Part shown: positions 1-64,000 of the stretch, in pieces
How positions within the stretch are numbered: the stretch's first letter is position 1
Layout: every line of letters starts with the position of its first letter
NCBI GenBank assembly: GCA_014687725.1
Contig: GCA_014687725.1_4094.1
Strand: one strand, 5' to 3'
Origin: a phage
Length of the DNA: 64,000 nucleotides
Notes under the pieces: model-generated
What the model was told of the DNA's origin: nothing
Database searches by the model: none
What the model saw: only the letters and a program-made list of their open reading frames with translations
Translations under genes and position numbers: made by a program

Positions 1-22
1 CTAAATAGTTCAGTACTGATAA

Positions 23-224
<202 letters not shown>

Positions 225-228
225 ATTA

Positions 229-300
<72 letters not shown>

Positions 301-321
301 CATAAACAATGAGAGGTATAA

Positions 322-579
<258 letters not shown>

Positions 580-587
580 GAATTTAA

Positions 588-989
588 ATGAAAAAGAATG
601 ACTTGATCAAAATGCTTCAAGAAATTGACGGCAATCCAGAGATTGTTATTTGGAATGGATACGTCGATGATTATATGAACATCGAAAAAGGCTTGACTAA
701 AATCACTCTAGTCAAAGAAACCGAACAGTTTCTTCAGGGTGCATTAGAGCACGAATGGTGTGAACGTAACAATACATTCGACATTCCAGAAGACCAACGA
801 ACCAAGATTGCAGAACGTGCTAAAGAACTGCATAAGAAACGCGAATACGATTTCCAGAACCCATATGTCACTGAAGACGAATTCAATCGCTGGTACGGTA
901 AAAAGAAATTGACAAAGTATGTCCTTTCACCTAAACTACGTGGTAAGACTTCACTTGGTGTATTCAACGCCGCAGACTTAAACTACTAG
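588..989 (+). CDS. hypothetical protein (133 aa), paralog of 1002-1217
   Basis: N-terminus MKKNDLIKMLQEIDGNPEIVIWNGYVDDY resembles MKAKDLIKILQNNPEADILIHASPYDDY of next ORF. Confidence 0.6.
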   Translation: MKKNDLIKMLQEIDGNPEIVIWNGYVDDYMNIEKGLTKITLVKETEQFLQGALEHEWCERNNTFDIPEDQRTKIAERAKELHKKREYDFQNPYVTEDEFNRWYGKKKLTKYVLSPKLRGKTSLGVFNAADLNY

Positions 990-998
990 CGGGTATTA

Positions 999-1363
<365 letters not shown>

Positions 1364-1364
1364 T

Positions 1365-1402
<38 letters not shown>

Positions 1403-1421
1403 AGAGGTACTTCGAGTATGC

Positions 1422-1547
<126 letters not shown>

Positions 1548-1549
1548 TA

Positions 1550-1636
<87 letters not shown>

Positions 1637-1691
1637 GACTGCCAAACAGCTTGAAGTACTTTGTAGTGCTGCACCTATGCCGACACTTGGC

Positions 1692-1792
<101 letters not shown>

Positions 1793-1804
1793 TATCTTAC
1801 TTCT

Positions 1805-1894
<90 letters not shown>

Positions 1895-1900
1895 TACACT

Positions 1901-2326
1901 ATGAAATACAACATTGTTAGAATGGTGAACTATGTATTAAAAAACAACGCATGGTCATTGCATGATGTACAATTAGAAGATATTGGTGAAGTTAGAGTAT
2001 TTTGCTATGATCCAGATTTGAATCAAACCACAGATTTGAGTAAATGTTTTAATATTTTTCTTGGTTATGAATTCAATAATCATTTTTATTCATTTGATGT
2101 GTATTTTGAAAAAGTTATATTCAGAAGTTATGAATGTGATAATGAAGATTATGATTATGATGACGAATCAATTGAATTGAATGTTAACGATATTGATACT
2201 GAAGAAAAATTCTTCCAGTACTGCCTCCTTAACGACATATTAGGATTAACATTTGAGGACATTAAAGCTATACTTAAAGTTCAAAAGTTGATTCCAGAAG
2301 AGGTACTAAATCCATTAAATGACTAG
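1901..2326 (+). CDS. hypothetical protein (141 aa), C-terminal FQY-NDI-GLT motif family
   Basis: C-terminal FFQYCLLNDILGLTFEDIKAIL shared with 2319, 3404, 3825 ORFs. Confidence 0.6.
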   Translation: MKYNIVRMVNYVLKNNAWSLHDVQLEDIGEVRVFCYDPDLNQTTDLSKCFNIFLGYEFNNHFYSFDVYFEKVIFRSYECDNEDYDYDDESIELNVNDIDTEEKFFQYCLLNDILGLTFEDIKAILKVQKLIPEEVLNPLND

Positions 2327-2684
2327 TCTAATAGTACGTATAATGCAAGATGTTTGTAATAACCTTTATACAGGCAATTTTGACGATCCGAACATAAAAA
2401 TATTATGTTATGATGGTTTTACAATGGTACATCCAGCCTATTCAAATAATATCTACGTAGCATATACAGGTGAAAATCTATTATATCAATTTGATATATA
2501 TAGTACAATGACAAAGATAATTTTGGATGCCTCTAAACCAGCAATCTTTATTGCTTCTCATGATTACCATTACACTGAAGAATCACTATTTCAGTACTCA
2601 ATGATTAATGACATTGGTGGGTTGACATTGGATGAGGTTAATGCTATACTAGCTGTCTCACGTTTGGTTAAAACCCACAATTAG
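2319..2684 (+). CDS. hypothetical protein (121 aa), same family
   Basis: C-terminal LFQYSMINDIGGLTLDEVNAIL. Confidence 0.6.
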   Translation: MTSLIVRIMQDVCNNLYTGNFDDPNIKILCYDGFTMVHPAYSNNIYVAYTGENLLYQFDIYSTMTKIILDASKPAIFIASHDYHYTEESLFQYSMINDIGGLTLDEVNAILAVSRLVKTHN

Positions 2685-2693
2685 GAGATTCAT

Positions 2694-2885
2694 ATGTTCT
2701 GGAATTTATTATGCTTGTTTGGTCGTACATTGGTTCTTGCTATTATTCATACACCTGGTATTCGTAATTATGTTTCTTATGAATTTAAGAAAAATTATCA
2801 CAACGGTACTGAAGTTCGTACAACTAAGATGTGCAAAGACTTCAAGGTAGATGTTCCACCATTCAAGAAGTACGAGGATGAATAA
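2694..2885 (+). CDS. hypothetical protein (63 aa)
   Basis: AGGAG RBS 7 nt upstream of ATG. Confidence 0.5.
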   Translation: MFWNLLCLFGRTLVLAIIHTPGIRNYVSYEFKKNYHNGTEVRTTKMCKDFKVDVPPFKKYEDE

Positions 2886-3169
2886 TGGAATTCATTGTTG
2901 CACCTGATGAACTTAAAACATTCACGTTCAGAGATAATAACAATTATCCTTATACAAATCATTCATTGAATTCATTACATGTTATTGCAATCATTGCATC
3001 TGAATACAGGGATAATCCATGTATTGATTTTAAAACCACTGATGGCGAATATACATGGGTGATCCCAAAAGATAAATATAGTTATCAAGGGGCAGTAGAA
3101 ATTCGTGACTCGATTCTAAAACAAATCGAAGATGGAAATACTCATCCTAAACTAAACACTCAGTACTGA
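2885..3169 (+). CDS. hypothetical protein (94 aa)
   Basis: Overlapping stop/start with previous ORF. Confidence 0.5.
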   Translation: MEFIVAPDELKTFTFRDNNNYPYTNHSLNSLHVIAIIASEYRDNPCIDFKTTDGEYTWVIPKDKYSYQGAVEIRDSILKQIEDGNTHPKLNTQY

Positions 3170-3182
3170 AATCGTTTAACCC

Positions 3183-3238
3183 GATAGCTTCTAGTCAGTA
3201 CTGATTCCTCCTTATGTATAGAAGCTATCACTTTTTTA
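3183..3238 (+). terminator. rho-independent terminator-like hairpin (11-bp stem GATAGCTTCTA/TAGAAGCTATC) plus T-run
   Basis: Inverted repeat 3183-3193/3219-3229 followed by TTTTTT; long 25-nt loop contains CAGTACTG. Confidence 0.5.
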
Positions 3239-3325
3239 CGTATAATGATATTACCCTCAAATTCATTATATTCGTTACCCTCTAACAGTATCTTTTTATT
3301 CCTCTTGGATGCTGTAATTTAGAAG

Positions 3326-3385
3326 TTGACTTTTTAACTTCTACTGTGTTATACTTAAGGCTGATTCGATGAATCGGCCTTTTTT
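3326..3385 (+). promoter_or_regulatory. promoter (TTGACT-N18-TATACT) followed by leader hairpin plus T-run
   Basis: TTGACT 3326-3331, TATACT 3350-3355, hairpin GGCTGATTC-GAT-GAATCGGCC 3359-3379, T-run 3380-3385. Confidence 0.45.
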
Positions 3386-3403
3386 CTTATATAGGTGAAT
3401 GCA

Positions 3404-3823
3404 ATGAGTTATTTGTTTACTTTAATTGATAAGTATGTTGACATTGTATACCGTCAAGTTTGTAGTGATACGTTTGAAACAAAAAATCCAATTAGAGATG
3501 GCATTTTTGATGTTGTCGTTGGATCATTTTTGAATGGATACACCGAGACATTATACAACAGTAATAATATTTTTATTTCAGTTCAATCCAGACATACATC
3601 AGACTATGCTGTTAGCATTGATATTTGGGAAAATAATATAGAAATAGATATAACGGAACATACTAACATTTGTGTTGATGATACATTTAATCAATTAACT
3701 GAAGAAATGTACTTGCAGTTGAATTTTGTACATGATCTTACAAATATCAGTTATGATACATTAAGGAAAATATGTTTTCTTAGTGGGGTGATCCGTAGTA
3801 ATATGAGTAAGGATAGGAAGTGA
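3404..3823 (+). CDS. hypothetical protein (139 aa), FQY-NDI-GLT family member
   Basis: Track ORF starts at GTG 3395; first ATG at 3404; C-terminal MYLQLNFVHDLTNISYDTLRKI. Confidence 0.55.
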   Translation: MSYLFTLIDKYVDIVYRQVCSDTFETKNPIRDGIFDVVVGSFLNGYTETLYNSNNIFISVQSRHTSDYAVSIDIWENNIEIDITEHTNICVDDTFNQLTEEMYLQLNFVHDLTNISYDTLRKICFLSGVIRSNMSKDRK

Positions 3824-3824
3824 A

Positions 3825-4241
3825 ATGTTAAAAATTCCACCTAAGTCGTTAACACATCTTATTGAATGTGGTGTAATATTTTCCGAAGGTGATACCTCAT
3901 CATACACATTGGTCGATGAACCTTATAATTTTTCATACCAATCTTATAAAAATAATTCTAAAATTTCTTGTAGATATGCTGAAAACATATTAATAGATGT
4001 TTCGTTACATAATGTTCCGAAATTTTACATTGATATCTTTGGTGATTCTTTGACAATTCGAACATATGATTATTTTATTAACAAAGACCTCTTGAATCTT
4101 CCAATTGAACATGATAGTATAGATTCAGAACTTTTCTTTCAACTATCAACTGTTTATGATTTACAGGGTTTAACTGTTGAACAGTTGAATGGTATTTTTG
4201 AGATTTCACGAAACATACGAAGCAGGAACACAAATGTCTAA
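3825..4241 (+). CDS. hypothetical protein (138 aa), same family
   Basis: C-terminal LFFQLSTVYDLQGLTVEQLNGIF. Confidence 0.6.
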   Translation: MLKIPPKSLTHLIECGVIFSEGDTSSYTLVDEPYNFSYQSYKNNSKISCRYAENILIDVSLHNVPKFYIDIFGDSLTIRTYDYFINKDLLNLPIEHDSIDSELFFQLSTVYDLQGLTVEQLNGIFEISRNIRSRNTNV

Positions 4242-4644
4242 TATTTTAAATGAAAAAACAGTTGATGTTGCTATTGGCGTTCTTAACACCGCAACTTCAT
4301 TTCAGAAGAAACACAGTGTTGTATACTTTGGTGAAGATTGTTGGCTGAACTATACTAATAATTCGTTTATAATTCGTGTAGAGGCTGATGATATTGGATT
4401 AACCGTTCAGGTAGGATATACCAAAACTGGTAAACAAATCACTGTCATTGTCGATAAACTTACGTCTTCTTTTTATGATAGTATAAATGATTGTGAACAC
4501 TATAGTTCAACATTTTATGATACCGAAGAAGAACATTTTATGGATAGTACTGTTAAAGAGTTAGCTATTCCATATAATCTAATGAAAGCCGTGAGTGATT
4601 TAATTTTAAAATATAAAAAAATAGGAGTTACTAATGCAATTTAA
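4234..4644 (+). CDS. hypothetical protein (136 aa)
   Basis: Internal ATG with AGGA upstream; track ORF 4189-4644. Confidence 0.5.
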   Translation: MSNILNEKTVDVAIGVLNTATSFQKKHSVVYFGEDCWLNYTNNSFIIRVEADDIGLTVQVGYTKTGKQITVIVDKLTSSFYDSINDCEHYSSTFYDTEEEHFMDSTVKELAIPYNLMKAVSDLILKYKKIGVTNAI

Positions 4645-5080
4645 TGGTAAAGTTTCCAAAGTAGGTTTGGTTTTTGAAAACTGTGAATTTGTTGATATTG
4701 ATGTAAAGAATGTTTTATGGATGCATATTGCTGATGAGAAGACTCTTTGTAGCCGTTTTTCAAACGGACTGACAATTAGTACTGTTATCGGTGAGTTTGG
4801 TATTGCTTTACGCAGCAATACACCATCTGATTTCATGGATAACTCTACATTGTTGGAACGTTTGAAAATGCGTGACGTGACACACGTTTATCTTTATGAT
4901 ACTAACGGTGTTATTCAACGTTATGTAGTCGAATGGGCTGATTACAACCTTAATGGGCAATATTCAGTTAACCAGCGTGTTCAACTAACGCCCGGTGGAA
5001 ATATTGTGTTTGTTAGTTCAACTGGCAAATTAATCAGTGTAGATGATAAAAACATTGACCTATTCACAGCATATAACTAA
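4634..5080 (+). CDS. hypothetical protein (148 aa)
   Basis: ORF in codirectional cluster. Confidence 0.55.
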   Translation: MQFNGKVSKVGLVFENCEFVDIDVKNVLWMHIADEKTLCSRFSNGLTISTVIGEFGIALRSNTPSDFMDNSTLLERLKMRDVTHVYLYDTNGVIQRYVVEWADYNLNGQYSVNQRVQLTPGGNIVFVSSTGKLISVDDKNIDLFTAYN

Positions 5081-5091
5081 TACGAGCTTCT

Positions 5092-5511
5092 ATGAAAACA
5101 ATCAAAATTCATTTCAAAGACACTTGGACAGAAGTAAGTACTGGTAATATTCAGGATATTTTATATAGTACTGAAACTATTCATGTTTATGATGAAGAAA
5201 CTGCTGCCGAGCAGTTAAAAGTTTTGCATCGTAGTGTTGGTGAGCACACTGAATATGGAATTAAACATACTCGTGAATTACTTAATACTAATCACATTGA
5301 AACCCGTAAAGCAAACTTATCAAAAGAAGAAATGTTTGATTTCATCCTGAACCATAAAGTTCATATTGAACCTGATGGGTCGATATGGGAGAACACTGCT
5401 GGACAAAAAGTGCTGAAAAAATATCATGTTTCTATTGATAATGTAAAAATGTCAGGGTATGATTTGGAAGATGCAATTAATGAATATGTATCTAGGCAGA
5501 GGGCAAATTGA
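5092..5511 (+). CDS. hypothetical protein (139 aa)
   Basis: ORF in codirectional cluster. Confidence 0.55.
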   Translation: MKTIKIHFKDTWTEVSTGNIQDILYSTETIHVYDEETAAEQLKVLHRSVGEHTEYGIKHTRELLNTNHIETRKANLSKEEMFDFILNHKVHIEPDGSIWENTAGQKVLKKYHVSIDNVKMSGYDLEDAINEYVSRQRAN

Positions 5512-5882
5512 TGAGCTTGATCACATTTACAATTATTTGTTGCATTACTATTGTACTTTGTCGCCTGATTCATGTATACTCATATCATAAAGCGTTGCGA
5601 ATCGAACAAGAGATTTACAACGAAAACCGAGAACCAGAACCAGTCAAGAAGCCACCTTCCCCTTATGGGTTGAAACGTGAGATGCATTCTCAAAGTAAAA
5701 AGTGGGGTTATGCAATTACTAAAAATGGCTACATCTACACTGCAAGTAATGGTTATTTTCAAATTCACCACGAATTAGAAGTGGCAGTTCAAATTTTGTG
5801 GGAGATGGAGGACATTGGTGGTTATGAGCGTACTAAGTTTGAATTCATATCAAATGATCCAGGAACTTCACGAGAAACATGA
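5508..5882 (+). CDS. hypothetical membrane protein (124 aa)
   Basis: N-terminal hydrophobic helix LITFTIICCITIVLCRLI. Confidence 0.5.
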   Translation: MMSLITFTIICCITIVLCRLIHVYSYHKALRIEQEIYNENREPEPVKKPPSPYGLKREMHSQSKKWGYAITKNGYIYTASNGYFQIHHELEVAVQILWEMEDIGGYERTKFEFISNDPGTSRET

Positions 5883-6027
5883 TATAATTGTTGATGTGGA
5901 GAAGAAGGAAGTCGTTATGAAAACGCAAGCATATAGAATTTTAGAAGACTTCCATCTAAAAGCATTTATAATGAAGTTCTGTACAGATGAACATCTTACC
6001 GGACGAGTAATACGTAAGGAGTTGTAA

Positions 6028-6369
6028 ATGAACTTAAGTTCAACAATTCAGTACTTGAGCAGTAACTTCGAGAAAATTATTTCTCGCGGTGGGATGATTG
6101 TACACCCAGAAACAGAGGAAATGTACATCATTGGATTTGATAAAAATTCTTATGATCAAGTACTTGTAATTTCCAAGTTAGAAAGTTATAATGAAGTTGT
6201 TCAGTTTTGCTGTACCGAATTTGGTATCTATATTAAAGACGCTGAAACTAATACAATTTCGCATTATTTTTATCACACACTGATGGGTACTAAAGATTTC
6301 GGATTGAAGTTCAATGATTTAGTACAATGTCACTATATGTTTAAAACCTTCCCAGCTAGTGGGCACTAA
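6028..6369 (+). CDS. hypothetical protein (113 aa)
   Basis: ORF in codirectional cluster. Confidence 0.55.
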   Translation: MNLSSTIQYLSSNFEKIISRGGMIVHPETEEMYIIGFDKNSYDQVLVISKLESYNEVVQFCCTEFGIYIKDAETNTISHYFYHTLMGTKDFGLKFNDLVQCHYMFKTFPASGH

Positions 6370-6382
6370 GGAGTATATCAAT

Positions 6383-7171
6383 ATGAGCAACATTTTCTTC
6401 AAAACTATTTCTTTCAAAAAAGCATCTTACTCCTACGCCTACGTTGATGGTAAAGTGCTTAATATTGTACTGGATGGTGTTGATGTACCAGTTGAATTTA
6501 AAACACATGAAGAAGCAGTTGAAGGTGCTAAAGAATTGAATTCAATTCTTAATGGTGAAGTAAGTCAAAAACAAAATGTAAAATCTGATTTAGATGTACT
6601 TTTGGAAAAAATCAAAACTGGTGAAGTATTAGAAATTTTAGACAACTGTAATGAAAAACTTCGTAATGTAGTTAATAATGTTCGTGACCAGATTCAAGAA
6701 AAAGCACTAGAGCAAGCATTCAAACATGTATCCAAGAATGCTGAATCTCGTATTGATGGTATGGTTAAAAATCTTGATGATGTACTATCCCATCTCTTTA
6801 CTAAAGAATACGAACAAGAAGTTGAAGAAGAACCAGTAAAAGAAACCAAAAAAGAAAAACGTAGCTTTGGTTCAGGTGATGATGTGTTTGGCTTTACGAA
6901 TGTCCGAACAAGTGCAGATGAACCAAAAGAAATTAGTGAGATGCTCATTGGTGACATGACAACTAAGCAGCTTCGTAATGAAATTGACAAGTTTGTAACT
7001 AGTTGTATCAAATCAGAACGTGCACAAAGTATGTTTAAAAGCATTAGTGAGAACTTTGGTCCAGAAGCAACTGAGCAGGCACTAACTGCATTTAAAGAAT
7101 TGATTTATAATGTAGCCATTAGCAATCCAGATAAAACACTTGAAGAAGTTCTACGTGACAATTTCAAATAA
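6383..7171 (+). CDS. hypothetical protein (262 aa), acidic/coiled-coil-like
   Basis: Track ORF begins at GTG 6359; GGAG RBS 8 nt upstream of ATG 6383. Confidence 0.6.
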   Translation: MSNIFFKTISFKKASYSYAYVDGKVLNIVLDGVDVPVEFKTHEEAVEGAKELNSILNGEVSQKQNVKSDLDVLLEKIKTGEVLEILDNCNEKLRNVVNNVRDQIQEKALEQAFKHVSKNAESRIDGMVKNLDDVLSHLFTKEYEQEVEEEPVKETKKEKRSFGSGDDVFGFTNVRTSADEPKEISEMLIGDMTTKQLRNEIDKFVTSCIKSERAQSMFKSISENFGPEATEQALTAFKELIYNVAISNPDKTLEEVLRDNFK

Positions 7172-7186
7172 TTAGATAAAATTAAA

Positions 7187-7213
7187 GCCACTACAATGTA
7201 GTGGCTTTTTTTT
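7187..7213. terminator. bidirectional intrinsic terminator between convergent genes
   Basis: Hairpin GCCACTACA/TGTAGTGGC 7187-7205 flanked by A-run and T-run. Confidence 0.65.
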
Positions 7214-7214
7214 A

Positions 7215-8369
7215 TTATGCGTTGTAACCAACTATTACGACTGAGCAGTCAAGCGGTTCTACTACTTTAAGAATTACATTATCATCTTCATCCACTTGTA
7301 TTTCACTATGAACTACATGATTGTCTGAAGAATATAATTGAACTTGTGGTAGTGCTTTACCATGTTCAGTTACTGGAACTGAGATAGAGTACATAGAGTC
7401 TTCACCGAGAACCCACTCACTTAAAGTATATTCTTTATGGAAAGGAGTAGTATGCAGTGTTTTTCCGATTATACTCAAAGAAACAGGTAAATTATCAGTT
7501 TGATACACAGTAATATTACCTTCTGCGTCTACAGAAAGATCTACACCAACTTGATATAAGTCACCACTGTATGCTTGAAGTGCTAAGTACTGTCCACGAT
7601 CATGAACATCAAATGGAACAACCGCAGAAAATACACCTTCCGAAACAGGTTCAAATTGGGATAGAAGAACTGATGTAACAAAATCAATATCCTCACCACT
7701 TTCAAGAACATCAAATTCCACCACTTTAGTGTTATAATATGGAGAAGTGAGCGTAGCAGTACCTTTCCCTGATTGTGTGATAACATCAACTGGAATTGTA
7801 AATGCATCATTAACAAATTGGGTAGTAAAGTATTCTGTCCCGTCTGGTAATACGATTGTTATTACCATACCGTTAGTATCAATTTCTGAACCAGTGTTGA
7901 ATAATTTACCACTAATTGAGTCATTACCAACAAATACTGGTGAAATGAGAATATTATCTATATCACGATCTATAATACCACATTCAGGTGTATACATATG
8001 ATACAAGGTTTGTGAACTACCTAAAATTGTTTTATGTAGCATGAATTTATATACAAATCCAGTATCAGTTTCTTGTGGCTCTTCGGAATATCCACGAACA
8101 AAGAAACAATTTTTATTAATTTCACTTAATAGTTGGTCATTAGTTTTATTGTAATTTAATAGATAACCTTTATTATCTTTAGTTGTTATTTGTACTTTAC
8201 GATATATTATATTAGTTCTTGGGTCAACTAAATCATATAATCTATGGCTTCTTTGGCGATAGATTCTAATATTTTTTAGTCTAGTTCCATCGTTGAGGAT
8301 TGCACCATCAACAACATAACCACATTCACCAAACTTATAGCGTCCAGCCGCAGCAATTGACCTTGACAT
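7215..8369 (-). CDS. hypothetical protein (384 aa); lone minus-strand gene, possibly structural or adhesin-like
   Basis: Long ORF, GGAGGG RBS and TATAAT upstream on minus strand, terminator downstream. Confidence 0.65.
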   Translation of the reverse strand: MSRSIAAAGRYKFGECGYVVDGAILNDGTRLKNIRIYRQRSHRLYDLVDPRTNIIYRKVQITTKDNKGYLLNYNKTNDQLLSEINKNCFFVRGYSEEPQETDTGFVYKFMLHKTILGSSQTLYHMYTPECGIIDRDIDNILISPVFVGNDSISGKLFNTGSEIDTNGMVITIVLPDGTEYFTTQFVNDAFTIPVDVITQSGKGTATLTSPYYNTKVVEFDVLESGEDIDFVTSVLLSQFEPVSEGVFSAVVPFDVHDRGQYLALQAYSGDLYQVGVDLSVDAEGNITVYQTDNLPVSLSIIGKTLHTTPFHKEYTLSEWVLGEDSMYSISVPVTEHGKALPQVQLYSSDNHVVHSEIQVDEDDNVILKVVEPLDCSVVIVGYNA

Positions 8370-8429
8370 TTATCCCTCCATTGGTATAATTATTATAACG
8401 TATTTATTATGCATATCCAAAAAATGAGC

Positions 8430-8458
8430 TTGACTGGTGTATGATTTGGTGTTATCAT
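8430..8458 (+). promoter_or_regulatory. sigma70-type promoter TTGACT-N17-TATCAT (divergent from minus-strand gene)
   Basis: TTGACT 8430-8435, TATCAT 8453-8458; GAGG RBS before ATG 8486. Confidence 0.5.
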
Positions 8459-8485
8459 GTAGTGAATGAATAATGAGGTGTTTTT

Positions 8486-9070
8486 ATGAATGTTATTGAT
8501 AATAGATTAGTACTGAAAAATGGAAAAATGACTGTTAAGTTATATAAAGATGAAGCTGATTCTTTTATGGCAAAAGCGATTGAAAAATCAGAACGATATA
8601 AACTTTTGGCTCCAGCAAGTAAATCGCCATATGGTTTTAATCATGCACATAGTCATTTTGTTGGTATGGTGTGTGAGCACGCATCTTTAGTACTTTTTAA
8701 TGAAATTGAAAACAATACTGGTATTAAACTTAATATCGATCCAGCATTCCAAAATGAAGCACGTGACGGTGAATGTGATATTAAGGTAAACAACCTTCGT
8801 ATTGAAGTAAAAGGTATCAAGTATAAATCATGGACTGACTTTGGACCATGTGTTAGTACTCGACAGTTAAAAAATATCCAGAAAAAAGCTGACGTAATAC
8901 TATGGGTATTGTATAATGAGAAAAAACAAGAGTTCACGTTTGAGGGATTCAACTATGTAAAAGATATTAGTTCTATCCCAGTTATCCTCACTGGTGTACC
9001 AGGGCGACCAATGATTGAAAATCACCCAGTACTCGGTATTATGAAACCACTACAGGAGTTACCATTGTGA
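8486..9070 (+). CDS. hypothetical protein (194 aa); weak PD-(D/E)xK-like D...EVK motif
   Basis: ORF with RBS; motif ECDIKVNNLRIEVKG. Confidence 0.55.
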   Translation: MNVIDNRLVLKNGKMTVKLYKDEADSFMAKAIEKSERYKLLAPASKSPYGFNHAHSHFVGMVCEHASLVLFNEIENNTGIKLNIDPAFQNEARDGECDIKVNNLRIEVKGIKYKSWTDFGPCVSTRQLKNIQKKADVILWVLYNEKKQEFTFEGFNYVKDISSIPVILTGVPGRPMIENHPVLGIMKPLQELPL

Positions 9071-9294
9071 TTACTGCAACTGTATATCAAGATATCAATG
9101 AAGAATTTCATTCTAAAATTGCGTTCTTATCATTTCCTGTACTCCCAGTAGTTGGGTCAACGTTGAATCTTACCATTTGTGGGTTTGAGAAATATTATAA
9201 AGTTCTAGATATTGAGTACTGTGCTGATGTATATTCATGTAATAGTGAAATTGCAATTCCAGTATCAATCGATATTATTGTAAAAGAGGTTTGA
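9067..9294 (+). CDS. hypothetical protein (75 aa)
   Basis: GTG start overlapping previous stop, GGAG upstream. Confidence 0.4.
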   Translation: MITATVYQDINEEFHSKIAFLSFPVLPVVGSTLNLTICGFEKYYKVLDIEYCADVYSCNSEIAIPVSIDIIVKEV

Positions 9295-9296
9295 TT

Positions 9297-9752
9297 ATGT
9301 TTAAGAATTTTATGGTTATCGTAGCAGTACTGTTTGGTACATCATGTTTTATTTCCCCAGTACACGCAGAAGAACAACGTCAAACTATTAAAACTATTGG
9401 GACTGGTAAAACTCCCCCTAAACGTACTGCTGACGAATACATGCCTGAAATGCGTGAACGTTATCGTCAGACATACAGGGAAAAACATGCTAATGATAAA
9501 CCCATCAAGAAGCATAAATGGGAAGTTGTTAAATCTCCTTCATTTTGTGCTGGATATGCTAAAGTAAAGATTGAGCAGCACAAAAACCAGTACTATAAAG
9601 ATATGTATTACTTCTATGACTCCAGAATTTCTGACACAGATATGATGGCAGGGAAGGTTGATAAAGAAGAATTTCTACAAGGCTATGATATGATGGACGA
9701 TGACAAAATCATGGAATGCGTTGAAGTGTATGAAAAATACAGAGGCTTCTGA
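9297..9752 (+). CDS. hypothetical secreted protein (151 aa)
   Basis: Signal-peptide-like N-terminus MFKNFMVIVAVLFGTSCFISPVHA; GAGG RBS; track ORF starts TTG 9291. Confidence 0.55.
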   Translation: MFKNFMVIVAVLFGTSCFISPVHAEEQRQTIKTIGTGKTPPKRTADEYMPEMRERYRQTYREKHANDKPIKKHKWEVVKSPSFCAGYAKVKIEQHKNQYYKDMYYFYDSRISDTDMMAGKVDKEEFLQGYDMMDDDKIMECVEVYEKYRGF

Positions 9753-10228
9753 TGTTAACAATAGTGTTGTTGGTAAGTCCATTTGTGTATTTTGTGCTGT
9801 ATAATATTTTTAGTAATGCTAATCATTTTAAATATGCACAAACAATTGCAAAGCATGAAGGTTTTTGGAATTTTTTCCCAGCATTACTATGCTCATATCT
9901 ATACCATGAACGCTATTTCATTTTTCCTGAATATAAAAATTATGGTTATGATTCTAAAGTAAATGGTATAATTGAGTACTGTATAAGAAATTATCTTAAT
10001 AATAATGATAACGTCCAAGTAAGAATAGGAAATGGTAATATATCAAGAATAGTTTTCATACCTGATATACAAGATCCAATATACTTATATCCATATGATT
10101 ATAGTATTAGTGTAGGTTGTTCGATACATGGTAGTAAATCTATGTACGATTACTTTATCTTACCACCAACACAAATTAGATTAATAGAAAAATATTTGAG
10201 GGAAAAGTTTGACAACAAAGATTCTTAG
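9752..10228 (+). CDS. hypothetical membrane protein (158 aa)
   Basis: N-terminal hydrophobic segment; ATG overlaps previous stop (TGATG). Confidence 0.5.
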   Translation: MLTIVLLVSPFVYFVLYNIFSNANHFKYAQTIAKHEGFWNFFPALLCSYLYHERYFIFPEYKNYGYDSKVNGIIEYCIRNYLNNNDNVQVRIGNGNISRIVFIPDIQDPIYLYPYDYSISVGCSIHGSKSMYDYFILPPTQIRLIEKYLREKFDNKDS

Positions 10229-10269
10229 TATTATAATTAACACACCAAGTAACCCAAGGGGGATGGAAA

Positions 10270-10728
10270 ATGGATGTATTAGCTACAAATTTCAAACGTA
10301 ATGTTGAAGAGCGTGAAGGTTATTTTAGTATTAGTGAAGTTGTCGATGACAATTTTAAACAATACATTTTTAATAGTGCAATTAAATTAAAATGCACAAA
10401 AGATTCACCTGATCGTAGCTTTACTAAATGGATTGCGTATTGGGAAGATTCACCAGTTGCAATTGAAATGACTGTGATTACAACAGTACTTGAAACTGGT
10501 TACATCAAAGCCATTATAGTTGATAAGAAAGTCCGTACTCTTGATGAAATTAATCCATATCCAGCCCGAAATTCTAAAGTTTTTGGTGTGTTGGTTGATG
10601 GTAAATTTATGATAGAAAAAGATGCAAAGGAATATGTAATTAATAAACTTCAAACTACATCAGAAAAAAAGGAAGTAGTGGACCAAAACTCTGTTGATGC
10701 AATCAAAAAAGCATGGGGACTAAAGTAA
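10270..10728 (+). CDS. hypothetical protein (152 aa)
   Basis: ORF with G-rich RBS. Confidence 0.55.
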   Translation: MDVLATNFKRNVEEREGYFSISEVVDDNFKQYIFNSAIKLKCTKDSPDRSFTKWIAYWEDSPVAIEMTVITTVLETGYIKAIIVDKKVRTLDEINPYPARNSKVFGVLVDGKFMIEKDAKEYVINKLQTTSEKKEVVDQNSVDAIKKAWGLK

Positions 10729-10729
10729 T

Positions 10730-11152
10730 ATGTTCACACTAAGTAATGCAAAATATCTTTTTCTTATTAGTATTATTGGTTGGGTTATGGCTCCAGTGCT
10801 AAATGCACTGGGGTTTTCCGATGAACATAAACTTGTAAATGTTTCAGGTTTAATTCAGGGTATTTCATGGTATACATTAATTACATTTTCAGTGTGCATC
10901 AATACATTTGCCCGTGATTATCGACGTTTGTTATATCTGAAAGTATTTGGAACTACACGATATAGTTTTGTTTACACTTTCATTTTAGTACCGTGTATGT
11001 TATATGCATTTGTATTTGATTACTATACATATCTATGGGTATGTGGAACTATGTTTGTTATGTTGGAATACATCAGAACTGTTCAAAACTCATATGCCGA
11101 TGAGTTTCATGATCTAGAAGTTAAACGAAAATTAACGGAGCTAAACAAATGA
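10730..11152 (+). CDS. hypothetical membrane protein (140 aa)
   Basis: Multiple hydrophobic segments. Confidence 0.5.
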   Translation: MFTLSNAKYLFLISIIGWVMAPVLNALGFSDEHKLVNVSGLIQGISWYTLITFSVCINTFARDYRRLLYLKVFGTTRYSFVYTFILVPCMLYAFVFDYYTYLWVCGTMFVMLEYIRTVQNSYADEFHDLEVKRKLTELNK

Positions 11153-11574
11153 GAGGCTATAATAAGATTTGTATTTTTGTATTTTTAGTTTGTGCATTCA
11201 ATTCGTTTGGTTACTACTGTACAGAAAATAATATTTCATATGGTTTAAATCCTTTGTGGTTTACAATTTCCAATGTAGCACAAATTGGTATTGCTCTTAT
11301 GTCTGCACTTATGTTCTGTCCAATTGTCACTATGGATACTGATCATGAAAGGCTTGGATTTCTCCGTGATACTGGAGACGAACCTTACAGTAGATTGATT
11401 GTGTTGTATCCATTTATTGTTATTTTAGGTACTAACATCCAACTTGGGTCATTATCTAATAGTGTTACATCAGCAGCTATTGCTATATTTGCATTCACAT
11501 TTTTTATGGTACACAAATCAGTACTTAATTGGTATATCACAAAAATGGCAGAAGAAGGTACTAAAAATACTTGA
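11149..11574 (+). CDS. hypothetical membrane protein (141 aa)
   Basis: Multiple hydrophobic segments; overlapping start. Confidence 0.5.
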   Translation: MRGYNKICIFVFLVCAFNSFGYYCTENNISYGLNPLWFTISNVAQIGIALMSALMFCPIVTMDTDHERLGFLRDTGDEPYSRLIVLYPFIVILGTNIQLGSLSNSVTSAAIAIFAFTFFMVHKSVLNWYITKMAEEGTKNT

Positions 11575-11599
11575 CATAATTTAGTATGTTATATATAAT
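11571..11599 (+). promoter_or_regulatory. sigma70-type promoter TTGACA-N17-TATAAT
   Basis: TTGACA 11571-11576, TATAAT 11594-11599, upstream of ATG 11634. Confidence 0.55.
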
Positions 11600-11633
11600 T
11601 ATTTTGTTAAAAACAAATTAGAGTAAGGAACTT

Positions 11634-11885
11634 ATGAACATCGATAAGGTCAAAGAACTTAGTGCTGCACTAATTAAGAATGAAGAAGTTTGTGAAGAAC
11701 TTCGCAGTACTATCAAAGTTGAGTACGCACGACTCCAAGGTATGCTTCAAGAATCAGAATGGGTAGTAACTAAATCTATCGAAGCAATCTATAAGGATAT
11801 TGAATCCCTTTTCAACAAGAAAAGTAAGATTGAATCTGATTCATATAACAAACGTAAAGAGTTATCTACTGCACTTGGTATCTAA
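11634..11885 (+). CDS. hypothetical protein (83 aa)
   Basis: ORF downstream of promoter, AAGGAA RBS. Confidence 0.5.
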   Translation: MNIDKVKELSAALIKNEEVCEELRSTIKVEYARLQGMLQESEWVVTKSIEAIYKDIESLFNKKSKIESDSYNKRKELSTALGI

Positions 11886-11959
11886 AAGTATTTTACATAA
11901 CAAATAATATGGAGTACAATGTGCTCCTAATTTAATTATCAGCTAAAAAGGAAAACATT

Positions 11960-12220
11960 ATGAAATCTATTCTCGTTGCAGTTAACCTGGTTGCTTCCCC
12001 ATCTTTCAACTTCAAACAAGTTGTTGCTGATAATCTGAAGAAGATCTGTCCAAACGCTGAATTGACTTTCTGTGTATTTGATTCAGAAAAAGTAACTAAA
12101 GTTGATCTAAACTATCTTTTGAACGAAGTACAAAGCGTTTCTGGTGAAAGTAACTTAAAAGTTCTTCATGAGATTGCAGAAGATTATGATGACACTCTAG
12201 TAATTTCGGAGAAATTCTAA
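11960..12220 (+). CDS. hypothetical protein (86 aa)
   Basis: ORF with AAGGAAA RBS. Confidence 0.5.
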   Translation: MKSILVAVNLVASPSFNFKQVVADNLKKICPNAELTFCVFDSEKVTKVDLNYLLNEVQSVSGESNLKVLHEIAEDYDDTLVISEKF

Positions 12221-12225
12221 ATCAA

Positions 12226-12645
12226 ATGATTACATTCATTCAGTACTTAATCATTAAATTTTTTGGCTATTATACGATTGAGGGCAAAGCTACGCTTGCA
12301 CATAAAATCTTTGTAGCATTATGTACGGGTGATTATGACGTATTGAATAAGTACTGTAAATCTAAAGAATGTATTGATATAATGGCACTTCGTATCTATG
12401 AGTGCCGATCCAATAGATACAATTTTTACCAGTACAGATTTGATAAAGAAGAATTTGATAGCATCAAAATGCTAAAGAATTTATGTAACAATAAAAAGAA
12501 TATGCATATATCAGAATTTGTTGCTTTGTATTTTTATTTAAAAAGTTCATTGTATATGAACACGATGCAAAGATTCGATACTAGAATTAATGTATTCACC
12601 GATAAAGAATTTTATATATACGATAAATTCTTAGATAAGGTTTAA
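12226..12645 (+). CDS. hypothetical protein (139 aa)
   Basis: ORF in cluster. Confidence 0.5.
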   Translation: MITFIQYLIIKFFGYYTIEGKATLAHKIFVALCTGDYDVLNKYCKSKECIDIMALRIYECRSNRYNFYQYRFDKEEFDSIKMLKNLCNNKKNMHISEFVALYFYLKSSLYMNTMQRFDTRINVFTDKEFYIYDKFLDKV

Positions 12646-12646
12646 T

Positions 12647-13144
12647 ATGACAACTGTTTATATTGATAAACGATTAAATTTATTGATTACCGATTCTAGA
12701 GTTACGTCAACTATACCACGAAACTTATTTGGTTTTTTCCCACTAAGACCAAAATATCAATATGGAGTTGTTAATCAAAAAACTTTATATGTACATGACC
12801 GTTTATTCAGTGCTAGTGGGTCAGTAAGTGAAATTGATAAAGTACTGGATTGGTTAATTAATAAAGTACCAGTTATACCTGACAGAAAGTTAAGTTGCCA
12901 TTGTGTGCTTCTTTCTAAAGATTATGTTATTCATATGATTTTAACTAAAGGAAAGTTTATTAAAAAACTTGAATATCTACATGAAGACTACACTTTCTTT
13001 ATGGGAAGTGGTGGAGAATACATGCTAGATGCTGCTATTCATGAAGAACATACAACTTTATATGATAAAGTGTTTAGTACTTTCATGGATGTGCATAACC
13101 ATGATTGCTTCACAGATGATAATATTAATGTATATCGATTTTGA
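12647..13144 (+). CDS. hypothetical protein (165 aa)
   Basis: ORF in cluster. Confidence 0.55.
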   Translation: MTTVYIDKRLNLLITDSRVTSTIPRNLFGFFPLRPKYQYGVVNQKTLYVHDRLFSASGSVSEIDKVLDWLINKVPVIPDRKLSCHCVLLSKDYVIHMILTKGKFIKKLEYLHEDYTFFMGSGGEYMLDAAIHEEHTTLYDKVFSTFMDVHNHDCFTDDNINVYRF

Positions 13145-13165
13145 TTTCGTCATTAGGAGATGTAA

Positions 13166-14131
13166 GTGAAAAAGCTTGATTTAAATACAATTGCCGAAGA
13201 AGTTCTGGATGAATGTTTTGCTAATGAAGAAGTCAACACACTAGAAGCCTTAGATTTCGTTGAAGATAAAGATGAAAATGAAGGTAAAGTACAAAGCAGT
13301 TTCAAATATAATATTACACTTAAGCGACCACCAAATGTTTCCAATGAAGATCTAATTCGTGATATTCAAGCTGGTATCAATGTAAAGAAAAACACTGAAC
13401 TGTTAGTTCGTTACAATTATGGACTTATTATTGATGTAGCAAGTAAATGTACTTGTTATATCCCATTTGAAGATAAGATTTCATATGGTGTTGAGGGGTT
13501 CATGAGAGCACTAAAAACCTTTGATCTTAATAAGAATGTGAAGTTCATTACCTATGCTTCTTCTAGTATTTACATGACAGTTTATAACGAAAGTTCTGAC
13601 GCTAACTATATGGTACACTTCCCACGTTATATGAGTGTTCATAAGATCAAAGTAAAAAGATTCTGCCAGGAATATATGCGTAAACATGGTGTTCGCCCAA
13701 CTCCTGAAATAATCTCAGAGGGTACTGGGATTGAGATTCAGCATGTTAATAACTGTTTGTTATTTCAAAGCGAATACACTTCTCTGGATGCACCATTAGA
13801 CGGTGTTACCGATGGTACACTAGGTGACATTATTCATTCACCTGCTTCTGATTTTAACCTCAATGTTGATAGTATTCGTGCACCTTTACGTTATGCTATC
13901 AATGAACTGACTAACGAATTGAGTACTAAAGAACGTGAGATTATCCAGCGTGTTCATGGTCTAGGTGAATATGAACCTGAAACGCTTCGTGAGATTGCTG
14001 ATAATGGTTTTGTTGATGATAATGGAAAATATGTTAAATCCCGTTCATCAATACATCGAAAGTACAGTGAAGCTATGCAAAAGCTTAAGAAGCTAGTACT
14101 TGCAAAAGGGTACGAATACGAAGATTTCTAA
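13166..14131 (+). CDS. sigma-70 family RNA polymerase sigma factor-like protein (321 aa)
   Basis: Region 2-like GVEGFMRALKTFDLNKNVKFITYASSSIYMTV, region 3-like KHGVRPTPEIISEGTGIEIQHV, region 4-like EREIIQRVHGLGEYEPETLREIADNG; GTG start with GGAG RBS. Confidence 0.65.
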   Translation: MKKLDLNTIAEEVLDECFANEEVNTLEALDFVEDKDENEGKVQSSFKYNITLKRPPNVSNEDLIRDIQAGINVKKNTELLVRYNYGLIIDVASKCTCYIPFEDKISYGVEGFMRALKTFDLNKNVKFITYASSSIYMTVYNESSDANYMVHFPRYMSVHKIKVKRFCQEYMRKHGVRPTPEIISEGTGIEIQHVNNCLLFQSEYTSLDAPLDGVTDGTLGDIIHSPASDFNLNVDSIRAPLRYAINELTNELSTKEREIIQRVHGLGEYEPETLREIADNGFVDDNGKYVKSRSSIHRKYSEAMQKLKKLVLAKGYEYEDF

Positions 14132-14139
14132 AGAAAAAA

Positions 14140-14164
14140 GGTTGGCTTATGCCAACCTTTTTTT
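14140..14164 (+). terminator. rho-independent terminator
   Basis: Hairpin GGTTGGC-TTAT-GCCAACC followed by T7. Confidence 0.75.
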
Positions 14165-14165
14165 A

Positions 14166-14689
14166 TGGGATGAAGTAAAAGTTTGTGATATAATTATCTT
14201 GTACAATTCTGTTGGCATGATATTCATGTACCTGATCCACTCGAAAACGTAGAGGGCAGTTGAGCAGTCCGACAGTGCGAACAGCAAAAGAAACCCGTTA
14301 GATGTGGGCATAGTTTGAACCCCTCACGGCAATGCGGCTGTATAAAGAACCACGTTAGGATAGCTGGTGGTTCCTTGATAGACATATAAGGATAACACCT
14401 TACGAATTATCTAAGGGAGAGTTATCAAATTTTGTACAGGAAAGTTGCGTCCAAAATTTGAGTACTCACATTAAGTATTTGATTGCATAGATACTTAATG
14501 AAGATACACTATGTTTAAAAGTGTAGACCGTCATATGAAACTGAAGTAGAGAGAAACAGGATGACCCGCTTTCGCACTCGTTATGAGTAATCTTCAATGC
14601 AATAGCTCTGATACCATCAGCGTCAAATTTCCCTCCTTGTGGGGGGGAAGAAAAATCCCTTCCTCAAATCCCGTCAATATTAAAAGTCC
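14166..14689. other. ORF-free, relatively GC-rich region; candidate structured noncoding RNA or regulatory region
   Basis: No ORF of 60 aa or more on either strand over about 520 bp despite dense coding elsewhere; internal hairpins such as GAACCAC...GTGGTTC. Confidence 0.3.
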
Positions 14690-14718
14690 TTGACAGTTAT
14701 TAATCATTCGCGTAGAAT
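14690..14718 (+). promoter_or_regulatory. sigma70-type promoter TTGACA-N17-TAGAAT
   Basis: TTGACA 14690-14695, TAGAAT 14713-14718. Confidence 0.5.
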
Positions 14719-14782
14719 ACGTAGTATTAGAAGCGAACAGACATCTCGAAGAGATGGATGATTAACCATTAAGGAATATCCA

Positions 14783-14992
14783 ATGAATTCAGTAATCTTT
14801 TTAGTAGTCGCTTTCTCTGTTAATTCCGGTATACAAATAACCCCAATGAATTCCATGAATCAATGCATAGCAGTACGTGATAGTACATACGAACAAGTAA
14901 ACAAAGATATTTGGATTACAGTTAATAAAGAACAAATGTGGTGTTACAATAGTAATACTAACACAAAGCTTATTGTAGGACAAACTCAATGA
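14783..14992 (+). CDS. hypothetical protein (69 aa), N-terminal hydrophobic
   Basis: ORF with AAGGAA RBS. Confidence 0.45.
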   Translation: MNSVIFLVVAFSVNSGIQITPMNSMNQCIAVRDSTYEQVNKDIWITVNKEQMWCYNSNTNTKLIVGQTQ

Positions 14993-15219
14993 GTTATGGT
15001 GTTCGTTTTGAGATTCGTTCTATTGTCATCGATGCAGAGAAACAAGTATCGTTAGATGGTGATATACGTGAAATTTATCTATCATGTATCCGTGCGAAAT
15101 CTGAAGCAGATGCCTTAGTACAAATGTATAGTTTTAACTTTTCAAATGGATTCTATTTGGTACGAGTTGTTGAAGTTAAAAAAGTAATTCTTGGTTGTTG
15201 CATAGAAGGAATAATGTAA
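14989..15219 (+). CDS. hypothetical protein (76 aa)
   Basis: Overlapping start with previous ORF. Confidence 0.45.
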   Translation: MSYGVRFEIRSIVIDAEKQVSLDGDIREIYLSCIRAKSEADALVQMYSFNFSNGFYLVRVVEVKKVILGCCIEGIM

Positions 15220-16008
15220 ATGAGCACTATCGATGAACTGATTCAACGGAATTCAAAATATTACCAACCATCAGAAATTGTGGATAACATTACTAAATCT
15301 GAGTTTGGACCGAACACACGCAAACTCATTCATGTAATGTCACGTGATGGCTTTAAATGTGATTGTTGTGGTGAATCAAATGTAGTATTCACTTTACACA
15401 AGCACAGTACTAAAGAACGTTATAAATTCAGACCTTATGTACTTAAAGGGAAACGCCTTGTACGCATGACGTTAGACCATAATGTACTGGACTGTCTTCA
15501 GGGCGGTAATGATAAAGAGAACATGACTGCACTGTGTGAAGATTGTAACGCATTACGCCAGCATAAGTTTGCTGAATACAGTGAGTTTAAACACTGGTAT
15601 CATAACGCGGATCGTTCAATCGAGCCTGACGTCAACTACTGCTTCATTGAGTACATTAAGAATGCCAAAGATACATACATTCTTAAATCAATGTCACCTA
15701 TTACCGTGTTTCCTGAGAACCTATTCACTACATTAAAGAATAGTTTTATTGTAGGTGATATTGATGCATTCAAGTATTTTGACAAAGGTGCAAAACATTT
15801 TGAAATTCAATGTCTTAGTACTGCACTATGTGAACTCATTAAAATTTACATAAAAGAGTATTTGGGTATTGACAATGTACGTGTACCAGAGTATACTTTT
15901 TCTATTGAATTCGATTGTGAATCAATCAAAGAGTTTGGAATTCTTTTCAATAAACAAATAGAACTTGCAATTCAACACGAAATCAAGTACTATACTACTA
16001 ACATTTAA
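15220..16008 (+). CDS. HNH-family endonuclease (homing-endonuclease-like), 262 aa
   Basis: Cys pairs CDCCG and CEDCN flanking DHNVLDCLQGGNDKENMTALC (HNH beta-beta-alpha-metal motif). Confidence 0.7.
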   Translation: MSTIDELIQRNSKYYQPSEIVDNITKSEFGPNTRKLIHVMSRDGFKCDCCGESNVVFTLHKHSTKERYKFRPYVLKGKRLVRMTLDHNVLDCLQGGNDKENMTALCEDCNALRQHKFAEYSEFKHWYHNADRSIEPDVNYCFIEYIKNAKDTYILKSMSPITVFPENLFTTLKNSFIVGDIDAFKYFDKGAKHFEIQCLSTALCELIKIYIKEYLGIDNVRVPEYTFSIEFDCESIKEFGILFNKQIELAIQHEIKYYTTNI

Positions 16009-16023
16009 TCAGAGGAAATTATC

Positions 16024-16206
16024 ATGCAAATTATCATTCTTATTGTTGGCATCATGCTGGGTGTTTACGGTCACTCCTGGATGAACGAGAAGTTTCCTAA
16101 TACGCGTCCTGAGTATTGCAGTTCTAATGTATTCCAGAATGGTGAGAAACCAAAGGAAAGCATTGGTAAAAAGCTGGATAAAGTACTTGATGTGATCAAT
16201 GAATAA
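16024..16206 (+). CDS. hypothetical small membrane protein (60 aa)
   Basis: N-terminal hydrophobic helix. Confidence 0.4.
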   Translation: MQIIILIVGIMLGVYGHSWMNEKFPNTRPEYCSSNVFQNGEKPKESIGKKLDKVLDVINE

Positions 16207-16417
16207 GGGCCATAAAATGTTTAAACCGAATTCCAATGTTGGAAAGAAAGTTCAATTACTTGAGGATGTATCCACTCTGAGTGGGATTTTCCCAAGAGGT
16301 CACATCATGACTATTATTGCCGAAACATCCCGTGGTTGGGACTTGGAAGATGCTGATGGTAATCGCATCCTTGAGGCTGGCTTCTATGGTCATCGTGAAT
16401 ATAAAATTATCGATTAA
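16199..16417 (+). CDS. hypothetical protein (72 aa)
   Basis: ORF in cluster. Confidence 0.45.
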   Translation: MNKGHKMFKPNSNVGKKVQLLEDVSTLSGIFPRGHIMTIIAETSRGWDLEDADGNRILEAGFYGHREYKIID

Positions 16418-16514
16418 GGATATAAAATGATGTTAGAGGCTATCGTTGGTATTGTTAGTTTTAGTCATCTGTGTTGCTTGCTTTGGGTATATGATGATTT
16501 TTGATGATTAATAC

Positions 16515-16542
16515 TTGACAGAAGATATCAGTACTGTATAAT
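16515..16542 (+). promoter_or_regulatory. sigma70-type promoter TTGACA-N16-TATAAT with CAGTACTG in spacer
   Basis: TTGACA 16515-16520, TATAAT 16537-16542. Confidence 0.6.
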
Positions 16543-16572
16543 GTTTATATCAAACGAAATCCACTTTAACAA

Positions 16573-16866
16573 ATGATAGGAAATATTATGTCTTTTTCTA
16601 AAGAAGAACGTGACCTTATTAAAAAAGCAATTTGGTTTTATGCTAATGAAGGGAAGTGCGATGAAGAAAAAGCACGTGAACTGTGTAATATCCTTGAGAA
16701 GAAACAAGAACTGAAAGTGTATCGTATCCGTGATTTGGATGAAGGGGATCGTATTGTCCTAGCTGAAACAAAAGAAGAAGCAGAACAAATCTTCACTGAT
16801 AAAAACGAAAATCCACATTGGATGGAAGAAGTCTGTGATGTTAAAAAAGGTACTTATATCGATTGA
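16573..16866 (+). CDS. hypothetical protein (97 aa; alternative start 16588)
   Basis: ORF downstream of promoter. Confidence 0.5.
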   Translation: MIGNIMSFSKEERDLIKKAIWFYANEGKCDEEKARELCNILEKKQELKVYRIRDLDEGDRIVLAETKEEAEQIFTDKNENPHWMEEVCDVKKGTYID

Positions 16867-16962
16867 CAGTACTGAATAATAGCAGTATAATGTTTATATC
16901 AAAGGGAATGCAGTGAAAGGAAAGACAGCATAATCGTACTCGTCACTGCGTTCCCGCCCTTT
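16863..16962 (+). promoter_or_regulatory. promoter TTGACA-N17-TATAAT plus long leader stem-loop followed by U-tract (attenuator-like)
   Basis: TTGACA 16863-16868, TATAAT 16886-16891; 13-bp stem GGGAATGCAGTGA/TCACTGCGTTCCC 16904-16955 then GCCCTTTT. Confidence 0.5.
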
Positions 16963-16984
16963 TAAATTAAATGAGGAATTAACT

Positions 16985-17293
16985 ATGTTTCAAACTAACA
17001 CTCAAGGTTTTGTAATCATCGATTTGAATCAAAACAGCGGTCATTGGATGAAACCTACTGACGCATGTATGCAGTTTGATTTCTTAGGTTACAAAATTAG
17101 TGTAAGTACTGGTGCTTCTGTACTGAGAGGTGGTTGTATCGTTGAACATCTGGTAACTGATCCAGAAGGTCGTGAGTATGAAATCGCAGGTTCAGTACAA
17201 GATGCCATTATGTTTGTATGTCAGCGTGAAATGAATGGTTCGAATTCAAATGCACTGACTCATGCTCTTTCTCAAGAAGTGGAGGTTCGTTAA
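16985..17293 (+). CDS. hypothetical protein (102 aa)
   Basis: GAGG RBS upstream. Confidence 0.55.
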   Translation: MFQTNTQGFVIIDLNQNSGHWMKPTDACMQFDFLGYKISVSTGASVLRGGCIVEHLVTDPEGREYEIAGSVQDAIMFVCQREMNGSNSNALTHALSQEVEVR

Positions 17294-17538
17294 TGAAATA
17301 CATTGTAGCAGTACTCGTCGCATTTCTACTCACTGCATGTGATGCTTCTACCAAAGAACGTACAAGTGATTTTGTTCTACCTGCTGAATTAAAAGAAGCA
17401 GGGTGTAAGATTTATCGTATGCAACAAGATGGTGCTGGTGCGACTTTATACACTGTGTACTGTCCTAATGCAAATACAAGTACTGGATACACTAGCGGTA
17501 AAACACGAATCAACACTTCCGTAATTCATGGAGAATAA
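17293..17538 (+). CDS. putative lipoprotein (81 aa)
   Basis: N-terminus MKYIVAVLVAFLLTAC with lipobox-like LTAC. Confidence 0.55.
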   Translation: MKYIVAVLVAFLLTACDASTKERTSDFVLPAELKEAGCKIYRMQQDGAGATLYTVYCPNANTSTGYTSGKTRINTSVIHGE

Positions 17539-17540
17539 CA

Positions 17541-17909
17541 ATGAGCCTTGATACAACACGTGCAGCAGATTTATTAACTCGTCTGAATGATGAAGAATAT
17601 CTTGCTGAGATAAAGTACAAGCTTGACAAACTTGTTCGAAGTGCTGAAGTAATTGAAGTTGAAGGTCACTTACCGATGGATCAATACCATAGGTTCAAGG
17701 AAGATATGGTTTATTATCCTAATGAAATTTGGATTGAGTGGCAACATTGGACTAACAAAACTCTTCGCATTGAAGGGTATTGTGTGAAGTATGAAAGTTC
17801 ACCTGGTGATGTTACAAAAACTCTATCAATTTGGTGTACAAAAACAAATGAACTCGTTGAGGTGAATTTGAATTATATGAATGGATTCCGTTGGGGTGAT
17901 GTTAAATGA
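17541..17909 (+). CDS. hypothetical protein (122 aa)
   Basis: ORF in cluster. Confidence 0.55.
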   Translation: MSLDTTRAADLLTRLNDEEYLAEIKYKLDKLVRSAEVIEVEGHLPMDQYHRFKEDMVYYPNEIWIEWQHWTNKTLRIEGYCVKYESSPGDVTKTLSIWCTKTNELVEVNLNYMNGFRWGDVK

Positions 17910-18181
17910 TTAAAAAACTCTTGACTGGAATCATTGTGTGCAGTACAATGTTTCTTACAGCATGTAATGATGACGGCAGGTTTAGTGCAAAAGACTTAGT
18001 TCGTCAGGATTGTACATTCACAGGTAAGTCTTTTATTAACGAGTATGAAATATGTACACAATCAGGTCGTATCTGTGGTGGTTGGGAAAAACGTCAGGAG
18101 CGATTGTATGTATATGAATGCCCTGGACATCACAACAAAGTATTAAGCACACACAAACTTGTTTATGATAAGGTTGAATAA
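17906..18181 (+). CDS. putative lipoprotein (91 aa)
   Basis: N-terminus MIKKLLTGIIVCSTMFLTAC with lipobox-like FLTAC. Confidence 0.55.
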   Translation: MIKKLLTGIIVCSTMFLTACNDDGRFSAKDLVRQDCTFTGKSFINEYEICTQSGRICGGWEKRQERLYVYECPGHHNKVLSTHKLVYDKVE

Positions 18182-18396
18182 TGACTACCAATGAAATGAT
18201 GCAGGTTATTTGGGATAAAGGTTGTGATATTAAAATCACTAGTACTGATGTTCGTGTATTCAAAACTGAATATATGGAGTACTTGGACCTTGATACTTAT
18301 AATAATATTGTATCAATTGAACACAAAGGTGCAGTACTGGAAACCATTGACGTAGTACTCAAGAAAGCTACCGACCTATTAGGAGGGGCAGTGTGA
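18181..18396 (+). CDS. hypothetical protein (71 aa)
   Basis: ORF in cluster. Confidence 0.5.
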   Translation: MTTNEMMQVIWDKGCDIKITSTDVRVFKTEYMEYLDLDTYNNIVSIEHKGAVLETIDVVLKKATDLLGGAV

Positions 18397-18549
18397 ATAA
18401 CAAAGAGTGGGAAGATTACCGCAAGAAGTGCAGGGAGTTTGATAAAGAACTTACTGGTACAGTGAATGCAGTAATGTGGGTATCTGTAATTATTGCAGTT
18501 CTTGCGTTGGGTGCTATTATTATTAATAAATTATTCTAAGGCGAATATC

Positions 18550-18750
18550 ATGTTTACTTTATATCTCGCAGTAGTTCTCACCAATGGTGAAATCACTCGT
18601 ACTATTGGTGAAGGTGTATATAAAACACCAGACCAGTGCTACTCTGCCACTCATTGGCCTCGCGATAGTGGGGATGAAACTCGCACTGAATTCAAATGCA
18701 TGAAAGTAAAAGGTGATTTTGTTAACCTTAAGGTTATCGAGGCGAAATAA
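18550..18750 (+). CDS. hypothetical protein (66 aa)
   Basis: Internal ATG of track ORF 18493-18750. Confidence 0.4.
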   Translation: MFTLYLAVVLTNGEITRTIGEGVYKTPDQCYSATHWPRDSGDETRTEFKCMKVKGDFVNLKVIEAK

Positions 18751-19268
18751 TGGATATTAATGAGTTGTTGAAATTAGTGTTTAATCGTGAACGCCGCGAT
18801 ACAAGACCAATTGAATGTCAAGATGTGATACGCATTGAAACTGATTTCTGTTATGGTAAAACAACTCATGACCTTTTGAATCTCTCTGGAAAACGCTATG
18901 CTGATGTTTGTTTTTCAGAGAGAAGTGATGGTTCAGAAATAACGAGTACTGATATTGTTTGTTACGCACGCAGTGCTGATAAATCTTATGAAATAGAACT
19001 TATATATTCCCCTAGTTCTAAAACAAATCATCACCGCCATATTTTATATGATGTTTACACACCACCTGGTATTGCTGAATATTTTGTTATTGATTATAGT
19101 ACTGAAGAAAATGTGTTTCAACAAAGTTTGATTCATAACTTTGAGGTGAATGATCCATTAGTACCAAAGTTGTTCAAACTACTTGACACCATAGATGTTG
19201 ATTTTGAATTTGTTATGTGCATTAGAACTTCTTTATTCAATGAATTCATGGAACTTTTTAATATATGA
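18750..19268 (+). CDS. hypothetical protein (172 aa)
   Basis: ORF in cluster. Confidence 0.55.
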   Translation: MDINELLKLVFNRERRDTRPIECQDVIRIETDFCYGKTTHDLLNLSGKRYADVCFSERSDGSEITSTDIVCYARSADKSYEIELIYSPSSKTNHHRHILYDVYTPPGIAEYFVIDYSTEENVFQQSLIHNFEVNDPLVPKLFKLLDTIDVDFEFVMCIRTSLFNEFMELFNI

Positions 19269-19486
19269 ATAGATACTATGTTGTGTATGAACACGTCTCT
19301 GAATTTAATAACATACGCGGGTTTTCCAGAGTAGTCACCAAGATGGATGTATTCATTCGTGCTCTTAGTGAAGTAGATGCACTGTTTAAATTGTTTGATG
19401 AAATTACAAAGTATAACACACCTAAAACACACCGCTATGTGGAAACTGTACATAGCATTATGCTAACTGAAAGTGATGAGGAATGA
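19265..19486 (+). CDS. hypothetical protein (73 aa)
   Basis: Overlapping start. Confidence 0.5.
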   Translation: MNRYYVVYEHVSEFNNIRGFSRVVTKMDVFIRALSEVDALFKLFDEITKYNTPKTHRYVETVHSIMLTESDEE

Positions 19487-19489
19487 TAA

Positions 19490-19708
19490 ATGAATTTATA
19501 TCTAGTTGAAGGTTTAGTACAAGTCTATAAACCAGAAGGTGAAGGTCAACGTTTTTCACACGTAGAAGAATTTAAGTACGTTGTACAGGCTGATGGTCAG
19601 TACGATGCGGAAATTCAAGTAGATGAATCATTCCGTAAGAAAAATGAAATTGGTAAATTTCAATACCAGAACTTACAATATAAAGTATGGCCTAGTATAA
19701 ATGACTAA
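19490..19708 (+). CDS. hypothetical protein (72 aa)
   Basis: ORF in cluster. Confidence 0.5.
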   Translation: MNLYLVEGLVQVYKPEGEGQRFSHVEEFKYVVQADGQYDAEIQVDESFRKKNEIGKFQYQNLQYKVWPSIND

Positions 19709-19916
19709 GATGTGGTGGTGTCATGGTGTATATAACGTGTATGTAAATGGTAGATATAAAATGTCTAGTACCTATGCAAGACGTGTTAATGCGAACAACC
19801 AAGTTGATGCTGCTTGTGAGATCATTGAGTGGTATGCTGAGTTCAATGCACCTGACTATATGTACGAAATAGTTACAATAAATGTTGTACAAATCGATAC
19901 ATCTTTGATACAATAA
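19701..19916 (+). CDS. hypothetical protein (71 aa)
   Basis: ATG overlapping previous stop. Confidence 0.4.
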   Translation: MTKMWWCHGVYNVYVNGRYKMSSTYARRVNANNQVDAACEIIEWYAEFNAPDYMYEIVTINVVQIDTSLIQ

Positions 19917-19948
19917 CCACATCAAAAAAATTGCATCTGAGGATACTT

Positions 19949-20611
19949 ATGTTAGTTAATCTTAATTTCATCACTTCACCTGACTGGGCATTACGTGGAG
20001 TTTCTTTAAACTTCAAGGAAACTATGTTTGACTACATTGGTGAGTGTACATTGGTAAATGCAACTTTTGATCCAAATCATCCGTTTTGGGCTGAAATTCA
20101 TGATCCAAATGTAAACAACAATACATCTGTTATGACTATTGTCCAGACTAAACATGCAGGTATCCTTGCAGGTTATCGACCTGCACATGCAATTGAACAC
20201 TTCACTGATTACGATGTCGTGGATGAATACCCAATGATCCATGAAGATGGAAGTCTATACACATCTGAAGACTTCCGTGCTATCTTTAATAGTACTGATG
20301 ATATTCTACCAAGTGGACGTCCACGTCCTGAGTCTTATCTTATGCATCCATCTTATGGTGTAGCAGATACGCTTGAACAGATTATGAATAAGTACAAGAA
20401 CCTAATTGAAGGTCCAGAAGAAATTGTCCTGTGCTATCACCCAGTACTGAAGTCTGAACAACCAAAGGATGGTGGATGGCGTTGGCATAAGAATGGTGAG
20501 TATATCGGTACTAAACGAAGTAAAGAACGTTTTGAGTACTTGTATGATGAGCCAGATGTTGATGTGGTTTTGTGTTATAATTTTATTAAGGTGAAAAAGA
20601 AATGTATCTAG
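19949..20611 (+). CDS. hypothetical protein (220 aa)
   Basis: GAGG RBS before ATG 19949; track ORF begins at TTG 19931. Confidence 0.55.
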   Translation: MLVNLNFITSPDWALRGVSLNFKETMFDYIGECTLVNATFDPNHPFWAEIHDPNVNNNTSVMTIVQTKHAGILAGYRPAHAIEHFTDYDVVDEYPMIHEDGSLYTSEDFRAIFNSTDDILPSGRPRPESYLMHPSYGVADTLEQIMNKYKNLIEGPEEIVLCYHPVLKSEQPKDGGWRWHKNGEYIGTKRSKERFEYLYDEPDVDVVLCYNFIKVKKKCI

Positions 20612-20844
20612 TACTAAGTTTTGTTGTTGCACTATTGTTTATGTTCTATCCTACACTAGTGGCATTAGCCACTAGACGAACGATGGTAGATCTCACTACT
20701 GTATTCTTGCTAAACGTGGCATTAGTACTGGTTTCTATTATCATTCCAGTGAGCTTTACAGTTATTGATATTATTTCGGTATTACTCTTCGTGTTAAGTT
20801 ATCTTATGCTTATTGAAGAAACAAATGTTGACAAACGTTCGTAG
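20602..20844 (+). CDS. hypothetical membrane protein (80 aa)
   Basis: Two hydrophobic helices. Confidence 0.45.
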   Translation: MYLVLSFVVALLFMFYPTLVALATRRTMVDLTTVFLLNVALVLVSIIIPVSFTVIDIISVLLFVLSYLMLIEETNVDKRS

Positions 20845-20855
20845 TACTGTATAAT
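20828..20855 (+). promoter_or_regulatory. sigma70-type promoter TTGACA-N16-TATAAT with AGTACTG in spacer
   Basis: TTGACA 20828-20833, TATAAT 20850-20855. Confidence 0.6.
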
Positions 20856-20902
20856 GGTTCCTGTAGTCTGAAACTTAACACTTAAACTTGAGGTAAAAAA
20901 AT

Positions 20903-21229
20903 ATGCTATCAGTACTAATTTCAATTCCGTCTTTAATTCTGATTTGGCTTCTGGTTTACGAATGCTTCATTACTGATGATAATGATAAAAAAGAGTTCTC
21001 TGAGTTGTTTATGCTTGATTCACCGATTGTGCGTATTTTCTATGCAGTCGTTGTGGTTTCAGTAATTGTATGGGTTTTGAGTTTTATCTTCCCACTCGGT
21101 GCAGTAGTTAAAACTTTGGATTTAGTTGAGAACTTTGTTGCAATTATGTGGCTAATCAAAGCACTATTTGCAGGAAATGTTAAAATTTGGATTGATATTA
21201 TCAAATTCAAGTTCACGAATAAGATGTAA
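20903..21229 (+). CDS. hypothetical membrane protein (108 aa)
   Basis: Hydrophobic helices; downstream of promoter. Confidence 0.5.
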   Translation: MLSVLISIPSLILIWLLVYECFITDDNDKKEFSELFMLDSPIVRIFYAVVVVSVIVWVLSFIFPLGAVVKTLDLVENFVAIMWLIKALFAGNVKIWIDIIKFKFTNKM

Positions 21230-21307
21230 CAGTGAAAATATCTCTATAGTATTAAATACTTCTGTACATATATATAGTACAGAAGTATTTCTCGTTAGAG
21301 GTTTGTT

Positions 21308-21667
21308 ATGAAGAGTTATATAAAATTAATAGCACTTGTGTGTGCATTATTTTCATGTTTTAGTTATGGTGCAGCAGCAGAAACATATTGTCGTAGTACT
21401 AAGGGAACGTGGCATGTATTGACTAACGACCCTAGAAATGGTAAAAATATAGTTGTTGATGGTGTGATTTATCGTTTTAAAGTAGAAAGTATTATCGGTA
21501 ATAAAAAAATCTCGACTTATAGAGATGATTCTGGTACATTAGCAAACGTAATATTAATTGTAGACCCAAGAACTGGTAATGGTGATATCTATATAGTAAT
21601 TTACTTGGACTCATCGGTACGCCGTGACCTAGATATAGATAAATTGAACTTACACTGTGAAATATAG
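21308..21667 (+). CDS. hypothetical secreted protein (119 aa)
   Basis: Signal-peptide-like MKSYIKLIALVCALFSCFSYGAAAE. Confidence 0.55.
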   Translation: MKSYIKLIALVCALFSCFSYGAAAETYCRSTKGTWHVLTNDPRNGKNIVVDGVIYRFKVESIIGNKKISTYRDDSGTLANVILIVDPRTGNGDIYIVIYLDSSVRRDLDIDKLNLHCEI

Positions 21668-21677
21668 GACTTAAAAA

Positions 21678-22055
21678 ATGGTAAACACTATTTTACTTTT
21701 GTTGTTGAATATTCCAATTATTCTGTCTTTTTTAATTTCTATTTTTATGGCAGGATATTGTTTAGTTGCAGTAATTCATTTCATTTTAACAAACAAATAT
21801 GTCCTAATTTCTAAGCTTGATTCTATTTTTGCTTGCGATTCGATTGCTTATAACTTGTGGTTAATTTGTTCTTGCATTATGGGAGTAACTTTCCTTCTGT
21901 ATGTATTTGATGTCCTTGACCAAAAGTTCGTATACATCAGTACTGGATTGGCTCTTTATCCTGCTACGTGGTACTTGATTTACGTTGGTGATATATGGTA
22001 TAGTACTTATAAAGAATATCAGTACAAGAAATCACTTAACGTTGGAGGAAAATAA
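21678..22055 (+). CDS. hypothetical membrane protein (125 aa)
   Basis: Several hydrophobic helices. Confidence 0.5.
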   Translation: MVNTILLLLLNIPIILSFLISIFMAGYCLVAVIHFILTNKYVLISKLDSIFACDSIAYNLWLICSCIMGVTFLLYVFDVLDQKFVYISTGLALYPATWYLIYVGDIWYSTYKEYQYKKSLNVGGK

Positions 22056-22057
22056 TC

Positions 22058-22408
22058 ATGAAAATTATTTTATTTTTTGTATGTATGTTAATGTGTGGAT
22101 TGTCATATGCTGAACCATTGGAAGGTTTAGTTTGTACCGATGGTAATATTAAACATATCTATCAAGGTGATAGTGACGATCGAGATATTGTATATATTGA
22201 TGGACAATCATATACGTTTGTTAAAGAGCATACAGTAGGCGACATTAGCTTCACTGAGTTTTCTAACGACACAGACCCTAACTTCTTAGCGTTTATTGAA
22301 GTAGATGTATATGAAGATAGTAATGGTACACAATATGCTAAATTAGTTATGATGCGTCGTGGTGCTAAAGAAACTAGTTTTGGTGGCTTGTGTAAATATA
22401 AGGATTGA
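22058..22408 (+). CDS. hypothetical secreted protein (116 aa)
   Basis: Signal-peptide-like MKIILFFVCMLMCGLSYAEP; AGGAGG-like RBS. Confidence 0.55.
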   Translation: MKIILFFVCMLMCGLSYAEPLEGLVCTDGNIKHIYQGDSDDRDIVYIDGQSYTFVKEHTVGDISFTEFSNDTDPNFLAFIEVDVYEDSNGTQYAKLVMMRRGAKETSFGGLCKYKD

Positions 22409-22412
22409 TATT

Positions 22413-22604
22413 ATGTTGATTTATCAAGGTGATAATATTCGTGTTATGCAGCATCCCTACTTACAAATCTTTGATGTGCAGCAGTATATGGAAGGTGATG
22501 ACCCAAGAACCTATGGTCGTAAGTATGATTACTTCACTGTAAAGCAGTGTAACAATATTAACGAAGTACGACAATTAGTTCAAGAACTTCAAAACAAAGG
22601 TTGA
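22413..22604 (+). CDS. hypothetical protein (63 aa)
   Basis: AAGGA RBS before internal ATG; IYQGD motif shared with previous ORF. Confidence 0.4.
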   Translation: MLIYQGDNIRVMQHPYLQIFDVQQYMEGDDPRTYGRKYDYFTVKQCNNINEVRQLVQELQNKG

Positions 22605-22630
22605 CTTCGGTCAGCCTTTTTTGTTATAAT
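22599..22630 (+). terminator. terminator hairpin GGTTGAC-TTCG-GTCAGCC plus T-run; TTGACT in stem with TATAAT 18 nt downstream (terminator-promoter cassette)
   Basis: Hairpin 22599-22616, T-run 22617-22622, TATAAT 22625-22630; overlaps stop codon at 22602-22604. Confidence 0.7.
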
Positions 22631-22658
22631 TCTCTTAATAAATTAGAGGATTTTAATT

Positions 22659-23099
22659 ATGTATGTATATCGTTTTGAACTTAAATTTAGTTACATTGAA
22701 CCTAACTTAGATCCTGCACGAACTGTAGGTCCGTTTGCACGGTATTCAACCAGATACAGTACTAAAAATGGATTTGACCGTTTGCTCATGACTACACCTT
22801 CTCAATTCCAACCTGAACCAACTGAGGATGGGATCTATTCAATCAAAAGTGGATGGGTATTTGGCTGTCAAAGTTTGAAAGATTTGTTCAGATTCTTCAC
22901 TATGGACTTAGGTAAATTGCATCGTGCTGGGTTTGCTATATCTGTATATGAAGTTCCAGACCACCATGTAGACATTGGTCGTAATCAGGTTCAGTACTAT
23001 TGCGGTAGTGCTAAATTAGTTCGTATCATGTCAGTTAAGGAAGCAAAGGATGAGTTCCGACAAAGTAAAAGAGAAACACATGAGGTAATATATGGATAA
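22659..23099 (+). CDS. hypothetical protein (146 aa)
   Basis: ORF downstream of cassette. Confidence 0.55.
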   Translation: MYVYRFELKFSYIEPNLDPARTVGPFARYSTRYSTKNGFDRLLMTTPSQFQPEPTEDGIYSIKSGWVFGCQSLKDLFRFFTMDLGKLHRAGFAISVYEVPDHHVDIGRNQVQYYCGSAKLVRIMSVKEAKDEFRQSKRETHEVIYG

Positions 23100-23436
23100 A
23101 ACTCAAATAGAATTAAAGAAATTTGTTTCATTCTATCTTCCTGATGACCCACGTAATTCACAAAAAGATATTGAATATTATAATATCCTATCTAAACAGT
23201 TAATGAGAAAGTTTCAACAGTGTTTAACTATATTCAATACAGATGGAAGACGTAGATACCGAATCGTTTCAATGAATGATGAAAACGCAAATTTCTTTGA
23301 TTACGATGTGGTTTTTAGAGCATATAATGATGATCGTATAAAATTAAATTATGATCAAATTATACTTGACCTGAATGTTATATGTGTTATAATCACTCAC
23401 GTAGCCGAACTTAATGGTTTTAAAGAATGGTATTGA
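23092..23436 (+). CDS. hypothetical protein (114 aa)
   Basis: Overlapping start. Confidence 0.5.
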   Translation: MDKTQIELKKFVSFYLPDDPRNSQKDIEYYNILSKQLMRKFQQCLTIFNTDGRRRYRIVSMNDENANFFDYDVVFRAYNDDRIKLNYDQIILDLNVICVIITHVAELNGFKEWY

Positions 23437-23450
23437 ATAAAGGATAACAT

Positions 23451-23717
23451 ATGAAGCTTAAATTACAATATAATGGATTTACTTTACGTAATGATACTGA
23501 ATTTATTAATCGTTCTCCTGGTGCTGAACTGTTTTTACGAGAGATGAACATTCCTTTCATCATTACTACAGTGGGCGACCGTGAAGTTCTACAATACGCA
23601 GAGCATCCGATCATTGATGTTCCTTGGTACTCTGAGCATATGTACATGGATATGGCACGTCGCTACAACTGTAAGTTCGTAGTTGAAGGTGATAAAATTA
23701 CAGTCGAATTTAAATAA
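23451..23717 (+). CDS. hypothetical protein (88 aa)
   Basis: AAGGA RBS. Confidence 0.5.
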   Translation: MKLKLQYNGFTLRNDTEFINRSPGAELFLREMNIPFIITTVGDREVLQYAEHPIIDVPWYSEHMYMDMARRYNCKFVVEGDKITVEFK

Positions 23718-23728
23718 GGTAAATTAAA

Positions 23729-24022
23729 ATGATCAGTACTTCAGTTAATGAAAGCATCGTCGCTGACGTAGAAATGGTTAAAGAATGTGCAGATGAAACT
23801 CTTCGTGATATGTACATTAATGATTTAATTACTGAATACGGTAGTCGTGGTGTACACGAATTTATTCGTTTAAGTGGAGAGTTGATGAAAAATCGAATTC
23901 GTATGAAGCTTAACGTACATCCAAAAGCATGGGCATTTACATTAAAATACGCAGAAGATATTGTTAATTTACGTCGAACTGAAGCATATGAACGTTTACA
24001 CAATGGTATGTTAGATAAATGA
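23729..24022 (+). CDS. hypothetical protein (97 aa)
   Basis: ORF in cluster. Confidence 0.5.
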   Translation: MISTSVNESIVADVEMVKECADETLRDMYINDLITEYGSRGVHEFIRLSGELMKNRIRMKLNVHPKAWAFTLKYAEDIVNLRRTEAYERLHNGMLDK

Positions 24023-24031
24023 TTGTAAAAT

Positions 24032-24058
24032 AGGAATTCTTAAATGAATTCCTTTTTG
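24032..24058 (+). terminator. rho-independent terminator
   Basis: Hairpin AGGAATTC-TTAAAT-GAATTCCT followed by TTTTT. Confidence 0.65.
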
Positions 24059-24074
24059 TTTATAAGGTATTGTA

Positions 24075-24194
24075 ATGAAATATATAGTACTTGTACTGAT
24101 ATTATTCAGTACTGTTGTAAGTGCTAAACAAAAAGAATATGTTAAATGTATAAATTATGAAGAGAAATATGTTGAAACATATAAAAAAGTATAA
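24075..24194 (+). CDS. hypothetical small secreted peptide (39 aa)
   Basis: MKYIVLVLILFSTVVSA signal-like N-terminus; below 60-aa track cutoff. Confidence 0.35.
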   Translation: MKYIVLVLILFSTVVSAKQKEYVKCINYEEKYVETYKKV

Positions 24195-24302
24195 TTAAAA
24201 ACGTTTCGATTACTAACAGAGCAACAATCATTGTACTTAAAAATGGGTTAATTATGCTATATAAACCACACGTTAAATGTGAAATTATTAATTGAGGAAA
24301 TT

Positions 24303-24875
24303 ATGAATCGTAAAGGTCGTTTTAAAGTATCAAAAAAGAACAAAAGTTCTAGGTTTAAACCTATTGTTTTAACAGTTAAATCTAACAAAGAATTAACTGC
24401 ACTTAGTAAAAAGATAATTTCATCTAAGATTGAAGTATCATACGTAAATTCATTAAAATATATGAATGTCAAACCACTGGACCAACTCATTTCACTTATA
24501 TTTGAACGTAATGATTTTGAGATATCAGTAGATGATTATAGAGCCTATAATGCTGGTTTCATTAATGTTACTTGTAATAAAAAACTAACTGAGTTGGAAA
24601 ATTTGTCATGTATAATAAATCTAGATAAAGGTGTTGTGAAGTACCATTTTGTACATTTCACTAATATCAATAATGGAATGGGTGTACAATCCAGACCTAT
24701 AGTACCTACATGTGATGTTACTAAATTAGCAAAGCTCAATGATGAAGAATATTTTCAAGAAAGTATTGTGACTGAGCATTTAGATGATATAATAGCTACT
24801 TACAAAGAGTGCATATGGGTTTTGAATGCTATAAAGCCTAAATTGTGTTTAATGAATATTGTTCGTGATTTATGA
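24303..24875 (+). CDS. hypothetical protein (190 aa)
   Basis: GAGG RBS before ATG 24303; track ORF starts GTG 24279. Confidence 0.5.
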   Translation: MNRKGRFKVSKKNKSSRFKPIVLTVKSNKELTALSKKIISSKIEVSYVNSLKYMNVKPLDQLISLIFERNDFEISVDDYRAYNAGFINVTCNKKLTELENLSCIINLDKGVVKYHFVHFTNINNGMGVQSRPIVPTCDVTKLAKLNDEEYFQESIVTEHLDDIIATYKECIWVLNAIKPKLCLMNIVRDL

Positions 24876-24888
24876 ATGGGGAATCGTA

Positions 24889-25332
24889 ATGAGTTGGGTA
24901 AATGTTAATAGTATTGAACTTAACGAACAAGATATTTTTGCATTTGTAAATTTAACCAATAATACAGTACTAAAAGGGCGTTTGTTCAGTGCGAGTGATG
25001 GATATAAATGGATCTCTTTGATGGATGATAGTGGTGTGATTTATAATGTAATGCAATTACCCCAATGGGTATATAGTAACACTGCTGACGATGTTCTTGC
25101 CGCAGTTATGCGTGAGTTTGAAAAACTCCCAGGTGGTGATATCAAAAACAAAGTTTTTAATGCAGAACGTAAAAATTATACAGCACAGCAATTGGAATCC
25201 CTTGCCATTGCTGCTTATCAAGCTGCTATTAAGAAGCCAGAGTGCGTTATTCTTAAGTATGTACCAGACTTAAAACTTACGTTGGAAGACATGGATGCAT
25301 TCATTTTTACATCTGAACTTGATCAGTACTAA
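24889..25332 (+). CDS. hypothetical protein (147 aa)
   Basis: Internal ATG of track ORF 24859-25332. Confidence 0.5.
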   Translation: MSWVNVNSIELNEQDIFAFVNLTNNTVLKGRLFSASDGYKWISLMDDSGVIYNVMQLPQWVYSNTADDVLAAVMREFEKLPGGDIKNKVFNAERKNYTAQQLESLAIAAYQAAIKKPECVILKYVPDLKLTLEDMDAFIFTSELDQY

Positions 25333-25447
25333 TTTAACTTTGGGACAACCATTCTTATTATGATATAATGTTTTATGTCATTCGATATAAATGACAACGG
25401 AACTATAAATATTATAGTAAAATTTATCTCTTATAGGAGTTATAAAA

Positions 25448-25831
25448 ATGGTTGATAAATGGAATAAGAAAGATCCATCACATGATGTTGATATTTCTGG
25501 TCTAGACAATGCACATAAGCACAAGTATCTAGATTCACTAGGTCTTCTAAAACCAGACCAAAGTCTTGCACATGATCGTCCATCCCGTGAAAAAGCATTT
25601 AGCCTAGAATCACTAGGTCATGAGCTTAATCGTGTGTTTGAGGATCACCCAATCTATGTACGTGATATTATCGAGAAACTTAAAGTAACTCCTAAAGAGC
25701 ACTTTAAAGCAACAGTACACTCTGCATTCCGTGCATTGCATGATTCTCTCAAGAAAACTCACAATCTTCGTAAAATTCATGATGAAATCGTGAATGCAAT
25801 CGAAAGTGAAAAACATAAGTTCAAGAAGTAA
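25448..25831 (+). CDS. hypothetical protein (127 aa), shares Y-x-x-SLGLL motif with 26077 ORF
   Basis: HKYLDSLGLLKPDQ motif; AGGAG RBS. Confidence 0.55.
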   Translation: MVDKWNKKDPSHDVDISGLDNAHKHKYLDSLGLLKPDQSLAHDRPSREKAFSLESLGHELNRVFEDHPIYVRDIIEKLKVTPKEHFKATVHSAFRALHDSLKKTHNLRKIHDEIVNAIESEKHKFKK

Positions 25832-25838
25832 TAAAAAG

Positions 25839-25871
25839 GGGTTGACTAAGGTCAGCCCTTTGTTGTATCAT
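25839..25871 (+). terminator. terminator-promoter cassette variant (GGGTTGAC-TAAG-GTCAGCCC)
   Basis: Hairpin 25839-25858, T-rich tail, TATCAT 25866-25871. Confidence 0.6.
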
Positions 25872-25900
25872 AACTTCTCAATATAACTGAGGTATCATAT

Positions 25901-26014
25901 ATGCAAGGTTTGAAATTTGTAGTTGCTGCACTCATCGCCGCAGTACTGGTTGGTGGTGTATTCTATGTAGTGGATCAAAAAGTAAATCCACCTGCACAAG
26001 AACAATCTAAGTAA
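25901..26014 (+). CDS. hypothetical small membrane protein (37 aa)
   Basis: MQGLKFVVAALIAAVLVGGVFYVV hydrophobic; between two terminators; below track cutoff. Confidence 0.35.
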   Translation: MQGLKFVVAALIAAVLVGGVFYVVDQKVNPPAQEQSK

Positions 26015-26022
26015 CAAAATAA

Positions 26023-26053
26023 GGTTGACTTCGGTCAGCCTTTTCTTTATACT
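26023..26053 (+). terminator. terminator-promoter cassette (GGTTGAC-TTCG-GTCAGCC)
   Basis: Hairpin 26023-26040, T-run, TATACT 26048-26053. Confidence 0.65.
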
Positions 26054-26076
26054 ATAAATATAGACATAGAGAAAAA

Positions 26077-27630
26077 ATGAAATCTATGGAGAGAAATCAA
26101 ATGCCAAGTAATTTTACTGATAAAAATGGTGGTAACATGGCTGGTCACTCTGATAAATGGAGTGAACGCAACCGCCGTCCAAATAGTTATCAAGCAGGTC
26201 AAGGTTCACGTGGGTCACGTAATCAAGGAACTGGTCTAGCTGGTAAAGCAAACGCAGAAGCAGGTGAAGTTAAGAGTACTGAGAACATGACTGAGCTAGA
26301 AAAGCTACGTTATGTTAATTCATTGGGACTTCTTAATGCTACACAAAAACAACGCCTAGCTGATATGGAACGTGAAGAAAAAGAAAAGTCTTCTCCTGCG
26401 AAAGAAGAACCAAAACAAGAAGCACCAAAGGCGGTTAACCCTGTCAAAGAATTGTCTGATAAGTTAGGTAAGATTTTTGCTAATAAACCACAACTTATCC
26501 AAGGTATTGTGAAAGAATTGCAATCTGTACCTAAAGAAGAATTAAAAGTCAAAGCACAAGCTGTACTTGATGCAATGAGTGGAAATACCAGTACTGAACC
26601 AACTGAAGTATTCAGTACTATAATGCGTGCACTTGAAGGTAAACCACAGGGTGACGAGACTGCACAAGAGGAAGTAAGTCTTGAAAGCGTACTTAAAACA
26701 TTTGATAGTATTGGTAAAGAAGACCGTGCTAATGCTCAACAAGTTAAGAATGTACTAGCTAAGTTAGAAAACCGTCTGGAAGGTAAAGACGATAAGATTA
26801 AATTAGTATCTGATGCAGTTAACGATGCACTTAAATCTTACGTACAAGGTGAAAAGAGTCGTTTTGTAACTGCAATGGATGCTGCATTCAATACTATGAA
26901 AAAGTATGAAGCTGATCATGGTGAGAAGGTTACACGAGATGGTTATCTGATGCGTGATGATGAAGAAGGTGCAGTTGACCAGAAAGATGCTGAAACATCT
27001 CATGATGATTTACCTGATACTGTTGATATGGATGGTTACATTCATCGTCCAGAAATGGGAGAGTTTGGTTCTGACAAAGAAGGATTTGAACATGCAATGG
27101 CAGTGTACAAAGCTCTCGTGGACAATCCAGATTATGCCAACCGATTTGTAGATGAGTTTGATAGTGCATGGAACAACTACAAAGACAAAGGTTATGACTT
27201 CCCTGCTGAGGCAGCATTCTTTGAACTTGGTAAACTATTAGCTAAACATGGAATTGATGTAGGTTCTAAAGATGGTACTGATACTGATGGCATGGAAGCA
27301 GAATTGGCTAAAGATCGTGAAATGAACGACAACTCCATTCATGAACTCCAAAAGCTAATGATGTGGATATCCGATATTGGTAAAAAAGCTGGTGCTGATA
27401 ATAAGAGTATCAACAAAAACATTAGTTGGATTAAAAGTAATGTTGGTAAAAATGCTCGTAAACTACAAAAAGCATGGACTGATTTAGTAAATGGTGCTGA
27501 TGATGTTGACATTGAATCACCTGAAGCATACGAATATGCATTAACTACTCTTGATAATTCCTTTAAAGATTACGATAACGGTAACGTAACTCATTGGGAA
27601 AAGGACATCATGAGCAAATACGGTAAATGA
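26077..27630 (+). CDS. hypothetical protein (517 aa), hydrophilic, acidic/lysine-rich; paralogous N-region to 25448 ORF
   Basis: LRYVNSLGLLNATQKQ motif; long ORF flanked by terminators. Confidence 0.65.
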   Translation: MKSMERNQMPSNFTDKNGGNMAGHSDKWSERNRRPNSYQAGQGSRGSRNQGTGLAGKANAEAGEVKSTENMTELEKLRYVNSLGLLNATQKQRLADMEREEKEKSSPAKEEPKQEAPKAVNPVKELSDKLGKIFANKPQLIQGIVKELQSVPKEELKVKAQAVLDAMSGNTSTEPTEVFSTIMRALEGKPQGDETAQEEVSLESVLKTFDSIGKEDRANAQQVKNVLAKLENRLEGKDDKIKLVSDAVNDALKSYVQGEKSRFVTAMDAAFNTMKKYEADHGEKVTRDGYLMRDDEEGAVDQKDAETSHDDLPDTVDMDGYIHRPEMGEFGSDKEGFEHAMAVYKALVDNPDYANRFVDEFDSAWNNYKDKGYDFPAEAAFFELGKLLAKHGIDVGSKDGTDTDGMEAELAKDREMNDNSIHELQKLMMWISDIGKKAGADNKSINKNISWIKSNVGKNARKLQKAWTDLVNGADDVDIESPEAYEYALTTLDNSFKDYDNGNVTHWEKDIMSKYGK

Positions 27631-27640
27631 TAAAACTAAA

Positions 27641-27665
27641 GGTTGACTTCGGTCAGCCTTTTTTT
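27641..27665 (+). terminator. rho-independent terminator (GGTTGAC-TTCG-GTCAGCC plus T7)
   Basis: Hairpin 27641-27658, T-run 27659-27665. Confidence 0.75.
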
Positions 27666-27700
27666 GTAAATACAAAAGAGGAATTAAGAAGAGGATTGCA

Positions 27701-27952
27701 ATGAAAAAATATATTATATTTGGAATTGTATTATTTTCCAGTACTGCTTATGGTGCAGATTATCATTGCTCCGTAGCAAGGCAGGATTTCAGAAATGGGG
27801 AGTTCTATACTACCTCATACACAAAAGGAATAATACACGACACCGACAGAACTATTGGATTTAATGCGTTTGACAACAAAGATTCATATACTTCAGGTAT
27901 ACTATCTGAGCGTAAGACTGATGTTATGGGAATAGAAAAAGAGTTCCGGTGA
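27701..27952 (+). CDS. hypothetical secreted protein (83 aa)
   Basis: Signal-like MKKYIIFGIVLFSSTAYGA. Confidence 0.5.
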   Translation: MKKYIIFGIVLFSSTAYGADYHCSVARQDFRNGEFYTTSYTKGIIHDTDRTIGFNAFDNKDSYTSGILSERKTDVMGIEKEFR

Positions 27953-27962
27953 TTCAGTAGCA

Positions 27963-28262
27963 ATGTGCAATGACATTGAAAGTACTAAAACAATTTATTA
28001 TAATAATGAACGTAACTATCGTTTTCATAATTTAACCACAAATAAAAGTTTACTATTTTACAATTGTAAAGAAGTAATACTCCCATCAGACAATAGCTGT
28101 ACTCCAACTAATCAACCCCCAGCACAATGTAATACTCCCTCTGAACCTGATAAAAATAAAAAAGACAAAAAACCTTTAAAAGATAAAAAGAAAGATAAAA
28201 AACCTAATCCGTTTAAAAATAATAAACCAGCACAACCCGATATGACGTGTAAAATAAAATAA
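27963..28262 (+). CDS. hypothetical protein (99 aa), Cys-containing with Lys/Asp-rich tail
   Basis: ORF in cluster. Confidence 0.4.
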   Translation: MCNDIESTKTIYYNNERNYRFHNLTTNKSLLFYNCKEVILPSDNSCTPTNQPPAQCNTPSEPDKNKKDKKPLKDKKKDKKPNPFKNNKPAQPDMTCKIK

Positions 28263-28271
28263 GGATATATA

Positions 28272-28691
28272 ATGAAAAAGATTTTTTTAAGTATTATTTT
28301 AGTACTTTTTAGTTTTAATGTATATGCAGCAGATGCTAAACAGGTTGCAAATACAGTAAAAGATGTTATAGTAGATAATGCTCCTACATTAGAGGAAATT
28401 GGGGTAAAAACTTGTGATATAGTAATATATAATTTAGTTAATGATGAACGAGTTATGTTGAATACGTATGAACAAGTAGTCCCATTGGTTGAATCTGGTG
28501 ATGCTTTTAGCTTTACATATAAAGTTAAATTAACAGGAGGGGTTGAAGTTAATCTTGACATTGATACCGCTTCAGTACTAAAAGATAAACTAGGATATGT
28601 GTTCAATCGTATTCGTGAAGAAGGTCATCTTAAGTATGTTTATGAAAGTAAAATACTAAAACGTGCAATAGTTATAGAAAACTGTAAATGA
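28272..28691 (+). CDS. hypothetical secreted protein (139 aa)
   Basis: Signal-like MKKIFLSIILVLFSFNVYAAD. Confidence 0.55.
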   Translation: MKKIFLSIILVLFSFNVYAADAKQVANTVKDVIVDNAPTLEEIGVKTCDIVIYNLVNDERVMLNTYEQVVPLVESGDAFSFTYKVKLTGGVEVNLDIDTASVLKDKLGYVFNRIREEGHLKYVYESKILKRAIVIENCK

Positions 28692-28698
28692 TAATAAA

Positions 28699-28732
28699 AG
28701 GGTTGACTTCGGTCAGCCTTTTTTGTTATGAT
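28699..28732 (+). terminator. terminator-promoter cassette
   Basis: Hairpin 28701-28718, T-run 28719-28724, TATGAT 28727-28732. Confidence 0.65.
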
Positions 28733-28760
28733 GTTGGTATTAACTACAGAGGATAAAGTA

Positions 28761-29402
28761 ATGACTAAGCAAGAAATATTCAAAACTTTAATTGACATTT
28801 TGCGTCCATCAAAAACTCGTTGTGCGATGGAGTTTGATATTCCTTATGCTGAACGCGTAATCTTTCCACAAGTTAAAGCTGCTGGACTTACTTTGCTTGG
28901 AATGGGGATGTACTCTGTAGTAGTTGAACATAAAAACTATCCTGGACGTGCATTTAAAGTAACCACTTCACGCTGGGATGGTTTTCGTGCTTATGCAAAG
29001 TACTGCATTGAAAACGCAGGAACCAAGTTTCTTCCAGTGATCTACAGTGCAAACGAACAAGGAAACTTTGGATGGTATGAGATGGACAAGTACTATCCTA
29101 TAATTAAACAAAAAAATAATTATGATGACTTTGTTAGTACTAAAATTGGAGATTTGTATTCGTATGCACATGCTGGTCAGTACGCAACTTCAGTGAATGA
29201 TATGCGTGGAAATTCTGAAGAGATTGCTATTGCAACGGTCGCTGCTAACATCATGAAAGAGTTTCACGGGCGTTTTGTACCAGACATTCATTCAAGTAAT
29301 GTGATGATGGATAAAGATGGGAATGTATTCATTACTGATCCTCTTTCGTGTGATGTGCGTAGAGAAATACCAATTACTGAAGAAGATCCAGTTTTTTATT
29401 GA
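28761..29402 (+). CDS. protein-kinase-like fold protein (213 aa), putative
   Basis: Gly-rich LLGMGMYSVV, Lys in RAFKV, catalytic-loop-like DIHSSNVMMD, then ITDP; AGGA RBS. Confidence 0.5.
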   Translation: MTKQEIFKTLIDILRPSKTRCAMEFDIPYAERVIFPQVKAAGLTLLGMGMYSVVVEHKNYPGRAFKVTTSRWDGFRAYAKYCIENAGTKFLPVIYSANEQGNFGWYEMDKYYPIIKQKNNYDDFVSTKIGDLYSYAHAGQYATSVNDMRGNSEEIAIATVAANIMKEFHGRFVPDIHSSNVMMDKDGNVFITDPLSCDVRREIPITEEDPVFY

Positions 29403-29463
29403 CAGAACTGATGTTATGATGTATTCTTAATAAACCATAAAAATTGCGGTAAAGGATAAAATC

Positions 29464-29745
29464 ATGCGTTCATTTGAAAACTTAATAGGTAAGCATCTTT
29501 TATCTGAAATTGATGCAGACGTTAAAGAATTATCCAAATCAAAAAGTTACATTCATTTGGATGAACTGTTTATTAAGTACGGTGAGATTGGTTTTAAGTC
29601 ATTATTTGTTTTTACTATGAAAGTACATAGTTTAAAGTACTTCGATTTGAGTGCTAAAGATGGTGAACCGAATCTATATTACATGTATTACCTTAAGAAC
29701 AAAGATGAAGCTAATACATTACTCTCTGAATATATATTGGGGTAA
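29464..29745 (+). CDS. hypothetical protein (93 aa)
   Basis: AAGGA RBS. Confidence 0.5.
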   Translation: MRSFENLIGKHLLSEIDADVKELSKSKSYIHLDELFIKYGEIGFKSLFVFTMKVHSLKYFDLSAKDGEPNLYYMYYLKNKDEANTLLSEYILG

Positions 29746-29747
29746 AA

Positions 29748-30086
29748 ATGGAACAATATTTTGAATTAATAAACAAAGTATCATTTTATGTAGTATCTTT
29801 GGTTTGGGTGTATTATATGTTTTGCTACATTATTGCATTCTTCCGATACACTACTTTATATGAACGTATCTACTATGATGCCCCAATTTCATTCTTGATG
29901 TTTTGTGCATGTACGTGGGGAATATTAGAAGTACTGATATGTGGGTATAGTACTGATGAATTAAATCTGGTATCGGTCTTGACTGGGTTTTCATTTGTTG
30001 TTATGATAGCTGCCGTTCCAGTATGGTTGTTCTTTGTACTAGTTCATCGCATTGATATATGGCGTTCTAATATCCCTGAAAAGTAA
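29748..30086 (+). CDS. small membrane protein family (W/F-Y-F-K ... R-x-N-x-P tail), member
   Basis: Two or three hydrophobic helices; C-terminal RIDIWRSNIPEK. Confidence 0.55.
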   Translation: MEQYFELINKVSFYVVSLVWVYYMFCYIIAFFRYTTLYERIYYDAPISFLMFCACTWGILEVLICGYSTDELNLVSVLTGFSFVVMIAAVPVWLFFVLVHRIDIWRSNIPEK

Positions 30087-30095
30087 GGATTGGTA

Positions 30096-30437
30096 ATGAT
30101 TTATTACACTAACATGTTTGCCTATGCTGTTGCTTGCATTTACATTGTTTACTTCTTATTCGGTGGAGTACTGTGCTTCTTTAAGTACAAAACGTTGTTC
30201 AACCGAATGTACCCAAATCATCCAATTGTAGTTGTACTTTTGATTCTTTCAGTTTCTCAAATAATCGTTGAAACTACAATGGGTATCAGTAGTGTACATT
30301 ATAGTTTTGGTACTATAGTAATTATTACTATGCTTATTGCATACATTTTAGTACTTGGATATGGTATCTTTGGTAATATTGGTATGAAAATGTATCATCG
30401 AATTAAAACATTACGTGATAATCTACCGGAGCGTTGA
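30096..30437 (+). CDS. small membrane protein family member (113 aa)
   Basis: FKYKTLFNRMYP motif, C-terminal RIKTLRDNLPER. Confidence 0.55.
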   Translation: MIYYTNMFAYAVACIYIVYFLFGGVLCFFKYKTLFNRMYPNHPIVVVLLILSVSQIIVETTMGISSVHYSFGTIVIITMLIAYILVLGYGIFGNIGMKMYHRIKTLRDNLPER

Positions 30438-30438
30438 T

Positions 30439-30783
30439 ATGTATAATTTGAACCTAATCTCATATATTATAACAACACTGTTTACATTCTATGCCTTTGT
30501 TGGTATAATCCTACTGTACTTTAAATTTTATAAAGTGTTTAACCGTTTCTATCCTTCAATGGAGAATGAGTTTTTCTTTGTATTGTACGTAGGTTACACA
30601 TTAATGGCTACATGTTTCACTGTAGCCGATGGTGTCATCGGCATTAAAACTGATTCCCCAAATGGTAGTACGCTGGTTGCATTTATTCTTACCGGATTCC
30701 TTGCAACTTATATTGCCTTCATTACAACATGGTCAGTGGTTGAATTTCTCTTGCGACTACGAAAGAATATGCCGAATCGATAG
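30439..30783 (+). CDS. small membrane protein family member (114 aa)
   Basis: FKFYKVFNRFYP motif, C-terminal LRLRKNMPNR. Confidence 0.55.
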   Translation: MYNLNLISYIITTLFTFYAFVGIILLYFKFYKVFNRFYPSMENEFFFVLYVGYTLMATCFTVADGVIGIKTDSPNGSTLVAFILTGFLATYIAFITTWSVVEFLLRLRKNMPNR

Positions 30784-30792
30784 GAGACATAT

Positions 30793-31047
30793 ATGTTTGC
30801 ATTGCGTAACAAAAACACTAAAGAATTATTATGTATTGATACCGTATGGGATTGTGCGGGTTCAACTACAGTTCTTGAAGAAGGAACTGGATATTGCGTG
30901 TTTGTTGTACATGATAGGAATGAACTCGAATTATTACTTGCTGAGTTCAATGCTGGTGGTAATCCTAACAGTACTGAATACCCTGAGATTATCAATCCAG
31001 CACCTCCAGGTTCATATGAAATCCTACCACTATGGGTGTTGAAATAA
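30793..31047 (+). CDS. hypothetical protein (84 aa)
   Basis: Strong AGGAG RBS. Confidence 0.5.
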   Translation: MFALRNKNTKELLCIDTVWDCAGSTTVLEEGTGYCVFVVHDRNELELLLAEFNAGGNPNSTEYPEIINPAPPGSYEILPLWVLK

Positions 31048-31427
31048 TGCGACAAATGTACAAAGTAACCGAGCTAAACAAGCGTCTGGTTAAACAATCT
31101 ATGTTTGAGGATAAAGAGTCTTACTATAACTTTAAACGTGCTGTAGAGGCTGCTATCCACATTCAGAAGCTTAAAGAACGTGGTTGTATTATTCTGGAAA
31201 ATGGTTCGGAAGTTGTAACGGATGACTTTAGTGTAGCGTTTGATGTTTCACCTGATGGGACGCTATCAATGCCCCGCTTAGGAACTGGAAACATGACTGT
31301 TTGGGTTGGCTTCACTATGGGGAATGTACCTGGTACTGTGTACGTAGATGCTGCGGAATTGAAAGACAGTTTCAAAAACTTATCTTATCTTGAACCACAA
31401 TACGCACATGAAATGAATTTATTTTGA
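31047..31427 (+). CDS. hypothetical protein (126 aa)
   Basis: Internal ATG of track ORF 31032-31427. Confidence 0.5.
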   Translation: MRQMYKVTELNKRLVKQSMFEDKESYYNFKRAVEAAIHIQKLKERGCIILENGSEVVTDDFSVAFDVSPDGTLSMPRLGTGNMTVWVGFTMGNVPGTVYVDAAELKDSFKNLSYLEPQYAHEMNLF

Positions 31428-31428
31428 G

Positions 31429-31487
31429 TTGACAAACACATTCAGTACTGTATAATGCTTATCAAGGGGGATGAACTTCTCATCCCT
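31429..31487 (+). promoter_or_regulatory. promoter TTGACA-N16-TATAAT plus leader stem-loop (PeSL-like)
   Basis: TTGACA 31429-31434, TATAAT 31451-31456, hairpin GGGATGA-ACTTC-TCATCCC 31468-31486. Confidence 0.6.
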
Positions 31488-31504
31488 ACAATCGAGGAAC
31501 TACC

Positions 31505-32059
31505 ATGATTACTTTTAAGAAAACTGCTAACCACATCCATGAAATCTACATTAACGGTCATAAAGCTGGCCTTCTTCGTTTACTCGCCCATCATCCTAAT
31601 GCTACCGTATCTGATAATGAACCTAAAGATTGGCGTGTCTTTTTCTTTGGAAAGTACAGTGATTTTCAAGTATCAAACCTGAAGAACATTCGTTCAGTAT
31701 GCACGTTAACTGAAATTAAAGAAAAGTTAGCACAAGCCTTGAAAACTAATCCAGATGGTGTTCTTCCACCTGATAACTTTGTAGAGAAAGGTTATGCCTT
31801 AGCTCATTTCAAAGATGGTACTATTCAATCTATCAGTACTGAATATGAATATCATTGGACTGAGTACTTCACTTATGGTTCGAGTAATACATTGATGGAT
31901 TCACGTAGTAAATTGGAAGAAGTACTGACTCGTATGAATGAACGCGAGCGTCAGTTATATGACAAACCAGAAATGTGGAGTTCAACTTACATTGACCGTA
32001 TTGACTATGTTATTATGACTCCAATCTTTGACACTGCTTACTATGATTCTTTGAAATAA
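31505..32059 (+). CDS. hypothetical protein (184 aa)
   Basis: ORF downstream of promoter. Confidence 0.55.
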   Translation: MITFKKTANHIHEIYINGHKAGLLRLLAHHPNATVSDNEPKDWRVFFFGKYSDFQVSNLKNIRSVCTLTEIKEKLAQALKTNPDGVLPPDNFVEKGYALAHFKDGTIQSISTEYEYHWTEYFTYGSSNTLMDSRSKLEEVLTRMNERERQLYDKPEMWSSTYIDRIDYVIMTPIFDTAYYDSLK

Positions 32060-32070
32060 GGATAACTTAT

Positions 32071-32247
32071 ATGAAACTACGTACTCGTAATCGACTGATG
32101 GATGCACTGTACCATGAACAGCTTTCACTGAATGAAGTGAAGCGTCAGTTAATGTACACATATCAGTTTCCCGCTCGCATTGCAAAACAACGTGCTAAAG
32201 AATTGCTGAAAGAAGCAATCGAGTACTGGGAATCTGATTCGTACTAA
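32071..32247 (+). CDS. hypothetical protein (58 aa)
   Basis: AAGGA RBS; below track cutoff. Confidence 0.4.
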   Translation: MKLRTRNRLMDALYHEQLSLNEVKRQLMYTYQFPARIAKQRAKELLKEAIEYWESDSY

Positions 32248-32251
32248 CATT

Positions 32252-32623
32252 ATGAATATAGATTTGAAAGGTGCAACCCGAACTGTTATCCTCATTGGGG
32301 AATATGCTATCAAGATTCCAACCTTTAAAAGTTGGAAGCTATTCTTAACAGGGATGATAGCTAACCTCAATGAACGTTCGTGGATGCAGTACTCCAATCG
32401 TAGTGATAGTAGTATCTGCCCTACGTTGTGGTCATCATGTACTGGACTAGTAACTGTACAGAAACGTTGTAAGCCAGTACAACATAGGGGTTTATTTTGG
32501 GTGGAGTTGTGTGCTTTAGCATTGAATTCAGAGTTAAGTACTGACTTCTTCTATTCAGATGCGAAGCCAGAAAACTTTGGGTATCTGGGTGGTAAGTTAG
32601 TTAAACTTGATTATGGAGATTAA
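32252..32623 (+). CDS. hypothetical protein (123 aa)
   Basis: ORF in cluster. Confidence 0.45.
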   Translation: MNIDLKGATRTVILIGEYAIKIPTFKSWKLFLTGMIANLNERSWMQYSNRSDSSICPTLWSSCTGLVTVQKRCKPVQHRGLFWVELCALALNSELSTDFFYSDAKPENFGYLGGKLVKLDYGD

Positions 32624-32624
32624 T

Positions 32625-32894
32625 ATGTACGCACTGTATAATAAAGAAAAGAAACGATTTGCTAAGGTTGAAATTTCGATTGATACATTTGATATGTTGG
32701 AGTACTGTATTGTAACGGACCTATATGCTAACTTGTATTACGTTCTTGATGACGTATCAGTACTGCAACGATTGCTTGAGAATTCCAAAAGTCAATGCCA
32801 AGGCATCCATGATGGTTCATCTTATGAAACACCTGAGTGTTCCTACGGCTATCTGGACGGGTATGAGATTGTGAAGTTGGGGATCATTGAATAA
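32625..32894 (+). CDS. hypothetical protein (89 aa)
   Basis: GGAG RBS before internal ATG. Confidence 0.5.
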   Translation: MYALYNKEKKRFAKVEISIDTFDMLEYCIVTDLYANLYYVLDDVSVLQRLLENSKSQCQGIHDGSSYETPECSYGYLDGYEIVKLGIIE

Positions 32895-32898
32895 AGAA

Positions 32899-32933
32899 AA
32901 GGGTTGACTTCGGTCAGCCCTTTTTGCTATAAT
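32899..32933 (+). terminator. terminator-promoter cassette (GGGTTGAC-TTCG-GTCAGCCC, T5, GC-TATAAT)
   Basis: Hairpin 32901-32920, T-run 32921-32925, TATAAT 32928-32933. Confidence 0.75.
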
Positions 32934-32961
32934 TATTTCATCAAGACGAGAGGATGAATAC

Positions 32962-33477
32962 ATGACACGCATTAACTTAGTACACGTTAAAGAACTTGCT
33001 GACCAACATCTGATGGCTGAATATCGTGAACTCCCACGTGTATTTGGTGCTGTACAAAAACACGTTCAAGCACGTAAGCGTGTACGTGATTTCAAAATTA
33101 ACAGTACTTATCTGTTAGGTTCAGGTCATGTGACATTCTTTTACGACAAGTTGCTGTACTTACAGAAGCGTCATATCGATATTGTTAACGAATGTTTGCG
33201 TCGTGGTATGAAGATTCAAAACACTGAAGTAAACGACATTAGCGGCTTCCCTGCTGAGTTTTGTAATGACTACGTACCAACGGAGTCAGAGATTAAAATG
33301 TCTCGTGATCGTTTGATTGAGAAGCTCCAGATGAAGCCTACGTGGTATAAGTTTACTGATGTTGAATGTCCACAGTACGTTAAAGATATGCAGAACGTAA
33401 GTAGTAAGAACGAATCTAGTACTGATATGTTCGACGAAATTGAAGAACAAATCAAAGATGAAATGAATAATTATTAA
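32962..33477 (+). CDS. denV: pyrimidine dimer DNA glycosylase / AP lyase (T4 endonuclease V family) with C-terminal extension
   Basis: N-terminus [31 protein letters not shown]...RVRDFKI...[10 protein letters not shown] closely matches recalled T4 endonuclease V; 171 aa. Confidence 0.9.
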
Positions 33478-33515
33478 AGGAAAGGGTTGACTTCGGTTAC
33501 ACAAAGGAACATAAC

Positions 33516-33710
33516 ATGTTATTAGTATATTCAAAGCGTTTCTGGATTTCTTTTATTGTACTATCGCTAATCGGCTTCGGTTTGAGTATACTCTTTTCGT
33601 GGGATGAATTGGGTACATGGTATTATGAAGTCCCGTGGTACATGAAGATAGCTCCTTGTTATGCGGCATTGTTCGTGTCATTCCTTATTGTTGTCTTCAG
33701 CGAGGATTAG
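33516..33710 (+). CDS. hypothetical small membrane protein (64 aa)
   Basis: Two hydrophobic helices. Confidence 0.4.
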   Translation: MLLVYSKRFWISFIVLSLIGFGLSILFSWDELGTWYYEVPWYMKIAPCYAALFVSFLIVVFSED

Positions 33711-33816
33711 TTGATGTAGTATGTGCTACACCAAAGTATTTGGATATTTTAGATATAAACATTGACACCTGTTCTATCTTTCTGTATTATGTACATCACC
33801 AAATGAGGAATACAAC

Positions 33817-34176
33817 ATGGCATCTTTAAGTGAAATCGCAGAATACAACCCACTAACAATCTCAACAATTCAACGTACAAAAACTTTTTATTTCCGTCCT
33901 GCTGATGGATGGAAACGTGGAATGAATGGTGACTATCGAGTACTGGAAGATTCACTAATCGAGCGTATCAACTCTGAACTACAGAAGTATGAAGGTGTTA
34001 AAGTTGTGCGTTCAACTTCTCGTTATTTTGAGTACTACATTGAGTCTTCAACTGTAAATGAAAACTCATCATTCTCGGTGGACAACACTGATATTCTTCG
34101 TAATGCTGTTGGTCTTTTATGCAGGATTGCAGAAGAAATTGGATTAACTATCACCACAATGAGTGAGTTAGAATAA
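33817..34176 (+). CDS. hypothetical protein (119 aa)
   Basis: ORF followed by terminator. Confidence 0.55.
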   Translation: MASLSEIAEYNPLTISTIQRTKTFYFRPADGWKRGMNGDYRVLEDSLIERINSELQKYEGVKVVRSTSRYFEYYIESSTVNENSSFSVDNTDILRNAVGLLCRIAEEIGLTITTMSELE

Positions 34177-34180
34177 CATA

Positions 34181-34215
34181 AAGGGTTGACTTCGGTCAGC
34201 CCTTTTTGCTATAAT
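34181..34215 (+). terminator. terminator-promoter cassette
   Basis: Hairpin 34183-34202, T-run, TATAAT 34210-34215. Confidence 0.75.
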
Positions 34216-34241
34216 TATTTTATCGAAACGAGAGGTAATAC

Positions 34242-34475
34242 ATGAAACTATCTTTTATACGTTTAGCAGAATTCTTCGGTACTGATATTATTACTTTACA
34301 ACAAATTGCAGACAATACTTCATTAAGTACACAAGAAGTACTTGACTTGGATGTAATTAAGTGCGATAATACTTCCATCGATTACAAAGAAGGTCTTGTC
34401 GAAAAAGATAAGATTCAGGCTAAGATTAATGGTGCTGGACGGGTTCAGTACTGGAAAGGAGTTTTAAGTAAATGA
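34242..34475 (+). CDS. hypothetical protein (77 aa)
   Basis: ORF downstream of cassette. Confidence 0.45.
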   Translation: MKLSFIRLAEFFGTDIITLQQIADNTSLSTQEVLDLDVIKCDNTSIDYKEGLVEKDKIQAKINGAGRVQYWKGVLSK

Positions 34476-35896
34476 AAATTTATATTGATAAATTTGGAAC
34501 GACTTATGAATATTATGATTATACACATTATAATTCATATATACAAAAAAATCATAACCAAATGTCACCTTATTTGCATTATGAAGATTTAATGGAACTA
34601 TTCTCTAAAAATTTAAATTCTATTAAATTTATTGGTTTTAAAGATCCAACATGGAAAAGTTCACATACGCATGTGTATTTTGAATATGATAATATGGTAT
34701 ATGAACATTCAATATCAAATATCAAAACAAAATTCGCTGATCATAGATATAAACCAGGTAGAATATGTAGAACCTTGGAACAAATTATAAATGAGTCCAT
34801 TTATATATTTAAAAAATATGATAAATTTAATTTTCATAGCATTGCATCATTTAATGGAGCACGAACTATAATCAATTATACAATTGAAGGACGTGAAAGA
34901 ATATTTTCTATATCATTCAATTCATTAATAAAAGATTTTAAAGGGGGAAGCCCATGTTATTCATATGAAGAAGTAGAAAATATATCTATAAAAAAATTAA
35001 ATGAACATAATTTGAGATTTATCTCAATTAGTAAATTTAATGGTGTGTTTAGTTGTATTGAATATGAACAACCAACTCAGAAAGGAAAAAAATATGTTGA
35101 TTTTAATATATTAATCTATAATGAATGGAAAGGTAATCTACCGAATATAACTAATGAAGAGGTGAATAATCGAATTTCAGAAAAAATGAAAAAACTAAAT
35201 ATCAATGAATATGAAATTGTAGAATATAACAGTACTAGGAGCATGGTTGAATATACAGTTGATGATATTTCATATACAACTAGTTACGATAAGATTATGC
35301 ATCCAACTTGGAAAGGTAATCCAAGATATACAAAAGAAAGAATAATAAAATTGTCGAAAAAATATTGCAAGGGTAAAAAATTTCAATTTAATAAAATAAT
35401 TGGTAATGTTAAAGGAATTAATACTATCATTGAATTAGAACTTGAAAATGGTATGTTTATATATCCAAAATTTATACAATTAAAAGGAGGTTCTGACTTT
35501 AATACATCCACTGATGGTAAGATTTTAACAGAAATAATTTATCCTTTGTTCGACAATTATATCACACAAAAACGTTTTGAAAATTGTAGAAATCCTGAAA
35601 CTGGATACTTGTTGCCATATGATTTGTATGTTCCAGAATTTAATTTATTATTAGAAAAAGATGGAGTGCAACATTACAATCCAACAGCATATTTTAATAA
35701 AACATATGAATCATATTTGAAATTGAGAGAGAGAGATGAATTTAAAAACAAATATGCCATATCAAATGGTTATAATTTCATGCGAATAGCAGATTATGAA
35801 GATCATGAAAAAATATTGAAATCTTTCCTTAAACTCATTGAAGAGAATCCAGGAAAGCAAATTGTGCAGATCTATGGTGAAGTACAAATTATCTAA
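34472..35896 (+). CDS. putative PD-(D/E)xK (Vsr-like) endonuclease with N-terminal repeated modules; homing-endonuclease-like
   Basis: C-terminal YDLYVPEFNLLLEKDGVQHY ... RDEFKNKYAISNGYNFMRIADYE; N-terminal roughly 50-aa repeats; Lys/Asn-rich. Confidence 0.5.
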   Translation: MKIYIDKFGTTYEYYDYTHYNSYIQKNHNQMSPYLHYEDLMELFSKNLNSIKFIGFKDPTWKSSHTHVYFEYDNMVYEHSISNIKTKFADHRYKPGRICRTLEQIINESIYIFKKYDKFNFHSIASFNGARTIINYTIEGRERIFSISFNSLIKDFKGGSPCYSYEEVENISIKKLNEHNLRFISISKFNGVFSCIEYEQPTQKGKKYVDFNILIYNEWKGNLPNITNEEVNNRISEKMKKLNINEYEIVEYNSTRSMVEYTVDDISYTTSYDKIMHPTWKGNPRYTKERIIKLSKKYCKGKKFQFNKIIGNVKGINTIIELELENGMFIYPKFIQLKGGSDFNTSTDGKILTEIIYPLFDNYITQKRFENCRNPETGYLLPYDLYVPEFNLLLEKDGVQHYNPTAYFNKTYESYLKLRERDEFKNKYAISNGYNFMRIADYEDHEKILKSFLKLIEENPGKQIVQIYGEVQII

Positions 35897-35901
35897 AACA
35901 A

Positions 35902-35936
35902 AAGGGTTGACTTCGGTCGGCCCTTTTTGCTATAAT
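35902..35936 (+). terminator. terminator-promoter cassette (variant GTCGGCCC arm)
   Basis: Hairpin 35904-35923, T-run, TATAAT 35931-35936. Confidence 0.7.
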
Positions 35937-35964
35937 TATTTCATCAACTGATGAGGATAACGAA

Positions 35965-36735
35965 ATGACCAGAGAAGCACGTAGCATTCAAATCCAGAAA
36001 AACTTCAACTCCATGATGGTTGCTCTTGAGTGTTTGCTCGACGATAGCAGTACTGTAAAAAGTATGGTTGTCAGCGGTGCACCTGGTGTTGGTAAGACTT
36101 ACACCCTGTCACAACGCCTCCAGAAAGCTCATGACGCAGCAGAATGGAACGTAGCCACTATCAGTGGTAAGATGACTACTCTTGCTCTGTATGAAGTTCT
36201 GTACAAGAATCGTCACAGCACTAATGTATTAGTACTTGATGATATGGATAGCATCTTTGAATCAGAAGATGGTATGAACCTACTTAAAGCTGTTTTGGAT
36301 AGTGGTAAGCGTACTGTATCTTATATGACTAGCTCTAAGTACTTGAGCACTAACGGCATTCCTAATAGCTTTGATTTTAATGGTCGCATCGTATTCATTA
36401 CTAACAAAGATTTAGCGTTAGATGCTAAAGCTAAAACTAAAATGTCTGCTCATTATGCTGCTCTTATGTCTCGTTCTGTGTACGTGGATTTACAGATTCA
36501 GACTAAAAGTGATATCATGATTCATATTGAAAATGTAATGACTAAGACTAATATTCTTGCATCTAAAGGTGTTAACAGTAACGGCAGTAAAGCAATTCTG
36601 AACTGGATGTTAAAACATGAAGATAATCTTCGTGCACCATCCCTGCGTATGCCTTTGTTGATTTCAGCAGTATATAACAACAATCCGTATGATTGGGAAG
36701 AACAATGTGAAAACTTGTTCCTTGAGAAAATCTAA
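35965..36735 (+). CDS. P-loop NTPase (AAA-like ATPase)
   Basis: Walker A SGAPGVGKT, Walker B-like VLVLDDMD. Confidence 0.65.
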   Translation: MTREARSIQIQKNFNSMMVALECLLDDSSTVKSMVVSGAPGVGKTYTLSQRLQKAHDAAEWNVATISGKMTTLALYEVLYKNRHSTNVLVLDDMDSIFESEDGMNLLKAVLDSGKRTVSYMTSSKYLSTNGIPNSFDFNGRIVFITNKDLALDAKAKTKMSAHYAALMSRSVYVDLQIQTKSDIMIHIENVMTKTNILASKGVNSNGSKAILNWMLKHEDNLRAPSLRMPLLISAVYNNNPYDWEEQCENLFLEKI

Positions 36736-36744
36736 TTACATATG

Positions 36745-36773
36745 TTGACAGTACTACCATCGTGTAGTACTAT
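36745..36773 (+). promoter_or_regulatory. promoter TTGACA-N17-TACTAT
   Basis: TTGACA 36745-36750; GGAG RBS before ATG 36803. Confidence 0.45.
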
Positions 36774-36802
36774 AACTTAATATTCACCACCGGAGATACG
36801 AT

Positions 36803-37144
36803 ATGCTTGAGTTTTTTAATTCAGATACAATGCTTGGTATCACGCTAATTTACATGTTTGTATTTTTGTGTTATCATTCAATTGTAATTAGTCTGTGGTA
36901 TTTTAAAAGGAAAATTGTTTTTAAATTGTATTCGGATGATAATGTAGTCTTAGTTTTATATAGTATTATCCAAGGTGGGTTTATTTTATTTGGTGTGATG
37001 ACATATGCGATTTACATGTTACAAATTGATAATACACCACACATTACACAATATCTTGTGTTTTCAGGTCTAATCGTGTGGTTGTTGGTGTGTAGCATGT
37101 ACTTTATTATTAAAGCTCGTGATAGAATTAAAGGGGATTTCTAA
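36803..37144 (+). CDS. small membrane protein family B, member 1
   Basis: WYFKRKIVFKLY motif, hydrophobic helices, C-terminal RDRIKGDF. Confidence 0.55.
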   Translation: MLEFFNSDTMLGITLIYMFVFLCYHSIVISLWYFKRKIVFKLYSDDNVVLVLYSIIQGGFILFGVMTYAIYMLQIDNTPHITQYLVFSGLIVWLLVCSMYFIIKARDRIKGDF

Positions 37145-37482
37145 TGTTAACATTCTTTAAGTCAGATACAATGCTTAGTATTACTTTGATTTATCTGTTT
37201 GGTTTTTTCTTTTATCATGCACTAGTTGTAGTACTATGGTATTTTAAAAAGAAAATTGTTTTTAAACTGTATCCAGTGAGGAATTCATCACTAGTTCTTT
37301 ACACACTTGTTCAAGGTTTGTTTGCAATTGTTGGTCTTATGGCACACTTAATTTATTGTGCTAATCCTCACTTGAACTCAATCTCACAATATATTGTATT
37401 CTTTGGGTTGTTCATTTGGTTAGTTGTATACTTAATCCATCTCATTATTCATGGTAGAGATAAAATTCGCGGAGACTTCTAA
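37144..37482 (+). CDS. small membrane protein family B, member 2
   Basis: Near-duplicate of member 1 (MLTFFKSDTMLSITLIY...RDKIRGDF). Confidence 0.6.
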   Translation: MLTFFKSDTMLSITLIYLFGFFFYHALVVVLWYFKKKIVFKLYPVRNSSLVLYTLVQGLFAIVGLMAHLIYCANPHLNSISQYIVFFGLFIWLVVYLIHLIIHGRDKIRGDF

Positions 37483-37829
37483 TGTTTGAAGCTTATCTTG
37501 AGTTTTTAAGGAGTAGTCCAGTTGCACATTCAATTGCAGGGATTATTCTAACAGGTTATGTAACATTTTGGGTAGTTATGTTTCTAGGATGGTATTTTAA
37601 ACGACAATTCTATAAGCGTAATGGTGAAGATTTTATGAATTCTTTCATTAATCAATCGTTGTTTGCATCAACATTGATTGCATGTATTGTGGCTGTTCTA
37701 GCCGGAAAAGCACTACCTGCTTTTTCAGTCGTTTATGGAACAATTGGTATGATATGTGTAGTTTTTCACTTGATCATTAAACTTTGTTGTGTTATGATTG
37801 ACCTTCGAAACAAGATACCGGAGGAATGA
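37482..37829 (+). CDS. small membrane protein family B, member 3
   Basis: WYFKRQFYKRNGEDF motif, C-terminal LRNKIPEE. Confidence 0.55.
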   Translation: MFEAYLEFLRSSPVAHSIAGIILTGYVTFWVVMFLGWYFKRQFYKRNGEDFMNSFINQSLFASTLIACIVAVLAGKALPAFSVVYGTIGMICVVFHLIIKLCCVMIDLRNKIPEE

Positions 37830-38164
37830 TGGAATATTTTTTACACTTACTGCCGTGGTATATGAAAGTTAGTACCATGTACTATATTATTAGTGCTGGA
37901 TTCTACTTTCTGATGTGGTTCTTTAAACGACCAATTTCAGTATTCATCGCTGATAACATGCTGCAATTAAAATTACACGCATGGTTTGGTCTGGCGATGA
38001 TTATGCCTATTATTCACTACTCAATGATTAGTAGAGGTTTCCGTTCTAATGGTGAACCAATTGTATTAGTATTCTATTGGGGTTCAACTATTGCATATGT
38101 AAGTTTGTTGTTGTTCCCAGTCGTTCATAAGTTACGTGCTAAAGTTCCTGATGCGAGGTACTAA
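37826..38164 (+). CDS. small membrane protein family B, member 4
   Basis: WFFKRPISVFI motif, C-terminal LRAKVPDARY. Confidence 0.55.
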   Translation: MMEYFLHLLPWYMKVSTMYYIISAGFYFLMWFFKRPISVFIADNMLQLKLHAWFGLAMIMPIIHYSMISRGFRSNGEPIVLVFYWGSTIAYVSLLLFPVVHKLRAKVPDARY

Positions 38165-38478
38165 TGGATATAGTAACATTGATTTACACGTTGTATTCAT
38201 TCTATTTCATTATGTGTTGGGTTGGATTTTTATTTGTACTCAAGATGTTTGATTATGTTGAAAAACAGATAAAAGAATTTTGTATTCCTTTTATCGGTTC
38301 AACCATTATTAGTGTTTCTTGTGTGTATTTTTTGGTTTTTGATCCACCAGATAACACTGCAATGATTGACTTGATGTTACTACCAACAACTGTTACTTTT
38401 TTATGTAGTCTGATGCCGCCGATTAGCCGTGGACTAACAGAATTTAGACGCAATCAAAAGCGTAAACGAGGGATGTAA
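38164..38478 (+). CDS. small membrane protein family B, member 5
   Basis: Hydrophobic helices, basic tail RRNQKRKRGM. Confidence 0.5.
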   Translation: MDIVTLIYTLYSFYFIMCWVGFLFVLKMFDYVEKQIKEFCIPFIGSTIISVSCVYFLVFDPPDNTAMIDLMLLPTTVTFLCSLMPPISRGLTEFRRNQKRKRGM

Positions 38479-38846
38479 TGGAAATTGCTCTTATTATCTT
38501 AACTGCTATGTTGTTTATTAGTACTGTGGTTATAATTGGTAAATTCTTTTGTGTATCATTTTTAGAAACGGTATACGATGAAATTGCTGATGATTATGAA
38601 CTACAAGCCGGATTTTTCATTACGTATTGGCTTAGTTTATTTTGTCTAGTCATTGCTTGGATTTTACATATCTTTAAATGGGGTATGGTAGACGGTGATC
38701 CTATTATGGCAATTATTGTTCTAGTGTTTGGTATCCTTGGTGGTGCAGTGCATAATCTAATGGTTATCTGGCAAACTGTTCAATATGTTTTGGTTCCCTA
38801 TTTCGAAAAGATGCACAGTACAATTAAAAAACGTAAACGAGGTTAG
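38478..38846 (+). CDS. small membrane protein family B, member 6
   Basis: Hydrophobic helices, basic tail IKKRKRG. Confidence 0.5.
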   Translation: MEIALIILTAMLFISTVVIIGKFFCVSFLETVYDEIADDYELQAGFFITYWLSLFCLVIAWILHIFKWGMVDGDPIMAIIVLVFGILGGAVHNLMVIWQTVQYVLVPYFEKMHSTIKKRKRG

Positions 38847-38847
38847 T

Positions 38848-48399: not shown

Positions 48400-49590
48400 T
48401 TACAATTGTCTAGGTGTATCCAGAACATATCTATTTGTACTAGGTCCACCATCATCATACGTTCCGGTTGAATATATATTTTTCATATCAGCAGTTAGAA
48501 AAGTACGATACGAACCGCGATATATTTTTATTTTATCATACATAGAATATGATATTTCTGCTGGCATTGGACATATAGTAAATCTACCAATAGTAACATT
48601 AGAACCAACACCTAATGTACCAGCATAACCACTCGCATTTAAACCAGTTGCATATACACCTGTACTCGTAACTAGTATACTAGATTGTGCTGCATATCCA
48701 GTATGGATTGAATAATAAGTTCCTGATGGTAATGTAGTACTATTATTCCCTAATACTGCTAGTGCTGTACTATTCGTAGTGTTATTACCCCATGCCCCAT
48801 TATTAGCGTTACCACCTACTAGGAACTGACGTGCTCCTGTACTTGGATTCTCTACTAAAGCACTGACAGCACCAATTGAACAACCAGTATATTGTAATGT
48901 TTTTGTATATGTGGTACTTGGCTTATACAAAGTATATTCATTAAATGGTGTCCATGTGGTACTAGTACTTATGCCAGATGTACTACCACCAATATATAAA
49001 TTATTTTGTGTATCAAAAAACATTACACAGTAATTTGTTGACTGTATTTGTGCAATATCTACATCTGGTGTTACCGCTTTAACAAATGAACCATCTGATA
49101 TTTGATAAGTAGTTCCTGTACCATCTGCGAATTGTCTAGCACTATTCCACCCTGTACTCCATATTGTATTATTATCCATTAAGAAAGTAAACCACGTAGT
49201 ACCTGCATACATCTGTTTAATTGAAGTACTTGAACTTTGTGTGTACAAATTTTCAATATATTGGTTATAACTTAAAAATGATGTAGTACTAGTTTCTAAA
49301 CCAATATGACTACCATATCCACAATAAAAATAATTTAAGTCCTTATCTTGAACTAACAAAGTTCCTTGTGTCATCCAGCAATCTTTGACATTTTCTCTAA
49401 TTAATGTCCACGACCTTACTGCATTATTATTTCCTCTACCAAACTTCCCAAAACTATTACTGCCTCGTGCGTATAGTTGACCATCAGTATAAAGTACAAC
49501 AACATCAGTATCAGTTGGTATTATTTTCTTAATTTGTAGTGGTACAGGCACAATATTCCCATAATTCATCATTCTTGCAAAAGGTAACAT
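48400..49590 (-). CDS. RCC1-repeat beta-propeller protein (unit 8)
   Basis: MLPFARMMNYGNI; motifs GWNSARQF, GGNANNGAWGNN. Confidence 0.7.
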   Translation of the reverse strand: MLPFARMMNYGNIVPVPLQIKKIIPTDTDVVVLYTDGQLYARGSNSFGKFGRGNNNAVRSWTLIRENVKDCWMTQGTLLVQDKDLNYFYCGYGSHIGLETSTTSFLSYNQYIENLYTQSSSTSIKQMYAGTTWFTFLMDNNTIWSTGWNSARQFADGTGTTYQISDGSFVKAVTPDVDIAQIQSTNYCVMFFDTQNNLYIGGSTSGISTSTTWTPFNEYTLYKPSTTYTKTLQYTGCSIGAVSALVENPSTGARQFLVGGNANNGAWGNNTTNSTALAVLGNNSTTLPSGTYYSIHTGYAAQSSILVTSTGVYATGLNASGYAGTLGVGSNVTIGRFTICPMPAEISYSMYDKIKIYRGSYRTFLTADMKNIYSTGTYDDGGPSTNRYVLDTPRQL

Positions 49591-49655
49591 AATTCCCTCC
49601 TTTATTCATTATACTATATTTAATACAAATAAGAATGCCAGTATCAAGTACTGGC
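49591..49655 (-). promoter_or_regulatory. array intergenic module (hairpin overlaps stop of unit 9)
   Basis: GCCAGTA...TACTGGC around 49637-49655. Confidence 0.55.
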
Positions 49656-50831
49656 ATTGATTGTTGGAAGTGGGAACTCTTTCATGACAGATGAACTACT
49701 TGCTGAAATATTATCAGGGGATTTCCCCGCGTAGTATAATTTATTATTAATGTACATATACAACGTTGCATCGTTCCCAGCTACAAGTGATTCACTTTTC
49801 TTAAAATTAACACCATCAGGTAAAATTGCTTCAACAAATGAACCAGAATTAATTGTACTGTTATTTGCCAATTGACCATTGTTATTATAACCAGTACTAT
49901 AAATTTTACCAGAGCTATAATATACCAGGCCACGGGATGAGATGTTTTCAATTCGAATGAATTCACTATCATCTGGAACGGTTTTCGATAACGTTGGCGT
50001 TAATTTATAACCCCCTGCTGTAGTATTATTACCCAACTGACCATCAGCTTGATAGCCCATTGTATACATAGGACATGATTCTGGTGTACCTTTAGTTATA
50101 ATACCAATATAACTCGCACTACAAAAAACGTCTATAGCTTCGGTAACAGGTGTGCCCTTATATTGAACCCAAGGAAATATATATGTGTTTTGAACTCCAT
50201 TTCCCAACGTTCCATGAGATGTTGTCCCAGTACGCCATATTGTATTATCTAGTTTAATAATCCAGTTAGAGGGTGTGATGGATGAACAGAATTTTTTAAC
50301 ATTATCGACTAAAAATGTAAATTTATTAAAATATGATGCAGTGTTTAAACCAAACTTTGAATTTTTATTATCACCTAACAAATATAAACTATTATCAGTA
50401 CCTAAAATCAAAGCATAATCAAGACCTACATATATCTCTTTGATTTTTGAAATACCAAATTGTGTAAAATAACTCGTACATTCAGTGAATGTTGTTACAG
50501 TATTTGTTGTATTATTACCTAGCCATTTATCTAAACCACTATAAAAGAATCTATCATCATTTGTTCGTATTAGACAAAACCCATTCCCTGTACTGCACCA
50601 AAAATCTTTAACATTGCTATATATTTTTGTCCATTCAGTAACCTGTGTAGTATTCCCTAACCCAAAAATTCCACCATTCTGAAGACCCATAGCCCACACT
50701 GATCCATTTACATCCAGCAGCATTGTGCATGTAAATGAATAACCAACTGCTGGGGTGACTAATTTAGTAAAATTGGGAACATATGGAATGACTTTATTCC
50801 CGTACTTAACCATTCTTGTAAAAGGTAACAT
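49644..50831 (-). CDS. RCC1-repeat beta-propeller protein (unit 9, 395 aa)
   Basis: MLPFTRMVKYGNK at internal ATG 50831; motifs GYQADGQLGNN, GYNNNGQLANN. Confidence 0.75.
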   Translation of the reverse strand: MLPFTRMVKYGNKVIPYVPNFTKLVTPAVGYSFTCTMLLDVNGSVWAMGLQNGGIFGLGNTTQVTEWTKIYSNVKDFWCSTGNGFCLIRTNDDRFFYSGLDKWLGNNTTNTVTTFTECTSYFTQFGISKIKEIYVGLDYALILGTDNSLYLLGDNKNSKFGLNTASYFNKFTFLVDNVKKFCSSITPSNWIIKLDNTIWRTGTTSHGTLGNGVQNTYIFPWVQYKGTPVTEAIDVFCSASYIGIITKGTPESCPMYTMGYQADGQLGNNTTAGGYKLTPTLSKTVPDDSEFIRIENISSRGLVYYSSGKIYSTGYNNNGQLANNSTINSGSFVEAILPDGVNFKKSESLVAGNDATLYMYINNKLYYAGKSPDNISASSSSVMKEFPLPTINAST

Positions 50832-50901
50832 AATTCCTCCTTTATTCATTATACTATATTTAATCAAAAAATAAAAGCCAGTATCAAGTACTGGCTTTAA
50901 T
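50832..50901 (-). promoter_or_regulatory. array intergenic module
   Basis: Conserved unit with GCCAGTATCAAGTACTGGC hairpin. Confidence 0.6.
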
Positions 50902-52050
50902 TCATTGTATAAATGACATATCAACTTCGGTATATCTTGTAGTGTACTGCCCAGAACTTCCACCCATTACTAGATTGGAAAAACCAGTATAAAATAACTT
51001 CCCTTCATCTGTGAGAATCAAACTACCGATGTTATTCAGTACTAAACTGTAAGAACTATTAAAATTTTCATAAGACTTGGTATAATAGAACTGATTTGTA
51101 AGATTACCAACACCCAATTGCCCACCAGTGTTAACCCCAGATGCAAATATTGTAGTCCCAAATCTGAGAATATGTGAAGCCATATTACCAACACAACAGT
51201 ATATATTCTGTACATCCGAATTCAATAAAGTTGGTGTTGTGTATTGCTTAAGTGTTGTGCCTGTGCCGAATTCATTACCATATGATACTCCATATTGTGT
51301 ACCACAAGCGTACAATTTATTATCATCTTTAATAAAAAATGTACTCTGATAACTTACATCGACATCTATAACATTAGTCTGTATTCTAACAACACCAGTA
51401 CTAGCAGTTTGATTGCCTGTCCCTAACTGATAGTAAGTGTTAATACCACAACCCCATAATGTATTATCTTCTTTTAGGTATATGTTACCAACAGCTTTTT
51501 TTACCGATGATATGGCTTCAATCTTAACAAAGGCGTTAAATGAATTTGTATTTGTGCCATTACCAAAAGATGATCTGGTTGATGTGCTGTTTGTTCCGCA
51601 GCAATATAAAGTACCATCAGTTGTTATCAAATTCACTTTAAGATCACTGTAACTACTCATGTATTTTATATCAGAAACATTAATACCACTGGATGTTATC
51701 CATGAAGTACAATCTGTCCACGTGTTATAATATGCACCTGAACCAGAAAACGCACTCGGACTTCCAGTTATAAACACTTTTCCAGTACCGTCTTCTTCAT
51801 ATAATTGACAACCACTACTGTTATTTTCCAAAAGGACTCTTTTAACATTAGTCGCACTAAGAATAAATTTACTCGACGCTACACCAGTTCCAGTACCCTG
51901 ACTGACTGCCGCTGATGCATACAAATTTTTCGTGTATGTATCATGAAAATACATAGCACTACCGCCGGAATATATTTTAAAACGTGTACTAGGATCAGGC
52001 GGGTTAGGTGCAATATTTCCGTACTTAATCATTCTTCCAAAAGGTAACAT
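50902..52050 (-). CDS. RCC1-repeat beta-propeller protein (unit 10)
   Basis: MLPFGRMIKYGNI; motifs GVNTGGQLGVGN, GINTYYQLGTGN. Confidence 0.8.
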   Translation of the reverse strand: MLPFGRMIKYGNIAPNPPDPSTRFKIYSGGSAMYFHDTYTKNLYASAAVSQGTGTGVASSKFILSATNVKRVLLENNSSGCQLYEEDGTGKVFITGSPSAFSGSGAYYNTWTDCTSWITSSGINVSDIKYMSSYSDLKVNLITTDGTLYCCGTNSTSTRSSFGNGTNTNSFNAFVKIEAISSVKKAVGNIYLKEDNTLWGCGINTYYQLGTGNQTASTGVVRIQTNVIDVDVSYQSTFFIKDDNKLYACGTQYGVSYGNEFGTGTTLKQYTTPTLLNSDVQNIYCCVGNMASHILRFGTTIFASGVNTGGQLGVGNLTNQFYYTKSYENFNSSYSLVLNNIGSLILTDEGKLFYTGFSNLVMGGSSGQYTTRYTEVDMSFIQ

Positions 52051-52121
52051 ATTTCCCTCCTTTATTCATTATAGTATATTTAATACAAATAAGAATGCCA
52101 GTATCAAGCACTGGCATTATG
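52051..52121 (-). promoter_or_regulatory. array intergenic module
   Basis: Conserved unit. Confidence 0.6.
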
Positions 52122-53231
52122 TTATTTTGGTAAATCAATTTTAGTAAAGACTGCAACATCCTCGATTGCACCTGGAATGGCGTAATACGATCCAGTACTA
52201 TACACATCTCCATTTTTGGTTAATATCGATGTCAAACCATCACTAAAAAGAACATCTCTAATCTCACTAACTTCAACGGGTAATTGTAAATTGGTAGCAC
52301 TATATATAGCACCAGTTTGAGAATTGTTTAATCCCAAACCACGGTTCGCCCCAACACCCTTCTGATATGTACTAGTAATTACCATTTGTGTAGCAGTATT
52401 TAATGCAGGTGAATTCGTCATAAACAACGGAGAACTATTAGGCAAAGTACTTACAGGAACTGCACGGAATGTAGTCGTACCTGAACTAAGAAAGTTTGGA
52501 GTTTGACCACATACGAAATATGATGTACCATTATAGTAATTTAATGCATTACCACCAATGGCTGCATCGATTACACCAGAACTACGCAATCCCCAAGTGT
52601 TAATTTGTGTTTGGTTCCCCGTACCATGCTGCCCACTACTATTCCATCCAGAACTATATAGCTTATTATCTAATGTAAGATACATACTATCATTCGCATT
52701 GGTCATTACTTTACGAACGTTCGTAGCACATTGAGTTAATGTATAAATTGATGATGAACCAATACCCAAAGAACCACGATATCCATTATCTCCTGCACCA
52801 TAGAGTACTGAATTAGTGCTAAGTACAAATATTAAACCATTTGTACATACAATATTAGCAATTTCACTTACTGGTATAGCATTGGTAAACCAATTAGTCC
52901 TTTCAACTAATACAGTACTGTAAGAAGTAGTCGTAGAAGATGAGAACCAGTACGTTTGACCTGATGTCCATATAGTATTATCATTTTTAATAATAACAAG
53001 TGTACGATCACCCACGAAAAAATTAGAAACATCTGCACTTACTAATATCCATGAAGATACCGTGTTGGTATTACCATTTCCAGATTCACCACCTTGATTT
53101 CTACCTATGTAATATAAATCATGTGAATCAGTCAATAAGAATTGACCTTGTGTAGAAGCACCAACTTTAATTATATTTTTAGGACCAGGTACAATATTTC
53201 CGTACTTAACCATTCTTCCAAAAGGTAACAT
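52122..53231 (-). CDS. RCC1-repeat beta-propeller protein (unit 11, 369 aa)
   Basis: MLPFGRMVKYGNI at internal ATG 53231; motif GWNSSGQHGTGN. Confidence 0.75.
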   Translation of the reverse strand: MLPFGRMVKYGNIVPGPKNIIKVGASTQGQFLLTDSHDLYYIGRNQGGESGNGNTNTVSSWILVSADVSNFFVGDRTLVIIKNDNTIWTSGQTYWFSSSTTTSYSTVLVERTNWFTNAIPVSEIANIVCTNGLIFVLSTNSVLYGAGDNGYRGSLGIGSSSIYTLTQCATNVRKVMTNANDSMYLTLDNKLYSSGWNSSGQHGTGNQTQINTWGLRSSGVIDAAIGGNALNYYNGTSYFVCGQTPNFLSSGTTTFRAVPVSTLPNSSPLFMTNSPALNTATQMVITSTYQKGVGANRGLGLNNSQTGAIYSATNLQLPVEVSEIRDVLFSDGLTSILTKNGDVYSTGSYYAIPGAIEDVAVFTKIDLPK

Positions 53232-53304
53232 AAATCCCTCCTTATTCATTATACTATATTTAATACAAAAAAGAAAAGCCAGCATCAAGTACTGGCATAT
53301 CAAA
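53232..53304 (-). promoter_or_regulatory. array intergenic module
   Basis: Conserved unit with GCCAGCATCAAGTACTGGC hairpin. Confidence 0.6.
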
Positions 53305-54453
53305 TCACTGCAAAAATGACATATCGACTTCGGTATAATTAAGAACGTTCTGTCCAGCAATACCTCCCATTACTACAATTGAAGCCCCACAATAATATAA
53401 CTTCGAAGTGTCAGTAAGTATAAGTGAACCAGATGGGGTGCGTACCAAATTACACGAAGTATTAAACGAAGTATATGAAGGGGTATAAGAGTACTGATTA
53501 ATATTATTACCAACACCTAATTGACCAGACGAGTTGCTTCCAGATGCATAAAGTACTTCATCACCTTTAACTATATGTGACGCCATGTTACCAACACAAG
53601 TATATAAACTATAAACTCCTGAACTCAATAATGTTGGAGTTTTGTATTGTATATCTGTAGATGAAGAAGTACCACCTGTGCCAAATTCGTTCCCGTATTG
53701 TGCACCGAACTGTTTACCACATGCGTACAAATTATTATCTGATTTAATAAAAAATGTACTCTGATAACTTACATCAAAATCTATAACATCCGAAGCAATC
53801 ATCGTCACCCCAGTAATAGAAGTTTGATTACCTGTACCTAACTGATAGTAATAGTTAAAACCACAACCCCATAAAGTATTATCTTCTTTTAGGTATATGT
53901 TACCAACTGCCTTTTTAACCGAAGTTATAGTATCTACCCTTTTGAATGTGTTAAAAGAATTAATGTTTGTACCATCACCAAATGATGATAGGTTAGAGTT
54001 ATTGTTAGCTCCACAACAATACAATGTACCATCGTTTGTTATCAAATTTACCTTCATATCATTAAAACTACTCATGTATTTTATATCAGAAACATTAATA
54101 CCACCTGATGTTATCCACGTAGTACATTCCGTCCACAAAGTTTTTCTATCAGTTACACCAGTGAATGCCTTCGTGTTACCAGTGATAAAAACTTTTCCAG
54201 TACCTTTCTCTTCATACAATTGACAATCACTACTGTTATTTTCCAATAGAACTCGTTTAACATTCTCCGCACTAAGAATAAATTTACTCGACGAAACACC
54301 TGTTCCAGTACCCCAATTCGTCGCAGAAGATGCATACAACTTATCAGTATAAGTATCATGAAGATACATGGAATCACTGGAATATATTTTAAAACGTCCA
54401 TCATCACCAGGGGCAATATTCCCGTACTTAATCATTCTAACAAAAGGTAACAT
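53305..54453 (-). CDS. RCC1-repeat beta-propeller protein (unit 12, 382 aa)
   Basis: MLPFVRMIKYGNI; motifs GSNSSGQLGVGN, GFNYYYQLGTGN; close paralog of unit 10. Confidence 0.8.
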   Translation of the reverse strand: MLPFVRMIKYGNIAPGDDGRFKIYSSDSMYLHDTYTDKLYASSATNWGTGTGVSSSKFILSAENVKRVLLENNSSDCQLYEEKGTGKVFITGNTKAFTGVTDRKTLWTECTTWITSGGINVSDIKYMSSFNDMKVNLITNDGTLYCCGANNNSNLSSFGDGTNINSFNTFKRVDTITSVKKAVGNIYLKEDNTLWGCGFNYYYQLGTGNQTSITGVTMIASDVIDFDVSYQSTFFIKSDNNLYACGKQFGAQYGNEFGTGGTSSSTDIQYKTPTLLSSGVYSLYTCVGNMASHIVKGDEVLYASGSNSSGQLGVGNNINQYSYTPSYTSFNTSCNLVRTPSGSLILTDTSKLYYCGASIVVMGGIAGQNVLNYTEVDMSFLQ

Positions 54454-54501
54454 ATTTCCCTCCTTATTCATTATATCATATTTACCCCATAAAGAAAACC
54501 C
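54454..54501 (-). promoter_or_regulatory. upstream region of array unit 12 (TATAAT and SD on minus strand)
   Basis: Minus strand GATATAATGAATAAGGAGGGAAAT then ATG. Confidence 0.5.
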
Positions 54502-54530
54502 TTGACATCCTTTCAGTACTGGTGTACTAT
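54502..54530 (+). promoter_or_regulatory. divergent promoter TTGACA-N17-TACTAT for plus-strand small-gene array
   Basis: TTGACA 54502-54507; AAGGAG RBS before ATG 54556. Confidence 0.5.
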
Positions 54531-54555
54531 AGAAGGAATATAAGGAGAACTACAC

Positions 54556-54783
54556 ATGACAAATACTCTTAAGCACTACCTCAATACTCTAAATGAACTA
54601 GAGTACGGGGAATTTCTCGCGGATAGTTCGTGGCTAATTGAGCTAAAAAATTATAATAGTCCAGGATGCACCCTTATGATGAACAATGCAATTGATACCC
54701 TCATTGTGAGTATTTTACACAGCAACATCTGCGGGGATAGCAATAAACAATTATCAAAAATCTTAGTACTGCTATCTATATGA
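54556..54783 (+). CDS. small paralog array protein (divergent member), 75 aa
   Basis: First gene of tandem array; hydrophobic C-terminus ILVLLSI. Confidence 0.5.
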   Translation: MTNTLKHYLNTLNELEYGEFLADSSWLIELKNYNSPGCTLMMNNAIDTLIVSILHSNICGDSNKQLSKILVLLSI

Positions 54784-54983
54784 ACATTGAACAGTACTAC
54801 ATCGATGCACTACCAACAAAAGGTCTACGAGAAAGCCTACTGTATACACAAAATACTTTTATACACTACAAACGTTGTCCTAAACTCCTGAACTCGTACA
54901 GGAGTAATATCATAAGAAATGCTTTACAAGGGGCAGAAAGTATGCAATACTATTATATCCTTGCCCTTTTAATCGAGTACTAA
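54780..54983 (+). CDS. small paralog array protein, 67 aa
   Basis: MNIEQYYIDAL ... YYYILALLIEY. Confidence 0.55.
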   Translation: MNIEQYYIDALPTKGLRESLLYTQNTFIHYKRCPKLLNSYRSNIIRNALQGAESMQYYYILALLIEY

Positions 54984-54984
54984 T

Positions 54985-55194
54985 ATGAATACTGAACATA
55001 AAGAATTCTACACCAAATACCTTAGCAACGAAGAACAATTGTTTCTAAGGAGTGTATCACCTGTAAGTACCAATACTCACTTCGGTAGAGATTGCTTTAA
55101 TAATTGTATACGTAGTACTCTAGAAGCAATCGAATGCAATAACAAAAATATTATGTACTCAGGTTTAATAGGACTAATCTACTTCTATGAATAA
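54985..55194 (+). CDS. small paralog array protein, 69 aa
   Basis: MNTEHKEFYTKYL ... FNNCIRSTL ... LIGLIYFYE; close paralog of 57998. Confidence 0.6.
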   Translation: MNTEHKEFYTKYLSNEEQLFLRSVSPVSTNTHFGRDCFNNCIRSTLEAIECNNKNIMYSGLIGLIYFYE

Positions 55195-55381
55195 TCATAA
55201 AGATTTCTATGGTAGTAAACTACACAAGCAAGACCAGCTATCATTCTCTTTAGCACCACCTATGAGAAAGGATAATCTATATTACAATTACGATTTCAGG
55301 ATGGCGACACGTTATGCAATAGAACATCAGTTCCCTGAAACTAAGTACCGCTCTATCCTGAACCTCATCTTTAAGTTCTAA
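55187..55381 (+). CDS. small paralog array protein, 64 aa
   Basis: MNNHKDFY ... ILNLIFKF. Confidence 0.55.
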   Translation: MNNHKDFYGSKLHKQDQLSFSLAPPMRKDNLYYNYDFRMATRYAIEHQFPETKYRSILNLIFKF

Positions 55382-55433
55382 AAGGTGCAACAGGAACCGA
55401 GTACTTTAATATAGTAAGGCTAATTACATTATA

Positions 55434-55619
55434 ATGAATCATATAAGCTACTACTACCAACAACTATCAGACAGAGACAAGTACAGTCACAACTCCCATG
55501 TGTGGTACTACAAACGCGGCAGTATAAGAGACAAACAACATTACTTCTGTATTTCTATTAAAGAAGCACTGACAACTAAGTACACGTACCGAGCAGTACT
55601 GAAACTTATTGAAATGTAA
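55434..55619 (+). CDS. small paralog array protein, 61 aa
   Basis: KYTYRAVLKLIEM C-terminus. Confidence 0.55.
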   Translation: MNHISYYYQQLSDRDKYSHNSHVWYYKRGSIRDKQHYFCISIKEALTTKYTYRAVLKLIEM

Positions 55620-55627
55620 GGAAGAAA

Positions 55628-55810
55628 ATGAACATAGAATTCTATTTAACTAAACTACAACACGCCGAAAGATTCAACTTCAATAAGTTCAATATTTTCT
55701 ACAATTGCGGGAACAAAAAAGATAAACACACCTTCCTATATGTCGTCACAAGAGATGCACAAAACGAAAAGTACACATACAGAGAAGTAATGAAACTAAT
55801 CGCTATTTAA
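55628..55810 (+). CDS. small paralog array protein, 60 aa
   Basis: KYTYREVMKLIAI C-terminus. Confidence 0.55.
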   Translation: MNIEFYLTKLQHAERFNFNKFNIFYNCGNKKDKHTFLYVVTRDAQNEKYTYREVMKLIAI

Positions 55811-55818
55811 GGAATACT

Positions 55819-55998
55819 ATGCAACAATTCTATAGAGAACGTATAACCATAAAAGACCGTTTCATGTACGACACCTTCGTGAAGTACTACAAACTAGGAA
55901 CAAAAAGTACTAAAAATATTAATCTCAATAGCTGCATTTATGCTGTACTAACACAAGATAATCCCTACAGGGAAATCCTCGCCCTGGCATCTATATAA
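55819..55998 (+). CDS. small paralog array protein, 59 aa (below track cutoff)
   Basis: MQQFYRERI ... NSCIYAVL ... ILALASI; fills gap in array. Confidence 0.45.
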   Translation: MQQFYRERITIKDRFMYDTFVKYYKLGTKSTKNINLNSCIYAVLTQDNPYREILALASI

Positions 55999-56008
55999 AG
56001 GAAACCAA

Positions 56009-56680
56009 ATGAAACTTAATGCACACAGCAAACAATACCTTAAGCACTTTAAGTACCTCAATAGTATTCAGGCAGAATCAGTTACATCTGCATATACGTA
56101 TCACCCGAATGTACTAAAGAAACGAAATAAAAAGGAAAAATCCAGTACAAATGGAGTTAACGTATCAAAGAACCTTGAATTGTACATGAAGAAAAATAAT
56201 ATAGCTGTTCATTATATGAATATCTATAATACTGATTTAAAAGTATTGAGTACTAATACGAGCACAAAGGTACTAAAGAACGCATCCTTCATCATCAATA
56301 TGCAGTTGGATAATACCCCGTGCACTTTAATGCTATACTTCGGGAATACATACTTCTTCGGGAATTGTAACACCTCCCACGATGTCAATACAGCACAATT
56401 CCAAATGGGTGGCATATACAATATGGGTTCAAAAAAAGTACACGAGAATATGCACTTCTGGCAAGCACAACGTACAGAAGAAACTAAATCAATTGTAGAT
56501 TTCCTCAAAGAACTAGAACACAAAGAACTACAGGAAGAAGAACTATTCATGTACAGTACTGTAATCGATAATCCAGTACTCTATAAAAACGCGTACAATC
56601 TGACAAAACATGTACAGGAAATTATCAGTACTAATAAGAAAATGCATCACCTCATTACGTATATTACAAACTATGTATAA
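56009..56680 (+). CDS. hypothetical protein (223 aa) embedded in small-gene array
   Basis: Larger ORF interrupting the array; next gene start overlaps its stop. Confidence 0.55.
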   Translation: MKLNAHSKQYLKHFKYLNSIQAESVTSAYTYHPNVLKKRNKKEKSSTNGVNVSKNLELYMKKNNIAVHYMNIYNTDLKVLSTNTSTKVLKNASFIINMQLDNTPCTLMLYFGNTYFFGNCNTSHDVNTAQFQMGGIYNMGSKKVHENMHFWQAQRTEETKSIVDFLKELEHKELQEEELFMYSTVIDNPVLYKNAYNLTKHVQEIISTNKKMHHLITYITNYV

Positions 56681-56855
56681 AGAATACTACCAAGAACATC
56701 TCCCAATGCATCTCCAACACCTTGTACCCAAAGAACCAATAGGAATAAAAGATCACGCAAAAATAATGTTCCAACAATGTACTAAGTACACGCTCATATA
56801 CGATGATAATCCATATATGCTGTACTACGTAGTAATGCTAACATTCAGGTACTAA
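56673..56855 (+). CDS. small paralog array protein, 60 aa
   Basis: MYKEYYQEHLPMHLQHLVP ... VVMLTFRY; paralog of 57045. Confidence 0.55.
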   Translation: MYKEYYQEHLPMHLQHLVPKEPIGIKDHAKIMFQQCTKYTLIYDDNPYMLYYVVMLTFRY

Positions 56856-56856
56856 T

Positions 56857-57036
56857 ATGCACAAACATAAAGAATTCTACCTCTCGTACCTTAATTCCGA
56901 TATAGTAACATCCAATACCTTCAGTACTAAAATTATCTATAATGAATTAATAAAAGAATGTATTAAAGGTGCTATTAACCCTAAAGATACGTATGACTTG
57001 TACTATGCAGTACTAACCCTTGTTTTCACGAAATAA
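56857..57036 (+). CDS. small paralog array protein, 59 aa (below track cutoff)
   Basis: MHKHKEFYLSYL ... AVLTLVFTK; TAATATG stop-start junction. Confidence 0.45.
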   Translation: MHKHKEFYLSYLNSDIVTSNTFSTKIIYNELIKECIKGAINPKDTYDLYYAVLTLVFTK

Positions 57037-57044
57037 CACATAAT

Positions 57045-57236
57045 ATGAATAACCACAAAGAATACTACATAGAGAAACTCCCAATGTATCTCCAACACCT
57101 TGTACCAAACGTTGCATTGGGTATAGAAAAAAACTACGAAAAAGACTACTTCATTCAGTGCACTAAATCCTCGATATATATTGACGACTATAATCGAGTA
57201 CTGTATCACATCCTTTTACTAATATATAGGTACTAA
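57045..57236 (+). CDS. small paralog array protein, 63 aa
   Basis: MNNHKEYYIEKLPMYLQHLVP ... LLLIYRY. Confidence 0.6.
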   Translation: MNNHKEYYIEKLPMYLQHLVPNVALGIEKNYEKDYFIQCTKSSIYIDDYNRVLYHILLLIYRY

Positions 57237-57237
57237 T

Positions 57238-57420
57238 ATGCACAAAGAATACTACACACAATTTCTCCCCAGCATTTTTGAACACTACGCCAGATATAAA
57301 GTCCCTATGGATAACGATTTGGCAGTACTGGGATTCAATAACTGCATAGAACGAAGTATAGAAAATAGTAGTAGTTATGACCAGCTATATAACACTATCC
57401 TACTTATATTCAGGTACTAA
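57238..57420 (+). CDS. small paralog array protein, 60 aa
   Basis: MHKEYYTQFL ... FNNCIERSI ... LLIFRY. Confidence 0.6.
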   Translation: MHKEYYTQFLPSIFEHYARYKVPMDNDLAVLGFNNCIERSIENSSSYDQLYNTILLIFRY

Positions 57421-57421
57421 C

Positions 57422-57610
57422 ATGCATAAAGAATACTACACAAAATATTTCCCAATGTACCTCAGAACTAATCTATTAGATAAACCTCGCGGTATCAATG
57501 CACAAAATGATAAAGTGTATTTTACTATGTGCACTAAAGCATGTATACTAGATTTTGACAGCTATCATCGAGTACTGTATCATACCCTGTACCTAGCTTT
57601 CGTATTCTAA
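57422..57610 (+). CDS. small paralog array protein, 62 aa
   Basis: MHKEYYTKYF ... LYLAFVF; internal ATG of track ORF 57377-57610. Confidence 0.55.
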   Translation: MHKEYYTKYFPMYLRTNLLDKPRGINAQNDKVYFTMCTKACILDFDSYHRVLYHTLYLAFVF

Positions 57611-57619
57611 GAGAACAAT

Positions 57620-57805
57620 ATGCATAAAGAATTCTACTTAAGCCATCTGGATCTAAACTCCCAAATGCTTATACCACTAATCCCAATAGATATCAAGGAT
57701 AAGAAAAATACCGAACAATTCATTTACCATACACAGTGTGCGATCACCCCAAATTACATTCCATATGAATTGTACTACATTATCGCCCTAATATATAGGT
57801 ACTAA
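57620..57805 (+). CDS. small paralog array protein, 61 aa
   Basis: MHKEFYLSHL ... IIALIYRY. Confidence 0.6.
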   Translation: MHKEFYLSHLDLNSQMLIPLIPIDIKDKKNTEQFIYHTQCAITPNYIPYELYYIIALIYRY

Positions 57806-57806
57806 T

Positions 57807-57992
57807 ATGCATAGAGAATACTACACACAATTTGTTAAAGGGAACTACAAACATGCCGTACCCAGAACCCCTTTAAATTCTCATGACCCAAGTACTATAT
57901 TCTTGTTCCATGACGCAATACGTACAGTACTCAATACTAAAGATGAAGATGTGCAGTACGTATTCTTACTATTACTTATATACAGACACTAA
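57807..57992 (+). CDS. small paralog array protein, 61 aa
   Basis: MHREYYTQFV ... LLLLIYRH. Confidence 0.6.
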   Translation: MHREYYTQFVKGNYKHAVPRTPLNSHDPSTIFLFHDAIRTVLNTKDEDVQYVFLLLLIYRH

Positions 57993-57997
57993 CTAAT

Positions 57998-58207
57998 ATG
58001 AATAAAGAACATAAAGAATTCTACTCCAAATACATAAGCCCCTCAGAACAAATGTTTCTAAGGACTACACCACCTTTAAGTACTAATACATATTTCGGCA
58101 GAGTATGCTACAATAATTGTATTCAAATGACTTTAAACGCAAACGAAGATGGTAACAGTACTAACCTGTACTCAGGTATCATAGGTATACTATTCCTGTA
58201 TGAATAA
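57998..58207 (+). CDS. small paralog array protein, 69 aa
   Basis: MNKEHKEFYSKYI ... YNNCIQMTL ... GILFLYE. Confidence 0.6.
   Translation: MNKEHKEFYSKYISPSEQMFLRTTPPLSTNTYFGRVCYNNCIQMTLNANEDGNSTNLYSGIIGILFLYE

Positions 58208-64000: not shown

What the first reader, a model, noticed from the sequence alone, without database searches (positions are those of the whole stretch)
9297..28691. Many small exported proteins and lipoproteins in the accessory region
At least nine small ORFs begin with signal-peptide-like sequences (9297, 21308, 22058, 24075, 27701, 28272) or lipobox-like LTAC motifs (17293, 17906), interleaved with small membrane proteins (10730, 11149, 20602, 20903, 21678). Export to the envelope fits functions such as superinfection exclusion, receptor masking or lysis modulation.
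Basis: inference. Interest (0 to 1): 0.45.

Follow-up and report, generated by a model that had tools for sequence, protein, structure and literature searches.

The report
Early envelope-targeted proteins of a jumbo coliphage
A 19-kb early-gene block of an E. coli jumbo phage (genus Asteriusvirus) really does hold an unusual cluster of eight small secreted proteins and lipoproteins plus about ten small membrane proteins, probably used to remodel the infected cell's envelope, though none has a known function.

Summary
The window is an Asteriusvirus jumbo myovirus, 99% identical to phage vB_Eco_slurp01 and related to PBECO4, 121Q and phAPEC6.

**Observation: holds.**
- All eight listed ORFs have a Shine-Dalgarno site.
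- Six have a charged n-region, a hydrophobic core and a -3/-1 cleavage site. Two have an L-T-A-C lipobox.
- 24075 is cut to 39 aa here by a 1-nt loss in an A-run (73 aa in relatives).
- The five named membrane proteins are confirmed, and five more exist.

**Clustering: real.**
- 8 of 47 genes in the region are secreted or lipidated, against 0 of 75 elsewhere in the window.
- The count is 2 of 196 across 95 kb more of the slurp01 genome.
- Shuffled proteins give about 1% false positives.

**Supporting evidence.**
- Signals and cysteine pairs persist in orthologues of 41-69% identity.
- Perfect sigma-70 promoters drive the region.
- Envelope proteins diverge faster than their neighbours.
- None is in the published virion proteome.

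**Specifics.**
- 17293 belongs to a large uncharacterised phage lipoprotein family, found in 572 phage records. Its lipobox is invariant and Asp at +2 is common.
- 21308 and 22058 are paralogous disulfide-stapled 8-stranded beta-barrels. They match PliC/MliC lysozyme inhibitors in fold only, on a model of modest confidence.

**Function.** Superinfection exclusion or envelope protection is plausible but unproven.

**Verdict.** New members of a known kind; moderate interest.

The parts
9297..9752 (+). 151-aa secreted protein (SPI-type signal, VHA|EE; 2 Cys in the mature part)
   Evidence: found only in Asteriusvirus and close kin; phrog_36332, function unknown
9752..10228 (+). 158-aa protein with an N-terminal TM anchor; a divergence hot spot (42% aa identity to WPEC5)
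10730..11152 (+). 140-aa membrane protein (2 TM)
   Evidence: phrog_15839 'membrane protein'
11149..11574 (+). 141-aa membrane protein (about 4 TM)
14783..14992 (+). 69-aa protein with a hydrophobic N-terminus but no positive n-region, and 2 Cys; ambiguous signal or anchor
   Evidence: the start differs between annotations
16024..16206 (+). 60-aa protein with an N-terminal TM segment
16863..16891 (+). Perfect sigma-70 consensus promoter upstream of the unit that contains both lipoprotein genes
17293..17538 (+). 81-aa lipoprotein (LTAC|D, Asp at +2, one conserved disulfide pair); member of a large phage lipoprotein family (phrog_902)
17906..18181 (+). 91-aa lipoprotein (LTAC|N, 4 further Cys); predicted to be sorted to the outer membrane
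18393..18539 (+). 48-aa protein with a C-terminal TM segment
   Evidence: annotated in 121Q and G17
20602..20844 (+). 80-aa membrane protein (2 TM)
20828..20855 (+). Perfect sigma-70 promoter (TTGACA-16-TATAAT with TG) of the 20903-22604 operon
20903..21229 (+). 108-aa membrane protein (3 TM); first gene of the divergent operon
21308..21667 (+). 119-aa secreted protein, paralogue of 22058; Cys near the N- and C-termini of the mature part
21678..22055 (+). 125-aa membrane protein (3 TM); 43% aa identity to WPEC5
22058..22408 (+). 116-aa secreted protein, predicted to be an 8-stranded beta-barrel with an N-C disulfide
22596..22619 (+). Terminator hairpin (conserved GGTTGACTTCGGTCAGCC element) that closes the operon
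24075..24194 (+). Signal-peptide ORF truncated to 39 aa by a 1-nt deletion in an A-run; the intact 73-aa form in relatives has 2 Cys
25901..26014 (+). 37-aa single-TM peptide flanked by terminator hairpins
27701..27952 (+). 83-aa secreted protein (AYG|AD; a single Cys)
27963..28262 (+). 99-aa Cys-, Lys- and Pro-rich protein without a signal peptide, in the same operon; 24-nt in-frame deletion compared with relatives
28272..28691 (+). 139-aa secreted protein (VYA|AD, 2 Cys); at least 99% identical in 21 records but about 41% in 12 others

Best explanation
The region is part of the early gene block of an Asteriusvirus jumbo phage, transcribed by the host RNA polymerase. It encodes a battery of mostly unrelated small proteins that the host sends to the envelope.

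Composition and routing:
- Six proteins are exported by Sec and cut by signal peptidase I.
- Two are lipoproteins processed by Lgt, LspA and Lnt.
- 17293 has Asp at +2, so it probably stays on the periplasmic face of the inner membrane.
- 17906 probably goes to the outer membrane.
- About ten small proteins are integral membrane proteins.
- In the periplasm the exported proteins are presumably stabilised by DsbA-made disulfides.

Proposed function (inferred): soon after infection they condition the envelope. The most likely effects are blocking entry of further phage, by masking or inhibiting envelope components, and inhibiting peptidoglycan hydrolases.

Two genes stand out within this picture:
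- The paralogous beta-barrels 21308 and 22058 are co-transcribed with two membrane proteins. They are the best candidates for periplasmic inhibitor proteins.
- The 17293 family is shared by many unrelated virulent phages. It probably targets a conserved envelope component rather than a phage-specific receptor.

Shown here: the targeting signals, their conservation, the clustering, the promoter context and the divergence pattern. Inferred: the localisation details and every function.
For: Identity and annotation:
- The window is 99.1% identical to slurp01, and almost every gene in the block is annotated as hypothetical.

Signals:
- The signal and lipobox features are present, and each start codon has an RBS.
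- The signals and cysteine pairs are retained in orthologues of 41-69% identity.
- The lipobox is present in 202 of 214 homologues of 17293, and most of the rest carry variants. Two further Cys occur in 179 of those 202, and +2 is Asp in 34% and Glu in 19%.
- 7 of 8 mature parts have an even, non-zero Cys count, against 12 of 40 small cytoplasmic neighbours (p = 0.004).

Clustering:
- 8/47 against 0/75 in the window, and 2/196 in the adjacent slurp01 sequence.

Expression:
- The window has ten perfect TTGACA-N16-18-TATAAT sites, all on the + strand, where 0.14 are expected. Five lie in the region and define transcription units.
- Conserved terminator hairpins bound the operons.

Evolution:
- Envelope proteins are more diverged from subclade phage WPEC5. 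Median aa identity is 73% against 88% (p = 0.025).
- The nucleotide-identity troughs fall exactly over the 20903-22058 operon and over 27963-28691.

Structure:
- The 22058 model is an 8-stranded barrel.
- The independent BFVD model agrees, TM 0.83.

Not virion parts:
- In the phAPEC6 virion proteome, only the homologues of 25448 and 26101 come from this block (PMC7247149 Table 1; 121Q annotation).

Precedents:
- T5 Llp is an early lipoprotein that blocks FhuA (PMC9586334; bioRxiv 10.64898/2026.03.26.714494).
- T4 Spackle is an early periplasmic inhibitor of the gp5 tail lysozyme (PMC7677548).
Against: - No significant sequence match ties any of these proteins to a characterised exclusion, lysis or inhibitor protein (Pfam, NCBIfam, PHROG and PDB).
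- The weak Cor (E 0.008) and TrbK (E 0.018) hits cover only the signal and lipobox region.
- The barrel model has modest confidence (pLDDT 67), and 8-stranded barrels are a common fold.
- The PliC/MliC sequence motifs were not found.
- The 17293-family model is poor (pLDDT 63) and has no structural match.
- None of the genes sits beside a receptor-binding protein gene, unlike llp and cor.
- Early timing is inferred from promoter sequence only. I found no transcriptome for this genus.
- The signal prediction uses my own rules, not SignalP or LipoP.
- The +2 residue varies across the 17293 family (Asn in Felixounavirus), so the localisation may not be uniform.
Confidence: 0.45

Rival explanations
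1. Lysis timing or lysis-inhibition components. On this reading the secreted and membrane proteins act as antiholins, holin regulators or spanin-like factors that tune when the cell lyses.
For: - T4 RI is a small early protein exported to the periplasm (established knowledge; review PMC6832632).
- o-spanins are small lipoproteins, and the region holds many small TM proteins.
- Jumbo phages have long latent periods.
Against: - No endolysin or holin gene is in or near the block.
- The endolysin of Rak2-like phages is encoded far away, 121Q gp532 (PMC5259590).
- The lipoprotein genes have no adjacent or embedded i-spanin. Their neighbours 17541 and 18181 have no TM segment.
- The genes sit behind sigma-70 consensus promoters, typical of early rather than late lysis genes.
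Confidence: 0.15
2. Counter-defence or competition factors. On this reading they are periplasmic 'immunity-like' inhibitors and membrane proteins. They would neutralise host or competitor envelope weapons (lysozymes, T6SS peptidoglycan-targeting effectors, colicins, membrane-associated abortive-infection systems) rather than other phages.
For: - The 22058 barrel resembles PliC/MliC inhibitors and a T6SS immunity protein in fold.
- The allele-like divergence fits an arms race with variable targets.
Against: - The similarity is in fold only, from a model of modest confidence, and there is no sequence support.
- A lytic infection lasting minutes to hours gains little from immunity to animal lysozyme.
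- No defence-related families were detected.
Confidence: 0.15
3. The N-terminal hydrophobic stretches are by-products of AT-rich composition (rich in Ile, Phe, Leu, Lys), or uncleaved anchors of no common purpose. On this reading there is no real 'secretome cluster'.
For: - 21% of shuffled proteins from this window pass a lenient TM threshold.
- TM proteins are not specific to the stated coordinates.
Against: - Only about 1% of shuffles pass the SP/lipobox rule, against 17% of the real genes in the region.
- The signals, cleavage motifs and Cys pairs are conserved in diverged orthologues and across more than 200 family members.
- The Cys counts are mostly even.
Confidence: 0.05
4. Host-fitness 'moron' functions, such as Bor/Lom-like serum resistance or adhesion factors.
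For: Lambda Bor is a lipoprotein and Lom is an outer-membrane protein (established knowledge).
Against: - The phage is strictly virulent, with no lysogeny genes reported for the group (PMC5259590).
- The genes are genus-core and behind early promoters.
- There is no similarity to Bor or Lom.
Confidence: 0.03

Closest known systems
T5 Llp (early lipoprotein that blocks the FhuA receptor)
   Same: - Small lipoprotein of about 60 mature residues with a disulfide pair.
- Made early by a virulent phage.
- Acts from the periplasmic side of the envelope (PMC9586334; bioRxiv 10.64898/2026.03.26.714494).
   Different: - No sequence or structural similarity to 17293 or 17906.
- llp lies next to the receptor-binding protein gene, and these genes do not.
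- 17293 has Asp at +2, which predicts the inner membrane, whereas Llp is in the outer membrane.
Cor (T1/phi80/N15 superinfection-exclusion lipoprotein, phrog_1119)
   Same: Small phage lipoprotein. It gave a weak PHROG hit for 17293 (E 0.008).
   Different: The hit covers residues 1-48 only (signal peptide, lipobox and a few more) and is not significant. The real family is phrog_902, whose function is unknown.
T4 Spackle and Imm
   Same: Early gene products sent to the periplasm and inner membrane that stop secondary infection. Spackle inhibits the tail lysozyme (PMC7677548).
   Different: - Spackle is helical, whereas 22058 and 21308 are predicted beta-barrels.
- There is no sequence similarity.
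- No target is known here.
PliC/MliC periplasmic or lipid-anchored lysozyme inhibitors
   Same: - 8-stranded beta-barrel of about 100 aa.
- Signal peptide.
- Cys near the N- and C-termini of the mature part (a feature of MliC recalled from my own knowledge, not tested here).
   Different: - No Pfam MliC hit and no PDB sequence hit.
- 4-5% identity.
- The SxSGAxY-type motif was not seen.
- The query model has pLDDT 67.
RP4 TrbK entry-exclusion lipoprotein
   Same: Small lipoprotein that blocks DNA entry. Its inner-membrane location is recalled from my own knowledge. It gave a weak NCBIfam hit (E 0.018).
   Different: The hit is below the curated cut-off (15 against 23 bits) and is confined to the signal region.
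Rz1-type o-spanins
   Same: Small phage lipoproteins.
   Different: - No i-spanin partner.
- No lysis-cassette context.
- Not proline-rich.
- Early promoters.

Membership tests
Sec/SPase I signal peptides | Positively charged n-region, hydrophobic h-region of 8-18 residues, small residues at -3 and -1, polar mature start, no later TM segment | tested here: met
   Met for 9297, 21308, 22058, 24075, 27701 and 28272 and conserved in orthologues. The test used rules of my own.
Sec/SPase I signal peptides | Positive call by a trained predictor (SignalP), or experimental cleavage | not testable with these tools
   No such predictor or experiment is available here.
Bacterial lipoproteins (SPase II) | Lipobox [LVI][ASTVI][GAS]C at the end of an N-terminal signal, with Cys at positions 15-35 | tested here: met
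   17293 has LTAC at Cys16 and 17906 has LTAC at Cys20. The lipobox is present in 202 of 214 homologues of 17293.
Bacterial lipoproteins (SPase II) | Lol-avoidance signal (Asp at +2) for inner-membrane retention | tested here: met
   - 17293 reads C-D-A, and Asp is the commonest +2 residue in the family (68 of 202).
- 17906 reads C-N-D, so the feature is not met there and the outer membrane is predicted.
- The rule comes from E. coli literature (my own knowledge).
Cor superinfection-exclusion family (phrog_1119) | Significant full-length profile match | tested here: not met
   E 0.0079 over residues 1-48 only, against E 1.5e-13 to phrog_902.
T5 Llp | Sequence or fold similarity to the solved Llp structure | tested here: not met
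MliC/PliC lysozyme inhibitors | 8-stranded beta-barrel fold | tested here: inconclusive
MliC/PliC lysozyme inhibitors | Sequence-profile membership (Pfam MliC) and the conserved active-site-plugging loop motif | tested here: not met
   No Pfam hit at E up to 1 and no PDB sequence hit.
MliC/PliC lysozyme inhibitors | Inhibition of lysozyme | not testable with these tools
   This needs a biochemical assay.
Two-component spanins (o-spanin) | Lipoprotein gene embedded in, overlapping or adjacent to an i-spanin gene (N-terminal TM plus coiled coil) within a lysis cassette | tested here: not met
   Neighbours 16985, 17541 and 18181 have no TM segment, and there are no lysis genes in the block.
phrog_902 small phage lipoprotein family (function unknown) | Full-length profile match with the conserved LP.EL..C..Y...VV.CPN..T...GK core and three Cys | tested here: met
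   - E 1.5e-13 to phrog_902.
- 572 phage records by tblastn.
- 1119 cluster representatives at E up to 1e-3.
- Alignments.

The most novel reading that the evidence does not exclude
Two new classes of phage envelope effectors may be hiding here.

1. The phrog_902 lipoprotein family. It has more than 1000 sequence clusters, spread over Asteriusvirus, Eneladusvirus, Vequintavirinae, Felixounavirus and T5-like Vibrio phages. It could be a widespread, mostly inner-membrane-anchored exclusion factor acting on a conserved envelope component or on DNA entry. That would be independent of receptor identity.

2. The hypervariable operon 20903-22408, with two membrane proteins and two disulfide-stapled beta-barrels. 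It could be a Spackle-like system built on a PliC/MliC-type fold that inhibits the tail lysozyme of superinfecting relatives.
Probability: 0.2. Interest if true: 0.65.

Novelty: new member of a known kind. Interest (0 to 1): 0.38.

Why it matters
- More than 80% of jumbo-phage genes have no known function, and the Asteriusvirus papers I checked do not mention signal peptides or lipoproteins.
- This analysis gives a short, testable list of envelope-directed early proteins with defined operons.
- It identifies one lipoprotein family shared by many therapeutic-type virulent phages (Felix O1-like, rV5-like, T5-like, jumbo).
- If these proteins are exclusion factors or envelope inhibitors, they bear on phage-cocktail interference and on phage-phage competition.
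- They could also serve as tools that target conserved envelope machinery.

Tried and rejected
Family and sequence searches:
- Pfam, NCBIfam and PHROG scans of all candidates gave only genus-specific families of unknown function.
- The Cor and TrbK hits are artefacts of the signal and lipobox region.
- The homologue table carries a precomputed Pfam label, PF16225. It could not be reproduced with the local Pfam copy, so I did not use it.
- PDB sequence searches with the family profiles gave nothing.

Structure:
- The afdb50 fold library was unavailable.

Ideas rejected:
- The spanin idea, for lack of an i-spanin partner.
- 21308 as a lipoprotein (LFSC). The Cys is Arg in WPEC5.
- 20903 and 21678 as paralogues. 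This is not supported.

Ideas left unsupported:
- A fusion of 27701 and 27963 by a +1 frameshift. Their 1 and 5 Cys would sum to 6, but there is no slippery site, and a stop in the +1 frame limits the overlap to about 20 nt.

Literature and RNA:
- Five Asteriusvirus or Rak2-like papers were checked. Four never mention signal peptides or lipoproteins. The CBB paper only counts them: 4 lipoproteins and 50 membrane proteins among its ORFs.
- Rfam found nothing in the region beyond a sub-threshold MicX hit.


Full report
**Identity of the window**

The region is 99.1% identical over 20 kb to Escherichia phage vB_Eco_slurp01. It is 97-99% identical to PBECO4, 121Q, phAPEC6, G17 and other members of the genus Asteriusvirus. 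These are jumbo myoviruses of about 350 kb, related to Rak2.

Public annotations call almost every gene in 9297-28691 'hypothetical'. The landmarks are:
- a sigma factor at 13166-14131;
- an HNH endonuclease at 15220-16008;
- two virion proteins at 25448-25831 and 26101-27630;
- a protein kinase at 28761-29402.

The block is syntenic in at least 32 phage records, so it is core to the genus and not variably present.

**Observation**

I mapped the slurp01 gene calls onto the window. I then applied a rule-based test. It requires net positive charge before an uncharged hydrophobic core of 8-18 residues. It then requires either a lipobox, or small residues at -3 and -1 with a polar mature start and no later TM segment.

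Each has a Shine-Dalgarno-like motif 5-10 nt upstream.
- Signal peptidase I type: 9297 (VHA|EE), 21308 (SYG|AA), 22058 (SYA|EP), 24075 (VSA|KQ), 27701 (AYG|AD), 28272 (VYA|AD).
- Lipoproteins: 17293 (LTAC|D) and 17906 (LTAC|N).

Corrections to the finding:
- It says 'at least nine' but lists eight.
- 24075 is only 39 aa here, because an A7 run in all relatives is A6 in this window. The intact protein has 73 aa.
- The internal 'LFSC' of 21308 is not a lipobox, because that Cys is Arg in a diverged orthologue.

The five named membrane proteins are confirmed. 9752, 16024, 18393, 25901 and perhaps 14783 add to them.

**Is it more than chance?**

- The rule flags about 1% of shuffled proteins, so about 0.5 hits would be expected among 47 genes. 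Eight were found.
- Elsewhere in the window, 0 of 75 genes pass (Fisher p = 3e-4).
- I built a codon-model gene caller that reproduces 68 of 71 annotated starts. With it I scanned 114 kb of slurp01. Eight of the ten hits are these same genes, which is 8/47 against 2/196 (p = 4e-5).
- Small TM proteins are enriched over a wider stretch of about 40 kb. That stretch includes the paralogous 3-TM arrays at 29748-30783 and 36803-39583.
- Published baselines for related large phages are about 9-10% membrane or lipoproteins (CBB: PMC5259590; P7_Pc: PMC9769974).

**Independent support for export**

- In phage WPEC5, from the other Asteriusvirus subclade, the orthologues are only 41-69% identical. They keep the n-region, hydrophobic core, cleavage-type residues and every mature cysteine. 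The 22058 family does the same.
- 7 of 8 mature parts have an even, non-zero number of cysteines (2, 2, 4, 2, 2, 2, 2). Only 12 of 40 small cytoplasmic neighbours do (p = 0.004). This fits periplasmic disulfides.

**Transcription context**

- The window has ten perfect TTGACA-N16-18-TATAAT sites, all on the + strand, where 0.14 are expected.
- Five lie in the region: 10209, 11571, 16515, 16863 and 20828. Several carry an extended TG -10 element.
- Eight copies of a terminator hairpin, GGTTGACTTCGGTCAGCC, punctuate the + strand. Its TTGACT can serve as the -35 of a downstream promoter.
- This defines two units:
  - P20828 - 20903 (TM) - 21308 (secreted) - 21678 (TM) - 22058 (secreted) - 22413 - T22596;
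  - T27641 - 27701 (secreted) - 27963 - 28272 (secreted) - T28701.
- Host-type consensus promoters imply early expression. This is an inference, because I found no transcriptome for the genus.

**What the proteins are**

- None has a significant Pfam, NCBIfam or PDB sequence match. PHROG places most in genus-specific families of unknown function.
- *17293.* It belongs to phrog_902 (E 1.5e-13).
  - Homologues occur in 572 phage records: Asteriusvirus, Eneladusvirus, Vequintavirinae, Felixounavirus and T5-like Vibrio phages.
  - A profile search finds 1119 cluster representatives.
  - All named members are phage proteins annotated as hypothetical.
  - The lipobox Cys and two further Cys are essentially invariant. 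The +2 residue is Asp in 34% and Glu in 19%.
  - In E. coli, Asp at +2 is the inner-membrane retention signal (established knowledge).
  - Its genomic neighbours differ between phage groups, so it acts alone.
  - Its AlphaFold model is poor and matches nothing.
- *21308 and 22058.* They are distant paralogues, shown by a cross-PHROG hit, BLASTP E 4e-4 and a shared DG.xYxF..E...G motif.
  - The 22058 model has pLDDT 66.6 and is an 8-stranded barrel.
  - The BFVD model of the slurp01 protein agrees with mine, TM 0.83.
  - This is a resemblance in fold only.
- *9297, 17906, 27701 and 28272.* They are confined to Asteriusvirus and close kin.

**Evolution**

- Against WPEC5, envelope-directed proteins are more diverged than cytoplasmic neighbours. 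Median aa identity is 73% against 88% (Mann-Whitney p = 0.025).
- Nucleotide identity drops to 50-70% over 9650-10200, over the 20900-22200 operon and over 27950-28700. Flanking genes stay at 85-100%.
- 28272 is bimodal: at least 99% identical in 21 records and about 41% in 12. This allele-like pattern is typical of interaction or immunity determinants.

**Not virion parts**

In the phAPEC6 virion proteome, only the homologues of 25448 and 26101 come from this block (PMC7247149 Table 1). The 121Q annotation agrees.

**Mechanism**

The best-supported reading is an early envelope-takeover set. Host Sec, SPase I and the lipoprotein pathway deliver these proteins to the periplasm and to both membranes.

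There they most likely block secondary infection or protect the envelope. Precedents are T5 Llp (PMC9586334), T4 Spackle (PMC7677548) and, from established knowledge, T4 Imm.

I put this at about 0.45. Export itself I put at about 0.85.

Rival readings:
- lysis timing (0.15);
- counter-defence or immunity-like inhibitors (0.15);
- compositional artefact (0.05);
- moron-type host-fitness functions (0.03).

**Verdict**

These are new members of a known kind, namely phage-encoded envelope effectors. The two concrete leads are the phrog_902 lipoprotein family and the barrel-plus-membrane-protein operon.

Noticed in passing
window 14140-14780: About 640 nt with no annotated gene, between the sigma-factor terminator and the next promoter. 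It is 98-99% identical to WPEC5 while its flanks are 60-85% identical. It is richer in GC. It has no Rfam hit, and its fold z-score is only -1.5. It may be a conserved non-coding RNA or a regulatory element.
   Followed up: partly
window 22599, 25840, 26023, 27641, 28701, 32902, 34184, 35905 (+ strand): Eight copies of one terminator hairpin, GGTTGACTTCGGTCAGCC (UUCG loop). Its TTGACT also fits the -35 hexamer of a promoter-like site just downstream, so these look like terminator-promoter cassettes.
   Followed up: partly
window 1491, 8363, 10209, 11571, 16515, 16863, 20828, 31429, 59408, 62500: Ten perfect sigma-70 consensus promoters, all on the + strand (0.14 expected). Several share AGTACTGTATAAT, an extended -10 element.
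   Followed up: partly
window 24117-24122: A homopolymer difference (A6 here, A7 in slurp01, 121Q and G17) truncates the 24075 signal-peptide gene to 39 aa. It may be a sequencing error or a real pseudogene.
   Followed up: yes
window 27701-28262: 27701 has a signal peptide and 1 Cys. 27963 has no signal peptide, 5 Cys and a Lys/Asp/Pro-rich tail with a 24-nt indel. The two are 10 nt apart in frames that differ by +1. The odd Cys counts would sum to an even number in a fusion, but I found no slippery site.
   Followed up: partly
window 29748-30783 and 36803-39583: Tandem arrays of paralogous 3-TM proteins of about 112 aa, three copies in the first and seven or eight in the second, just outside the finding.
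   Followed up: partly
window 40268-56100 (- strand): About 14 tandem paralogues of about 380-400 aa that begin MLPFGRM.KYGN and carry RCC1 repeats. phAPEC6 lists 'DNA condensation' virion proteins of about 40 kDa; their correspondence to this array is assumed, not checked.
   Followed up: partly
window 56857-58779: A tandem array of about ten paralogous genes of about 60 aa (MHKEYY.../MNKEHKEFY...) with no family match.
   Followed up: no
window 28761-29402: The T7-like protein kinase gene is absent from the otherwise syntenic WPEC5 locus.
   Followed up: partly
window 12647-13144: A 165-aa protein with a weak match to an HslV-family peptidase PHROG (phrog_1040, E 1e-6). It sits directly upstream of the phage sigma factor, and both are strongly diverged in WPEC5.
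   Followed up: no

What the first reader, a model, noticed from the sequence alone, without database searches (positions are those of the whole stretch)
13166..14131. Phage-encoded sigma-70-family sigma factor in an accessory region
The 321-aa ORF shows the order and spacing of sigma-70 regions 2, 3 and 4 (...VKFITYASSSIYMTV..., ...RPTPEIISEGTGIEIQ..., ...ETLREIADNG...) after an acidic N-terminal segment. A full-length sigma-70-type factor would be unusual in a T4-type genome, which classically uses a small divergent late sigma. It is followed by a strong terminator, an ORF-free structured region and an HNH endonuclease gene, suggesting horizontal acquisition.
Basis: partly seen in the sequence, partly recalled or inferred. 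Interest (0 to 1): 0.65.

Follow-up and report, generated by a model that had tools for sequence, protein, structure and literature searches.

The report
Jumbo-phage sigma factor beside structured RNA
The ORF is a real but already annotated sigma factor of a 350-kb E. coli jumbo phage, and the "ORF-free" DNA after it is the less ordinary part: a conserved ~480-nt structured RNA gene that matches no Rfam family.

Summary
Window 13166-14131 encodes a 321-aa sigma-70-family protein with regions 2, 3 and 4 in order, after an acidic N-terminus. The window is 99.6-99.7% identical to Escherichia phages 121Q and phAPEC6 (Asteriusvirus). [quoted passage not shown]

It is not a recent horizontal acquisition. 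It is conserved in five named genera and some unclassified relatives of RaK2-like phages, and it has no close cellular relative. It coexists with a T4 gp55-type late sigma elsewhere in the genome.

The gene ends an early operon that starts at a perfect host sigma-70 promoter. My best inference, not proven, is that it directs host RNA polymerase to a phage-specific "middle" promoter class, TG(A/G)GAC-N17-TATAAT. This class has 21 sites in 121Q, all on one strand. It precedes replication genes, the late-sigma gene and the RNA gene next door.

The "ORF-free structured region" (14203-14679) is a conserved structured RNA. It has four paralogues per genome and strong covariation support, and I found no Rfam match and no mention in the literature I searched. 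The sigma factor is known. The promoter assignment and the RNA family are the new leads.

The parts
11571..11599 (+). Perfect host sigma-70 consensus promoter (TTGACA-17-TATAAT), the likely start of the early operon that ends with the sigma gene
   Evidence: The window's first ~36 kb hold about 15 such promoters, all on the + strand.
11634..13144 (+). Four small upstream genes of the same operon (121Q gp163-gp166). The last one (12647-13144) is weakly HslV-peptidase-like.
13166..14131 (+). Sigma-70-family sigma factor gene, 321 aa, the orthologue of 121Q gp167
13166..13315 (+). Acidic N-terminal segment (aa 1-50, net charge about -9). It contains a conserved helix, KKL-L--I--EVLDECF. The structure model has low confidence here.
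13403..13603 (+). Sigma region 2 (aa ~80-146). F419, K426, Y430, N383 and L386 of sigma-70 are kept. W433/W434 become S/S, Q437 becomes M and T440 becomes Y.
   Evidence: Sigma-70 residue numbers are counted from the alignment and assigned from my own knowledge.
13625..13843 (+). Sigma region 3 (aa ~154-226)
13865..14104 (+). Sigma region 4 (aa ~234-313). An insertion of about 6-7 aa (DDNGKY region) precedes the recognition helix. In that helix R584 is kept, E585 becomes S, R588 becomes H and Q589 becomes R.
   Evidence: for the sequences. The residue correspondences in region 4.2 are my hand alignment to the E. coli sigma-70 sequence recalled from memory.
14133..14164 (+). Intrinsic terminator closing the sigma operon
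   Evidence: The consensus scan missed it, probably because its A/T extension consumes the T-tail.
14166..14194 (+). Phage-specific 'middle-type' promoter: TGGGAT box, 17 nt, then TATAAT with an upstream TG (TGTGATATAAT)
14203..14679 (+). Conserved ~480-nt structured non-coding RNA gene, one of four paralogues in the phage genome
   Evidence: No Rfam match.
14690..14718 (+). Host-type promoter (TTGACA-17-TAGAAT) for the downstream small ORFs and the HNH gene
15220..16008 (+). HNH endonuclease gene (orthologue of 121Q gp170), probably a free-standing homing-type endonuclease

Best explanation
The ORF is the RpoD-like sigma factor of an Asteriusvirus jumbo phage.

Shown:
- It has the sigma-2, sigma-3 and sigma-4 domains.
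- It lies at the end of a + strand gene run that starts at a perfect host sigma-70 promoter and ends at a strong terminator.
- The genome also carries a T4 gp55-type late sigma.

Inferred mechanism:
1. Unmodified host RNA polymerase makes the protein early in infection.
2. The protein binds host core polymerase in place of sigma-70.
3. It directs the polymerase to a phage-specific middle promoter class, TG(A/G)GAC-N17-TATAAT, usually with TG upstream of the -10 element.
4. That class sits in front of replication and nucleotide-metabolism genes, a tRNA gene, four structured-RNA genes (one is the immediate neighbour at 14203-14679) and the late-sigma gene.
5. The result is a three-step cascade: host sigma-70, then this sigma, then the gp55-like sigma.

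Confidence by step: sigma-70-family sigma factor, about 0.95; early expression, about 0.75; assignment to the TG(A/G)GAC promoters, about 0.5.
For: Identity as a sigma factor.

Early position: a consensus sigma-70 promoter at 11571 and a terminator at 14133-14164. The homologue in phage CBB was likewise placed in a predicted early region (PMC5259590).

A discrete promoter class: the regex G[AG]GAC[AG]-N15-17-TANAAT has 21 hits in 121Q, all 21 on the + strand, against 0-8 (mean about 3) in 20 shuffles counted on both strands. The sites precede ssb, primase, exonuclease, topoisomerase, the DNA polymerase region, tRNA-Gly and the gp55-like sigma gene.

Every copy of the RNA gene whose 5' end was recovered, in isolates and in IMG/VR contigs, carries this promoter.

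The box differs between phage genera: TG(A/G)GAC in Asteriusvirus and 7t3-like phages, TG(A/G)AAC in Mimasvirus and Eneladusvirus. Sigma-70 region 4 is, to my knowledge, essentially invariant among their enterobacterial hosts (own knowledge). If so, a phage-encoded reader is implied.

The recognition helix of sigma region 4.2 changes in step with the box. It reads R-x-S-(I/L)-H-R in 121Q and 7t3, and K-A-T-L-S-R in BF, CBB, XbC2, Yen9-04 and one metagenomic contig. This holds although the 7t3 sigma is overall closer to BF/CBB (46%) than to 121Q (39%).

The residues that form the -11A and -7T pockets of sigma-70 are kept, which fits a TATAAT-like -10 element (residue roles from my own knowledge).

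T4-like late motifs, ATAAATA, precede structural genes.
Against: - There is no experimental evidence, and none was found in the papers I read.
- The middle promoters carry a perfect extended -10 element (TGnTATAAT). Host sigma-70 can use this without a -35 element, so host polymerase plus a phage activator that binds the box would explain the same data.
- The sigma residues that read the TG extension and the -12 base in sigma-70 (H455, E458, Q437, T440) are not kept.
- The covariation between helix and box amounts to about one evolutionary change.
- The one Alcyoneusvirus promoter I looked at (TTGAATA-N17-TATAAT) fits neither box, although its sigma has the R..H helix.
- The copy of the box next to the sigma gene is a variant (TGGGAT).
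Confidence: 0.6

Rival explanations
1. Host sigma-70 reads the middle promoters through their extended -10 element. A separate phage DNA-binding protein, a MotA-like activator, reads the TG(A/G)GAC box. The phage sigma then serves some other, unidentified promoter set.
For: All class members carry TGnTATAAT, the architecture of T4 middle promoters (own knowledge). The sigma lacks the canonical residues for TG recognition. A helix-turn-helix regulator gene sits two genes upstream of the sigma gene in CBB and XbC2.
Against: The dyad scan found no further bipartite promoter-like motif (the only other strong dyad, GTTACCTT-N16-AGTACGGGA, was not followed up) that would need another sigma. The box occupies the -35 position at sigma-like spacing and changes together with the sigma's own recognition helix. 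I did not search for a MotA or AsiA homologue.
Confidence: 0.25
2. The protein is a surrogate housekeeping sigma. It reads the same TTGACA/TATAAT promoters as the host factor and keeps early transcription going after host sigma-70 is inactivated.
For: Consensus sigma-70 promoters are very abundant in the early region. The -10 pocket residues are conserved. Some records name the gene rpoD.
Against: Three of the four main -35-reading residues are changed and there is an insertion before the recognition helix. The RpoD equivalog models score far below their cut-offs (88 bits against 354).
Confidence: 0.1
3. The protein is a decoy or anti-sigma-like factor. It binds core polymerase or a host factor but does not open promoters.
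For: The Trp433/Trp434 pair, which is important for DNA melting by sigma-70, is replaced by Ser-Ser. The acidic N-terminus could mimic DNA.
Against: Group 3 sigmas also lack this Trp pair and are active (own knowledge). Y430 and the base-pocket residues are kept. All three DNA-contacting domains have been retained across widely diverged lineages (as low as about 30% identity).
Confidence: 0.05

Closest known systems
E. coli RpoD and RpoS (group 1 and 2 sigma-70-family factors)
   Same: Same order of regions 2, 3 and 4. They are the best sequence and fold matches. Core-binding and -10 pocket residues are partly kept.
   Different: About 21-26% identity in the fold matches. Pfam finds no region 1.1 or 1.2 domain. 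W433/W434, Q437, T440, H455, E458, E585, R588 and Q589 are all changed. There is an insertion in region 4.2. The RpoD and RpoS equivalog cut-offs are missed by a wide margin.
RpoD-like sigma of RaK2-like (group 2) jumbo phages: 121Q gp167, CBB_513, the GAP32 orthologue of CBB_513, RaK2 ORF244
   Same: This is the same gene family. It is 99-100% identical to the 121Q, PBECO4 and phAPEC6 proteins and 30-46% identical to those of other genera, with the same N-terminus and length.
   Different: Nothing material. No member of the family has been characterised experimentally in the papers I read (PMC5259590, PMC7824862, PMC11895373, PMC13070987).
Bacillus phage SPO1 gp28 and coliphage phiEco32 gp36 (phage sigmas that switch host polymerase to middle genes; own knowledge)
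   Same: The proposed logic is the same: an early phage-encoded sigma-70-family protein replaces the host sigma and turns on the next temporal class.
   Different: No detectable close sequence relationship. Those proteins are shorter. Their function is proven, whereas here it is inferred.
T4 gp55/gp33 late system and the MotA/AsiA middle system
   Same: The genome has a true gp55 homologue and T4-like late motifs. The middle promoters resemble T4 middle promoters in having an upstream box plus an extended -10 element.
   Different: This ORF is not gp55. T4 uses sigma appropriation rather than a second full sigma to read its middle promoters.
Large phage-borne structured RNAs such as GOLLD and ROOL (Rfam families), for the neighbouring RNA
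   Same: It is several hundred nucleotides long, carried by a phage, multi-helix, supported by covariation and of unknown function.
   Different: No covariance-model match to any of the 4227 Rfam families, even at E <= 1. It has 3-5 paralogues per genome and is restricted to contigs of RaK2-like jumbo phages.

Membership tests
Sigma-70 family (superfamily level) | Regions 2, 3 and 4 present in that order | tested here: met
   Pfam r3 scores above its cut-off. r2 and r4 each fall within 1 bit below theirs. TIGR02937 scores 44.7 against a cut-off of 42.9. The alignment to sigma-70 residues 373-578 is continuous.
Sigma-70 family (superfamily level) | Sigma fold (helical sigma-2, sigma-3 and sigma-4 domains) | tested here: met
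   AlphaFold pLDDT is 78-89 over most of aa 50-320, but it drops at the inter-domain linkers (residues 150-152 and 222-236 are below 50). The top 50 Foldseek PDB hits are all sigma factors, with E from 1e-11 to 1e-9.
Sigma-70 family (superfamily level) | Binds core RNA polymerase and confers promoter-specific initiation | not testable with these tools
   Needs biochemistry.
Primary sigma (RpoD, group 1) | Region 1.1/1.2, the Trp433/Trp434 melting pair, conserved 2.4 and 4.2 recognition residues, equivalog score | tested here: not met
   RpoD_Cterm scores 88 bits against a cut-off of 354. W433/W434 are S/S. Q437, T440, E585, R588 and Q589 are changed. The 'rpoD' label in some records is too specific.
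RpoS (group 2) | Equivalog-level similarity | tested here: not met
   TIGR02394 scores 70.5 bits against a cut-off of 378.7.
Group 3 sigmas (FliA/WhiG, SigB/F/G) | Subfamily-level similarity | tested here: not met
   Scores are 55-56 bits against cut-offs of 190-234. It shares with them only the absence of the Trp pair.
T4 gp55 late sigma | Homology to gp55 | tested here: not met
   The gp55 homologue is a different gene, 121Q gp591, which matches cyanophage gp55 proteins. It lies outside this window.
PHROG 351 / RaK2-like jumbo-phage sigma clade | Full-length similarity to the phage sigma family | tested here: met
   PHROG 351 scores 2.6e-60 over aa 1-317. Of 91 matching phage records, 73 match over at least 80% of the query; the RaK2-like jumbo phages match at 30-100% identity.
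Any Rfam RNA family (for 14203-14679) | Covariance-model match | tested here: not met
   There is no hit in the RNA at gathering score or at E <= 1, either in the window copy or in five divergent copies.

The most novel reading that the evidence does not exclude
The sigma gene, the TG(A/G)GAC-N17-TATAAT promoters and the neighbouring RNA form one phage-specific 'middle' regulon. On this reading, the ~480-nt RNA is an undescribed family of large structured RNAs. It has 3-5 anciently diverged paralogues per genome, each kept in its own syntenic site across several genera of RaK2-like jumbo phages. Its function could be catalytic or as a ribonucleoprotein scaffold.
Probability: 0.5. Interest if true: 0.7.

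Novelty: already known. Interest (0 to 1): 0.42.

Why it matters
The sigma factor adds nothing new as a gene. It is annotated in dozens of genomes and is regarded as typical of this phage group. What remains open is what it does.

The analysis gives a concrete, testable assignment. It defines a promoter class with 21 sites in 121Q. It proposes a three-sigma cascade in which this factor switches on replication genes and the late sigma. It also identifies a candidate specificity contact: residue 588 of sigma-70 numbering against the fourth base of the box.

The neighbouring RNA may matter more. Large structured RNAs supported by covariation are rare. This one is multi-copy, conserved more strongly than the adjacent proteins, and confined to jumbo phages that are being developed for therapy.

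Tried and rejected
- **IMG/VR pattern 1.** An exact search with an Asteriusvirus-specific RNA motif found nothing. A more general motif then found 48 loci.
- **Rfam.** Gathering and permissive searches gave only tRNAs, terminator look-alikes and weak chance matches.
- **Single-sequence folding.** Folding the intergenic region alone was not significant (z = -1.05). Only comparative data show the structure.
- **Terminator scan.** The consensus scan missed the sigma terminator. Direct folding shows it.
- **PA5oct ncRNAs.** The RNA-seq-defined ncRNA001 and ncRNA002 of PA5oct are not detectably related to this RNA (nhmmer, no hit at E <= 100).
- **Protein partner for the RNA.** None was found. The ORF downstream of the RNA in CBB has no homologue in 121Q and no informative domain. 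HNH genes recur within 1-3.5 kb of several copies, but not as orthologues.
- **Bacterial genomes.** Only 3 hold the RNA; the one whose title was seen (L123) is a 213-kb Enterobacteriaceae MAG contig, possibly phage DNA binned into a MAG.
- **Alcyoneusvirus test.** Testing the helix/box rule there was inconclusive: one promoter, TTGAATA-N17-TATAAT.
- **Horizontal acquisition.** Rejected on distribution, composition and the lack of a close cellular relative.

Full report
**What the window is.** A 4.5-kb stretch around the finding is 99.6-99.7% identical to Escherichia phages phAPEC6 and 121Q, and 97-99% identical to about 20 other Asteriusvirus jumbo phages of 310-384 kb. Window position equals 121Q position minus 76101 near the finding; small indels shift the offset elsewhere. 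In 121Q the ORF is gp167, annotated 'RNA polymerase sigma factor'. By annotation the 121Q genome carries T4-like core genes: gp17-, gp20-, gp23-, gp43-, gp41- and gp44-like. 'T4-type' is therefore right only in the distant sense that applies to RaK2-like jumbo phages.

**Check of the observation.**
- The ORF 13166-14131 has a GTG start, an AGGAG ribosome-binding site upstream and a length of 321 aa.
- Pfam places region 2 at aa 80-140, region 3 at aa 162-226 and region 4 at aa 251-279. Region 3 is above its curated cut-off. Regions 2 and 4 are each within one bit below theirs.
- The NCBIfam sigma-70 superfamily model passes its cut-off, and RpoD_Cterm scores 6e-25. PHROG 351 scores 2.6e-60 over the full length.
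- phmmer aligns aa 74-279 with almost no gaps to E. coli sigma-70 residues 373-578.
- An AlphaFold model built from 27 sequences has mean pLDDT 70.5, about 78-89 over most of aa 50-320 with low-confidence linkers, and is disordered over residues 1-49. Its 50 best Foldseek matches in the PDB are sigma-S, sigma-A and sigma-70 in polymerase complexes.
- Residues 1-50 are acidic: 14 D/E against 5 K/R.
- The terminator is real.

**What kind of sigma it is.** It is not an RpoD or RpoS orthologue. The equivalog models score 64-88 bits against cut-offs of 354-555.

I counted residue positions from the alignment and assigned residue roles from my own knowledge of sigma-70.
- Kept: D403, F419, K426, Y430, N383 and L386 (core contact and the -11A/-7T pockets).
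- Changed: W433/W434 are Ser-Ser, Q437 is M, T440 is Y, H455 is Y and E458 is V.
- In region 4.2, by my hand alignment to the sigma-70 sequence recalled from memory, R584 is kept, E585 is S, R588 is H and Q589 is R. An insertion of about 6-7 residues precedes the recognition helix.

The family is sharply delimited. In the 5.8-billion-protein collection there are 12 relatives at 47-100% identity, mostly on large phage-size contigs. Below those come only cellular sigmas at 35% identity or less. In the phage collection it is found in Asteriusvirus, Alcyoneusvirus, Mimasvirus, Eneladusvirus, 7t3-like and Xanthomonas jumbo phages at 30-100% identity. This pattern, together with unremarkable G+C content, argues against recent horizontal acquisition.

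**Context and timing.** A perfect TTGACA-17-TATAAT promoter at 11571-11599 precedes five co-oriented genes, of which the sigma gene is the last. The hairpin at 14133-14164 closes the unit. About 15 such consensus promoters, all on the + strand, fill the first ~36 kb of the window. This is typical of an early region. The CBB paper reached the same conclusion for the homologous region of that phage (PMC5259590). Early expression is an inference from this layout.

**Promoter classes in the whole genome.** I assembled 121Q from nine fetched pieces and counted over-represented hexamer dyads. Besides host-type TTGACA/TATAAT sites, two further sets stand out.
- A repeated AAAAAGTACTTGCAA...GTATAATGTTTTACATC module.
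- A distinct class, (T)G(A/G)GACA-N16-TATAAT, usually with TG upstream of the -10 element.

The regex for this second class has 21 hits, all on the + strand, against 0-8 in shuffles counted on both strands. The sites lie upstream of these genes:
- the single-strand binding protein (two sites), primase, an exonuclease and topoisomerase II;
- tRNA-Gly, a nudix gene and the DNA polymerase region;
- the gp55-like late sigma gene gp591;
- three copies of the RNA described below. The fourth copy, the one in this window, has the variant TGGGAT.

Structural genes instead carry T4-like ATAAATA motifs. gp591 is a true gp55 homologue. The CBB and GAP32 papers had noticed the equivalent 'divergent RpoD-like' promoter, with -35 element TGAAACG, in front of replication genes and the gp55-like gene.

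1. The box sits where a -35 element would, at a constant spacing.
2. The box differs between phage genera. It is TG(A/G)GAC in Asteriusvirus and 7t3-like contigs, and TG(A/G)AAC in Mimasvirus, Eneladusvirus and related metagenomic contigs. Their enterobacterial hosts share an essentially invariant sigma-70 region 4 (own knowledge).
3. The sigma's region 4.2 helix changes in parallel. It is R-x-S-(I/L)-H-R in the first group and K-A-T-L-S-R in the second. This holds although the 7t3 protein is overall nearer to the second group.

In sigma-70, residue 588 is the one that reads the third base of TTGACA (own knowledge). That base corresponds to the position that differs between the two boxes.

This is suggestive, not decisive.
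- It amounts to roughly one evolutionary change.
- The promoters also have a perfect extended -10 element that host sigma-70 could use, so an activator model of the T4 MotA type remains open.
- One Alcyoneusvirus promoter did not fit either box.

I put the assignment at about 0.5.

**The 'ORF-free structured region'.** The 625 nt after the terminator are 96% identical in phages whose sigma protein is only 59% identical. They are still about 70% identical in Erwinia, Serratia, Yersinia, Cronobacter, Pectobacterium and Xanthomonas phages, with 2-5 matching places per genome, mostly 4-5.

121Q has exactly four copies, all on the + strand and all in ORF-free gaps. This holds even where the neighbouring genes are on the other strand. 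Only one copy lies in the window, at 14203-14679.

I aligned 16 copies: four paralogues and 12 other phages.
- RNAalifold gives 72 pairs, 43 of them with compensatory double changes.
- Counted independently, 96.6% of cells pair, against 38-45% when partners are slid by 1-3 columns.
- 42 pairs show changes on both sides, against 8-15 in the slid controls.
- The covariation score is 0.47, against 0.06-0.12.
- No shuffle out of 500 reaches the observed values.
- Several helices are long-range.

Distribution and status:
- Of 48 IMG/VR loci found with a conserved 22-nt pattern, 44 hold the RNA (45 nhmmer matches, one locus matched in two pieces). Most are on contigs of 350-370 kb, with some shorter fragments.
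- Each copy whose 5' end was recovered is preceded by the middle-type promoter.
- No Rfam family matches.
- The papers I searched do not mention it. One GenBank record labels it only 'repeat_region'.
- It is not related to the ncRNAs reported for PA5oct.
- Its function is unknown and I found no constant protein neighbour.

**Verdict.** The gene is already known by annotation, and its role is untested. The most useful outputs are the explicit promoter assignment and the recognition that the neighbouring 'structured region' is a conserved, multi-copy structured RNA gene.

Noticed in passing
window 14203-14679 (+); paralogues at 121Q 192805-193312, 247487-248043 and 326644-327144: A conserved ~480-nt structured RNA with four paralogues per genome, strong covariation and no Rfam match. 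Each copy whose 5' end was recovered, in all phages examined, has its own TG(A/G)GAC or TG(A/G)AAC plus TGnTATAAT promoter.
   Followed up: yes
whole window (50 sites; cluster at 59024-60621) and the whole 121Q genome: The palindrome CAGTACTG occurs 194 times in 121Q against about 5 expected. AGTACT occurs 903 times against about 104. The sites lie in coding and non-coding DNA, and often in the spacer of early promoters (...TCAGTACTGTATAAT). The motif also shows up in the few fetched stretches from other genera (BF, GAP32, Hallingskeid), though it was not counted there. Palindromes are usually avoided in phage genomes, so this suggests a binding site for a phage protein.
   Followed up: partly
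window 59080-60680: A stretch of about 1.6 kb (2 kb in 121Q) with no annotated gene. It is rich in CAGTACTG sites, holds a short 24-nt tandem repeat (59850-59941), and has one middle-type promoter (59322-59349) and one host-type promoter (59408-59435). It may be a regulatory, origin or terminus-proximal region.
   Followed up: partly
window 60685-64000 (continuing to about 121Q 155000): An array of near-identical modules. Each has an A-rich upstream element, GTACTTGCAA, N14, GTATAATGTTTTACATC, a G+C-rich 5' hairpin, a ribosome-binding site and a small ORF. It looks like a battery of very strong early promoters with stabilised leaders.
   Followed up: partly
window about 40990-55150, minus strand: Fourteen of fifteen consecutive annotated genes are RCC1-like or 'DNA condensation' paralogues (121Q gp234-gp248), some of them short fragments. 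The cumulative GC skew turns at about 40 kb, where the coding strand switches.
   Followed up: no
window 15220-16008; 121Q gp513; loci L059, L069, L070, L073: HNH endonuclease genes lie within about 0.5-3.5 kb of several RNA copies in different phages, and endonuclease VII lies next to copy 3. This could mean that homing endonucleases target these conserved RNA genes, or it could be chance.
   Followed up: partly
window 12647-13144: The gene immediately upstream of the sigma gene is weakly similar to HslV-family peptidases (PHROG 1040, 1.3e-06). 121Q also has a separately annotated HslV-like gene, gp475.
   Followed up: no
window 36-301 and 1811-1884: Four tRNA genes (Ser-ACT, Met, Asn, Thr). 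In 121Q a middle-type promoter precedes a further tRNA-Gly gene just upstream of the window.
   Followed up: no
window 32904-32933, 34186-34215, 35907-35936 (and 22601-22630): Four nearly identical promoter-like sites, TTGACTTCGGTCAGCCCTTTTTGCTATAAT. Here the -35 element is part of a small hairpin (GACTTCGGTC), which suggests combined terminator-promoter modules.
   Followed up: no

What the first reader, a model, noticed from the sequence alone, without database searches (positions are those of the whole stretch)
14166..14689. ORF-free, GC-enriched 0.5-kb island between the sigma gene and the HNH endonuclease gene
No ORF of 60 aa or more exists on either strand here, the sequence is visibly more GC-rich than its surroundings, and it contains several stable hairpins. 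Candidates are a structured noncoding RNA, an intron remnant linked to the adjacent HNH endonuclease, or a regulatory region. I cannot resolve which from sequence alone.
Basis: inference. Interest (0 to 1): 0.5.

Follow-up and report, generated by a model that had tools for sequence, protein, structure and literature searches.

The report
New large structured RNA gene family
The ORF-free island is one of four copies per genome of an undescribed, roughly 450-500-nt intricately folded RNA with its own promoter; the family occurs in all RaK2-like jumbo phages and, unexpectedly, in small integrase-bearing islands of their enterobacterial hosts, and its function is not known.

Summary
Window 14132-14782 has no ORF of 60 aa or more on either strand, and GC is modestly raised (40% against 35%).

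The window comes from a 121Q/PBECO4-like jumbo coliphage. The island is not an intron remnant. It is a self-contained RNA module:
- an extended -10 promoter (TGaTATAAT, 14186-14194);
- a core of about 430 nt with at least 15 helices and three long-range pseudoknots;
- a GC hairpin and a CGTCAA end motif (to 14677).

121Q carries four diverged paralogues (about 70% identity), all on the + strand and in syntenic positions across genera. On a 30-sequence alignment, 91.6% of cells pair, against about 40% when partners are slid, and 68 of 105 pairs show compensatory changes. Rfam 15, ARAGORN and the literature searches gave nothing.

The family occurs in about 70 RaK2-like phage records and in phage metagenome contigs. 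Full-length copies also lie next to the integrase in small integrative islands of E. coli, Enterobacter, Serratia and Buttiauxella.

Function is unresolved. I favour a released, trans-acting folded RNA (about 50%). The main rival is a cis-acting RNA-primed replication origin that satellites could hijack (about 27%). No expression data were available.

The parts
14166..14171 (+). -35-like hexamer TGGGAT. It is GGGACA/GGAACA in other phage copies and TGAAAC(A/G) in the bacterial-island copies.
   Evidence: Aligned upstream regions. The TGAAACG -35 class is described for CBB/GAP32 phages (PMC5259590). A function as -35 element is inferred.
14186..14194 (+). Extended -10 promoter TGaTATAAT. The predicted transcription start is about 14201.
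   Evidence: TATAAT is invariant or near-invariant at the same distance from the core in the 25 copies of alignment A3 and in most of the 30 in A4; TATACT in UE-S1 and in most island copies. The start site is inferred; no transcript data.
14209..14215 (+). 5' strand of pseudoknot PK3 (CUGUUGG). It pairs with the loop of hairpin H3.
   Evidence: A4 columns 48-54 with 133-139: 95% of cells paired, 6 of 7 pairs with compensatory changes, 12 sequence variants.
14215..14229 (+). Variable 5' hairpin H1.
   Evidence: A hairpin is present in every copy but with different length and sequence. It was not scored because the alignment is gappy there.
14232..14259 (+). Hairpin H2 with the invariant 9-nt loop GAAAAYGUA.
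   Evidence: 6 of 8 pairs compensatory. A 35-nt BLAST match to Klebsiella phage RaK2 lies here.
14264..14278 (+). Hairpin H3. Its loop (14270-14275) is the 3' strand of PK3.
14281..14341 (+). Helices H4 and H5 enclosing hairpin H5b, with the invariant joining segment CGGCAAUGCGGC.
   Evidence: H4 and H5 pair in 100% of cells and 4 pairs show compensatory changes. H5b is replaced by a larger insert in one paralogue type.
14347..14373 (+). Hairpin H7 (GAACCAC...GUGGUUC).
   Evidence: 6 of 6 pairs compensatory, 97.8% of cells paired.
14374..14418 (+). Conserved joining regions CUYGAUAGAYAUAUA and ...GCUAAGGGAG, flanking hairpin H8 (14387-14402).
   Evidence: Invariant columns in 30 sequences. H8 pairs in 98% of cells. 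A tentative 3-bp tertiary pairing, 14331-14333 with 14383-14385, was seen by eye only.
14419..14467 (+). Variable-length hairpin H9 carrying the optional inner module UUUUGUACA..GCGUCCAAAA.
   Evidence: The outer 4 pairs are all compensatory. The insert is present or absent among copies.
14469..14500 (+). Hairpin H10. Its loop AUUGCAU (14482-14488) is the 5' strand of pseudoknot PK1.
   Evidence: 11 of 12 stem pairs compensatory.
14505..14525 (+). Hairpin H11 (UACAC...GUGUA).
   Evidence: Present in all copies and recovered in the MFE fold. Not scored by columns because long and short versions align differently.
14527..14534 (+). Invariant GACCGU and the 5' strand of pseudoknot PK2 (GUCAU, 14530-14534).
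   Evidence: PK2 pairs in 100% of cells, with 3 of 5 pairs compensatory and 6 variants.
14542..14596 (+). Helix H12 enclosing H13 and H15. The conserved 15-nt loop of H13 holds the PK2 3' strand AUGAC (14561-14565).
   Evidence: H12 pairs in 100% of cells with 4 of 5 pairs compensatory; H15 has 5 of 5 compensatory.
14597..14603 (+). 3' strand of pseudoknot PK1 (AUGCAAU).
   Evidence: 7-bp pairing, 98.6% of cells paired, 8 variants among phages and 3 more in bacterial copies, all complementary apart from occasional mismatches at the outermost pair.
14608..14627 (+). Hairpin H16 (CUGAU-ACC-AUCAG) followed by the first CGUCAA motif. In most other copies an intrinsic terminator follows here; this copy lacks it.
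   Evidence: The terminator hairpin covaries in 24 of 30 copies (5 of 6 pairs). It is absent in the C1-type copies, in 121Q copy C2 and in two island copies.
14628..14649 (+). Universal GC hairpin H17 (UUUCCCUCC-UUGU-GGGGGGGAA; elsewhere UUCAUUCCCC-UGCG-GGGGGAUGAA).
   Evidence: Conserved in every phage and island copy, mostly by sequence with G.U-compatible changes.
14664..14677 (+). End motif CAAAUCYCGUCAR, which repeats the CGUCAR of 14621-14626. It marks the 3' limit of conservation.
   Evidence: Similarity between the E. coli island and phages stops exactly here.
14133..14165 (+). Context only: the terminator hairpin of the upstream sigma gene, which bounds the module on the left.
   Evidence: Sequence. 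Matched only by terminator portions of unrelated sRNA models. Annotated as a terminator in phage G17.
14690..14718 (+). Context only: the sigma-70-type promoter TTGACA-17-TAGAAT of the downstream ORFs, which bounds the module on the right.
   Evidence: 11 of 12 matches.

Best explanation
Window 14166-14677 is a stand-alone gene (copy 'C1') for a large, intricately folded noncoding RNA of a family not present in Rfam 15.

Proposed sequence of events, with each step marked:
- Host RNA polymerase, possibly helped by a phage factor that reads the TGAAAC/GGAACA-type -35, starts at about 14201 from an extended -10 promoter (inferred).
- It transcribes about 430-480 nt on the + strand.
- The RNA folds into at least 15 helices locked by three long-range pseudoknots: PK3 (5' leader with the H3 loop), PK2 (the GACCGU-adjacent strand with the H13 loop) and PK1 (the H10 loop with the strand after H12) (shown by covariation).
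- In most family members the transcript ends at an intrinsic terminator. This copy lacks one and probably ends at or after the GC hairpin H17 (inferred).

Each RaK2-like jumbo phage keeps 3-5 anciently diverged paralogues at syntenic positions.

I commit to the reading that the released, folded RNA itself is the active agent in the infected cell. It would act as a protein-binding scaffold, a self-assembling particle or a ribozyme at early to middle times.

Confidence is about 0.95 that this is a selected RNA structure and module, and about 0.5 that it acts in trans rather than in cis. The confidence value given for this explanation (0.5) refers to the full statement, including trans action.
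For: Family and copy number:
- Four paralogues in 121Q (about 70-80% identity), all on the + strand.
- 62-71 RaK2-like phage records across 9 host genera, with 3-5 places each in the records that carry full-length matches.
- RaK2 and XaC1 copies found.
- 30 metagenome loci.

Structure:
- RNAalifold on 25 sequences: 45 of 69 pairs with compensatory changes.
- My structure on 30 sequences: 91.6% of cells paired against 39-43% when slid; 68 of 105 pairs compensatory; covariation 0.429 against 0.07 (slid) and 0.149 (shuffled), 0 of 500 shuffles as high.
- PK1, PK2 and PK3 have 8, 6 and 12 sequence variants, with further PK1 variants in the bacterial copies; nearly all are fully complementary.

Strand and transcription unit:
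- A conserved -10 or extended -10 sits at a fixed distance from the core.
- A covarying intrinsic terminator occurs in 24 of 30 copies.
- G.U cells outnumber A.C cells 180 to 92.
- The C4-type copy lies antisense between two minus-strand genes in every genus, so it is its own transcription unit.

Not coding: there is no conserved ORF, and the longest ORFs are 40-98 aa at varying positions.

For trans action: the elaborate tertiary fold with about 90 invariant, largely unpaired nucleotides, and a terminator directly after the core.
Against: - There is no transcript evidence of any kind. The tools offer no RNA-seq, and the only transcriptome of a relative (PA5oct, PMC7318152) concerns ncRNAs with no detectable similarity.
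- Single-sequence folding energy is only marginally below shuffles.
- This copy has a poor -35 and no terminator.
- Conservation continues beyond the terminator (H17 and the CGUCAR motif), which a simply terminated trans-acting RNA does not explain.
- The dispersed, syntenic copies fit a cis-acting role at least as well. So does the module's presence as the only phage-like sequence in integrase islands that lack replication and packaging genes.
- No partner protein or target was identified.
Confidence: 0.5

Rival explanations
1. Cis-acting, RNA-primed replication origin. A phage middle-type promoter makes a structured pre-primer RNA. This RNA forms a persistent R-loop at the G-run/C-run hairpin H17 and the CGUCAR site, and is processed (for example by the phage RNase H) to prime leading-strand synthesis. 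This would resemble T4 oriF/oriG and ColE1 RNA II. The 3-5 dispersed copies would be the origins of the 350-kb genome. Integrase-only islands would carry one copy so that the T4-like replisome of an infecting jumbo phage amplifies them.
For: - 3-5 dispersed copies at about 90, 193, 247.5 and 326.6 kb in 121Q, syntenic across genera.
- The promoter -35 is of the TGAAACG class reported in CBB mostly upstream of a region rich in DNA-synthesis genes.
- Sequence conservation continues past the terminator into an invariant C4-5/G6-7 hairpin and a sharp end motif.
- The terminator is optional.
- The module is the only phage-like DNA in roughly 10-kb islands that have an integrase but no replication or packaging genes.
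- Islands with only an integrase and defence cargo have been shown to be jumbo-phage satellites (PMC12595487).
- These phages encode T4-type replication proteins, including a UvsW-like helicase and RNase H.
Against: - Known primer or R-loop RNAs do not have multi-pseudoknot folds with many invariant unpaired bases.
- A covarying intrinsic terminator upstream of the supposed priming site in most copies would release the RNA.
- Cumulative GC skew shows no inflection at the four sites, although skew follows transcription here and is uninformative.
- There is no experimental origin mapping.
- It is not shown that the islands are satellites of these phages.
Confidence: 0.27
2. Cis-regulatory RNA. 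This could be a leader or processive-antitermination element (HK022 put-like or lambda nut/qut-like). It could also be a phage-sensing switch that lets polymerase started at this promoter read through the terminator into downstream genes. In some islands that read-through would run antisense into the CI-like repressor gene.
For: - The order promoter, structured RNA, terminator, then downstream genes is seen in most copies.
- All copies face the same way as the bulk of genes.
- In islands L130, L119 and L122 the module converges on a CI-like repressor gene.
Against: - The C4-type copy has no co-oriented gene downstream in any genus.
- The window copy is followed by an independent strong promoter and lacks a terminator to control.
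- At about 450 nt with three pseudoknots it is far larger than any known antitermination RNA.
- Orientation matching is expected by chance, since about 85% of the genome is + strand.
Confidence: 0.08
3. Degenerate group I or II intron, or another mobile intron remnant, associated with the nearby HNH homing endonuclease.
For: Only the proximity of an HNH-like gene in this copy, and the general habit of T4-like phages to carry such introns. 121Q gene 584 is annotated as 'protein associated with group I intron' elsewhere in the genome.
Against: - No gene is interrupted.
- The four paralogues are all intergenic.
- No intron covariance model matched at E<=10 on this copy or at E<=1 on eight other loci.
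- The element has its own promoter.
- The HNH-like gene is separated from it by a promoter and two ORFs, and is about 4 kb away in Serratia phage BF.
Confidence: 0.01
4. A DNA-level repeat with no RNA function, such as a recombination or packaging site or a protein-binding array. A variant of this rival is that the region holds short, unannotated protein-coding genes.
For: - Several GenBank records annotate 3-6 'hypothetical proteins' over it.
- UE-S1 annotates a repeat_region.
- H17 is conserved by sequence rather than by covariation.
Against: - Strand-specific compensatory changes in helices and pseudoknots cannot be explained by duplex-DNA recognition.
- No ORF is conserved in position or frame.
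- Optional helical inserts keep pairing but not reading frame.
Confidence: 0.03

Closest known systems
GOLLD and ROOL RNAs (large ornate phage or prophage-borne RNAs that form RNA-only homo-oligomeric cages; PMC12286853)
   Same: Size class (about 500 nt or more), many helices and pseudoknots, carried by phages, transcribed as separate units, function unknown. Loop-strand pairings such as PK1 could in principle be intermolecular, as in those assemblies.
   Different: - No match to their Rfam models.
- Different hosts: Enterobacterales and Xanthomonas jumbo phages.
- 3-5 diverged paralogues per genome.
- Also present next to integrases in chromosomal islands.
- Oligomerisation was not tested.
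T4 oriF/oriG R-loop origins and the ColE1 RNA II pre-primer (established knowledge, not tested here)
   Same: A dedicated promoter makes a noncoding RNA at a few dispersed sites of a T4-like genome. The RNA II analogy covers a long folded RNA, a G-rich element near the 3' end and RNase H encoded by the phage. T4 ori plasmids are replicated and packaged by the phage, which would explain a satellite carrying the module.
   Different: - T4 origin RNAs have no conserved fold.
- RNA II has no pseudoknots and is controlled by an antisense RNA I.
- Here a terminator usually precedes the G-rich hairpin.
- No origin activity has been shown.
Pseudomonas phage PA5oct ncRNA001-004 (RNA-seq-defined, 236-619 nt; PMC7318152)
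   Same: A distant relative of the RaK2-like group also has four ORF-free, actively transcribed loci. Two of them are very abundant (about 5% of phage reads).
   Different: No sequence or covariance-model similarity for ncRNA001 and ncRNA002. ncRNA003 and ncRNA004 were not examined. Homology is unsupported, and only the concept is parallel.
phi29 prohead RNA (pRNA) (established knowledge)
   Same: A phage-encoded structured RNA whose covarying loop-loop pairing is functionally essential (there intermolecular).
   Different: pRNA is 120-174 nt, single copy, and part of a phi29-type packaging motor. T4-type terminases need no RNA. There is no similarity and no test.
Group I introns with HNH or GIY-YIG homing endonucleases of T4-like phages, and HEARO/omega RNA of IscB
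   Different: - The element lies outside any gene and has its own promoter.
- No intron or HEARO model matches.
- The neighbouring protein is 262 aa with no RuvC or IscB architecture and is not conserved beside other copies.
Integrase-plus-defence genomic islands transduced by jumbo phages (I55 and JPTI55 in Pseudomonas; PMC12595487)
   Same: The bacterial carriers of this RNA have the same layout. They are integrated next to a small stable-RNA gene (ffs here, tmRNA there), and carry an integrase, defence-like cargo and no transfer, replication or packaging genes.
   Different: That paper reports no shared noncoding element, and its helper is a different type of jumbo phage. Mobilisation of the enterobacterial islands by RaK2-like phages is untested.

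Membership tests
Group I intron | Interrupts a host gene; the flanking exons reconstitute an ORF or RNA. | tested here: not met
   The sigma gene is complete with a stop codon and terminator. The downstream ORF has its own promoter and RBS. The four paralogues are all intergenic.
Group I intron | Conserved P3-P9 catalytic core detectable by the Rfam covariance model. | tested here: not met
   No Intron_gpI hit at E<=10 on 14050-14850, or at E<=1 on eight loci with other copies.
Group I/II intron with homing endonuclease | Endonuclease ORF inside a peripheral loop or fused to the intron. | tested here: not met
   No ORF of 60 aa or more lies inside. The HNH-like gene starts 543 nt after the end motif, behind a promoter and two ORFs.
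tmRNA / tRNA-like | tRNA-like domain and tag reading frame. | tested here: not met
   ARAGORN finds only four tRNAs, at 36-1884. There are no Rfam tmRNA or tRNA hits in the region.
HEARO / omega RNA (IscB) | Match to the HEARO model, and location in the 5' region of an IscB (RuvC plus HNH, about 400-500 aa) gene. | tested here: not met
   No Rfam hit. The neighbouring protein is 262 aa with no Pfam domain at E<=0.01.
GOLLD / ROOL / OLE / raiA large RNAs | Match to the family covariance model. | tested here: not met
   Rfam 15 gathering and E-value modes give no match.
Independent bacterial-type sRNA gene | Own promoter and own intrinsic terminator. | tested here: inconclusive
   The promoter consensus is conserved in all copies. 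The terminator is present and covarying in 24 of 30 copies but absent in this one. Both are sequence predictions only.
T4-type R-loop origin | Middle-mode promoter driving a noncoding transcript. | tested here: inconclusive
   The -35 is TGGGAT, GGAACA or TGAAAC(A/G), resembling the 'divergent RpoD-like' TGAAACG class of CBB/GAP32. The temporal class is not known.
T4-type R-loop origin / ColE1 RNA II | Persistent RNA-DNA hybrid, RNase H processing and DNA synthesis starting at the site; plasmid amplification on infection. | not testable with these tools
   There is only circumstantial sequence evidence (G-run/C-run hairpin H17, a sharp end motif). GC skew is uninformative.
The new family itself (RaK2-like phage large RNA) | Helices H2-H16 with PK1, PK2 and PK3; invariant GAAAAYGUA, CGGCAAU, GAUAGA, UAAGGGA, GACCGU and ACCCGCUU blocks; GC hairpin H17; CGUCAR end. 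| tested here: met
   The window copy scores 162 bits (E 6e-42) with 5'-domain model R1, and all pseudoknot strands are complementary.

The most novel reading that the evidence does not exclude
The module would be the molecular 'handle' shared between RaK2-like jumbo phages and a hitherto unrecognised class of minimalist satellites. It would be an RNA-primed, structure-dependent replication origin, or an RNA subunit of the replication or packaging machinery. The phage would keep it in 3-5 copies. Integrase-only islands of E. coli, Enterobacter, Serratia and Buttiauxella would have captured it in order to be amplified and carried by the phage.
Probability: 0.27. Interest if true: 0.9.

Novelty: new variant of a known kind. 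Interest (0 to 1): 0.75.

Why it matters
Large RNAs with several pseudoknots and many invariant unpaired bases are rare. They have historically turned out to be ribozymes, RNP cores or, recently, RNA-only cages. This one has several features that make it worth study:
- It sits in cultivable E. coli phages (121Q, PBECO4, G17 and others).
- It is kept in 3-5 ancient paralogues.
- It is missed or mis-annotated as 'hypothetical proteins' in GenBank records.
- It gives a concrete sequence link between jumbo phages and small integrase-plus-defence islands. How such islands exploit jumbo phages is an open question after the 2025 demonstration of jumbo-phage satellites.

Both leading readings, a trans-acting folded RNA and an RNA-primed origin, are directly testable in an easy host.

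Tried and rejected
- Rfam 15 on the whole window (gathering), on 14050-14850 (E<=10) and on eight loci with other copies (E<=1) gave only tRNAs and terminator-type noise.
- ARAGORN found no tmRNA.
- BLAST of the region against the window itself found no second copy there. Model R1 confirms exactly one copy in the window and four in the genome.
- PA5oct ncRNA001 and ncRNA002 showed no similarity by nhmmer or by the covariance model.
- Plasmid collection: no match.
- The first, over-strict pattern scan of bacterial genomes found nothing. This was misleading, because BLAST against E. coli genomes and a looser pattern then found eight bacterial copies.
- Cumulative GC skew of the reconstructed 121Q genome follows gene orientation only, with no signal at the four loci.
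- A proposed pairing of the H2 loop with UGCG (14332-14335) was dropped. It shows only wobble-compatible variation and conflicts with a better candidate, 14331-14333 with 14383-14385, which itself remains tentative.
- A genome-free scan for single covarying column pairs was swamped by phylogenetic correlation and was not used.
- My column register for hairpin H16 was wrong for most sequences because of an indel (33% paired). The hairpin exists in each sequence but was not scored properly.
- A search for a protein shared by phages and islands next to the RNA found none.
- Literature searches (jumbo-phage genome papers for RaK2, CBB and Sharanji, the Iyer et al. overview, viral structured-RNA surveys, and GOLLD/ROOL papers) gave no description of this element.
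Full report
**What the window is.** The region and its flanks are 99% or more identical to Escherichia phages 121Q, PBECO4, G17 and relatives (Asteriusvirus; about 350-kb RaK2-like jumbo myoviruses). Window position x corresponds to 121Q position x + 76,101.

**The observation.**
- The longest ORF touching 14166-14689 is 54 aa.
- Window 14132-14782 is one of only three stretches of 300 nt or more in the window with no ORF of 60 aa or more in six frames.
- GC is 40.1% against 34.6% for the window, the 94th percentile. This is real but modest.
- Folding energy of the single sequence is only slightly better than shuffles (z = -1.85 on +, -2.82 on -). The 'stable hairpins' are therefore not significant on their own.
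- On the left lies a sigma-70-family gene (Pfam regions 2, 3 and 4) ending in a clear terminator hairpin at 14133-14165.
- On the right lie a strong sigma-70-type promoter (14690-14718), two small ORFs, and then the 262-aa homologue of the 121Q 'HNH endonuclease', which has no Pfam hit.

**It is a repeated, conserved element.** BLAST against phage records showed that the non-coding core is more conserved than its flanks. In relatives where the whole query is 90% identical, the core is 96% identical. Each genome with full-length matches has 3-5 matching places. I fetched the whole 121Q genome and found four copies, all on the + strand and all in annotated gene gaps:

| Copy | Position in 121Q | Flanking genes |
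|---|---|---|
| C1 | this locus | sigma gene upstream |
| C2 | 192,844-193,316 | g415 and g416 |
| C3 | 247,513-248,041 | g515 and g517; the 51-aa g516 annotated inside it is probably spurious |
| C4 | 326,612-327,172 | endonuclease VII gene and g595/baseplate hub, both on the minus strand |

The copies are 70-80% identical to each other. A covariance model of the 5' domain finds exactly these four and nothing else in the genome.

Synteny shows that the duplications predate the genera. C4-type copies lie between endo VII and the hub gene in more than 20 loci from Cronobacter, Pectobacterium, Serratia, Yersinia and uncultured phages. C2-type copies are flanked by g415/g416 homologues in Klebsiella phage RaK2, and by a g416 homologue in Xanthomonas phage XaC1.

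**Anatomy.** Every copy has the following parts in order:
- A -35-like GGGACA/GGAACA (TGGGAT here) and an extended -10 TGnTATAAT (14186-14194).
- A variable 5' hairpin.
- A core of about 430 nt.
- A hairpin (H16) ending in CGUCAR.
- Usually a short intrinsic terminator (hairpin plus U6-7).
- An almost invariant GC hairpin, UUCAUUCCCC-UGCG-GGGGGAUGAA (H17).
- The motif CAAAUCYCGUCAR, where conservation stops.

The window copy, other C1-type copies and 121Q C2 lack the terminator hairpin.

**Structure.**
- RNAalifold on the four paralogues already gave 33 of 81 pairs with double compensatory changes. On 25 sequences it gave 45 of 69.
- Reading the alignment, I added three long-range pseudoknots:
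  - PK1: H10 loop 14482-14488 with 14597-14603.
  - PK2: 14530-14534 with the H13 loop 14561-14565.
  - PK3: 14209-14215 with the H3 loop 14270-14275.
- Counted on a 30-sequence, 96%-non-redundant alignment, 91.6% of cells form standard pairs against 39-43% when partners are slid by 1-3 columns. 68 of 105 pairs have changes on both sides. The covariation score is 0.429 against about 0.07 (slid) and 0.149 (shuffled; 0 of 500 shuffles reach it).
- PK1 occurs in eight sequence versions, PK2 in six and PK3 in twelve, nearly all fully complementary. RaK2, XaC1 and the bacterial copies add further compensated versions of PK1.
- About 90 columns are invariant, many of them unpaired: GAAAAYGUA, CGGCAAU, GAUAGA, UAAGGGA, GACCGU and ACCCGCUU.
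- The functional strand is +. The evidence is promoter and terminator orientation, and 180 G.U against 92 A.C cells.
- No ORF is conserved.

Caveat: I derived the structure partly from these same sequences, so the slid-partner control is somewhat favourable to it. The sheer number of independent compensatory variants is the stronger argument.

**Known families.**
- Rfam 15 gives nothing at gathering thresholds, nor in permissive mode on this copy or on eight other loci.
- ARAGORN finds no tmRNA.
- The intron idea fails each defining test: no interrupted gene, no intron core, no internal endonuclease ORF. The HNH-like gene is a separate unit that is not conserved beside other copies.
- The four RNA-seq-defined ncRNAs of the distant relative PA5oct (PMC7318152) are a conceptual parallel. 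ncRNA001 and ncRNA002 show no similarity.
- I found no description of the element in the genome papers or surveys searched. GenBank records leave it blank, call part of it a repeat_region, or cover it with hypothetical ORFs.

**Distribution.**
- 62-71 phage records, all RaK2-like, with hosts Escherichia, Klebsiella, Salmonella, Erwinia, Yersinia, Serratia, Pectobacterium, Cronobacter and Xanthomonas.
- IMG/VR and metagenome contigs of 350-370 kb or fragments of them.
- No plasmids.
- Unexpectedly, BLAST against complete E. coli genomes found the element in 2 of 5,426 genomes.

**The E. coli island.** In strain LR-29-1 a complete module lies in an island of about 10 kb between ffs and ybaA. The module has the promoter TGTGATATAAT, all helices, all three pseudoknots, the terminator, H17 and the CGTCAG end, and scores 115.5 bits with R1. 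The island carries:
- a tyrosine integrase split by IS3;
- unknown proteins;
- an mSLOG-DUF4326/DUF488/DuOB gene set;
- a resolvase;
- no replication, capsid or packaging genes.

Only the module itself (L118:5999-6544) resembles phage DNA, at no more than 80.6% identity to Serratia phage BF.

**Other bacterial copies.** A looser pattern scan of species-representative genomes plus the covariance model found seven more full-length bacterial copies:
- Serratia fonticola;
- Serratia sp. 2723;
- Enterobacter chinensis;
- Enterobacteriaceae bacterium RIT714;
- a Buttiauxella MAG;
- an Enterobacteriaceae MAG;
- a probably misbinned 2.8-kb 'Clostridium' contig.

In four of these loci (E. coli, RIT714, Serratia sp. 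2723 and Enterobacter chinensis) the RNA lies directly after a tyrosine or large serine integrase gene. It is often followed by a divergent CI-like repressor (HTH plus S24), a Ner-like HTH protein and a shared membrane protein. Their promoters read TGAAAC(A/G/T)-N17-TATACT. That is the 'divergent RpoD-like' -35 (TGAAACG) reported for CBB and GAP32, concentrated upstream of a region rich in DNA-synthesis genes (PMC5259590). This suggests, but does not show, that the island copy is switched on by an infecting phage.

Islands with only an integrase and defence cargo were recently shown to be satellites transduced by a jumbo phage in Pseudomonas (PMC12595487). That work mentions no shared noncoding element.

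**How it most likely works.**

Shown:
- A selected, strand-specific, multi-pseudoknot RNA fold.
- A conserved promoter-like element in front of it.
- A covarying terminator behind it in most copies.
- 3-5 ancient paralogues per phage.
- Capture of the module by chromosomal islands.

Inferred:
- Transcription from about 14201.
- The 3' end.
- The temporal class.
- Everything about function.

I weigh two readings.

1. A released, trans-acting folded RNA: a protein scaffold, a self-assembling particle or a ribozyme. This fits the elaborate tertiary fold, the invariant unpaired bases and the terminator right after the core.
2. A cis-acting, RNA-primed origin of the T4 oriF/oriG or ColE1 RNA II kind. 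This fits several observations:
   - the dispersed syntenic copies, whose number is similar to that of T4 origins;
   - the middle-type promoter;
   - conservation running past the terminator into a C-run/G-run hairpin and a sharp end;
   - above all, the module being the only phage-derived piece of islands that have no replication genes.

   It fits the fold and the terminator poorly.

My rough weighting is about 50% trans, about 27% origin, about 8% cis-regulatory, and the rest other or unknown. GC skew cannot discriminate, and no partner protein is shared between phages and islands.

**Verdict.** It is a new family of large structured RNAs. It is not an intron remnant and not a member of any Rfam family. 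It is multi-copy in cultivable jumbo coliphages and shared with satellite-like islands. Its function is unresolved and there is no expression evidence yet.

Noticed in passing
window 58780-60044 and 62133-62559 (121Q 135,195-137,160 carries no annotated gene): These are the other two long stretches without ORFs of 60 aa or more. The area is full of repeated promoter cassettes (AAAGTACTTGCAAA-N17-TATAAT at 60677, 61139, 61814, 62373 and 62491), the palindrome TTCAGTACTGAA, and a roughly 70-nt repeat, GGGTGCGGGAG...GCACCCNGTGGG, at 60072, 60288 and 62221. Rfam and model R1 find nothing there.
   Followed up: partly
window 14432-14458; also L007 around 7960-7990 and many non-E. coli copies: A roughly 30-nt sub-module, UUUUG-UACA(N6-8)GYGUC-CAAAA, occurs as an optional insert at two different places of the RNA (the tip of H9 and the tip of H15). 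This suggests a portable tertiary-contact or protein-binding motif.
   Followed up: no
L118:8995-10726 (E. coli LR-29-1 island); 121Q 231,088-231,405: The island cargo is an mSLOG-DUF4326 / DUF488 / DuOB gene trio, a predicted conflict system. Its DUF4326 protein has a 41%-identical relative in phage 121Q next to nrdD/nrdG.
   Followed up: no
L027:6897-7730, and likewise L019, L024, L017, L012, L038: In non-E. coli RaK2-like phages, one RNA paralogue is immediately followed by a gene 25-30% identical to a chromosomal 334-aa protein of an Enterobacteriaceae MAG (L122:1035-2039). From its sequence that protein looks like an ADP-ribosylglycohydrolase; this is my reading and was not tested.
   Followed up: no
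L007:7799-7954 (121Q gene 516); OR699182, PQ390715 and other records over the element: Small 'hypothetical protein' genes annotated inside copies of the RNA, up to six per locus in some records, are not conserved and are probably annotation artefacts.
   Followed up: partly
window 14133-14165: The obvious sigma-gene terminator (GGTTGGC-TTAT-GCCAACC plus T7, flanked by A6, so potentially bidirectional) was not reported by the terminator scan. That scan listed 0 sites in 13000-16500, so its negatives should not be trusted.
   Followed up: no
window 36-127: ARAGORN calls a 92-nt tRNA-Ser with anticodon ACT at the head of a tRNA cluster (Ser, Met, Asn at 36-301; Thr at 1811-1884). The same call appears in the 121Q record. 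An A34 anticodon is unusual for bacterial-type tRNA-Ser.
   Followed up: no
L129 (DPOH01000171.1, 'Clostridium sp. UBA10317', 2.8-kb contig): This contig carries an RNA copy that scores identically or nearly so to the Enterobacterales island copies in both the profile and covariance-model searches, so it is most likely mis-binned in that MAG.
   Followed up: no

What the first reader, a model, noticed from the sequence alone, without database searches (positions are those of the whole stretch)
16863..16984. Long leader stem-loop with U-tract upstream of the gene at 16985
Downstream of a consensus promoter lies a 13-bp stem (GGGAATGCAGTGA / TCACTGCGTTCCC, 16904-16955) with a 26-nt loop, followed by GCCCTTTT and then the RBS. 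This looks like a transcriptional attenuator or a stability or processing element controlling the downstream operon.
Basis: seen in the sequence. Interest (0 to 1): 0.4.

Follow-up and report, generated by a model that had tools for sequence, protein, structure and literature searches.

The report
tRNA-derived hairpin in phage early leader
The stem-loop is real and evolutionarily maintained, but it is not a terminator: it is a stripped-down relative of tRNA-like RNA modules that giant Rak2-type phages place between strong early promoters and the first gene, and what it does is unknown.

Summary
A consensus sigma-70 promoter (16863-16891) is followed by a 13-bp stem (16904-16916 / 16943-16955) with a 26-nt loop.

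The window matches an Asteriusvirus jumbo coliphage (phAPEC6 type). In metagenomic relatives whose downstream gene is only 80% and 66% identical in DNA:
- The outer 8 stem pairs are rewritten by compensatory changes. All 65 cells pair, and 6 pairs change on both sides.
- The inner 5 bp plus the whole loop (36 nt) are identical.

G-U pairs place the structure on the + strand RNA.

The "U-tract" does not behave like a terminator tail. It starts 4 nt after the stem and is mutated or deleted in relatives. It belongs to an AU-rich ribosome-binding module that is also conserved where no hairpin abuts it. The terminator score is -66, against +21 to +30 for canonical terminators in the same window.

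The hairpin core is homologous (24/27) to the enlarged anticodon arm of RaK2 pseudo-tRNA gt006, which sits in the same promoter-proximal position. Orthologous leaders in other genera carry tRNA-like elements.

Best reading: a tRNA-derived leader RNA module that acts after transcription (processing, stability or a small RNA). The mechanism is inferred, not shown.

The parts
16863..16891 (+). Early-type sigma-70 promoter: TTGACA, 17 nt, TATAAT. The -35 overlaps the stop codon of the upstream ORF.
   Evidence: It is a 12/12 consensus match. A twin copy lies at 16515-16542 and shares TATAATGTTTATATCAAA. In 9 relatives, similarity starts exactly at the -10.
16892..16903 (+). Initial transcribed sequence GTTTATATCAAA. 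The transcription start is predicted near 16896-16900, which would leave about 5-6 unpaired nt before the stem.
   Evidence: The sequence is shared with promoter 16515 and with RaK2 leaders: GTTTATATCAAG before gt006 and GTTTACAATCAAG before gt007. The start site is inferred, not mapped.
16904..16911 (+). Outer 5' strand of the stem (GGGAATGC), acceptor-stem-like. The sequence is free to change but the pairing is kept.
   Evidence: It reads AGCGATGC in L023 and GATGGTAT in L034, with matching changes in the 3' strand.
16912..16947 (+). Invariant 36-nt core: inner stem AGTGA/TCACT plus the 26-nt loop AAGGAAAGACAGCATAATCGTACTCG.
   Evidence: It is 36/36 identical in L023 and L034, although their downstream ORF DNA is 80% and 66% identical. 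It is invariant in 12 Asteriusvirus genomes. Window 16918-16944 matches RaK2 pseudo-tRNA gt006 at 24/27: score 39 against 13.3 +/- 2.2 in shuffles, and 19.2 bits with the covariance model.
16948..16955 (+). Outer 3' strand of the stem (GCGTTCCC).
   Evidence: It covaries with 16904-16911. Within Asteriusvirus the only changes are three C-to-T substitutions, each giving a G-U pair.
16956..16959 (+). C-rich tail GCCC, which resembles a tRNA discriminator + CC and is hypervariable.
   Evidence: It reads ACCC, GTAC or AACC in close relatives, ACCC in L034 and in the Hallingskeid tRNA-like element, and CC in L023. Eight of the 12 columns in 16953-16964 vary, against 2 of 60 in 16893-16952.
16960..16984 (+). 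AU-rich block TTTTAAATTAAAT plus Shine-Dalgarno GAGGA (16973-16977). This is the ribosome-binding module of the downstream gene, not a terminator tail.
   Evidence: The block is conserved in L023, L034, the type B leaders and the RaK2-type leaders regardless of what precedes it.
16985..17293 (+). Downstream 102-aa early ORFan (PHROG 26720, function unknown). It is the first gene of a run of small ORFs.
   Evidence: The AlphaFold model has pLDDT 83 and finds no PDB fold match. Orthologues occur in Klebsiella, Erwinia and Xanthomonas jumbo phages and in metagenomes.
16515..16866 (+). Context: the twin promoter (16515-16542) and a 97-aa ORF (16573-16866). Together they form a cassette that is present or absent among relatives, bounded by the duplicated promoter.

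Best explanation
The element is a functional RNA hairpin in the 5' leader of an early transcript. It is a reduced member of a family of tRNA-like leader modules that Rak2-group jumbo phages place between a strong early promoter and the ribosome-binding site of the first gene.

Its outer 7-8 base pairs, followed by R-CCC, behave like an acceptor stem: only the pairing is selected. Its inner 5 bp and 26-nt loop derive from the enlarged anticodon arm of a tRNA-like element (RaK2 gt006 type) and are selected for sequence. The D and T arms are gone, so the acceptor-like and anticodon-like stems stack into one 13-bp helix.

It most likely acts after transcription. It could be a processing or stability determinant: recognition by tRNA-maturation-type or other structure-specific RNases would define the mRNA 5' end and could release a small hairpin RNA of about 55 nt. 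It could also be a sequence-specific binding site displayed in the loop. It does not act as an intrinsic terminator.

Shown here: the structure, the strand, selection on pairing, invariance of the core, homology to gt006, and positional equivalence with tRNA-like elements. Inferred: transcription from the adjacent promoter, and any processing or trans function.
For: - Structure and strand: + strand z = -4.3 against -2.0 for the minus strand. Five independent G-U pairs all fall on the + strand.
- Covariation: 13 pairs, 65/65 cells paired, and 6 pairs changed on both sides. Slid controls pair in 28-57% of cells, and 0 of 500 shuffles reach the observed covariation score.
- Core invariance: 36/36 nt at 80% and 66% ORF DNA identity, while the outer arms are 25-62% identical.
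- Homology to the RaK2_gt006 arm: 24/27 identical, 0 of 2000 shuffles as good, 19.2 bits with the covariance model. gt006 is annotated as a pseudo tRNA, folds like a cloverleaf, and follows the same promoter and initial transcribed sequence.
- Orthologous leaders hold tRNA-shaped elements. Hallingskeid scores 37.1 bits against Rfam tRNA, RaK2 gt007 30.4 bits, and L024 35.4 bits. L036 also has one.
- These elements are mutually related (z = 15.6 and 4.2). A 13-bp, large-loop type B hairpin (L026-L029) is related to the Hallingskeid element (z = 4.8).
- The module is portable. In RaK2 it precedes ORF254, whose orthologue in the window (16217-16417, 75% identical) lacks it.
Against: - There is no transcript data for any phage of this group, so the start site, processing and small-RNA release are all unverified.
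- Rfam tRNA and ARAGORN do not recognise the hairpin, nor gt006 itself.
- The R-CC tail that RNase P-type recognition would use is not conserved: GTAC in ph0011, AACC in UE-S1, CCTT in L023.
- The stem is 13 bp rather than 12, and there is no T-loop motif.
- Among close Asteriusvirus genomes, the conserved block extends into the first 36 nt of the ORF. Within that genus, conservation could therefore reflect recent recombination rather than selection.
- Covariation rests on only three divergent lineages.
- One metagenomic variant (L035) lacks the outer 3' arm, so the long stem is not indispensable everywhere, or that contig carries a defective copy.
Confidence: 0.55

Rival explanations
1. Leaky intrinsic terminator or attenuator. 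The hairpin plus the downstream T-run would stop a fraction of transcripts from the adjacent promoter and from upstream read-through, setting the dose of the downstream operon.
For: A stable GC-closed stem is followed within 4 nt by TTTT. In L023 the spacer is only 2 nt, before TTTTAATTTT. PeSL stem-loops in T4-type phages do terminate (PMC2839356). A long-loop hairpin followed by a T-run and a -10 exists at 3183-3246. Tail variation could tune read-through.
Against: The terminator score is -66 (-13 with the most generous structure), against +21 to +30 for canonical terminators at 14133 and 7179. The loop is 26 nt. The terminator scan does not call it. The T-run is mutated, shortened or deleted in relatives. 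In type B leaders it is 9-10 nt from the stem, and in RaK2 it is present without an adjacent stem. An invariant 26-nt loop is not needed for termination. No alternative fold or sensor was found.
Confidence: 0.1
2. Operator for a trans-acting factor. The invariant loop, held out by a stem of fixed length, would be bound by a phage or host protein (or a partner RNA) that controls translation or decay of the early mRNA. On this reading the tRNA ancestry is incidental.
For: The 36-nt core is absolutely conserved, whereas the stem only needs to pair. The hairpin lies 17 nt upstream of the Shine-Dalgarno sequence. The same core sits in front of an unrelated gene in RaK2, as expected for a generic regulatory module.
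Against: No candidate partner was identified. The loop shows no significant complementarity to 16S, 23S or 5S rRNA or to the rest of the window. The downstream protein has no recognisable RNA-binding fold. Sister lineages use quite different inserts, or none, for the same gene.
Confidence: 0.2
3. Non-functional relic. The hairpin would be what remains of a decayed phage tRNA gene, kept only because it lies in a recombining promoter cassette.
For: RaK2 annotators call the related elements pseudo-tRNAs. The gt007 copy in Muenster carries stem mismatches and T-loop changes. Inserts are gained, lost and replaced between close relatives. L035 has a partial deletion.
Against: Six compensatory double substitutions with 100% pairing, and a 36-nt block identical at 66% flanking identity (0.656^36 is about 3e-7), are not expected for neutral sequence.
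Confidence: 0.08
4. DNA-level element. The inverted repeat would serve as a protein-binding operator, cruciform or recombination site in the promoter-proximal region.
For: It lies at about +6 to +58 of a strong promoter. Promoter cassettes here are recombination junctions.
Against: The arms covary rather than being conserved in sequence. The G-U pairs (one in phAPEC6, one in the BF17 type, three in ph0011, one in L034) would be A-C mismatches in DNA, leaving 10/13 complementarity in ph0011. The recombination junction maps to the promoter, not to the hairpin.
Confidence: 0.04

Closest known systems
RaK2_gt006 / gt007, annotated as pseudo 'tRNA-OTHER' in Klebsiella phage vB_KleM-RaK2 (JQ513383), and similar tRNA-like leader elements in Erwinia phage Hallingskeid and in metagenomic relatives
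   Same: They occupy the same slot: a consensus early promoter, GTTTA..ATCAAG, a structured RNA, an AU-rich Shine-Dalgarno region, then a small early ORF. The closing stem is long (about 13 bp in gt006 and gt007). The hairpin core is 24/27 identical to the gt006 enlarged anticodon arm. A C-rich tail (ACCC) follows the closing stem in Hallingskeid.
   Different: Those elements keep a cloverleaf-like four-way fold with a T arm (and a D-like arm). The window element has only one helix and one loop, 52 nt in total. In RaK2, gt006 precedes a different gene.
PeSL cassettes (promoter-early stem-loops) of T4-type phages RB49/phi1 (Arbiol et al. 2010, PMC2839356)
   Same: Both are intergenic composites: upstream stop codon in AT-rich DNA, a strong sigma-70-like early promoter, a stem-loop with a GGG...CCC motif, a Shine-Dalgarno sequence and an ORFan. 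The duplicated promoters bound a gene cassette that is present or absent among close relatives. Canonical PeSL-like units (AAAGGGTTGACTTCGGTCAGCCCTTTTTGCTATAAT) occur elsewhere in the window.
   Different: PeSL stem-loops are short GC hairpins that terminate transcription and sit at or before the start site. This stem-loop is fully transcribed from its own promoter, has a 26-nt sequence-constrained loop, scores as a non-terminator and has tRNA-like ancestry.
Intrinsic terminators and transcription attenuators
   Same: A stable hairpin in a leader with T residues downstream.
   Different: The spacer is 4 nt, only 4 T follow, the loop is 26 nt, the T-run is not conserved, and there is no antiterminator alternative.
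tRNA-like structures and acceptor/T-stem minihelices used as RNase P or CCA-enzyme substrates in non-tRNA transcripts. Examples from my own knowledge, not tested here: McClain/Altman model substrates, phage P1 C4 RNA, mascRNA from MALAT1.
   Same: A continuous helix of 12-13 bp, G1-C pairing, and R-CC after the helix in phAPEC6, the BF17 type and L034. It sits a few nucleotides from a predicted 5' end.
   Different: There is no T-loop. The R-CC is not conserved in all relatives. Cleavage has not been demonstrated.
5'-terminal stabiliser hairpins (ompA type; from my own knowledge)
   Same: A promoter-proximal stable hairpin upstream of an accessible ribosome-binding site.
   Different: The predicted 5-6 unpaired nucleotides at the 5' end are more than such stabilisers usually tolerate. 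A stabiliser would not need an invariant loop.

Membership tests
Intrinsic terminator / attenuator | GC-rich stem followed within 0-2 nt by a U-rich tract of about 7-9 nt | tested here: not met
   The spacer GCCC is 4 nt and is followed by UUUU AAA. T-score 0.43, d-score -66. The terminator scan does not call it.
Intrinsic terminator / attenuator | Short loop (about 3-10 nt) | tested here: not met
   The loop is 26 nt.
Intrinsic terminator / attenuator | U-tract conserved among relatives that keep the hairpin | tested here: not met
   It reads TATT in UE-S1 and TTT in CMSTMSU, and is deleted in L035. The tail is the most variable part of the leader.
Intrinsic terminator / attenuator | Mutually exclusive antiterminator structure or sensor | tested here: inconclusive
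   The MFE equals the centroid and no competing fold is seen. No leader peptide with a conserved Shine-Dalgarno sequence was found. No exhaustive suboptimal-fold analysis was done.
tRNA (Rfam RF00005 / ARAGORN) | Cloverleaf with D, anticodon and T arms that scores above threshold | tested here: not met
   There is no tRNA hit at E <= 10 on 16850-17000. ARAGORN finds nothing even at relaxed thresholds.
Rak2-group tRNA-like leader modules (gt006 type) | Sequence homology to a member | tested here: met
   24/27 identity to the gt006 arm, 0 of 2000 shuffles as good, 19.2 bits with the covariance model.
Rak2-group tRNA-like leader modules (gt006 type) | Position between an early promoter (GTTTA..ATCAAG start region) and the AU-rich Shine-Dalgarno region of a small early ORF | tested here: met
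Rak2-group tRNA-like leader modules (gt006 type) | Four-way tRNA-like fold with a T arm | tested here: not met
   It has a single helix and a single loop, so it is a reduced derivative rather than a full member.
PeSL cassette (T4-type phages) | Strong sigma-70-like early promoter, stem-loop and Shine-Dalgarno sequence in an intergenic region of an ORFan-rich region | tested here: met
   definition taken from PMC2839356.
PeSL cassette (T4-type phages) | Cassette boundaries coincide with gene insertions or deletions between close relatives | tested here: met
   Gene 16573-16866 is absent in 9 relatives, with the junction at the duplicated promoter.
PeSL cassette (T4-type phages) | The stem-loop is an effective terminator | tested here: not met
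   By sequence criteria only. No experiment was possible.
RNase P minihelix-type substrate | A 12-bp acceptor/T-stem stack with 3' R-C-C, and cleavage 5' of position +1 | tested here: inconclusive
   The helix is 13 bp. GCCC or ACCC is present in phAPEC6, the BF17 type and L034, but GTAC, AACC and CCTT occur in ph0011, UE-S1 and L023. Cleavage cannot be tested with these tools.
5'-terminal stabiliser hairpin | Hairpin within about 0-4 nt of the RNA 5' end | not testable with these tools
   The start site is not mapped. It is predicted at 16896-16900, which leaves 4-8 unpaired nt.
Any Rfam 15 family | Score at or above the gathering threshold | tested here: not met

The most novel reading that the evidence does not exclude
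Rak2-group jumbo phages may express, from the first nucleotides of their strongest early transcripts, a family of tRNA-derived small RNAs whose anticodon loop is enlarged to 16-26 nt and is sequence-conserved. The phAPEC6 hairpin would be the minimal functional form (acceptor-like stem plus enlarged loop). After excision by tRNA-processing enzymes, it would act in trans, for example as a decoy or inhibitor for host tRNA-targeting defence nucleases or as a regulator of host or phage RNA. This would be a new class of phage non-coding RNA.
Probability: 0.2. Interest if true: 0.75.

Novelty: new variant of a known kind. Interest (0 to 1): 0.5.

Why it matters
Jumbo phages of the Rak2/121Q group are being developed for therapy, yet about 80% of their genes, and all of their RNA-level regulation, are unknown.

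This work makes three points:
- The promoter-proximal leader slot of early cassettes is occupied by fast-exchanging structured RNAs of tRNA ancestry.
- One of them has been pared down to a hairpin whose loop has stayed unchanged while the neighbouring gene diverged to 66% DNA identity.
- Elements annotated as pseudo-tRNAs, or not annotated at all, may therefore be functional.

It gives a concrete 36-nt target for mutagenesis and pull-down experiments. It also extends the PeSL picture of cassette shuffling from T4-type phages to jumbo phages.

Tried and rejected
- **Rfam.** Gathering and E-value scans of the window and of 16850-17000 gave only chance sub-threshold hits (DUF2815 RNA 15 bits, IhtA, D12-methyl).
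- **ARAGORN.** The standard run finds nothing here. Relaxed and mitochondrial settings gave no tRNA that coincides with the hairpin.
- **Other copies or a host origin.** The element is single-copy in each phage genome. There is no E. coli homologue; the only matches are a chance 20-nt identity in tail-fibre genes. The loop pattern is absent from GTDB genomes, and in IMG/VR it occurs only in 121Q. The two IMG/VR hits to a type B pattern were coding-region coincidences.
- **Direct similarity of the hairpin to the tRNA-like elements in the orthologous RaK2 and Hallingskeid leaders.** Not significant. The link came only through RaK2 gt006, in a neighbouring leader.
- **Loop complementarity.** Not better than shuffles against E. 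coli 16S/23S/5S rRNA and two tRNAs. No complement of 10 nt or more exists elsewhere in the window.
- **Embedded middle-type promoter (TGAAACG-type box).** No such motif class occurs in the window.
- **Small ORFs in the hairpin (ATG-CAG-TGA; GTG-AAA-GGA-AAG-ACA-GCA-TAA).** There is no conserved Shine-Dalgarno sequence and the start codons lie inside the stem. Rejected by inspection.
- **Pseudoknot between loop AAAGG and tail CCUUU.** Sterically impossible across a 13-bp helix with a 1-2-nt linker, and the tail is not conserved.
- **Function of the downstream protein.** PHROG family of unknown function, no Pfam hit, and a confident AlphaFold model with no PDB fold match.
- **Literature.** No transcript maps exist for Asteriusvirus or Alcyoneusvirus.

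Full report
**Source and context.** Window 16000-18000 is 100% identical to Escherichia phage vB_EcoM_phAPEC6, a 352-kb jumbo myovirus of genus Asteriusvirus in the Rak2/121Q/PBECO4 group. Another part of the window (1700-1900) is closer to PBECO4, so the source is mosaic relative to database records. The region is an early-type block of small + strand ORFans downstream of a phage sigma-70-family factor (13166-14131) and an HNH endonuclease (15220-16008). It contains many perfect sigma-70 consensus promoters. This matches what has been described for the related phage CBB (PMC5259590).

**The observation.** The 13 pairs include one U-G, which would be an A-C mismatch on the other strand. The + strand RNA folds at -26.8 kcal/mol (z = -4.3, 0 of 200 shuffles as stable), and the minus strand at -22 kcal/mol (z = -2.0). 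Uninterrupted stems of this quality occur 4 times on the + strand of the window, against 0.43 expected.

**Close relatives.** The 71-nt element is single-copy and is present in 36 E. coli and Salmonella Asteriusvirus genomes at 94-100% identity.
- Across 14 aligned leaders, the 5' arm and the loop never vary.
- The only changes in the 3' arm are three C-to-T substitutions, each turning G-C into G-U.
- Eight of the 12 columns at 16953-16964 (stem base, GCCC, T-run) vary, against 2 of 60 columns just upstream.
- All haplotypes still fold into the same 13-bp stem.
- The conserved block runs on into the first 36 nt of the ORF, and the flanks are mosaic. Conservation within this genus is therefore weak evidence on its own.

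**Distant relatives give the decisive data.** A profile search with the downstream 102-aa protein found 45 homologues, and I read the leaders of 12 of them.
- *Type A hairpin retained.* Two metagenomic contigs keep the same hairpin. In L023 the protein is 86% and the ORF DNA 80% identical; in L034 the figures are 61% and 66%. In both, the inner stem AGTGA/TCACT and the whole 26-nt loop are 36/36 identical to the window. The outer eight pairs are rewritten: GGGAATGC/GCGTTCCC becomes AGCGATGC/GCATCGCT in L023 and GATGGTAT/GTACCATC in L034.
- *Formal count.* On five distinct sequences, 65/65 cells pair and 6 of 13 pairs change on both sides. Slid controls pair in 28-57% of cells, and 0 of 500 shuffles reach the observed covariation score. 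The stem is therefore selected as a structure and the core as a sequence (0.656^36 is about 3e-7 under neutrality).
- *Deletion variant.* A 95%-identical variant (L035) has lost 14 nt, comprising the outer 3' arm and the T-run, but keeps the core.

**Why it is not a terminator.**
- The T-run starts 4 nt after the stem and has 4 T. With a 26-nt loop, the d'Aubenton-Carafa-type score is -66; I used this formula from memory. Canonical terminators in the same window (14133, 7179) score +21 to +30.
- The T-run is altered in UE-S1 and CMSTMSU and deleted in L035.
- The block TTTTAA(A)TT(T/A)AA + Shine-Dalgarno is conserved in RaK2-type leaders about 90 nt from the nearest tRNA-like stem. It is also conserved in type B leaders 9-10 nt from the stem. 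It belongs to the translation-initiation module.

**What occupies the same slot elsewhere.** Orthologues of the downstream gene have the same kind of promoter and Shine-Dalgarno region, but different inserts between them:
- Klebsiella phages (RaK2, Muenster, L019, L024, L025) carry two tRNA-like elements. The first is annotated as pseudo tRNA gt007 and scores 30-35 bits against Rfam tRNA.
- Erwinia phage Hallingskeid carries one tRNA-like element with a 16-nt anticodon loop (37.1 bits), followed by ACCC.
- A 324-kb metagenomic phage (L036) carries a homologue of the Hallingskeid element (z = 15.6).
- Four contigs (L026-L029) carry a different 13-bp stem, AGACGGGATGATA/TATCATCCCGTCT, with a 37-41-nt loop. 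Its outer 7 bp equal the Hallingskeid acceptor stem, and overall it is significantly similar to that element (z = 4.8). It too has a hypervariable C-rich tail.
- XaC1, L022 and L030 have short leaders with no insert.

**The link to tRNA ancestry for this hairpin.** Direct comparison with the elements in the orthologous leaders was not significant. A covariance model of the hairpin, however, hit RaK2 at L002 281-305. That position lies inside pseudo tRNA gt006, about 900 bp upstream, in the leader of ORF254.
- gt006 follows the promoter TTGACA-N17-TATAAT and the same start region GTTTATATCAAG.
- Hairpin positions 15-41 match gt006 at 24/27: score 39 against 13.3 +/- 2.2 in shuffles, 0 of 2000 as good.
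- gt006 folds with a 13-14-bp closing stem, a small D-like hairpin, the matching arm with a 19-nt loop, and a T arm ACAGG-TTGCATT-CCTGT.
- The window hairpin therefore corresponds to an acceptor-like closing stem fused to the enlarged anticodon arm of a gt006-type element, with the D and T arms missing.
- ORF254 is unrelated to the 102-aa protein. Its orthologue in the window (16217-16417, 75% identical) has neither the promoter nor the RNA element.
- gt006 itself is present only in RaK2 and one other Klebsiella phage genome. The RNA module therefore moves between leaders.
- That mobility fits the promoter-bounded presence/absence of gene 16573-16866 and PeSL-type shuffling (PMC2839356).

**Mechanism.** Shown here: a + strand RNA structure under selection, a sequence-constrained loop, tRNA-like ancestry, a promoter-proximal location, an accessible Shine-Dalgarno sequence, and failure of the terminator criteria. 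Inferred: the element acts after transcription.

My preferred model rests on the acceptor-like helix of 12-13 bp, the R-CCC tail in several lineages, and the positional equivalence with tRNA-shaped elements. In this model, tRNA-maturation-type or other structure-specific RNases process the leader. That would define the 5' end of the mRNA and possibly release a small hairpin RNA whose conserved loop has its own target.

The R-CC tail is not universally conserved and no T-loop is present, so this step is uncertain (about 0.3 on its own). A trans-factor operator is the main alternative. The two readings are not exclusive.

**Negative results.** No Rfam family matched. No tRNA call was made. There is no host homologue. 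The loop has no significant complementarity to rRNA or to the rest of the window. No middle-promoter motif was found. The downstream protein gave no informative family or fold. No published transcript maps exist for this phage group.

**Verdict.** The attenuator interpretation is not supported, and a processing, stability or small-RNA role is plausible but untested. The element is a new, reduced variant of a little-noticed family of tRNA-like leader modules in Rak2-group jumbo phages. Interest is moderate (0.5).

Noticed in passing
window 22596-22630, 32899-32933, 34181-34215, 35902-35936 (+): There are four near-identical terminator-in-promoter cassettes, AAAGGGTTGACTTCGGTCAGCCCTTTTTGCTATAAT. 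The 5' arm of the hairpin carries the -35, the T-run is the spacer, and TATAAT follows. They look like textbook PeSL-type units in a jumbo phage.
   Followed up: partly
window 16515-16903, and loci L007, L009, L012, L013, L016: Gene 16573-16866 (97 aa, PHROG 24324) is missing in 9 Asteriusvirus genomes. The junction lies exactly in the duplicated promoter sequence TATAATGTTTATATCAAA (16537-16554 and 16886-16903), which points to promoter-mediated cassette gain or loss.
   Followed up: yes
window 31429-31510 (+): A second early promoter has a similar start region and a leader hairpin: TATAATGCTTATCAAG GGGGATGA-ACTTC-TCATCCCT, an 8-bp stem with a 5-nt loop and no T-run, upstream of the Shine-Dalgarno sequence.
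   Followed up: partly
window 1744-1801 (+): An intergenic 12-bp stem AGTAAGATGACC/GGTTATCTTACT with a 34-nt loop ends 9 nt upstream of tRNA-Thr (1811-1884). It is another long-stem, large-loop hairpin, and it sits next to a tRNA gene.
   Followed up: partly
window 3170-3395 (+): This 225-nt non-coding stretch holds a stem GATAGCTTCTA/TAGAAGCTATC with a 25-nt loop containing GTCAGTACTGA, followed by ACTTTTTTAC and GTATAAT. A canonical terminator, GGCTGATTCGATGAATCGGCCTTTTTT, follows near 3358-3385.
   Followed up: no
window 16530-16536, 20843-20849, 31444-31450, 59423-59429, 57573-57579; clusters at 59559-59727, 60092-60185, 62170-62191: The palindromic motif CAGTACTG (often as CAGTACTGTATAAT, abutting the -10) recurs in early-type promoters and occurs in clusters. 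It may be a phage-specific promoter-proximal signal.
   Followed up: no
window 59400-62400, both strands: Strong promoters on both strands are followed by long stretches without obvious ORFs. Repeats are present: ACTCCCGCACCCTA downstream of the minus-strand promoters at 62335 and 60409, and inverted repeat I1 at 59837-59924. This may be a non-coding RNA or origin-like region.
   Followed up: no
L005 1382-1464; L036 about 597-680; L002 249-335 and 1141-1216; L006 about 75-150: tRNA-shaped leader elements with enlarged anticodon loops (11-19 nt) lie behind early promoters in the Erwinia, Klebsiella and metagenomic jumbo phages. ARAGORN calls none of them in L002-L006, and some are annotated as pseudo-tRNAs. 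The Hallingskeid and L036 copies differ by at least one compensatory acceptor-stem change, which suggests they are functional.
   Followed up: partly
window 16953-16964, and the equivalent tails in L026-L029: The few nucleotides immediately 3' of the closing stem are C-rich and hypervariable in both the type A and the type B hairpin lineages, in contrast with the invariant core. The reason is unexplained.
   Followed up: partly
window 1700-1900 versus 16000-18000: The window is 100% identical to PBECO4 and 98% to phAPEC6 at 1700-1900. At 16000-18000 it is 100% identical to phAPEC6 and 97.7% to PBECO4. The source genome is therefore mosaic relative to the database records.
   Followed up: no
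window 36-301 and 1811-1884 (+): Four tRNA genes (Ser-ACT as called by ARAGORN, Met, Asn, Thr) are embedded among early ORFs. The first two score lower (about 50 bits) and are 87-91 nt long.
   Followed up: no

Follow-up and report, generated by a model that had tools for sequence, protein, structure and literature searches.

A repeated putative terminator-promoter element of probable PeSL type in the early region of an Asteriusvirus jumbo coliphage

The early region of an Asteriusvirus jumbo coliphage contains a short repeat that is likely, at a probability of about 0.7 and judging from its sequence, to be a compact bifunctional regulatory cassette of the promoter-early stem-loop (PeSL) type, operating in a jumbo phage that depends on the host RNA polymerase. 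PeSLs have been described in the T4-like phages RB49/phi1, T4/PST and KVP40/nt-1 (Arbiol et al., 2010, PMC2839356; Comeau et al., 2014, PMC4122927), and our literature search found no published PeSL description for the 121Q/RaK2 jumbo group; we regard the kind as already known and its example in a 121Q/RaK2-type jumbo phage as apparently new. The window, that is, the whole stretch of 64,000 nucleotides that was analyzed (GCA_014687725.1, contig GCA_014687725.1_4094.1), belongs to the 121Q/PBECO4 group, the 121Q/RaK2-type giant E. coli phages. Its early region runs on the + strand for about 40 kb around the elements and is abundant in perfect sigma-70 promoters. The 121Q genome holds about nine copies of the element, eight of which fall inside the same 13-kb stretch. 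For PA5oct, a related phage, reliance on the host RNA polymerase is reported in the published abstract.

The element reads (A)AAGG(G)TTGAC-TTCG-GTCRGCC(C)TTTT and is present as eight + strand copies of about 36 bp each between 22599 and 35905 (Table 1). Its core, GGTTGAC-NNNN-GTCRGCC, lies at 22599, 25840 (with a TAAG loop), 26023, 27641, 28701, 32902, 34184 and 35905 (where the 3' arm is GTCGGCC). Scanning both strands for this core gave 18 matches against 0.5 expected from shuffles, two of the 18 being an unrelated hairpin at 14140, and a 28-mer allowing at most three mismatches was matched six times against an expectation of 0. An earlier note on this DNA had recognized the repeat, including the decayed half copy at 33483, and had proposed a hairpin with a U-run; all eight copies do fold in this way, with stems of 9-12 bp, a UUCG loop in seven (UAAG at 25840) and a following run of 3-7 U. 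The coordinates in that note designate the right copies but are 1-4 nt off because they were counted from the A-tract, and the copy at 22599 reads GTTATAAT rather than GCTATAAT. Every copy lies on the coding strand, 1-10 nt from a stop codon. Predicted RNA hairpin energies range from -12.4 to -17.1 kcal/mol in the sense direction and from -7.0 to -12.1 kcal/mol in antisense; U.G pairs account for the antisense deficit of about 5 kcal/mol. In five of the eight copies (family D2) the likeness extends for 74 nt and takes in the 5' UTR and ribosome-binding site as far as the ATG. The decayed copy (AGGGTTGACTTCGGTTAC) still has its 5' arm and loop; its 3' arm and U-run are gone, and it folds at -1.7 kcal/mol.

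As in intrinsic terminators, a GC-rich hairpin and a U-rich tract are found 3' of a gene on the transcribed strand, and a terminator scan of the window lists 22596, 26021 and 27638. These hairpins are already annotated, as terminators only, in the ARNOLD-based annotations of G17 and CBB and in the UE-S1 record. The element shares with canonical C(UUCG)G intrinsic terminators the GC-rich stem, extra-stable loop, 3' U-run, stem-extending A-tract and post-stop position. It differs from them in its fixed 5' arm, TTGAC, which retains a U.G wobble where C-G would be stronger, and in carrying an extended -10 at a fixed distance. To our knowledge, ordinary terminators have neither the frozen arm nor the fixed-distance extended -10.

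Early genes of lytic coliphages use extended -10 (TGn) sigma-70 promoters with a UP-like A-tract. The element has in common with these promoters TTGACT, a 17-18 bp spacer, TGnTATAAT and an A-rich tract, located upstream of the -35 at about -46 to -38; however, its spacer consists of the terminator loop, 3' arm and U-run and is not free sequence. TTGACT stands 17-18 nt ahead of a -10 hexamer in seven of the eight copies, five of them with a TGn extended -10, and the promoter scan scored these seven at no less than 10/12 against TTGACA-N17-TATAAT. The arrangement is TTGACT-18-TATAAT plus TG at 22601, 32904, 34186 and 35907, TTGACT-18-TATGAT plus TG at 28703, TTGACT-18-TATCAT at 25842 and TTGACT-17-TATACT at 26025. 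The hexamer of the copy at 27641 (TAAATA, 3/6) is weak, as the earlier note had it, and this copy is absent from the promoter-like sites scoring at least 10/12. A promoter spacer of 18 nt is suboptimal. Promoter function need not extend to all copies, since 27641 is without a credible -10 and the -10 hexamers at 25840 and 26023 are moderate. The window also has a huge excess of a second palindrome, CAGTACTG, which sits within the spacers of other promoters.

Among 53 orthologous copies from seven Asteriusvirus genomes, GGTTGACT is unchanged in all 53, and 98.6% of the pair cells are paired. The only variable sites are three positions in the loop and two purines of the 3' arm (U-A to U.G). Opposite both U's of TTGAC stands either A or G, and the -35 arm remains invariant while its pairing partner switches from A to G and back. 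A change of T to C opposite G would strengthen the stem, yet the 5' arm is frozen, which supports constraint on the -35. Covariation is seen at the pair that adjoins the -35 on the outside (GC 18, AU 12, GU 7). A broader set of 56 IMG/VR matches was chosen by the 18-nt hairpin alone; the best -10 lies at spacer 17 or 18 in 54 of these, matches at least 4/6 in 52 and is preceded by TG in 45, although part of this -10 conservation reflects common descent and gene conversion, the copies being paralogues and orthologues. A CAT start context follows the -10 at the expected distance, and similarity ends at the promoter edges, with unrelated flanks. The wobble stem that keeps TTGAC accounts for these 56 matches, compared with 14 for the perfectly paired GGCTGAC stem, just two of which are followed by a T-run. 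The 18-nt core with the extended -10 occurs in RaK2-like jumbo phages, T4-like Vibrio/Aeromonas phages, enterobacterial myoviruses of about 150 kb and Brochothrix phage A9, an unrelated phage of a Gram-positive host that carries the same composite. The element sites are absent from the RpoD-like promoters that the authors of CBB listed from their MEME search.

Table 1. Positions of the repeated elements, the decayed half copy and the cassettes between element pairs; hairpin energies and promoter parts are predictions.
Feature	Position	Strand	Hairpin	Promoter parts	Neighbors and remarks
Element 1	22595..22630	+	A-tract, hairpin 22596-22619 (UUCG), U-run; -13.4 kcal/mol	-35 TTGACT 22601-22606; TGT; -10 TATAAT 22625-22630	Stop of ORF 22359-22604 before; ATG 22659 after
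Element 2	25836..25871	+	UAAG loop; -17.0 kcal/mol	-35 25842-25847; spacer 18; -10 TATCAT 25866-25871	37-aa ORF downstream
Element 3	26019..26053	+	-12.4 kcal/mol	-35 26025-26030; spacer 17; -10 TATACT 26048-26053	517-aa virion protein gene (26077-27630) downstream
Element 4	27637..27672	+	Good terminator hairpin, 7 U; -13.3 kcal/mol	-35 27643-27648 present; weak -10 TAAATA 27667-27672	
Element 5	28697..28732	+	-14.4 kcal/mol	-35 28703-28708; spacer 18; TGT; -10 TATGAT 28727-28732	Protein kinase gene downstream
Element 6	32898..32933	+	-17.1 kcal/mol	-35 32904-32909; spacer 18; TGC; -10 TATAAT 32928-32933	denV (32962-33477) downstream; long-subfamily member, conservation through 5' UTR to ATG (32893-32966)
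Decayed half element	33483..33500	+	AGGGTTGACTTCGG (5' arm + loop); no hairpin	No usable -10	Family D3; ribosome-binding site of the following gene (ATG 33516) at the former U-run position
Element 7	34180..34215	+	-16.6 kcal/mol	-35 34186-34191; spacer 18; TGC; -10 TATAAT 34210-34215	Left edge of cassette 34242-35896
Element 8	35901..35936	+	Two U.G pairs (GTCGGCC); -16.3 kcal/mol	-35 35907-35912; spacer 18; TGC; -10 TATAAT 35931-35936	Right edge of cassette 34242-35896
Cassette A	25858..26022	+			Elements 2-3; one 37-aa ORF; absent from UE-S1, one chimeric element there; three genes in this interval in vB_Ec-M-J
Cassette B	27659..28700	+			Elements 4-5; ORFs 27701-27952, 27963-28262, 28272-28691; absent from UE-S1, crossover within element
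Cassette C	34202..35904	+			Elements 7-8; two ORFs (77-aa and 474-aa homing endonuclease); absent from UE-S1; contents differ in 121Q, G17, JP4 and vB_Ec-M-J

The elements also appear to double as recombination junctions for gene cassettes, a role that the earlier note overlooked along with the prior description of such elements. Three cassettes that have an element on either side in the window are missing from UE-S1; there, a single chimeric element is present at each site, with the crossover inside the element in all three cases. JP4 has an additional gene whose left border is a half element broken in the loop, and among seven phages compared the left flank switches at the element in six of the eight sites. 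Sites s1 and s5 of vB_Ec-M-J carry an s8-like UTR, and 5' UTRs look homogenized between non-orthologous copies. Homing or HNH endonuclease genes adjoin two element sites, and some of the indels at elements are homing-endonuclease insertions that lie to one side of an element and are not enclosed by two copies. As 36-74 bp are repeated in direct orientation, the element could also serve as a site of homologous exchange; comparison of related phages shows cassettes between two copies gained, lost or replaced, with junctions inside the element. Morons of lambdoid phages are genes with their own promoter and terminator; the present cassettes resemble them as autonomous transcription units added between existing genes, but here the flanking repeat is itself the junction.

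PeSLs and the present element are alike in being intergenic repeats that join a terminator stem-loop to a sigma-70-like early promoter and lead into a Shine-Dalgarno sequence and ATG. Both are clustered in a variable early region crowded with small ORFs of unknown function, and both mark the junctions of insertions, deletions and replacements among close relatives and leave degraded half copies, as seen here in UE-S1, in JP4 and at 33483. A predicted sigma-70-like promoter with an A/T-rich upstream tract is present, as is a predicted stable stem-loop able to terminate or attenuate, whose 5' arm is the -35. In RB49/phi1, the stem-loop overlaps the -35 box in one of five PeSL subclasses, lacZ fusions demonstrated activity both as promoter and as terminator, and neighboring copies recombine to release mini-circles, which can be packaged (PMC2839356). 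The nt-1-type PeSL stem, A3-4 G3 ... C3 T3-4, resembles the present stem, and the identical 18-mer is found in Vibrio phages such as ValKK3 and in a KVP40-sized contig. However, the RB49/phi1 PeSLs vary in stem placement and have poly-G/poly-C stems, whereas the present element is one near-invariant sequence in which every terminator part doubles as a promoter part. PeSLs were described in T4-like myoviruses and this is an Asteriusvirus jumbo phage; as that distinction concerns host range and not mechanism, we treat the element as a PeSL from outside the original phage group.

We propose that in the incoming transcript AAAGGGUUGAC-UUCG-GUCAGCCCUUUUU would fold into a tetraloop hairpin followed by the U-run, and that together these would terminate or attenuate transcription just past the upstream stop codon. 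As DNA, the same bases would form a sigma-70 promoter layout with the A-tract where an UP element would be. The 5' arm and first loop base would provide the -35 (TTGACT), the remaining loop, 3' arm and U-run the 17-18 bp spacer, and the G closing the U-run the TG of the extended -10 (TGnTATAAT). The predicted start point is about 6-7 nt past the -10, and the 5' UTR that follows would be short and include a GAGG ribosome-binding site. The terminator half would keep upstream transcription out of the next promoter, and with the combined layout initiation and termination would be separate for every unit of 1-11 early genes. The interpretation in the earlier note is partly borne out. Its central idea, that one piece of roughly 35 bp ends one gene and starts the next, with the stem supplying the -35, is supported by the comparative evidence and the T4-like precedent. 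Its description of the copies as "insulating single-gene cassettes" is overstated, since only two of the seven intervals fit it; gene numbers from one copy to the next are 8, 1, 1, 3, 11, 3 and 2, and some units also contain other promoters and another hairpin.

The repeats could instead be plain intrinsic terminators, with TTGAC incidental and the -10-like hexamers a product of AT-rich chance or of the repeat's shared descent. Public annotations and the CBB supplement do give terminators only, the copy at 27641 has no real -10, and promoter-like hexamer pairs are no commoner across the AT-rich window than in shuffled sequence (98 found, 103.6 expected). We nonetheless judge this unlikely: TGnTAnnnT recurs at spacer 17/18 in 45-52 of the 56 hairpin-selected matches despite unrelated flanks, the 5' arm is constant although T-to-C would better the stem, the perfect stem without TTGAC is rare and hardly ever in a terminator context, and an unrelated Brochothrix phage, A9, has the same composite. 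A very improbable alternative is that the palindrome is a DNA operator over the -35, by which a dimeric phage or host regulator silences early promoters, the RNA hairpin being irrelevant. In a promoter-like site, the inverted-repeat core is centered on the -35 region, this phage has to shut off its early genes, and the over-representation of CAGTACTG in other promoters' spacers makes palindromic protein sites plausible in this genome. Against an operator, variation is asymmetric, affecting the 3' arm only (A to G or back) and keeping RNA pairing while breaking DNA symmetry; covariation outside the -35 takes the forms GC/AU/GU; a U-run follows every copy, each directly behind a stop codon; and a common regulator is unlikely for a sequence shared by several phage families and a phage of a Gram-positive host.

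It is also improbable that the repeat is mainly mobile or recombinogenic DNA, such as a miniature mobile element, a homing-endonuclease target or a site-specific recombination site, with its regulatory likeness secondary. The cassette presence/absence junctions inside the element, the adjoining homing or HNH endonuclease genes at two sites and the apparently homogenized 5' UTRs of vB_Ec-M-J (s1 and s5, s8-like) would suit such an origin. However, the repeat is without an associated recombinase, transposase or target-site duplications, all copies have a single orientation tied to gene direction, the conserved block ends at promoter/terminator edges and not at repeat ends, and the JP4 HNH insertion is next to the element and leaves it intact. 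In a phage with a T4-like replication/recombination system, short direct repeats can recombine without special machinery.

A further, more speculative reading, to which we give a small chance, is that the 36-bp sequence is a convergent, near-optimal overlay of an intrinsic terminator on a sigma-70/sigma-A promoter, in which terminated polymerase is handed on to re-initiate. Re-initiation by polymerase diffusing on DNA after termination has been seen in vitro (PMC6978380). With the U-run release site inside the next promoter, an RNA polymerase that has just terminated could pass straight to that promoter. If such termination-coupled re-initiation is true, flux along the chain of cassettes would be maintained while each transcript resets.

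The hairpin that recurs along the plus strand of this phage is well supported, by comparison among related phages and by analogy with T4-like phages, as a composite element of about 36 bp that would terminate one transcript and supply the -35 box of the next promoter. Scanning the window for its core, GGTTGAC-NNNN-GTCRGCC, finds eight plus-strand copies, and on both strands together 18 matches are seen where dinucleotide shuffles predict 0.5, two of the 18 being an unrelated hairpin at 14140. A 28-mer proposed in the earlier note gives six matches at up to three mismatches, against an expectation of 0. These shuffle counts rule out a chance origin of the repeats. Every copy starts a few bases from a stop codon and is followed, 40-60 nt on, by a GAGG-type ribosome-binding site and a same-strand ATG. 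The loop is UUCG in seven copies and UAAG in one, and the predicted RNA hairpins range from -12.4 to -17.1 kcal/mol. The earlier note had described the recurring hairpin with its decayed copy, and a stem TTGACT placed at -10 spacing that was weak in one copy; this description is accurate, since the core scan and a promoter consensus scan both match it. An Rfam scan of the window returned four tRNAs only and no RNA family at the element.

Table. Coordinates of repeats, promoters, hairpins and neighboring features in the window
Feature	Position	Strand	Details
Element 1	22599	+	TTGACT-18-TATAAT with TG, at 22601
Element 2	25840	+	-10 TATCAT, at 25842
Element 3	26023	+	-10 TATACT, 17-nt spacer, at 26025
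Element 4	27641	+	weak hexamer TAAATA
Element 5	28701	+	-10 TATGAT with TG, at 28703
Element 6	32902	+	TTGACT-18-TATAAT with TG, at 32904
Decayed ninth copy	33483		AGGGTTGACTTCGG retained; 3' arm and U-run gone
Element 7	34184	+	TTGACT-18-TATAAT with TG, at 34186
Element 8	35905	+	TTGACT-18-TATAAT with TG, at 35907
Perfect promoters	1491, 8363, 10209, 11571, 16515, 16863, 20828, 31429	+	12-of-12 TTGACA-N16/17-TATAAT
Conventional terminator hairpins	3357, 7184, 14140		promoter separate or none
Four tRNA genes	36-300 and 1811-1883	+	Rfam RF00005, 50-70 bits
Second hairpin family	41484, 43919, 46368, 47582, 48391, 49654, 50894, 52114, 53296	-	spans 41465-53296
Run of five ORFs	36803-38478	+	113, 112, 115, 112, 104 aa
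Direct repeat, 120 nt	36812 and 37153		79% identical
Indel relative to G17	32245-32252		288-bp stretch (L001:13269-13557) absent

Read directly from the sequence, the parts of the terminator coincide one-to-one with those of a sigma-70 promoter. The A-tract of the terminator is a UP-like tract, the 5' arm with the first loop base is the -35, TCG with the 7-8 nt 3' arm and 5-6 U's forms the 17-18 bp spacer, and the G closing the U-run is the TG of TGnTATAAT. The IMG/VR query consisted of the 18-nt hairpin and no further sequence, so the matches were not chosen for anything that lies 3' of it. Among the 56 matches, the best -10 lies at a spacer of 17 or 18 in 54, at least four of six positions match TATAAT in 52, and 45 carry the extended -10 TG; a CAT start context is found downstream of the -10, and neither flank is related from match to match. 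Within Asteriusvirus, GGTTGACT, which comprises the 5' arm and first loop base and includes the entire -35, is unchanged in 53 of 53 copies, and the T-to-C change opposite G that would strengthen the stem occurs in none. The perfectly paired GGCTGAC...GTCAGCC, which lacks the -35, serves as a control that is small because it has 14 IMG/VR matches only, mostly in GC-rich coding DNA; a T-run follows two of them and a correctly placed -10 neither. For the full palindrome GGTTGAC...GTCAACC there are five matches, and a -10 accompanies each of them.

The terminator half is traced at the RNA level in an alignment of the window's copies with their orthologues in six relatives, 53 in all. Standard pairing is kept in 98.6% of pair cells, the pair immediately outside the -35 covaries (G-C 18, A-U 12, G-U 7), and the partner of both U's in TTGAC is A or G. 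All stem substitutions fall in the 3' arm and are A-to-G or G-to-A, preserving RNA pairing and breaking DNA symmetry; the 3'-arm G would also abolish a mirror-image TTGAC on the opposite strand. The reverse-strand fold is about 5 kcal/mol weaker than the sense fold because the U.G pairs of the stem become C-A mismatches in the antisense. These hairpins are already annotated as terminators in G17 and UE-S1, and the supplement of the CBB paper lists them as Torf39, Torf515, Torf518, and Torf520; the sites are absent from the 18 RpoD-like promoters of that study. Across the literature on 121Q, PBECO4, RaK2, CBB, and PA5oct, hairpins are given as terminators and promoter overlap goes unmentioned.

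A precedent exists in the promoter-early stem-loop (PeSL) cassettes of T4-like phages, which are repeated intergenic units in which a terminator stem-loop is joined to a sigma-70-like early promoter (PMC2839356, PMC4122927). At their 3' end PeSLs carry a Shine-Dalgarno sequence and ATG; they are enriched in hyperplastic regions, lie at indel junctions, include degraded half copies, and fall into five subclasses, among them stem-loops over the -35 box; their promoter and terminator activities were demonstrated by lacZ fusions (PMC2839356, PMC4122927). Each of these sequence-level features is found in the present element. No PeSL-type element was described in any paper found on the 121Q/RaK2 group. 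The dual role proposed in the earlier note thus gains comparative evidence and the PeSL precedent, its activity being a predicted one, while the notion of single-gene cassettes was overstated, because successive intervals between copies hold 8, 1, 1, 3, 11, 3, and 2 genes. Termination-coupled re-initiation at the element is a speculative addition (PMC6978380).

How the repeats arose and spread can be considered from several angles. Tandem gene duplication is rejected as their source, since the downstream genes, compared at their start codons and first bases, are not paralogues. The minus-strand hairpin family of the window, (A)AAGCCAGTAC-loop-GTACTGGC(TTT), differs here in that the repeat moves with a duplicated gene. 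In its seven fully read copies (41484, 46368, 47582, 48391, 49654, 50894, and 52114) the hairpin is followed by cttatttgtaTTAAATATAgTATAATgaataaaggaggg and ATG, and precedes a tandem paralogous family gene starting MLPFGRM. Borrowing from the host is also rejected: the 18-mer is missing from every E. coli representative, and elsewhere in bacteria it occurs in single copies only, in 50 of 185,579 species genomes (596 Gb) compared with about 17 expected by chance on our own estimate. Since bacteria carry it in single copies only, its repeated use is characteristic of phages. 121Q carries about nine copies, eight of them within this stretch, and blastn places the 36-mer at 6-11 sites in Asteriusvirus genomes, 13 in RaK2, and 11 in CBB. 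The core with extended -10 is also found in KVP40-type Vibrio phages, Aeromonas T4-like phages, and ~150-kb myoviruses of Pectobacterium, Cronobacter, and Enterobacter, and two copies lie in Brochothrix phage A9 (HM242243), which is itself one of the element-bearing metagenomic contigs; GenBank holds no close relative for two others. A9, an SPO1-like phage of a Gram-positive host, has two copies of GGGGTTGACTTCGGTCAGCCCTTTTGTTATTATAAAGGTATAG (L006:3875 and L007:2270), and RaK2 copies (L011, L012) share the stretch GGGTTGACTTCGGTCAGCCCTTTTGTTATTATA with them exactly, by either convergence or transfer. The wide spread as a whole may likewise reflect either transfer from phage to phage or convergence imposed by the tight dual constraints, and near-identity of the element across unrelated phages is a speculative extension of the finding.

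One 121Q copy lies outside the cluster, just beyond the window (L004:1965-2180, about 144.9 kb in 121Q). Downstream of it and of metagenomic RaK2-like copies (L017, L028, L037, and L027) is a conserved leader, CATTGRSAGATA...GCCCAYAGGGTGC...TATC, and not a gene; the next plus-strand ORF in 121Q starts about 180 nt on. The leader has no Rfam match; two possibilities are a small RNA made from the composite promoter and a structured 5' leader.

The element also marks recombination junctions, as seen in targeted alignments. Three blocks that copy pairs bracket here (25840/26023, 27641/28701, and 34184/35905) are absent from UE-S1 (91% identity), and at all three sites UE-S1 runs from the left copy's left flank through one element into the right copy's right flank. 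An extra gene in JP4 has as its left border a half element broken off in the loop. Across seven phages the left flank switches at six of eight element sites with the right side constant, and 5' UTRs of some non-orthologous copies appear homogenised. Not all indels at elements follow the copy-pair pattern, however, as an HNH gene in JP4 and vB_Ec-M-J (a remnant in ELP-22) is inserted between stop codon and element with no second copy. Away from any element, the window lacks a stretch with a homologue of 121Q gene 214 that is present in G17, 121Q, and ELP-22.

At 97-98% identity, the window region matches Escherichia phages BAU.Micro_ELP-22, JP4, 121Q, PBECO4, G17, and other members of Asteriusvirus, a genus of RaK2-like jumbo myoviruses with genomes of about 350-380 kb. 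Its first 40 kb form a plus-strand block of small, mostly unnamed genes with many perfect TTGACA/TATAAT promoters, a T7 gp0.7-like protein kinase gene, denV, and homing endonuclease genes, and are therefore taken as the early region. Reliance on the RNA polymerase of the host is reported for the related phage PA5oct; no usable Asteriusvirus transcriptome was found. None of the eight 12-of-12 promoters overlaps a hairpin, so that, counting the composite elements, the early region has at least two promoter layouts. The ORF run directly downstream of element 8, within which the 120-nt direct repeat falls, probably consists of tandem paralogues. For the palindrome CAGTACTG, dinucleotide shuffles predict 1.06 occurrences in the 64 kb and 50 are seen, spread over genes and intergenic sequence and densest at 59024-62797; AGTACT occurs 217 times. 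CAGTACTG makes up the stems of the minus-strand hairpins and sits in the spacer just 5' of the -10 at perfect promoters 16515, 16863, and 31429, as GTAGTACTG does at 20828; its possible roles include regulator binding, DNA modification or anti-restriction, and signalling recombination.

To our knowledge, regulation in 121Q/RaK2-type jumbo phages, which serve in phage-therapy work, is almost unstudied, and the elements offer a testable transcription-unit map for their early region. Sites labelled "terminator" only are probably also due a promoter label. The finding carries the PeSL idea past T4-like phages and offers synthetic biology a natural 36-bp insulator part that would end one unit and begin the next. 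If true, short regulatory repeats both drive expression and act as swap junctions for small early genes, which would help account for the differences in gene content here among otherwise 97-98% identical phages.
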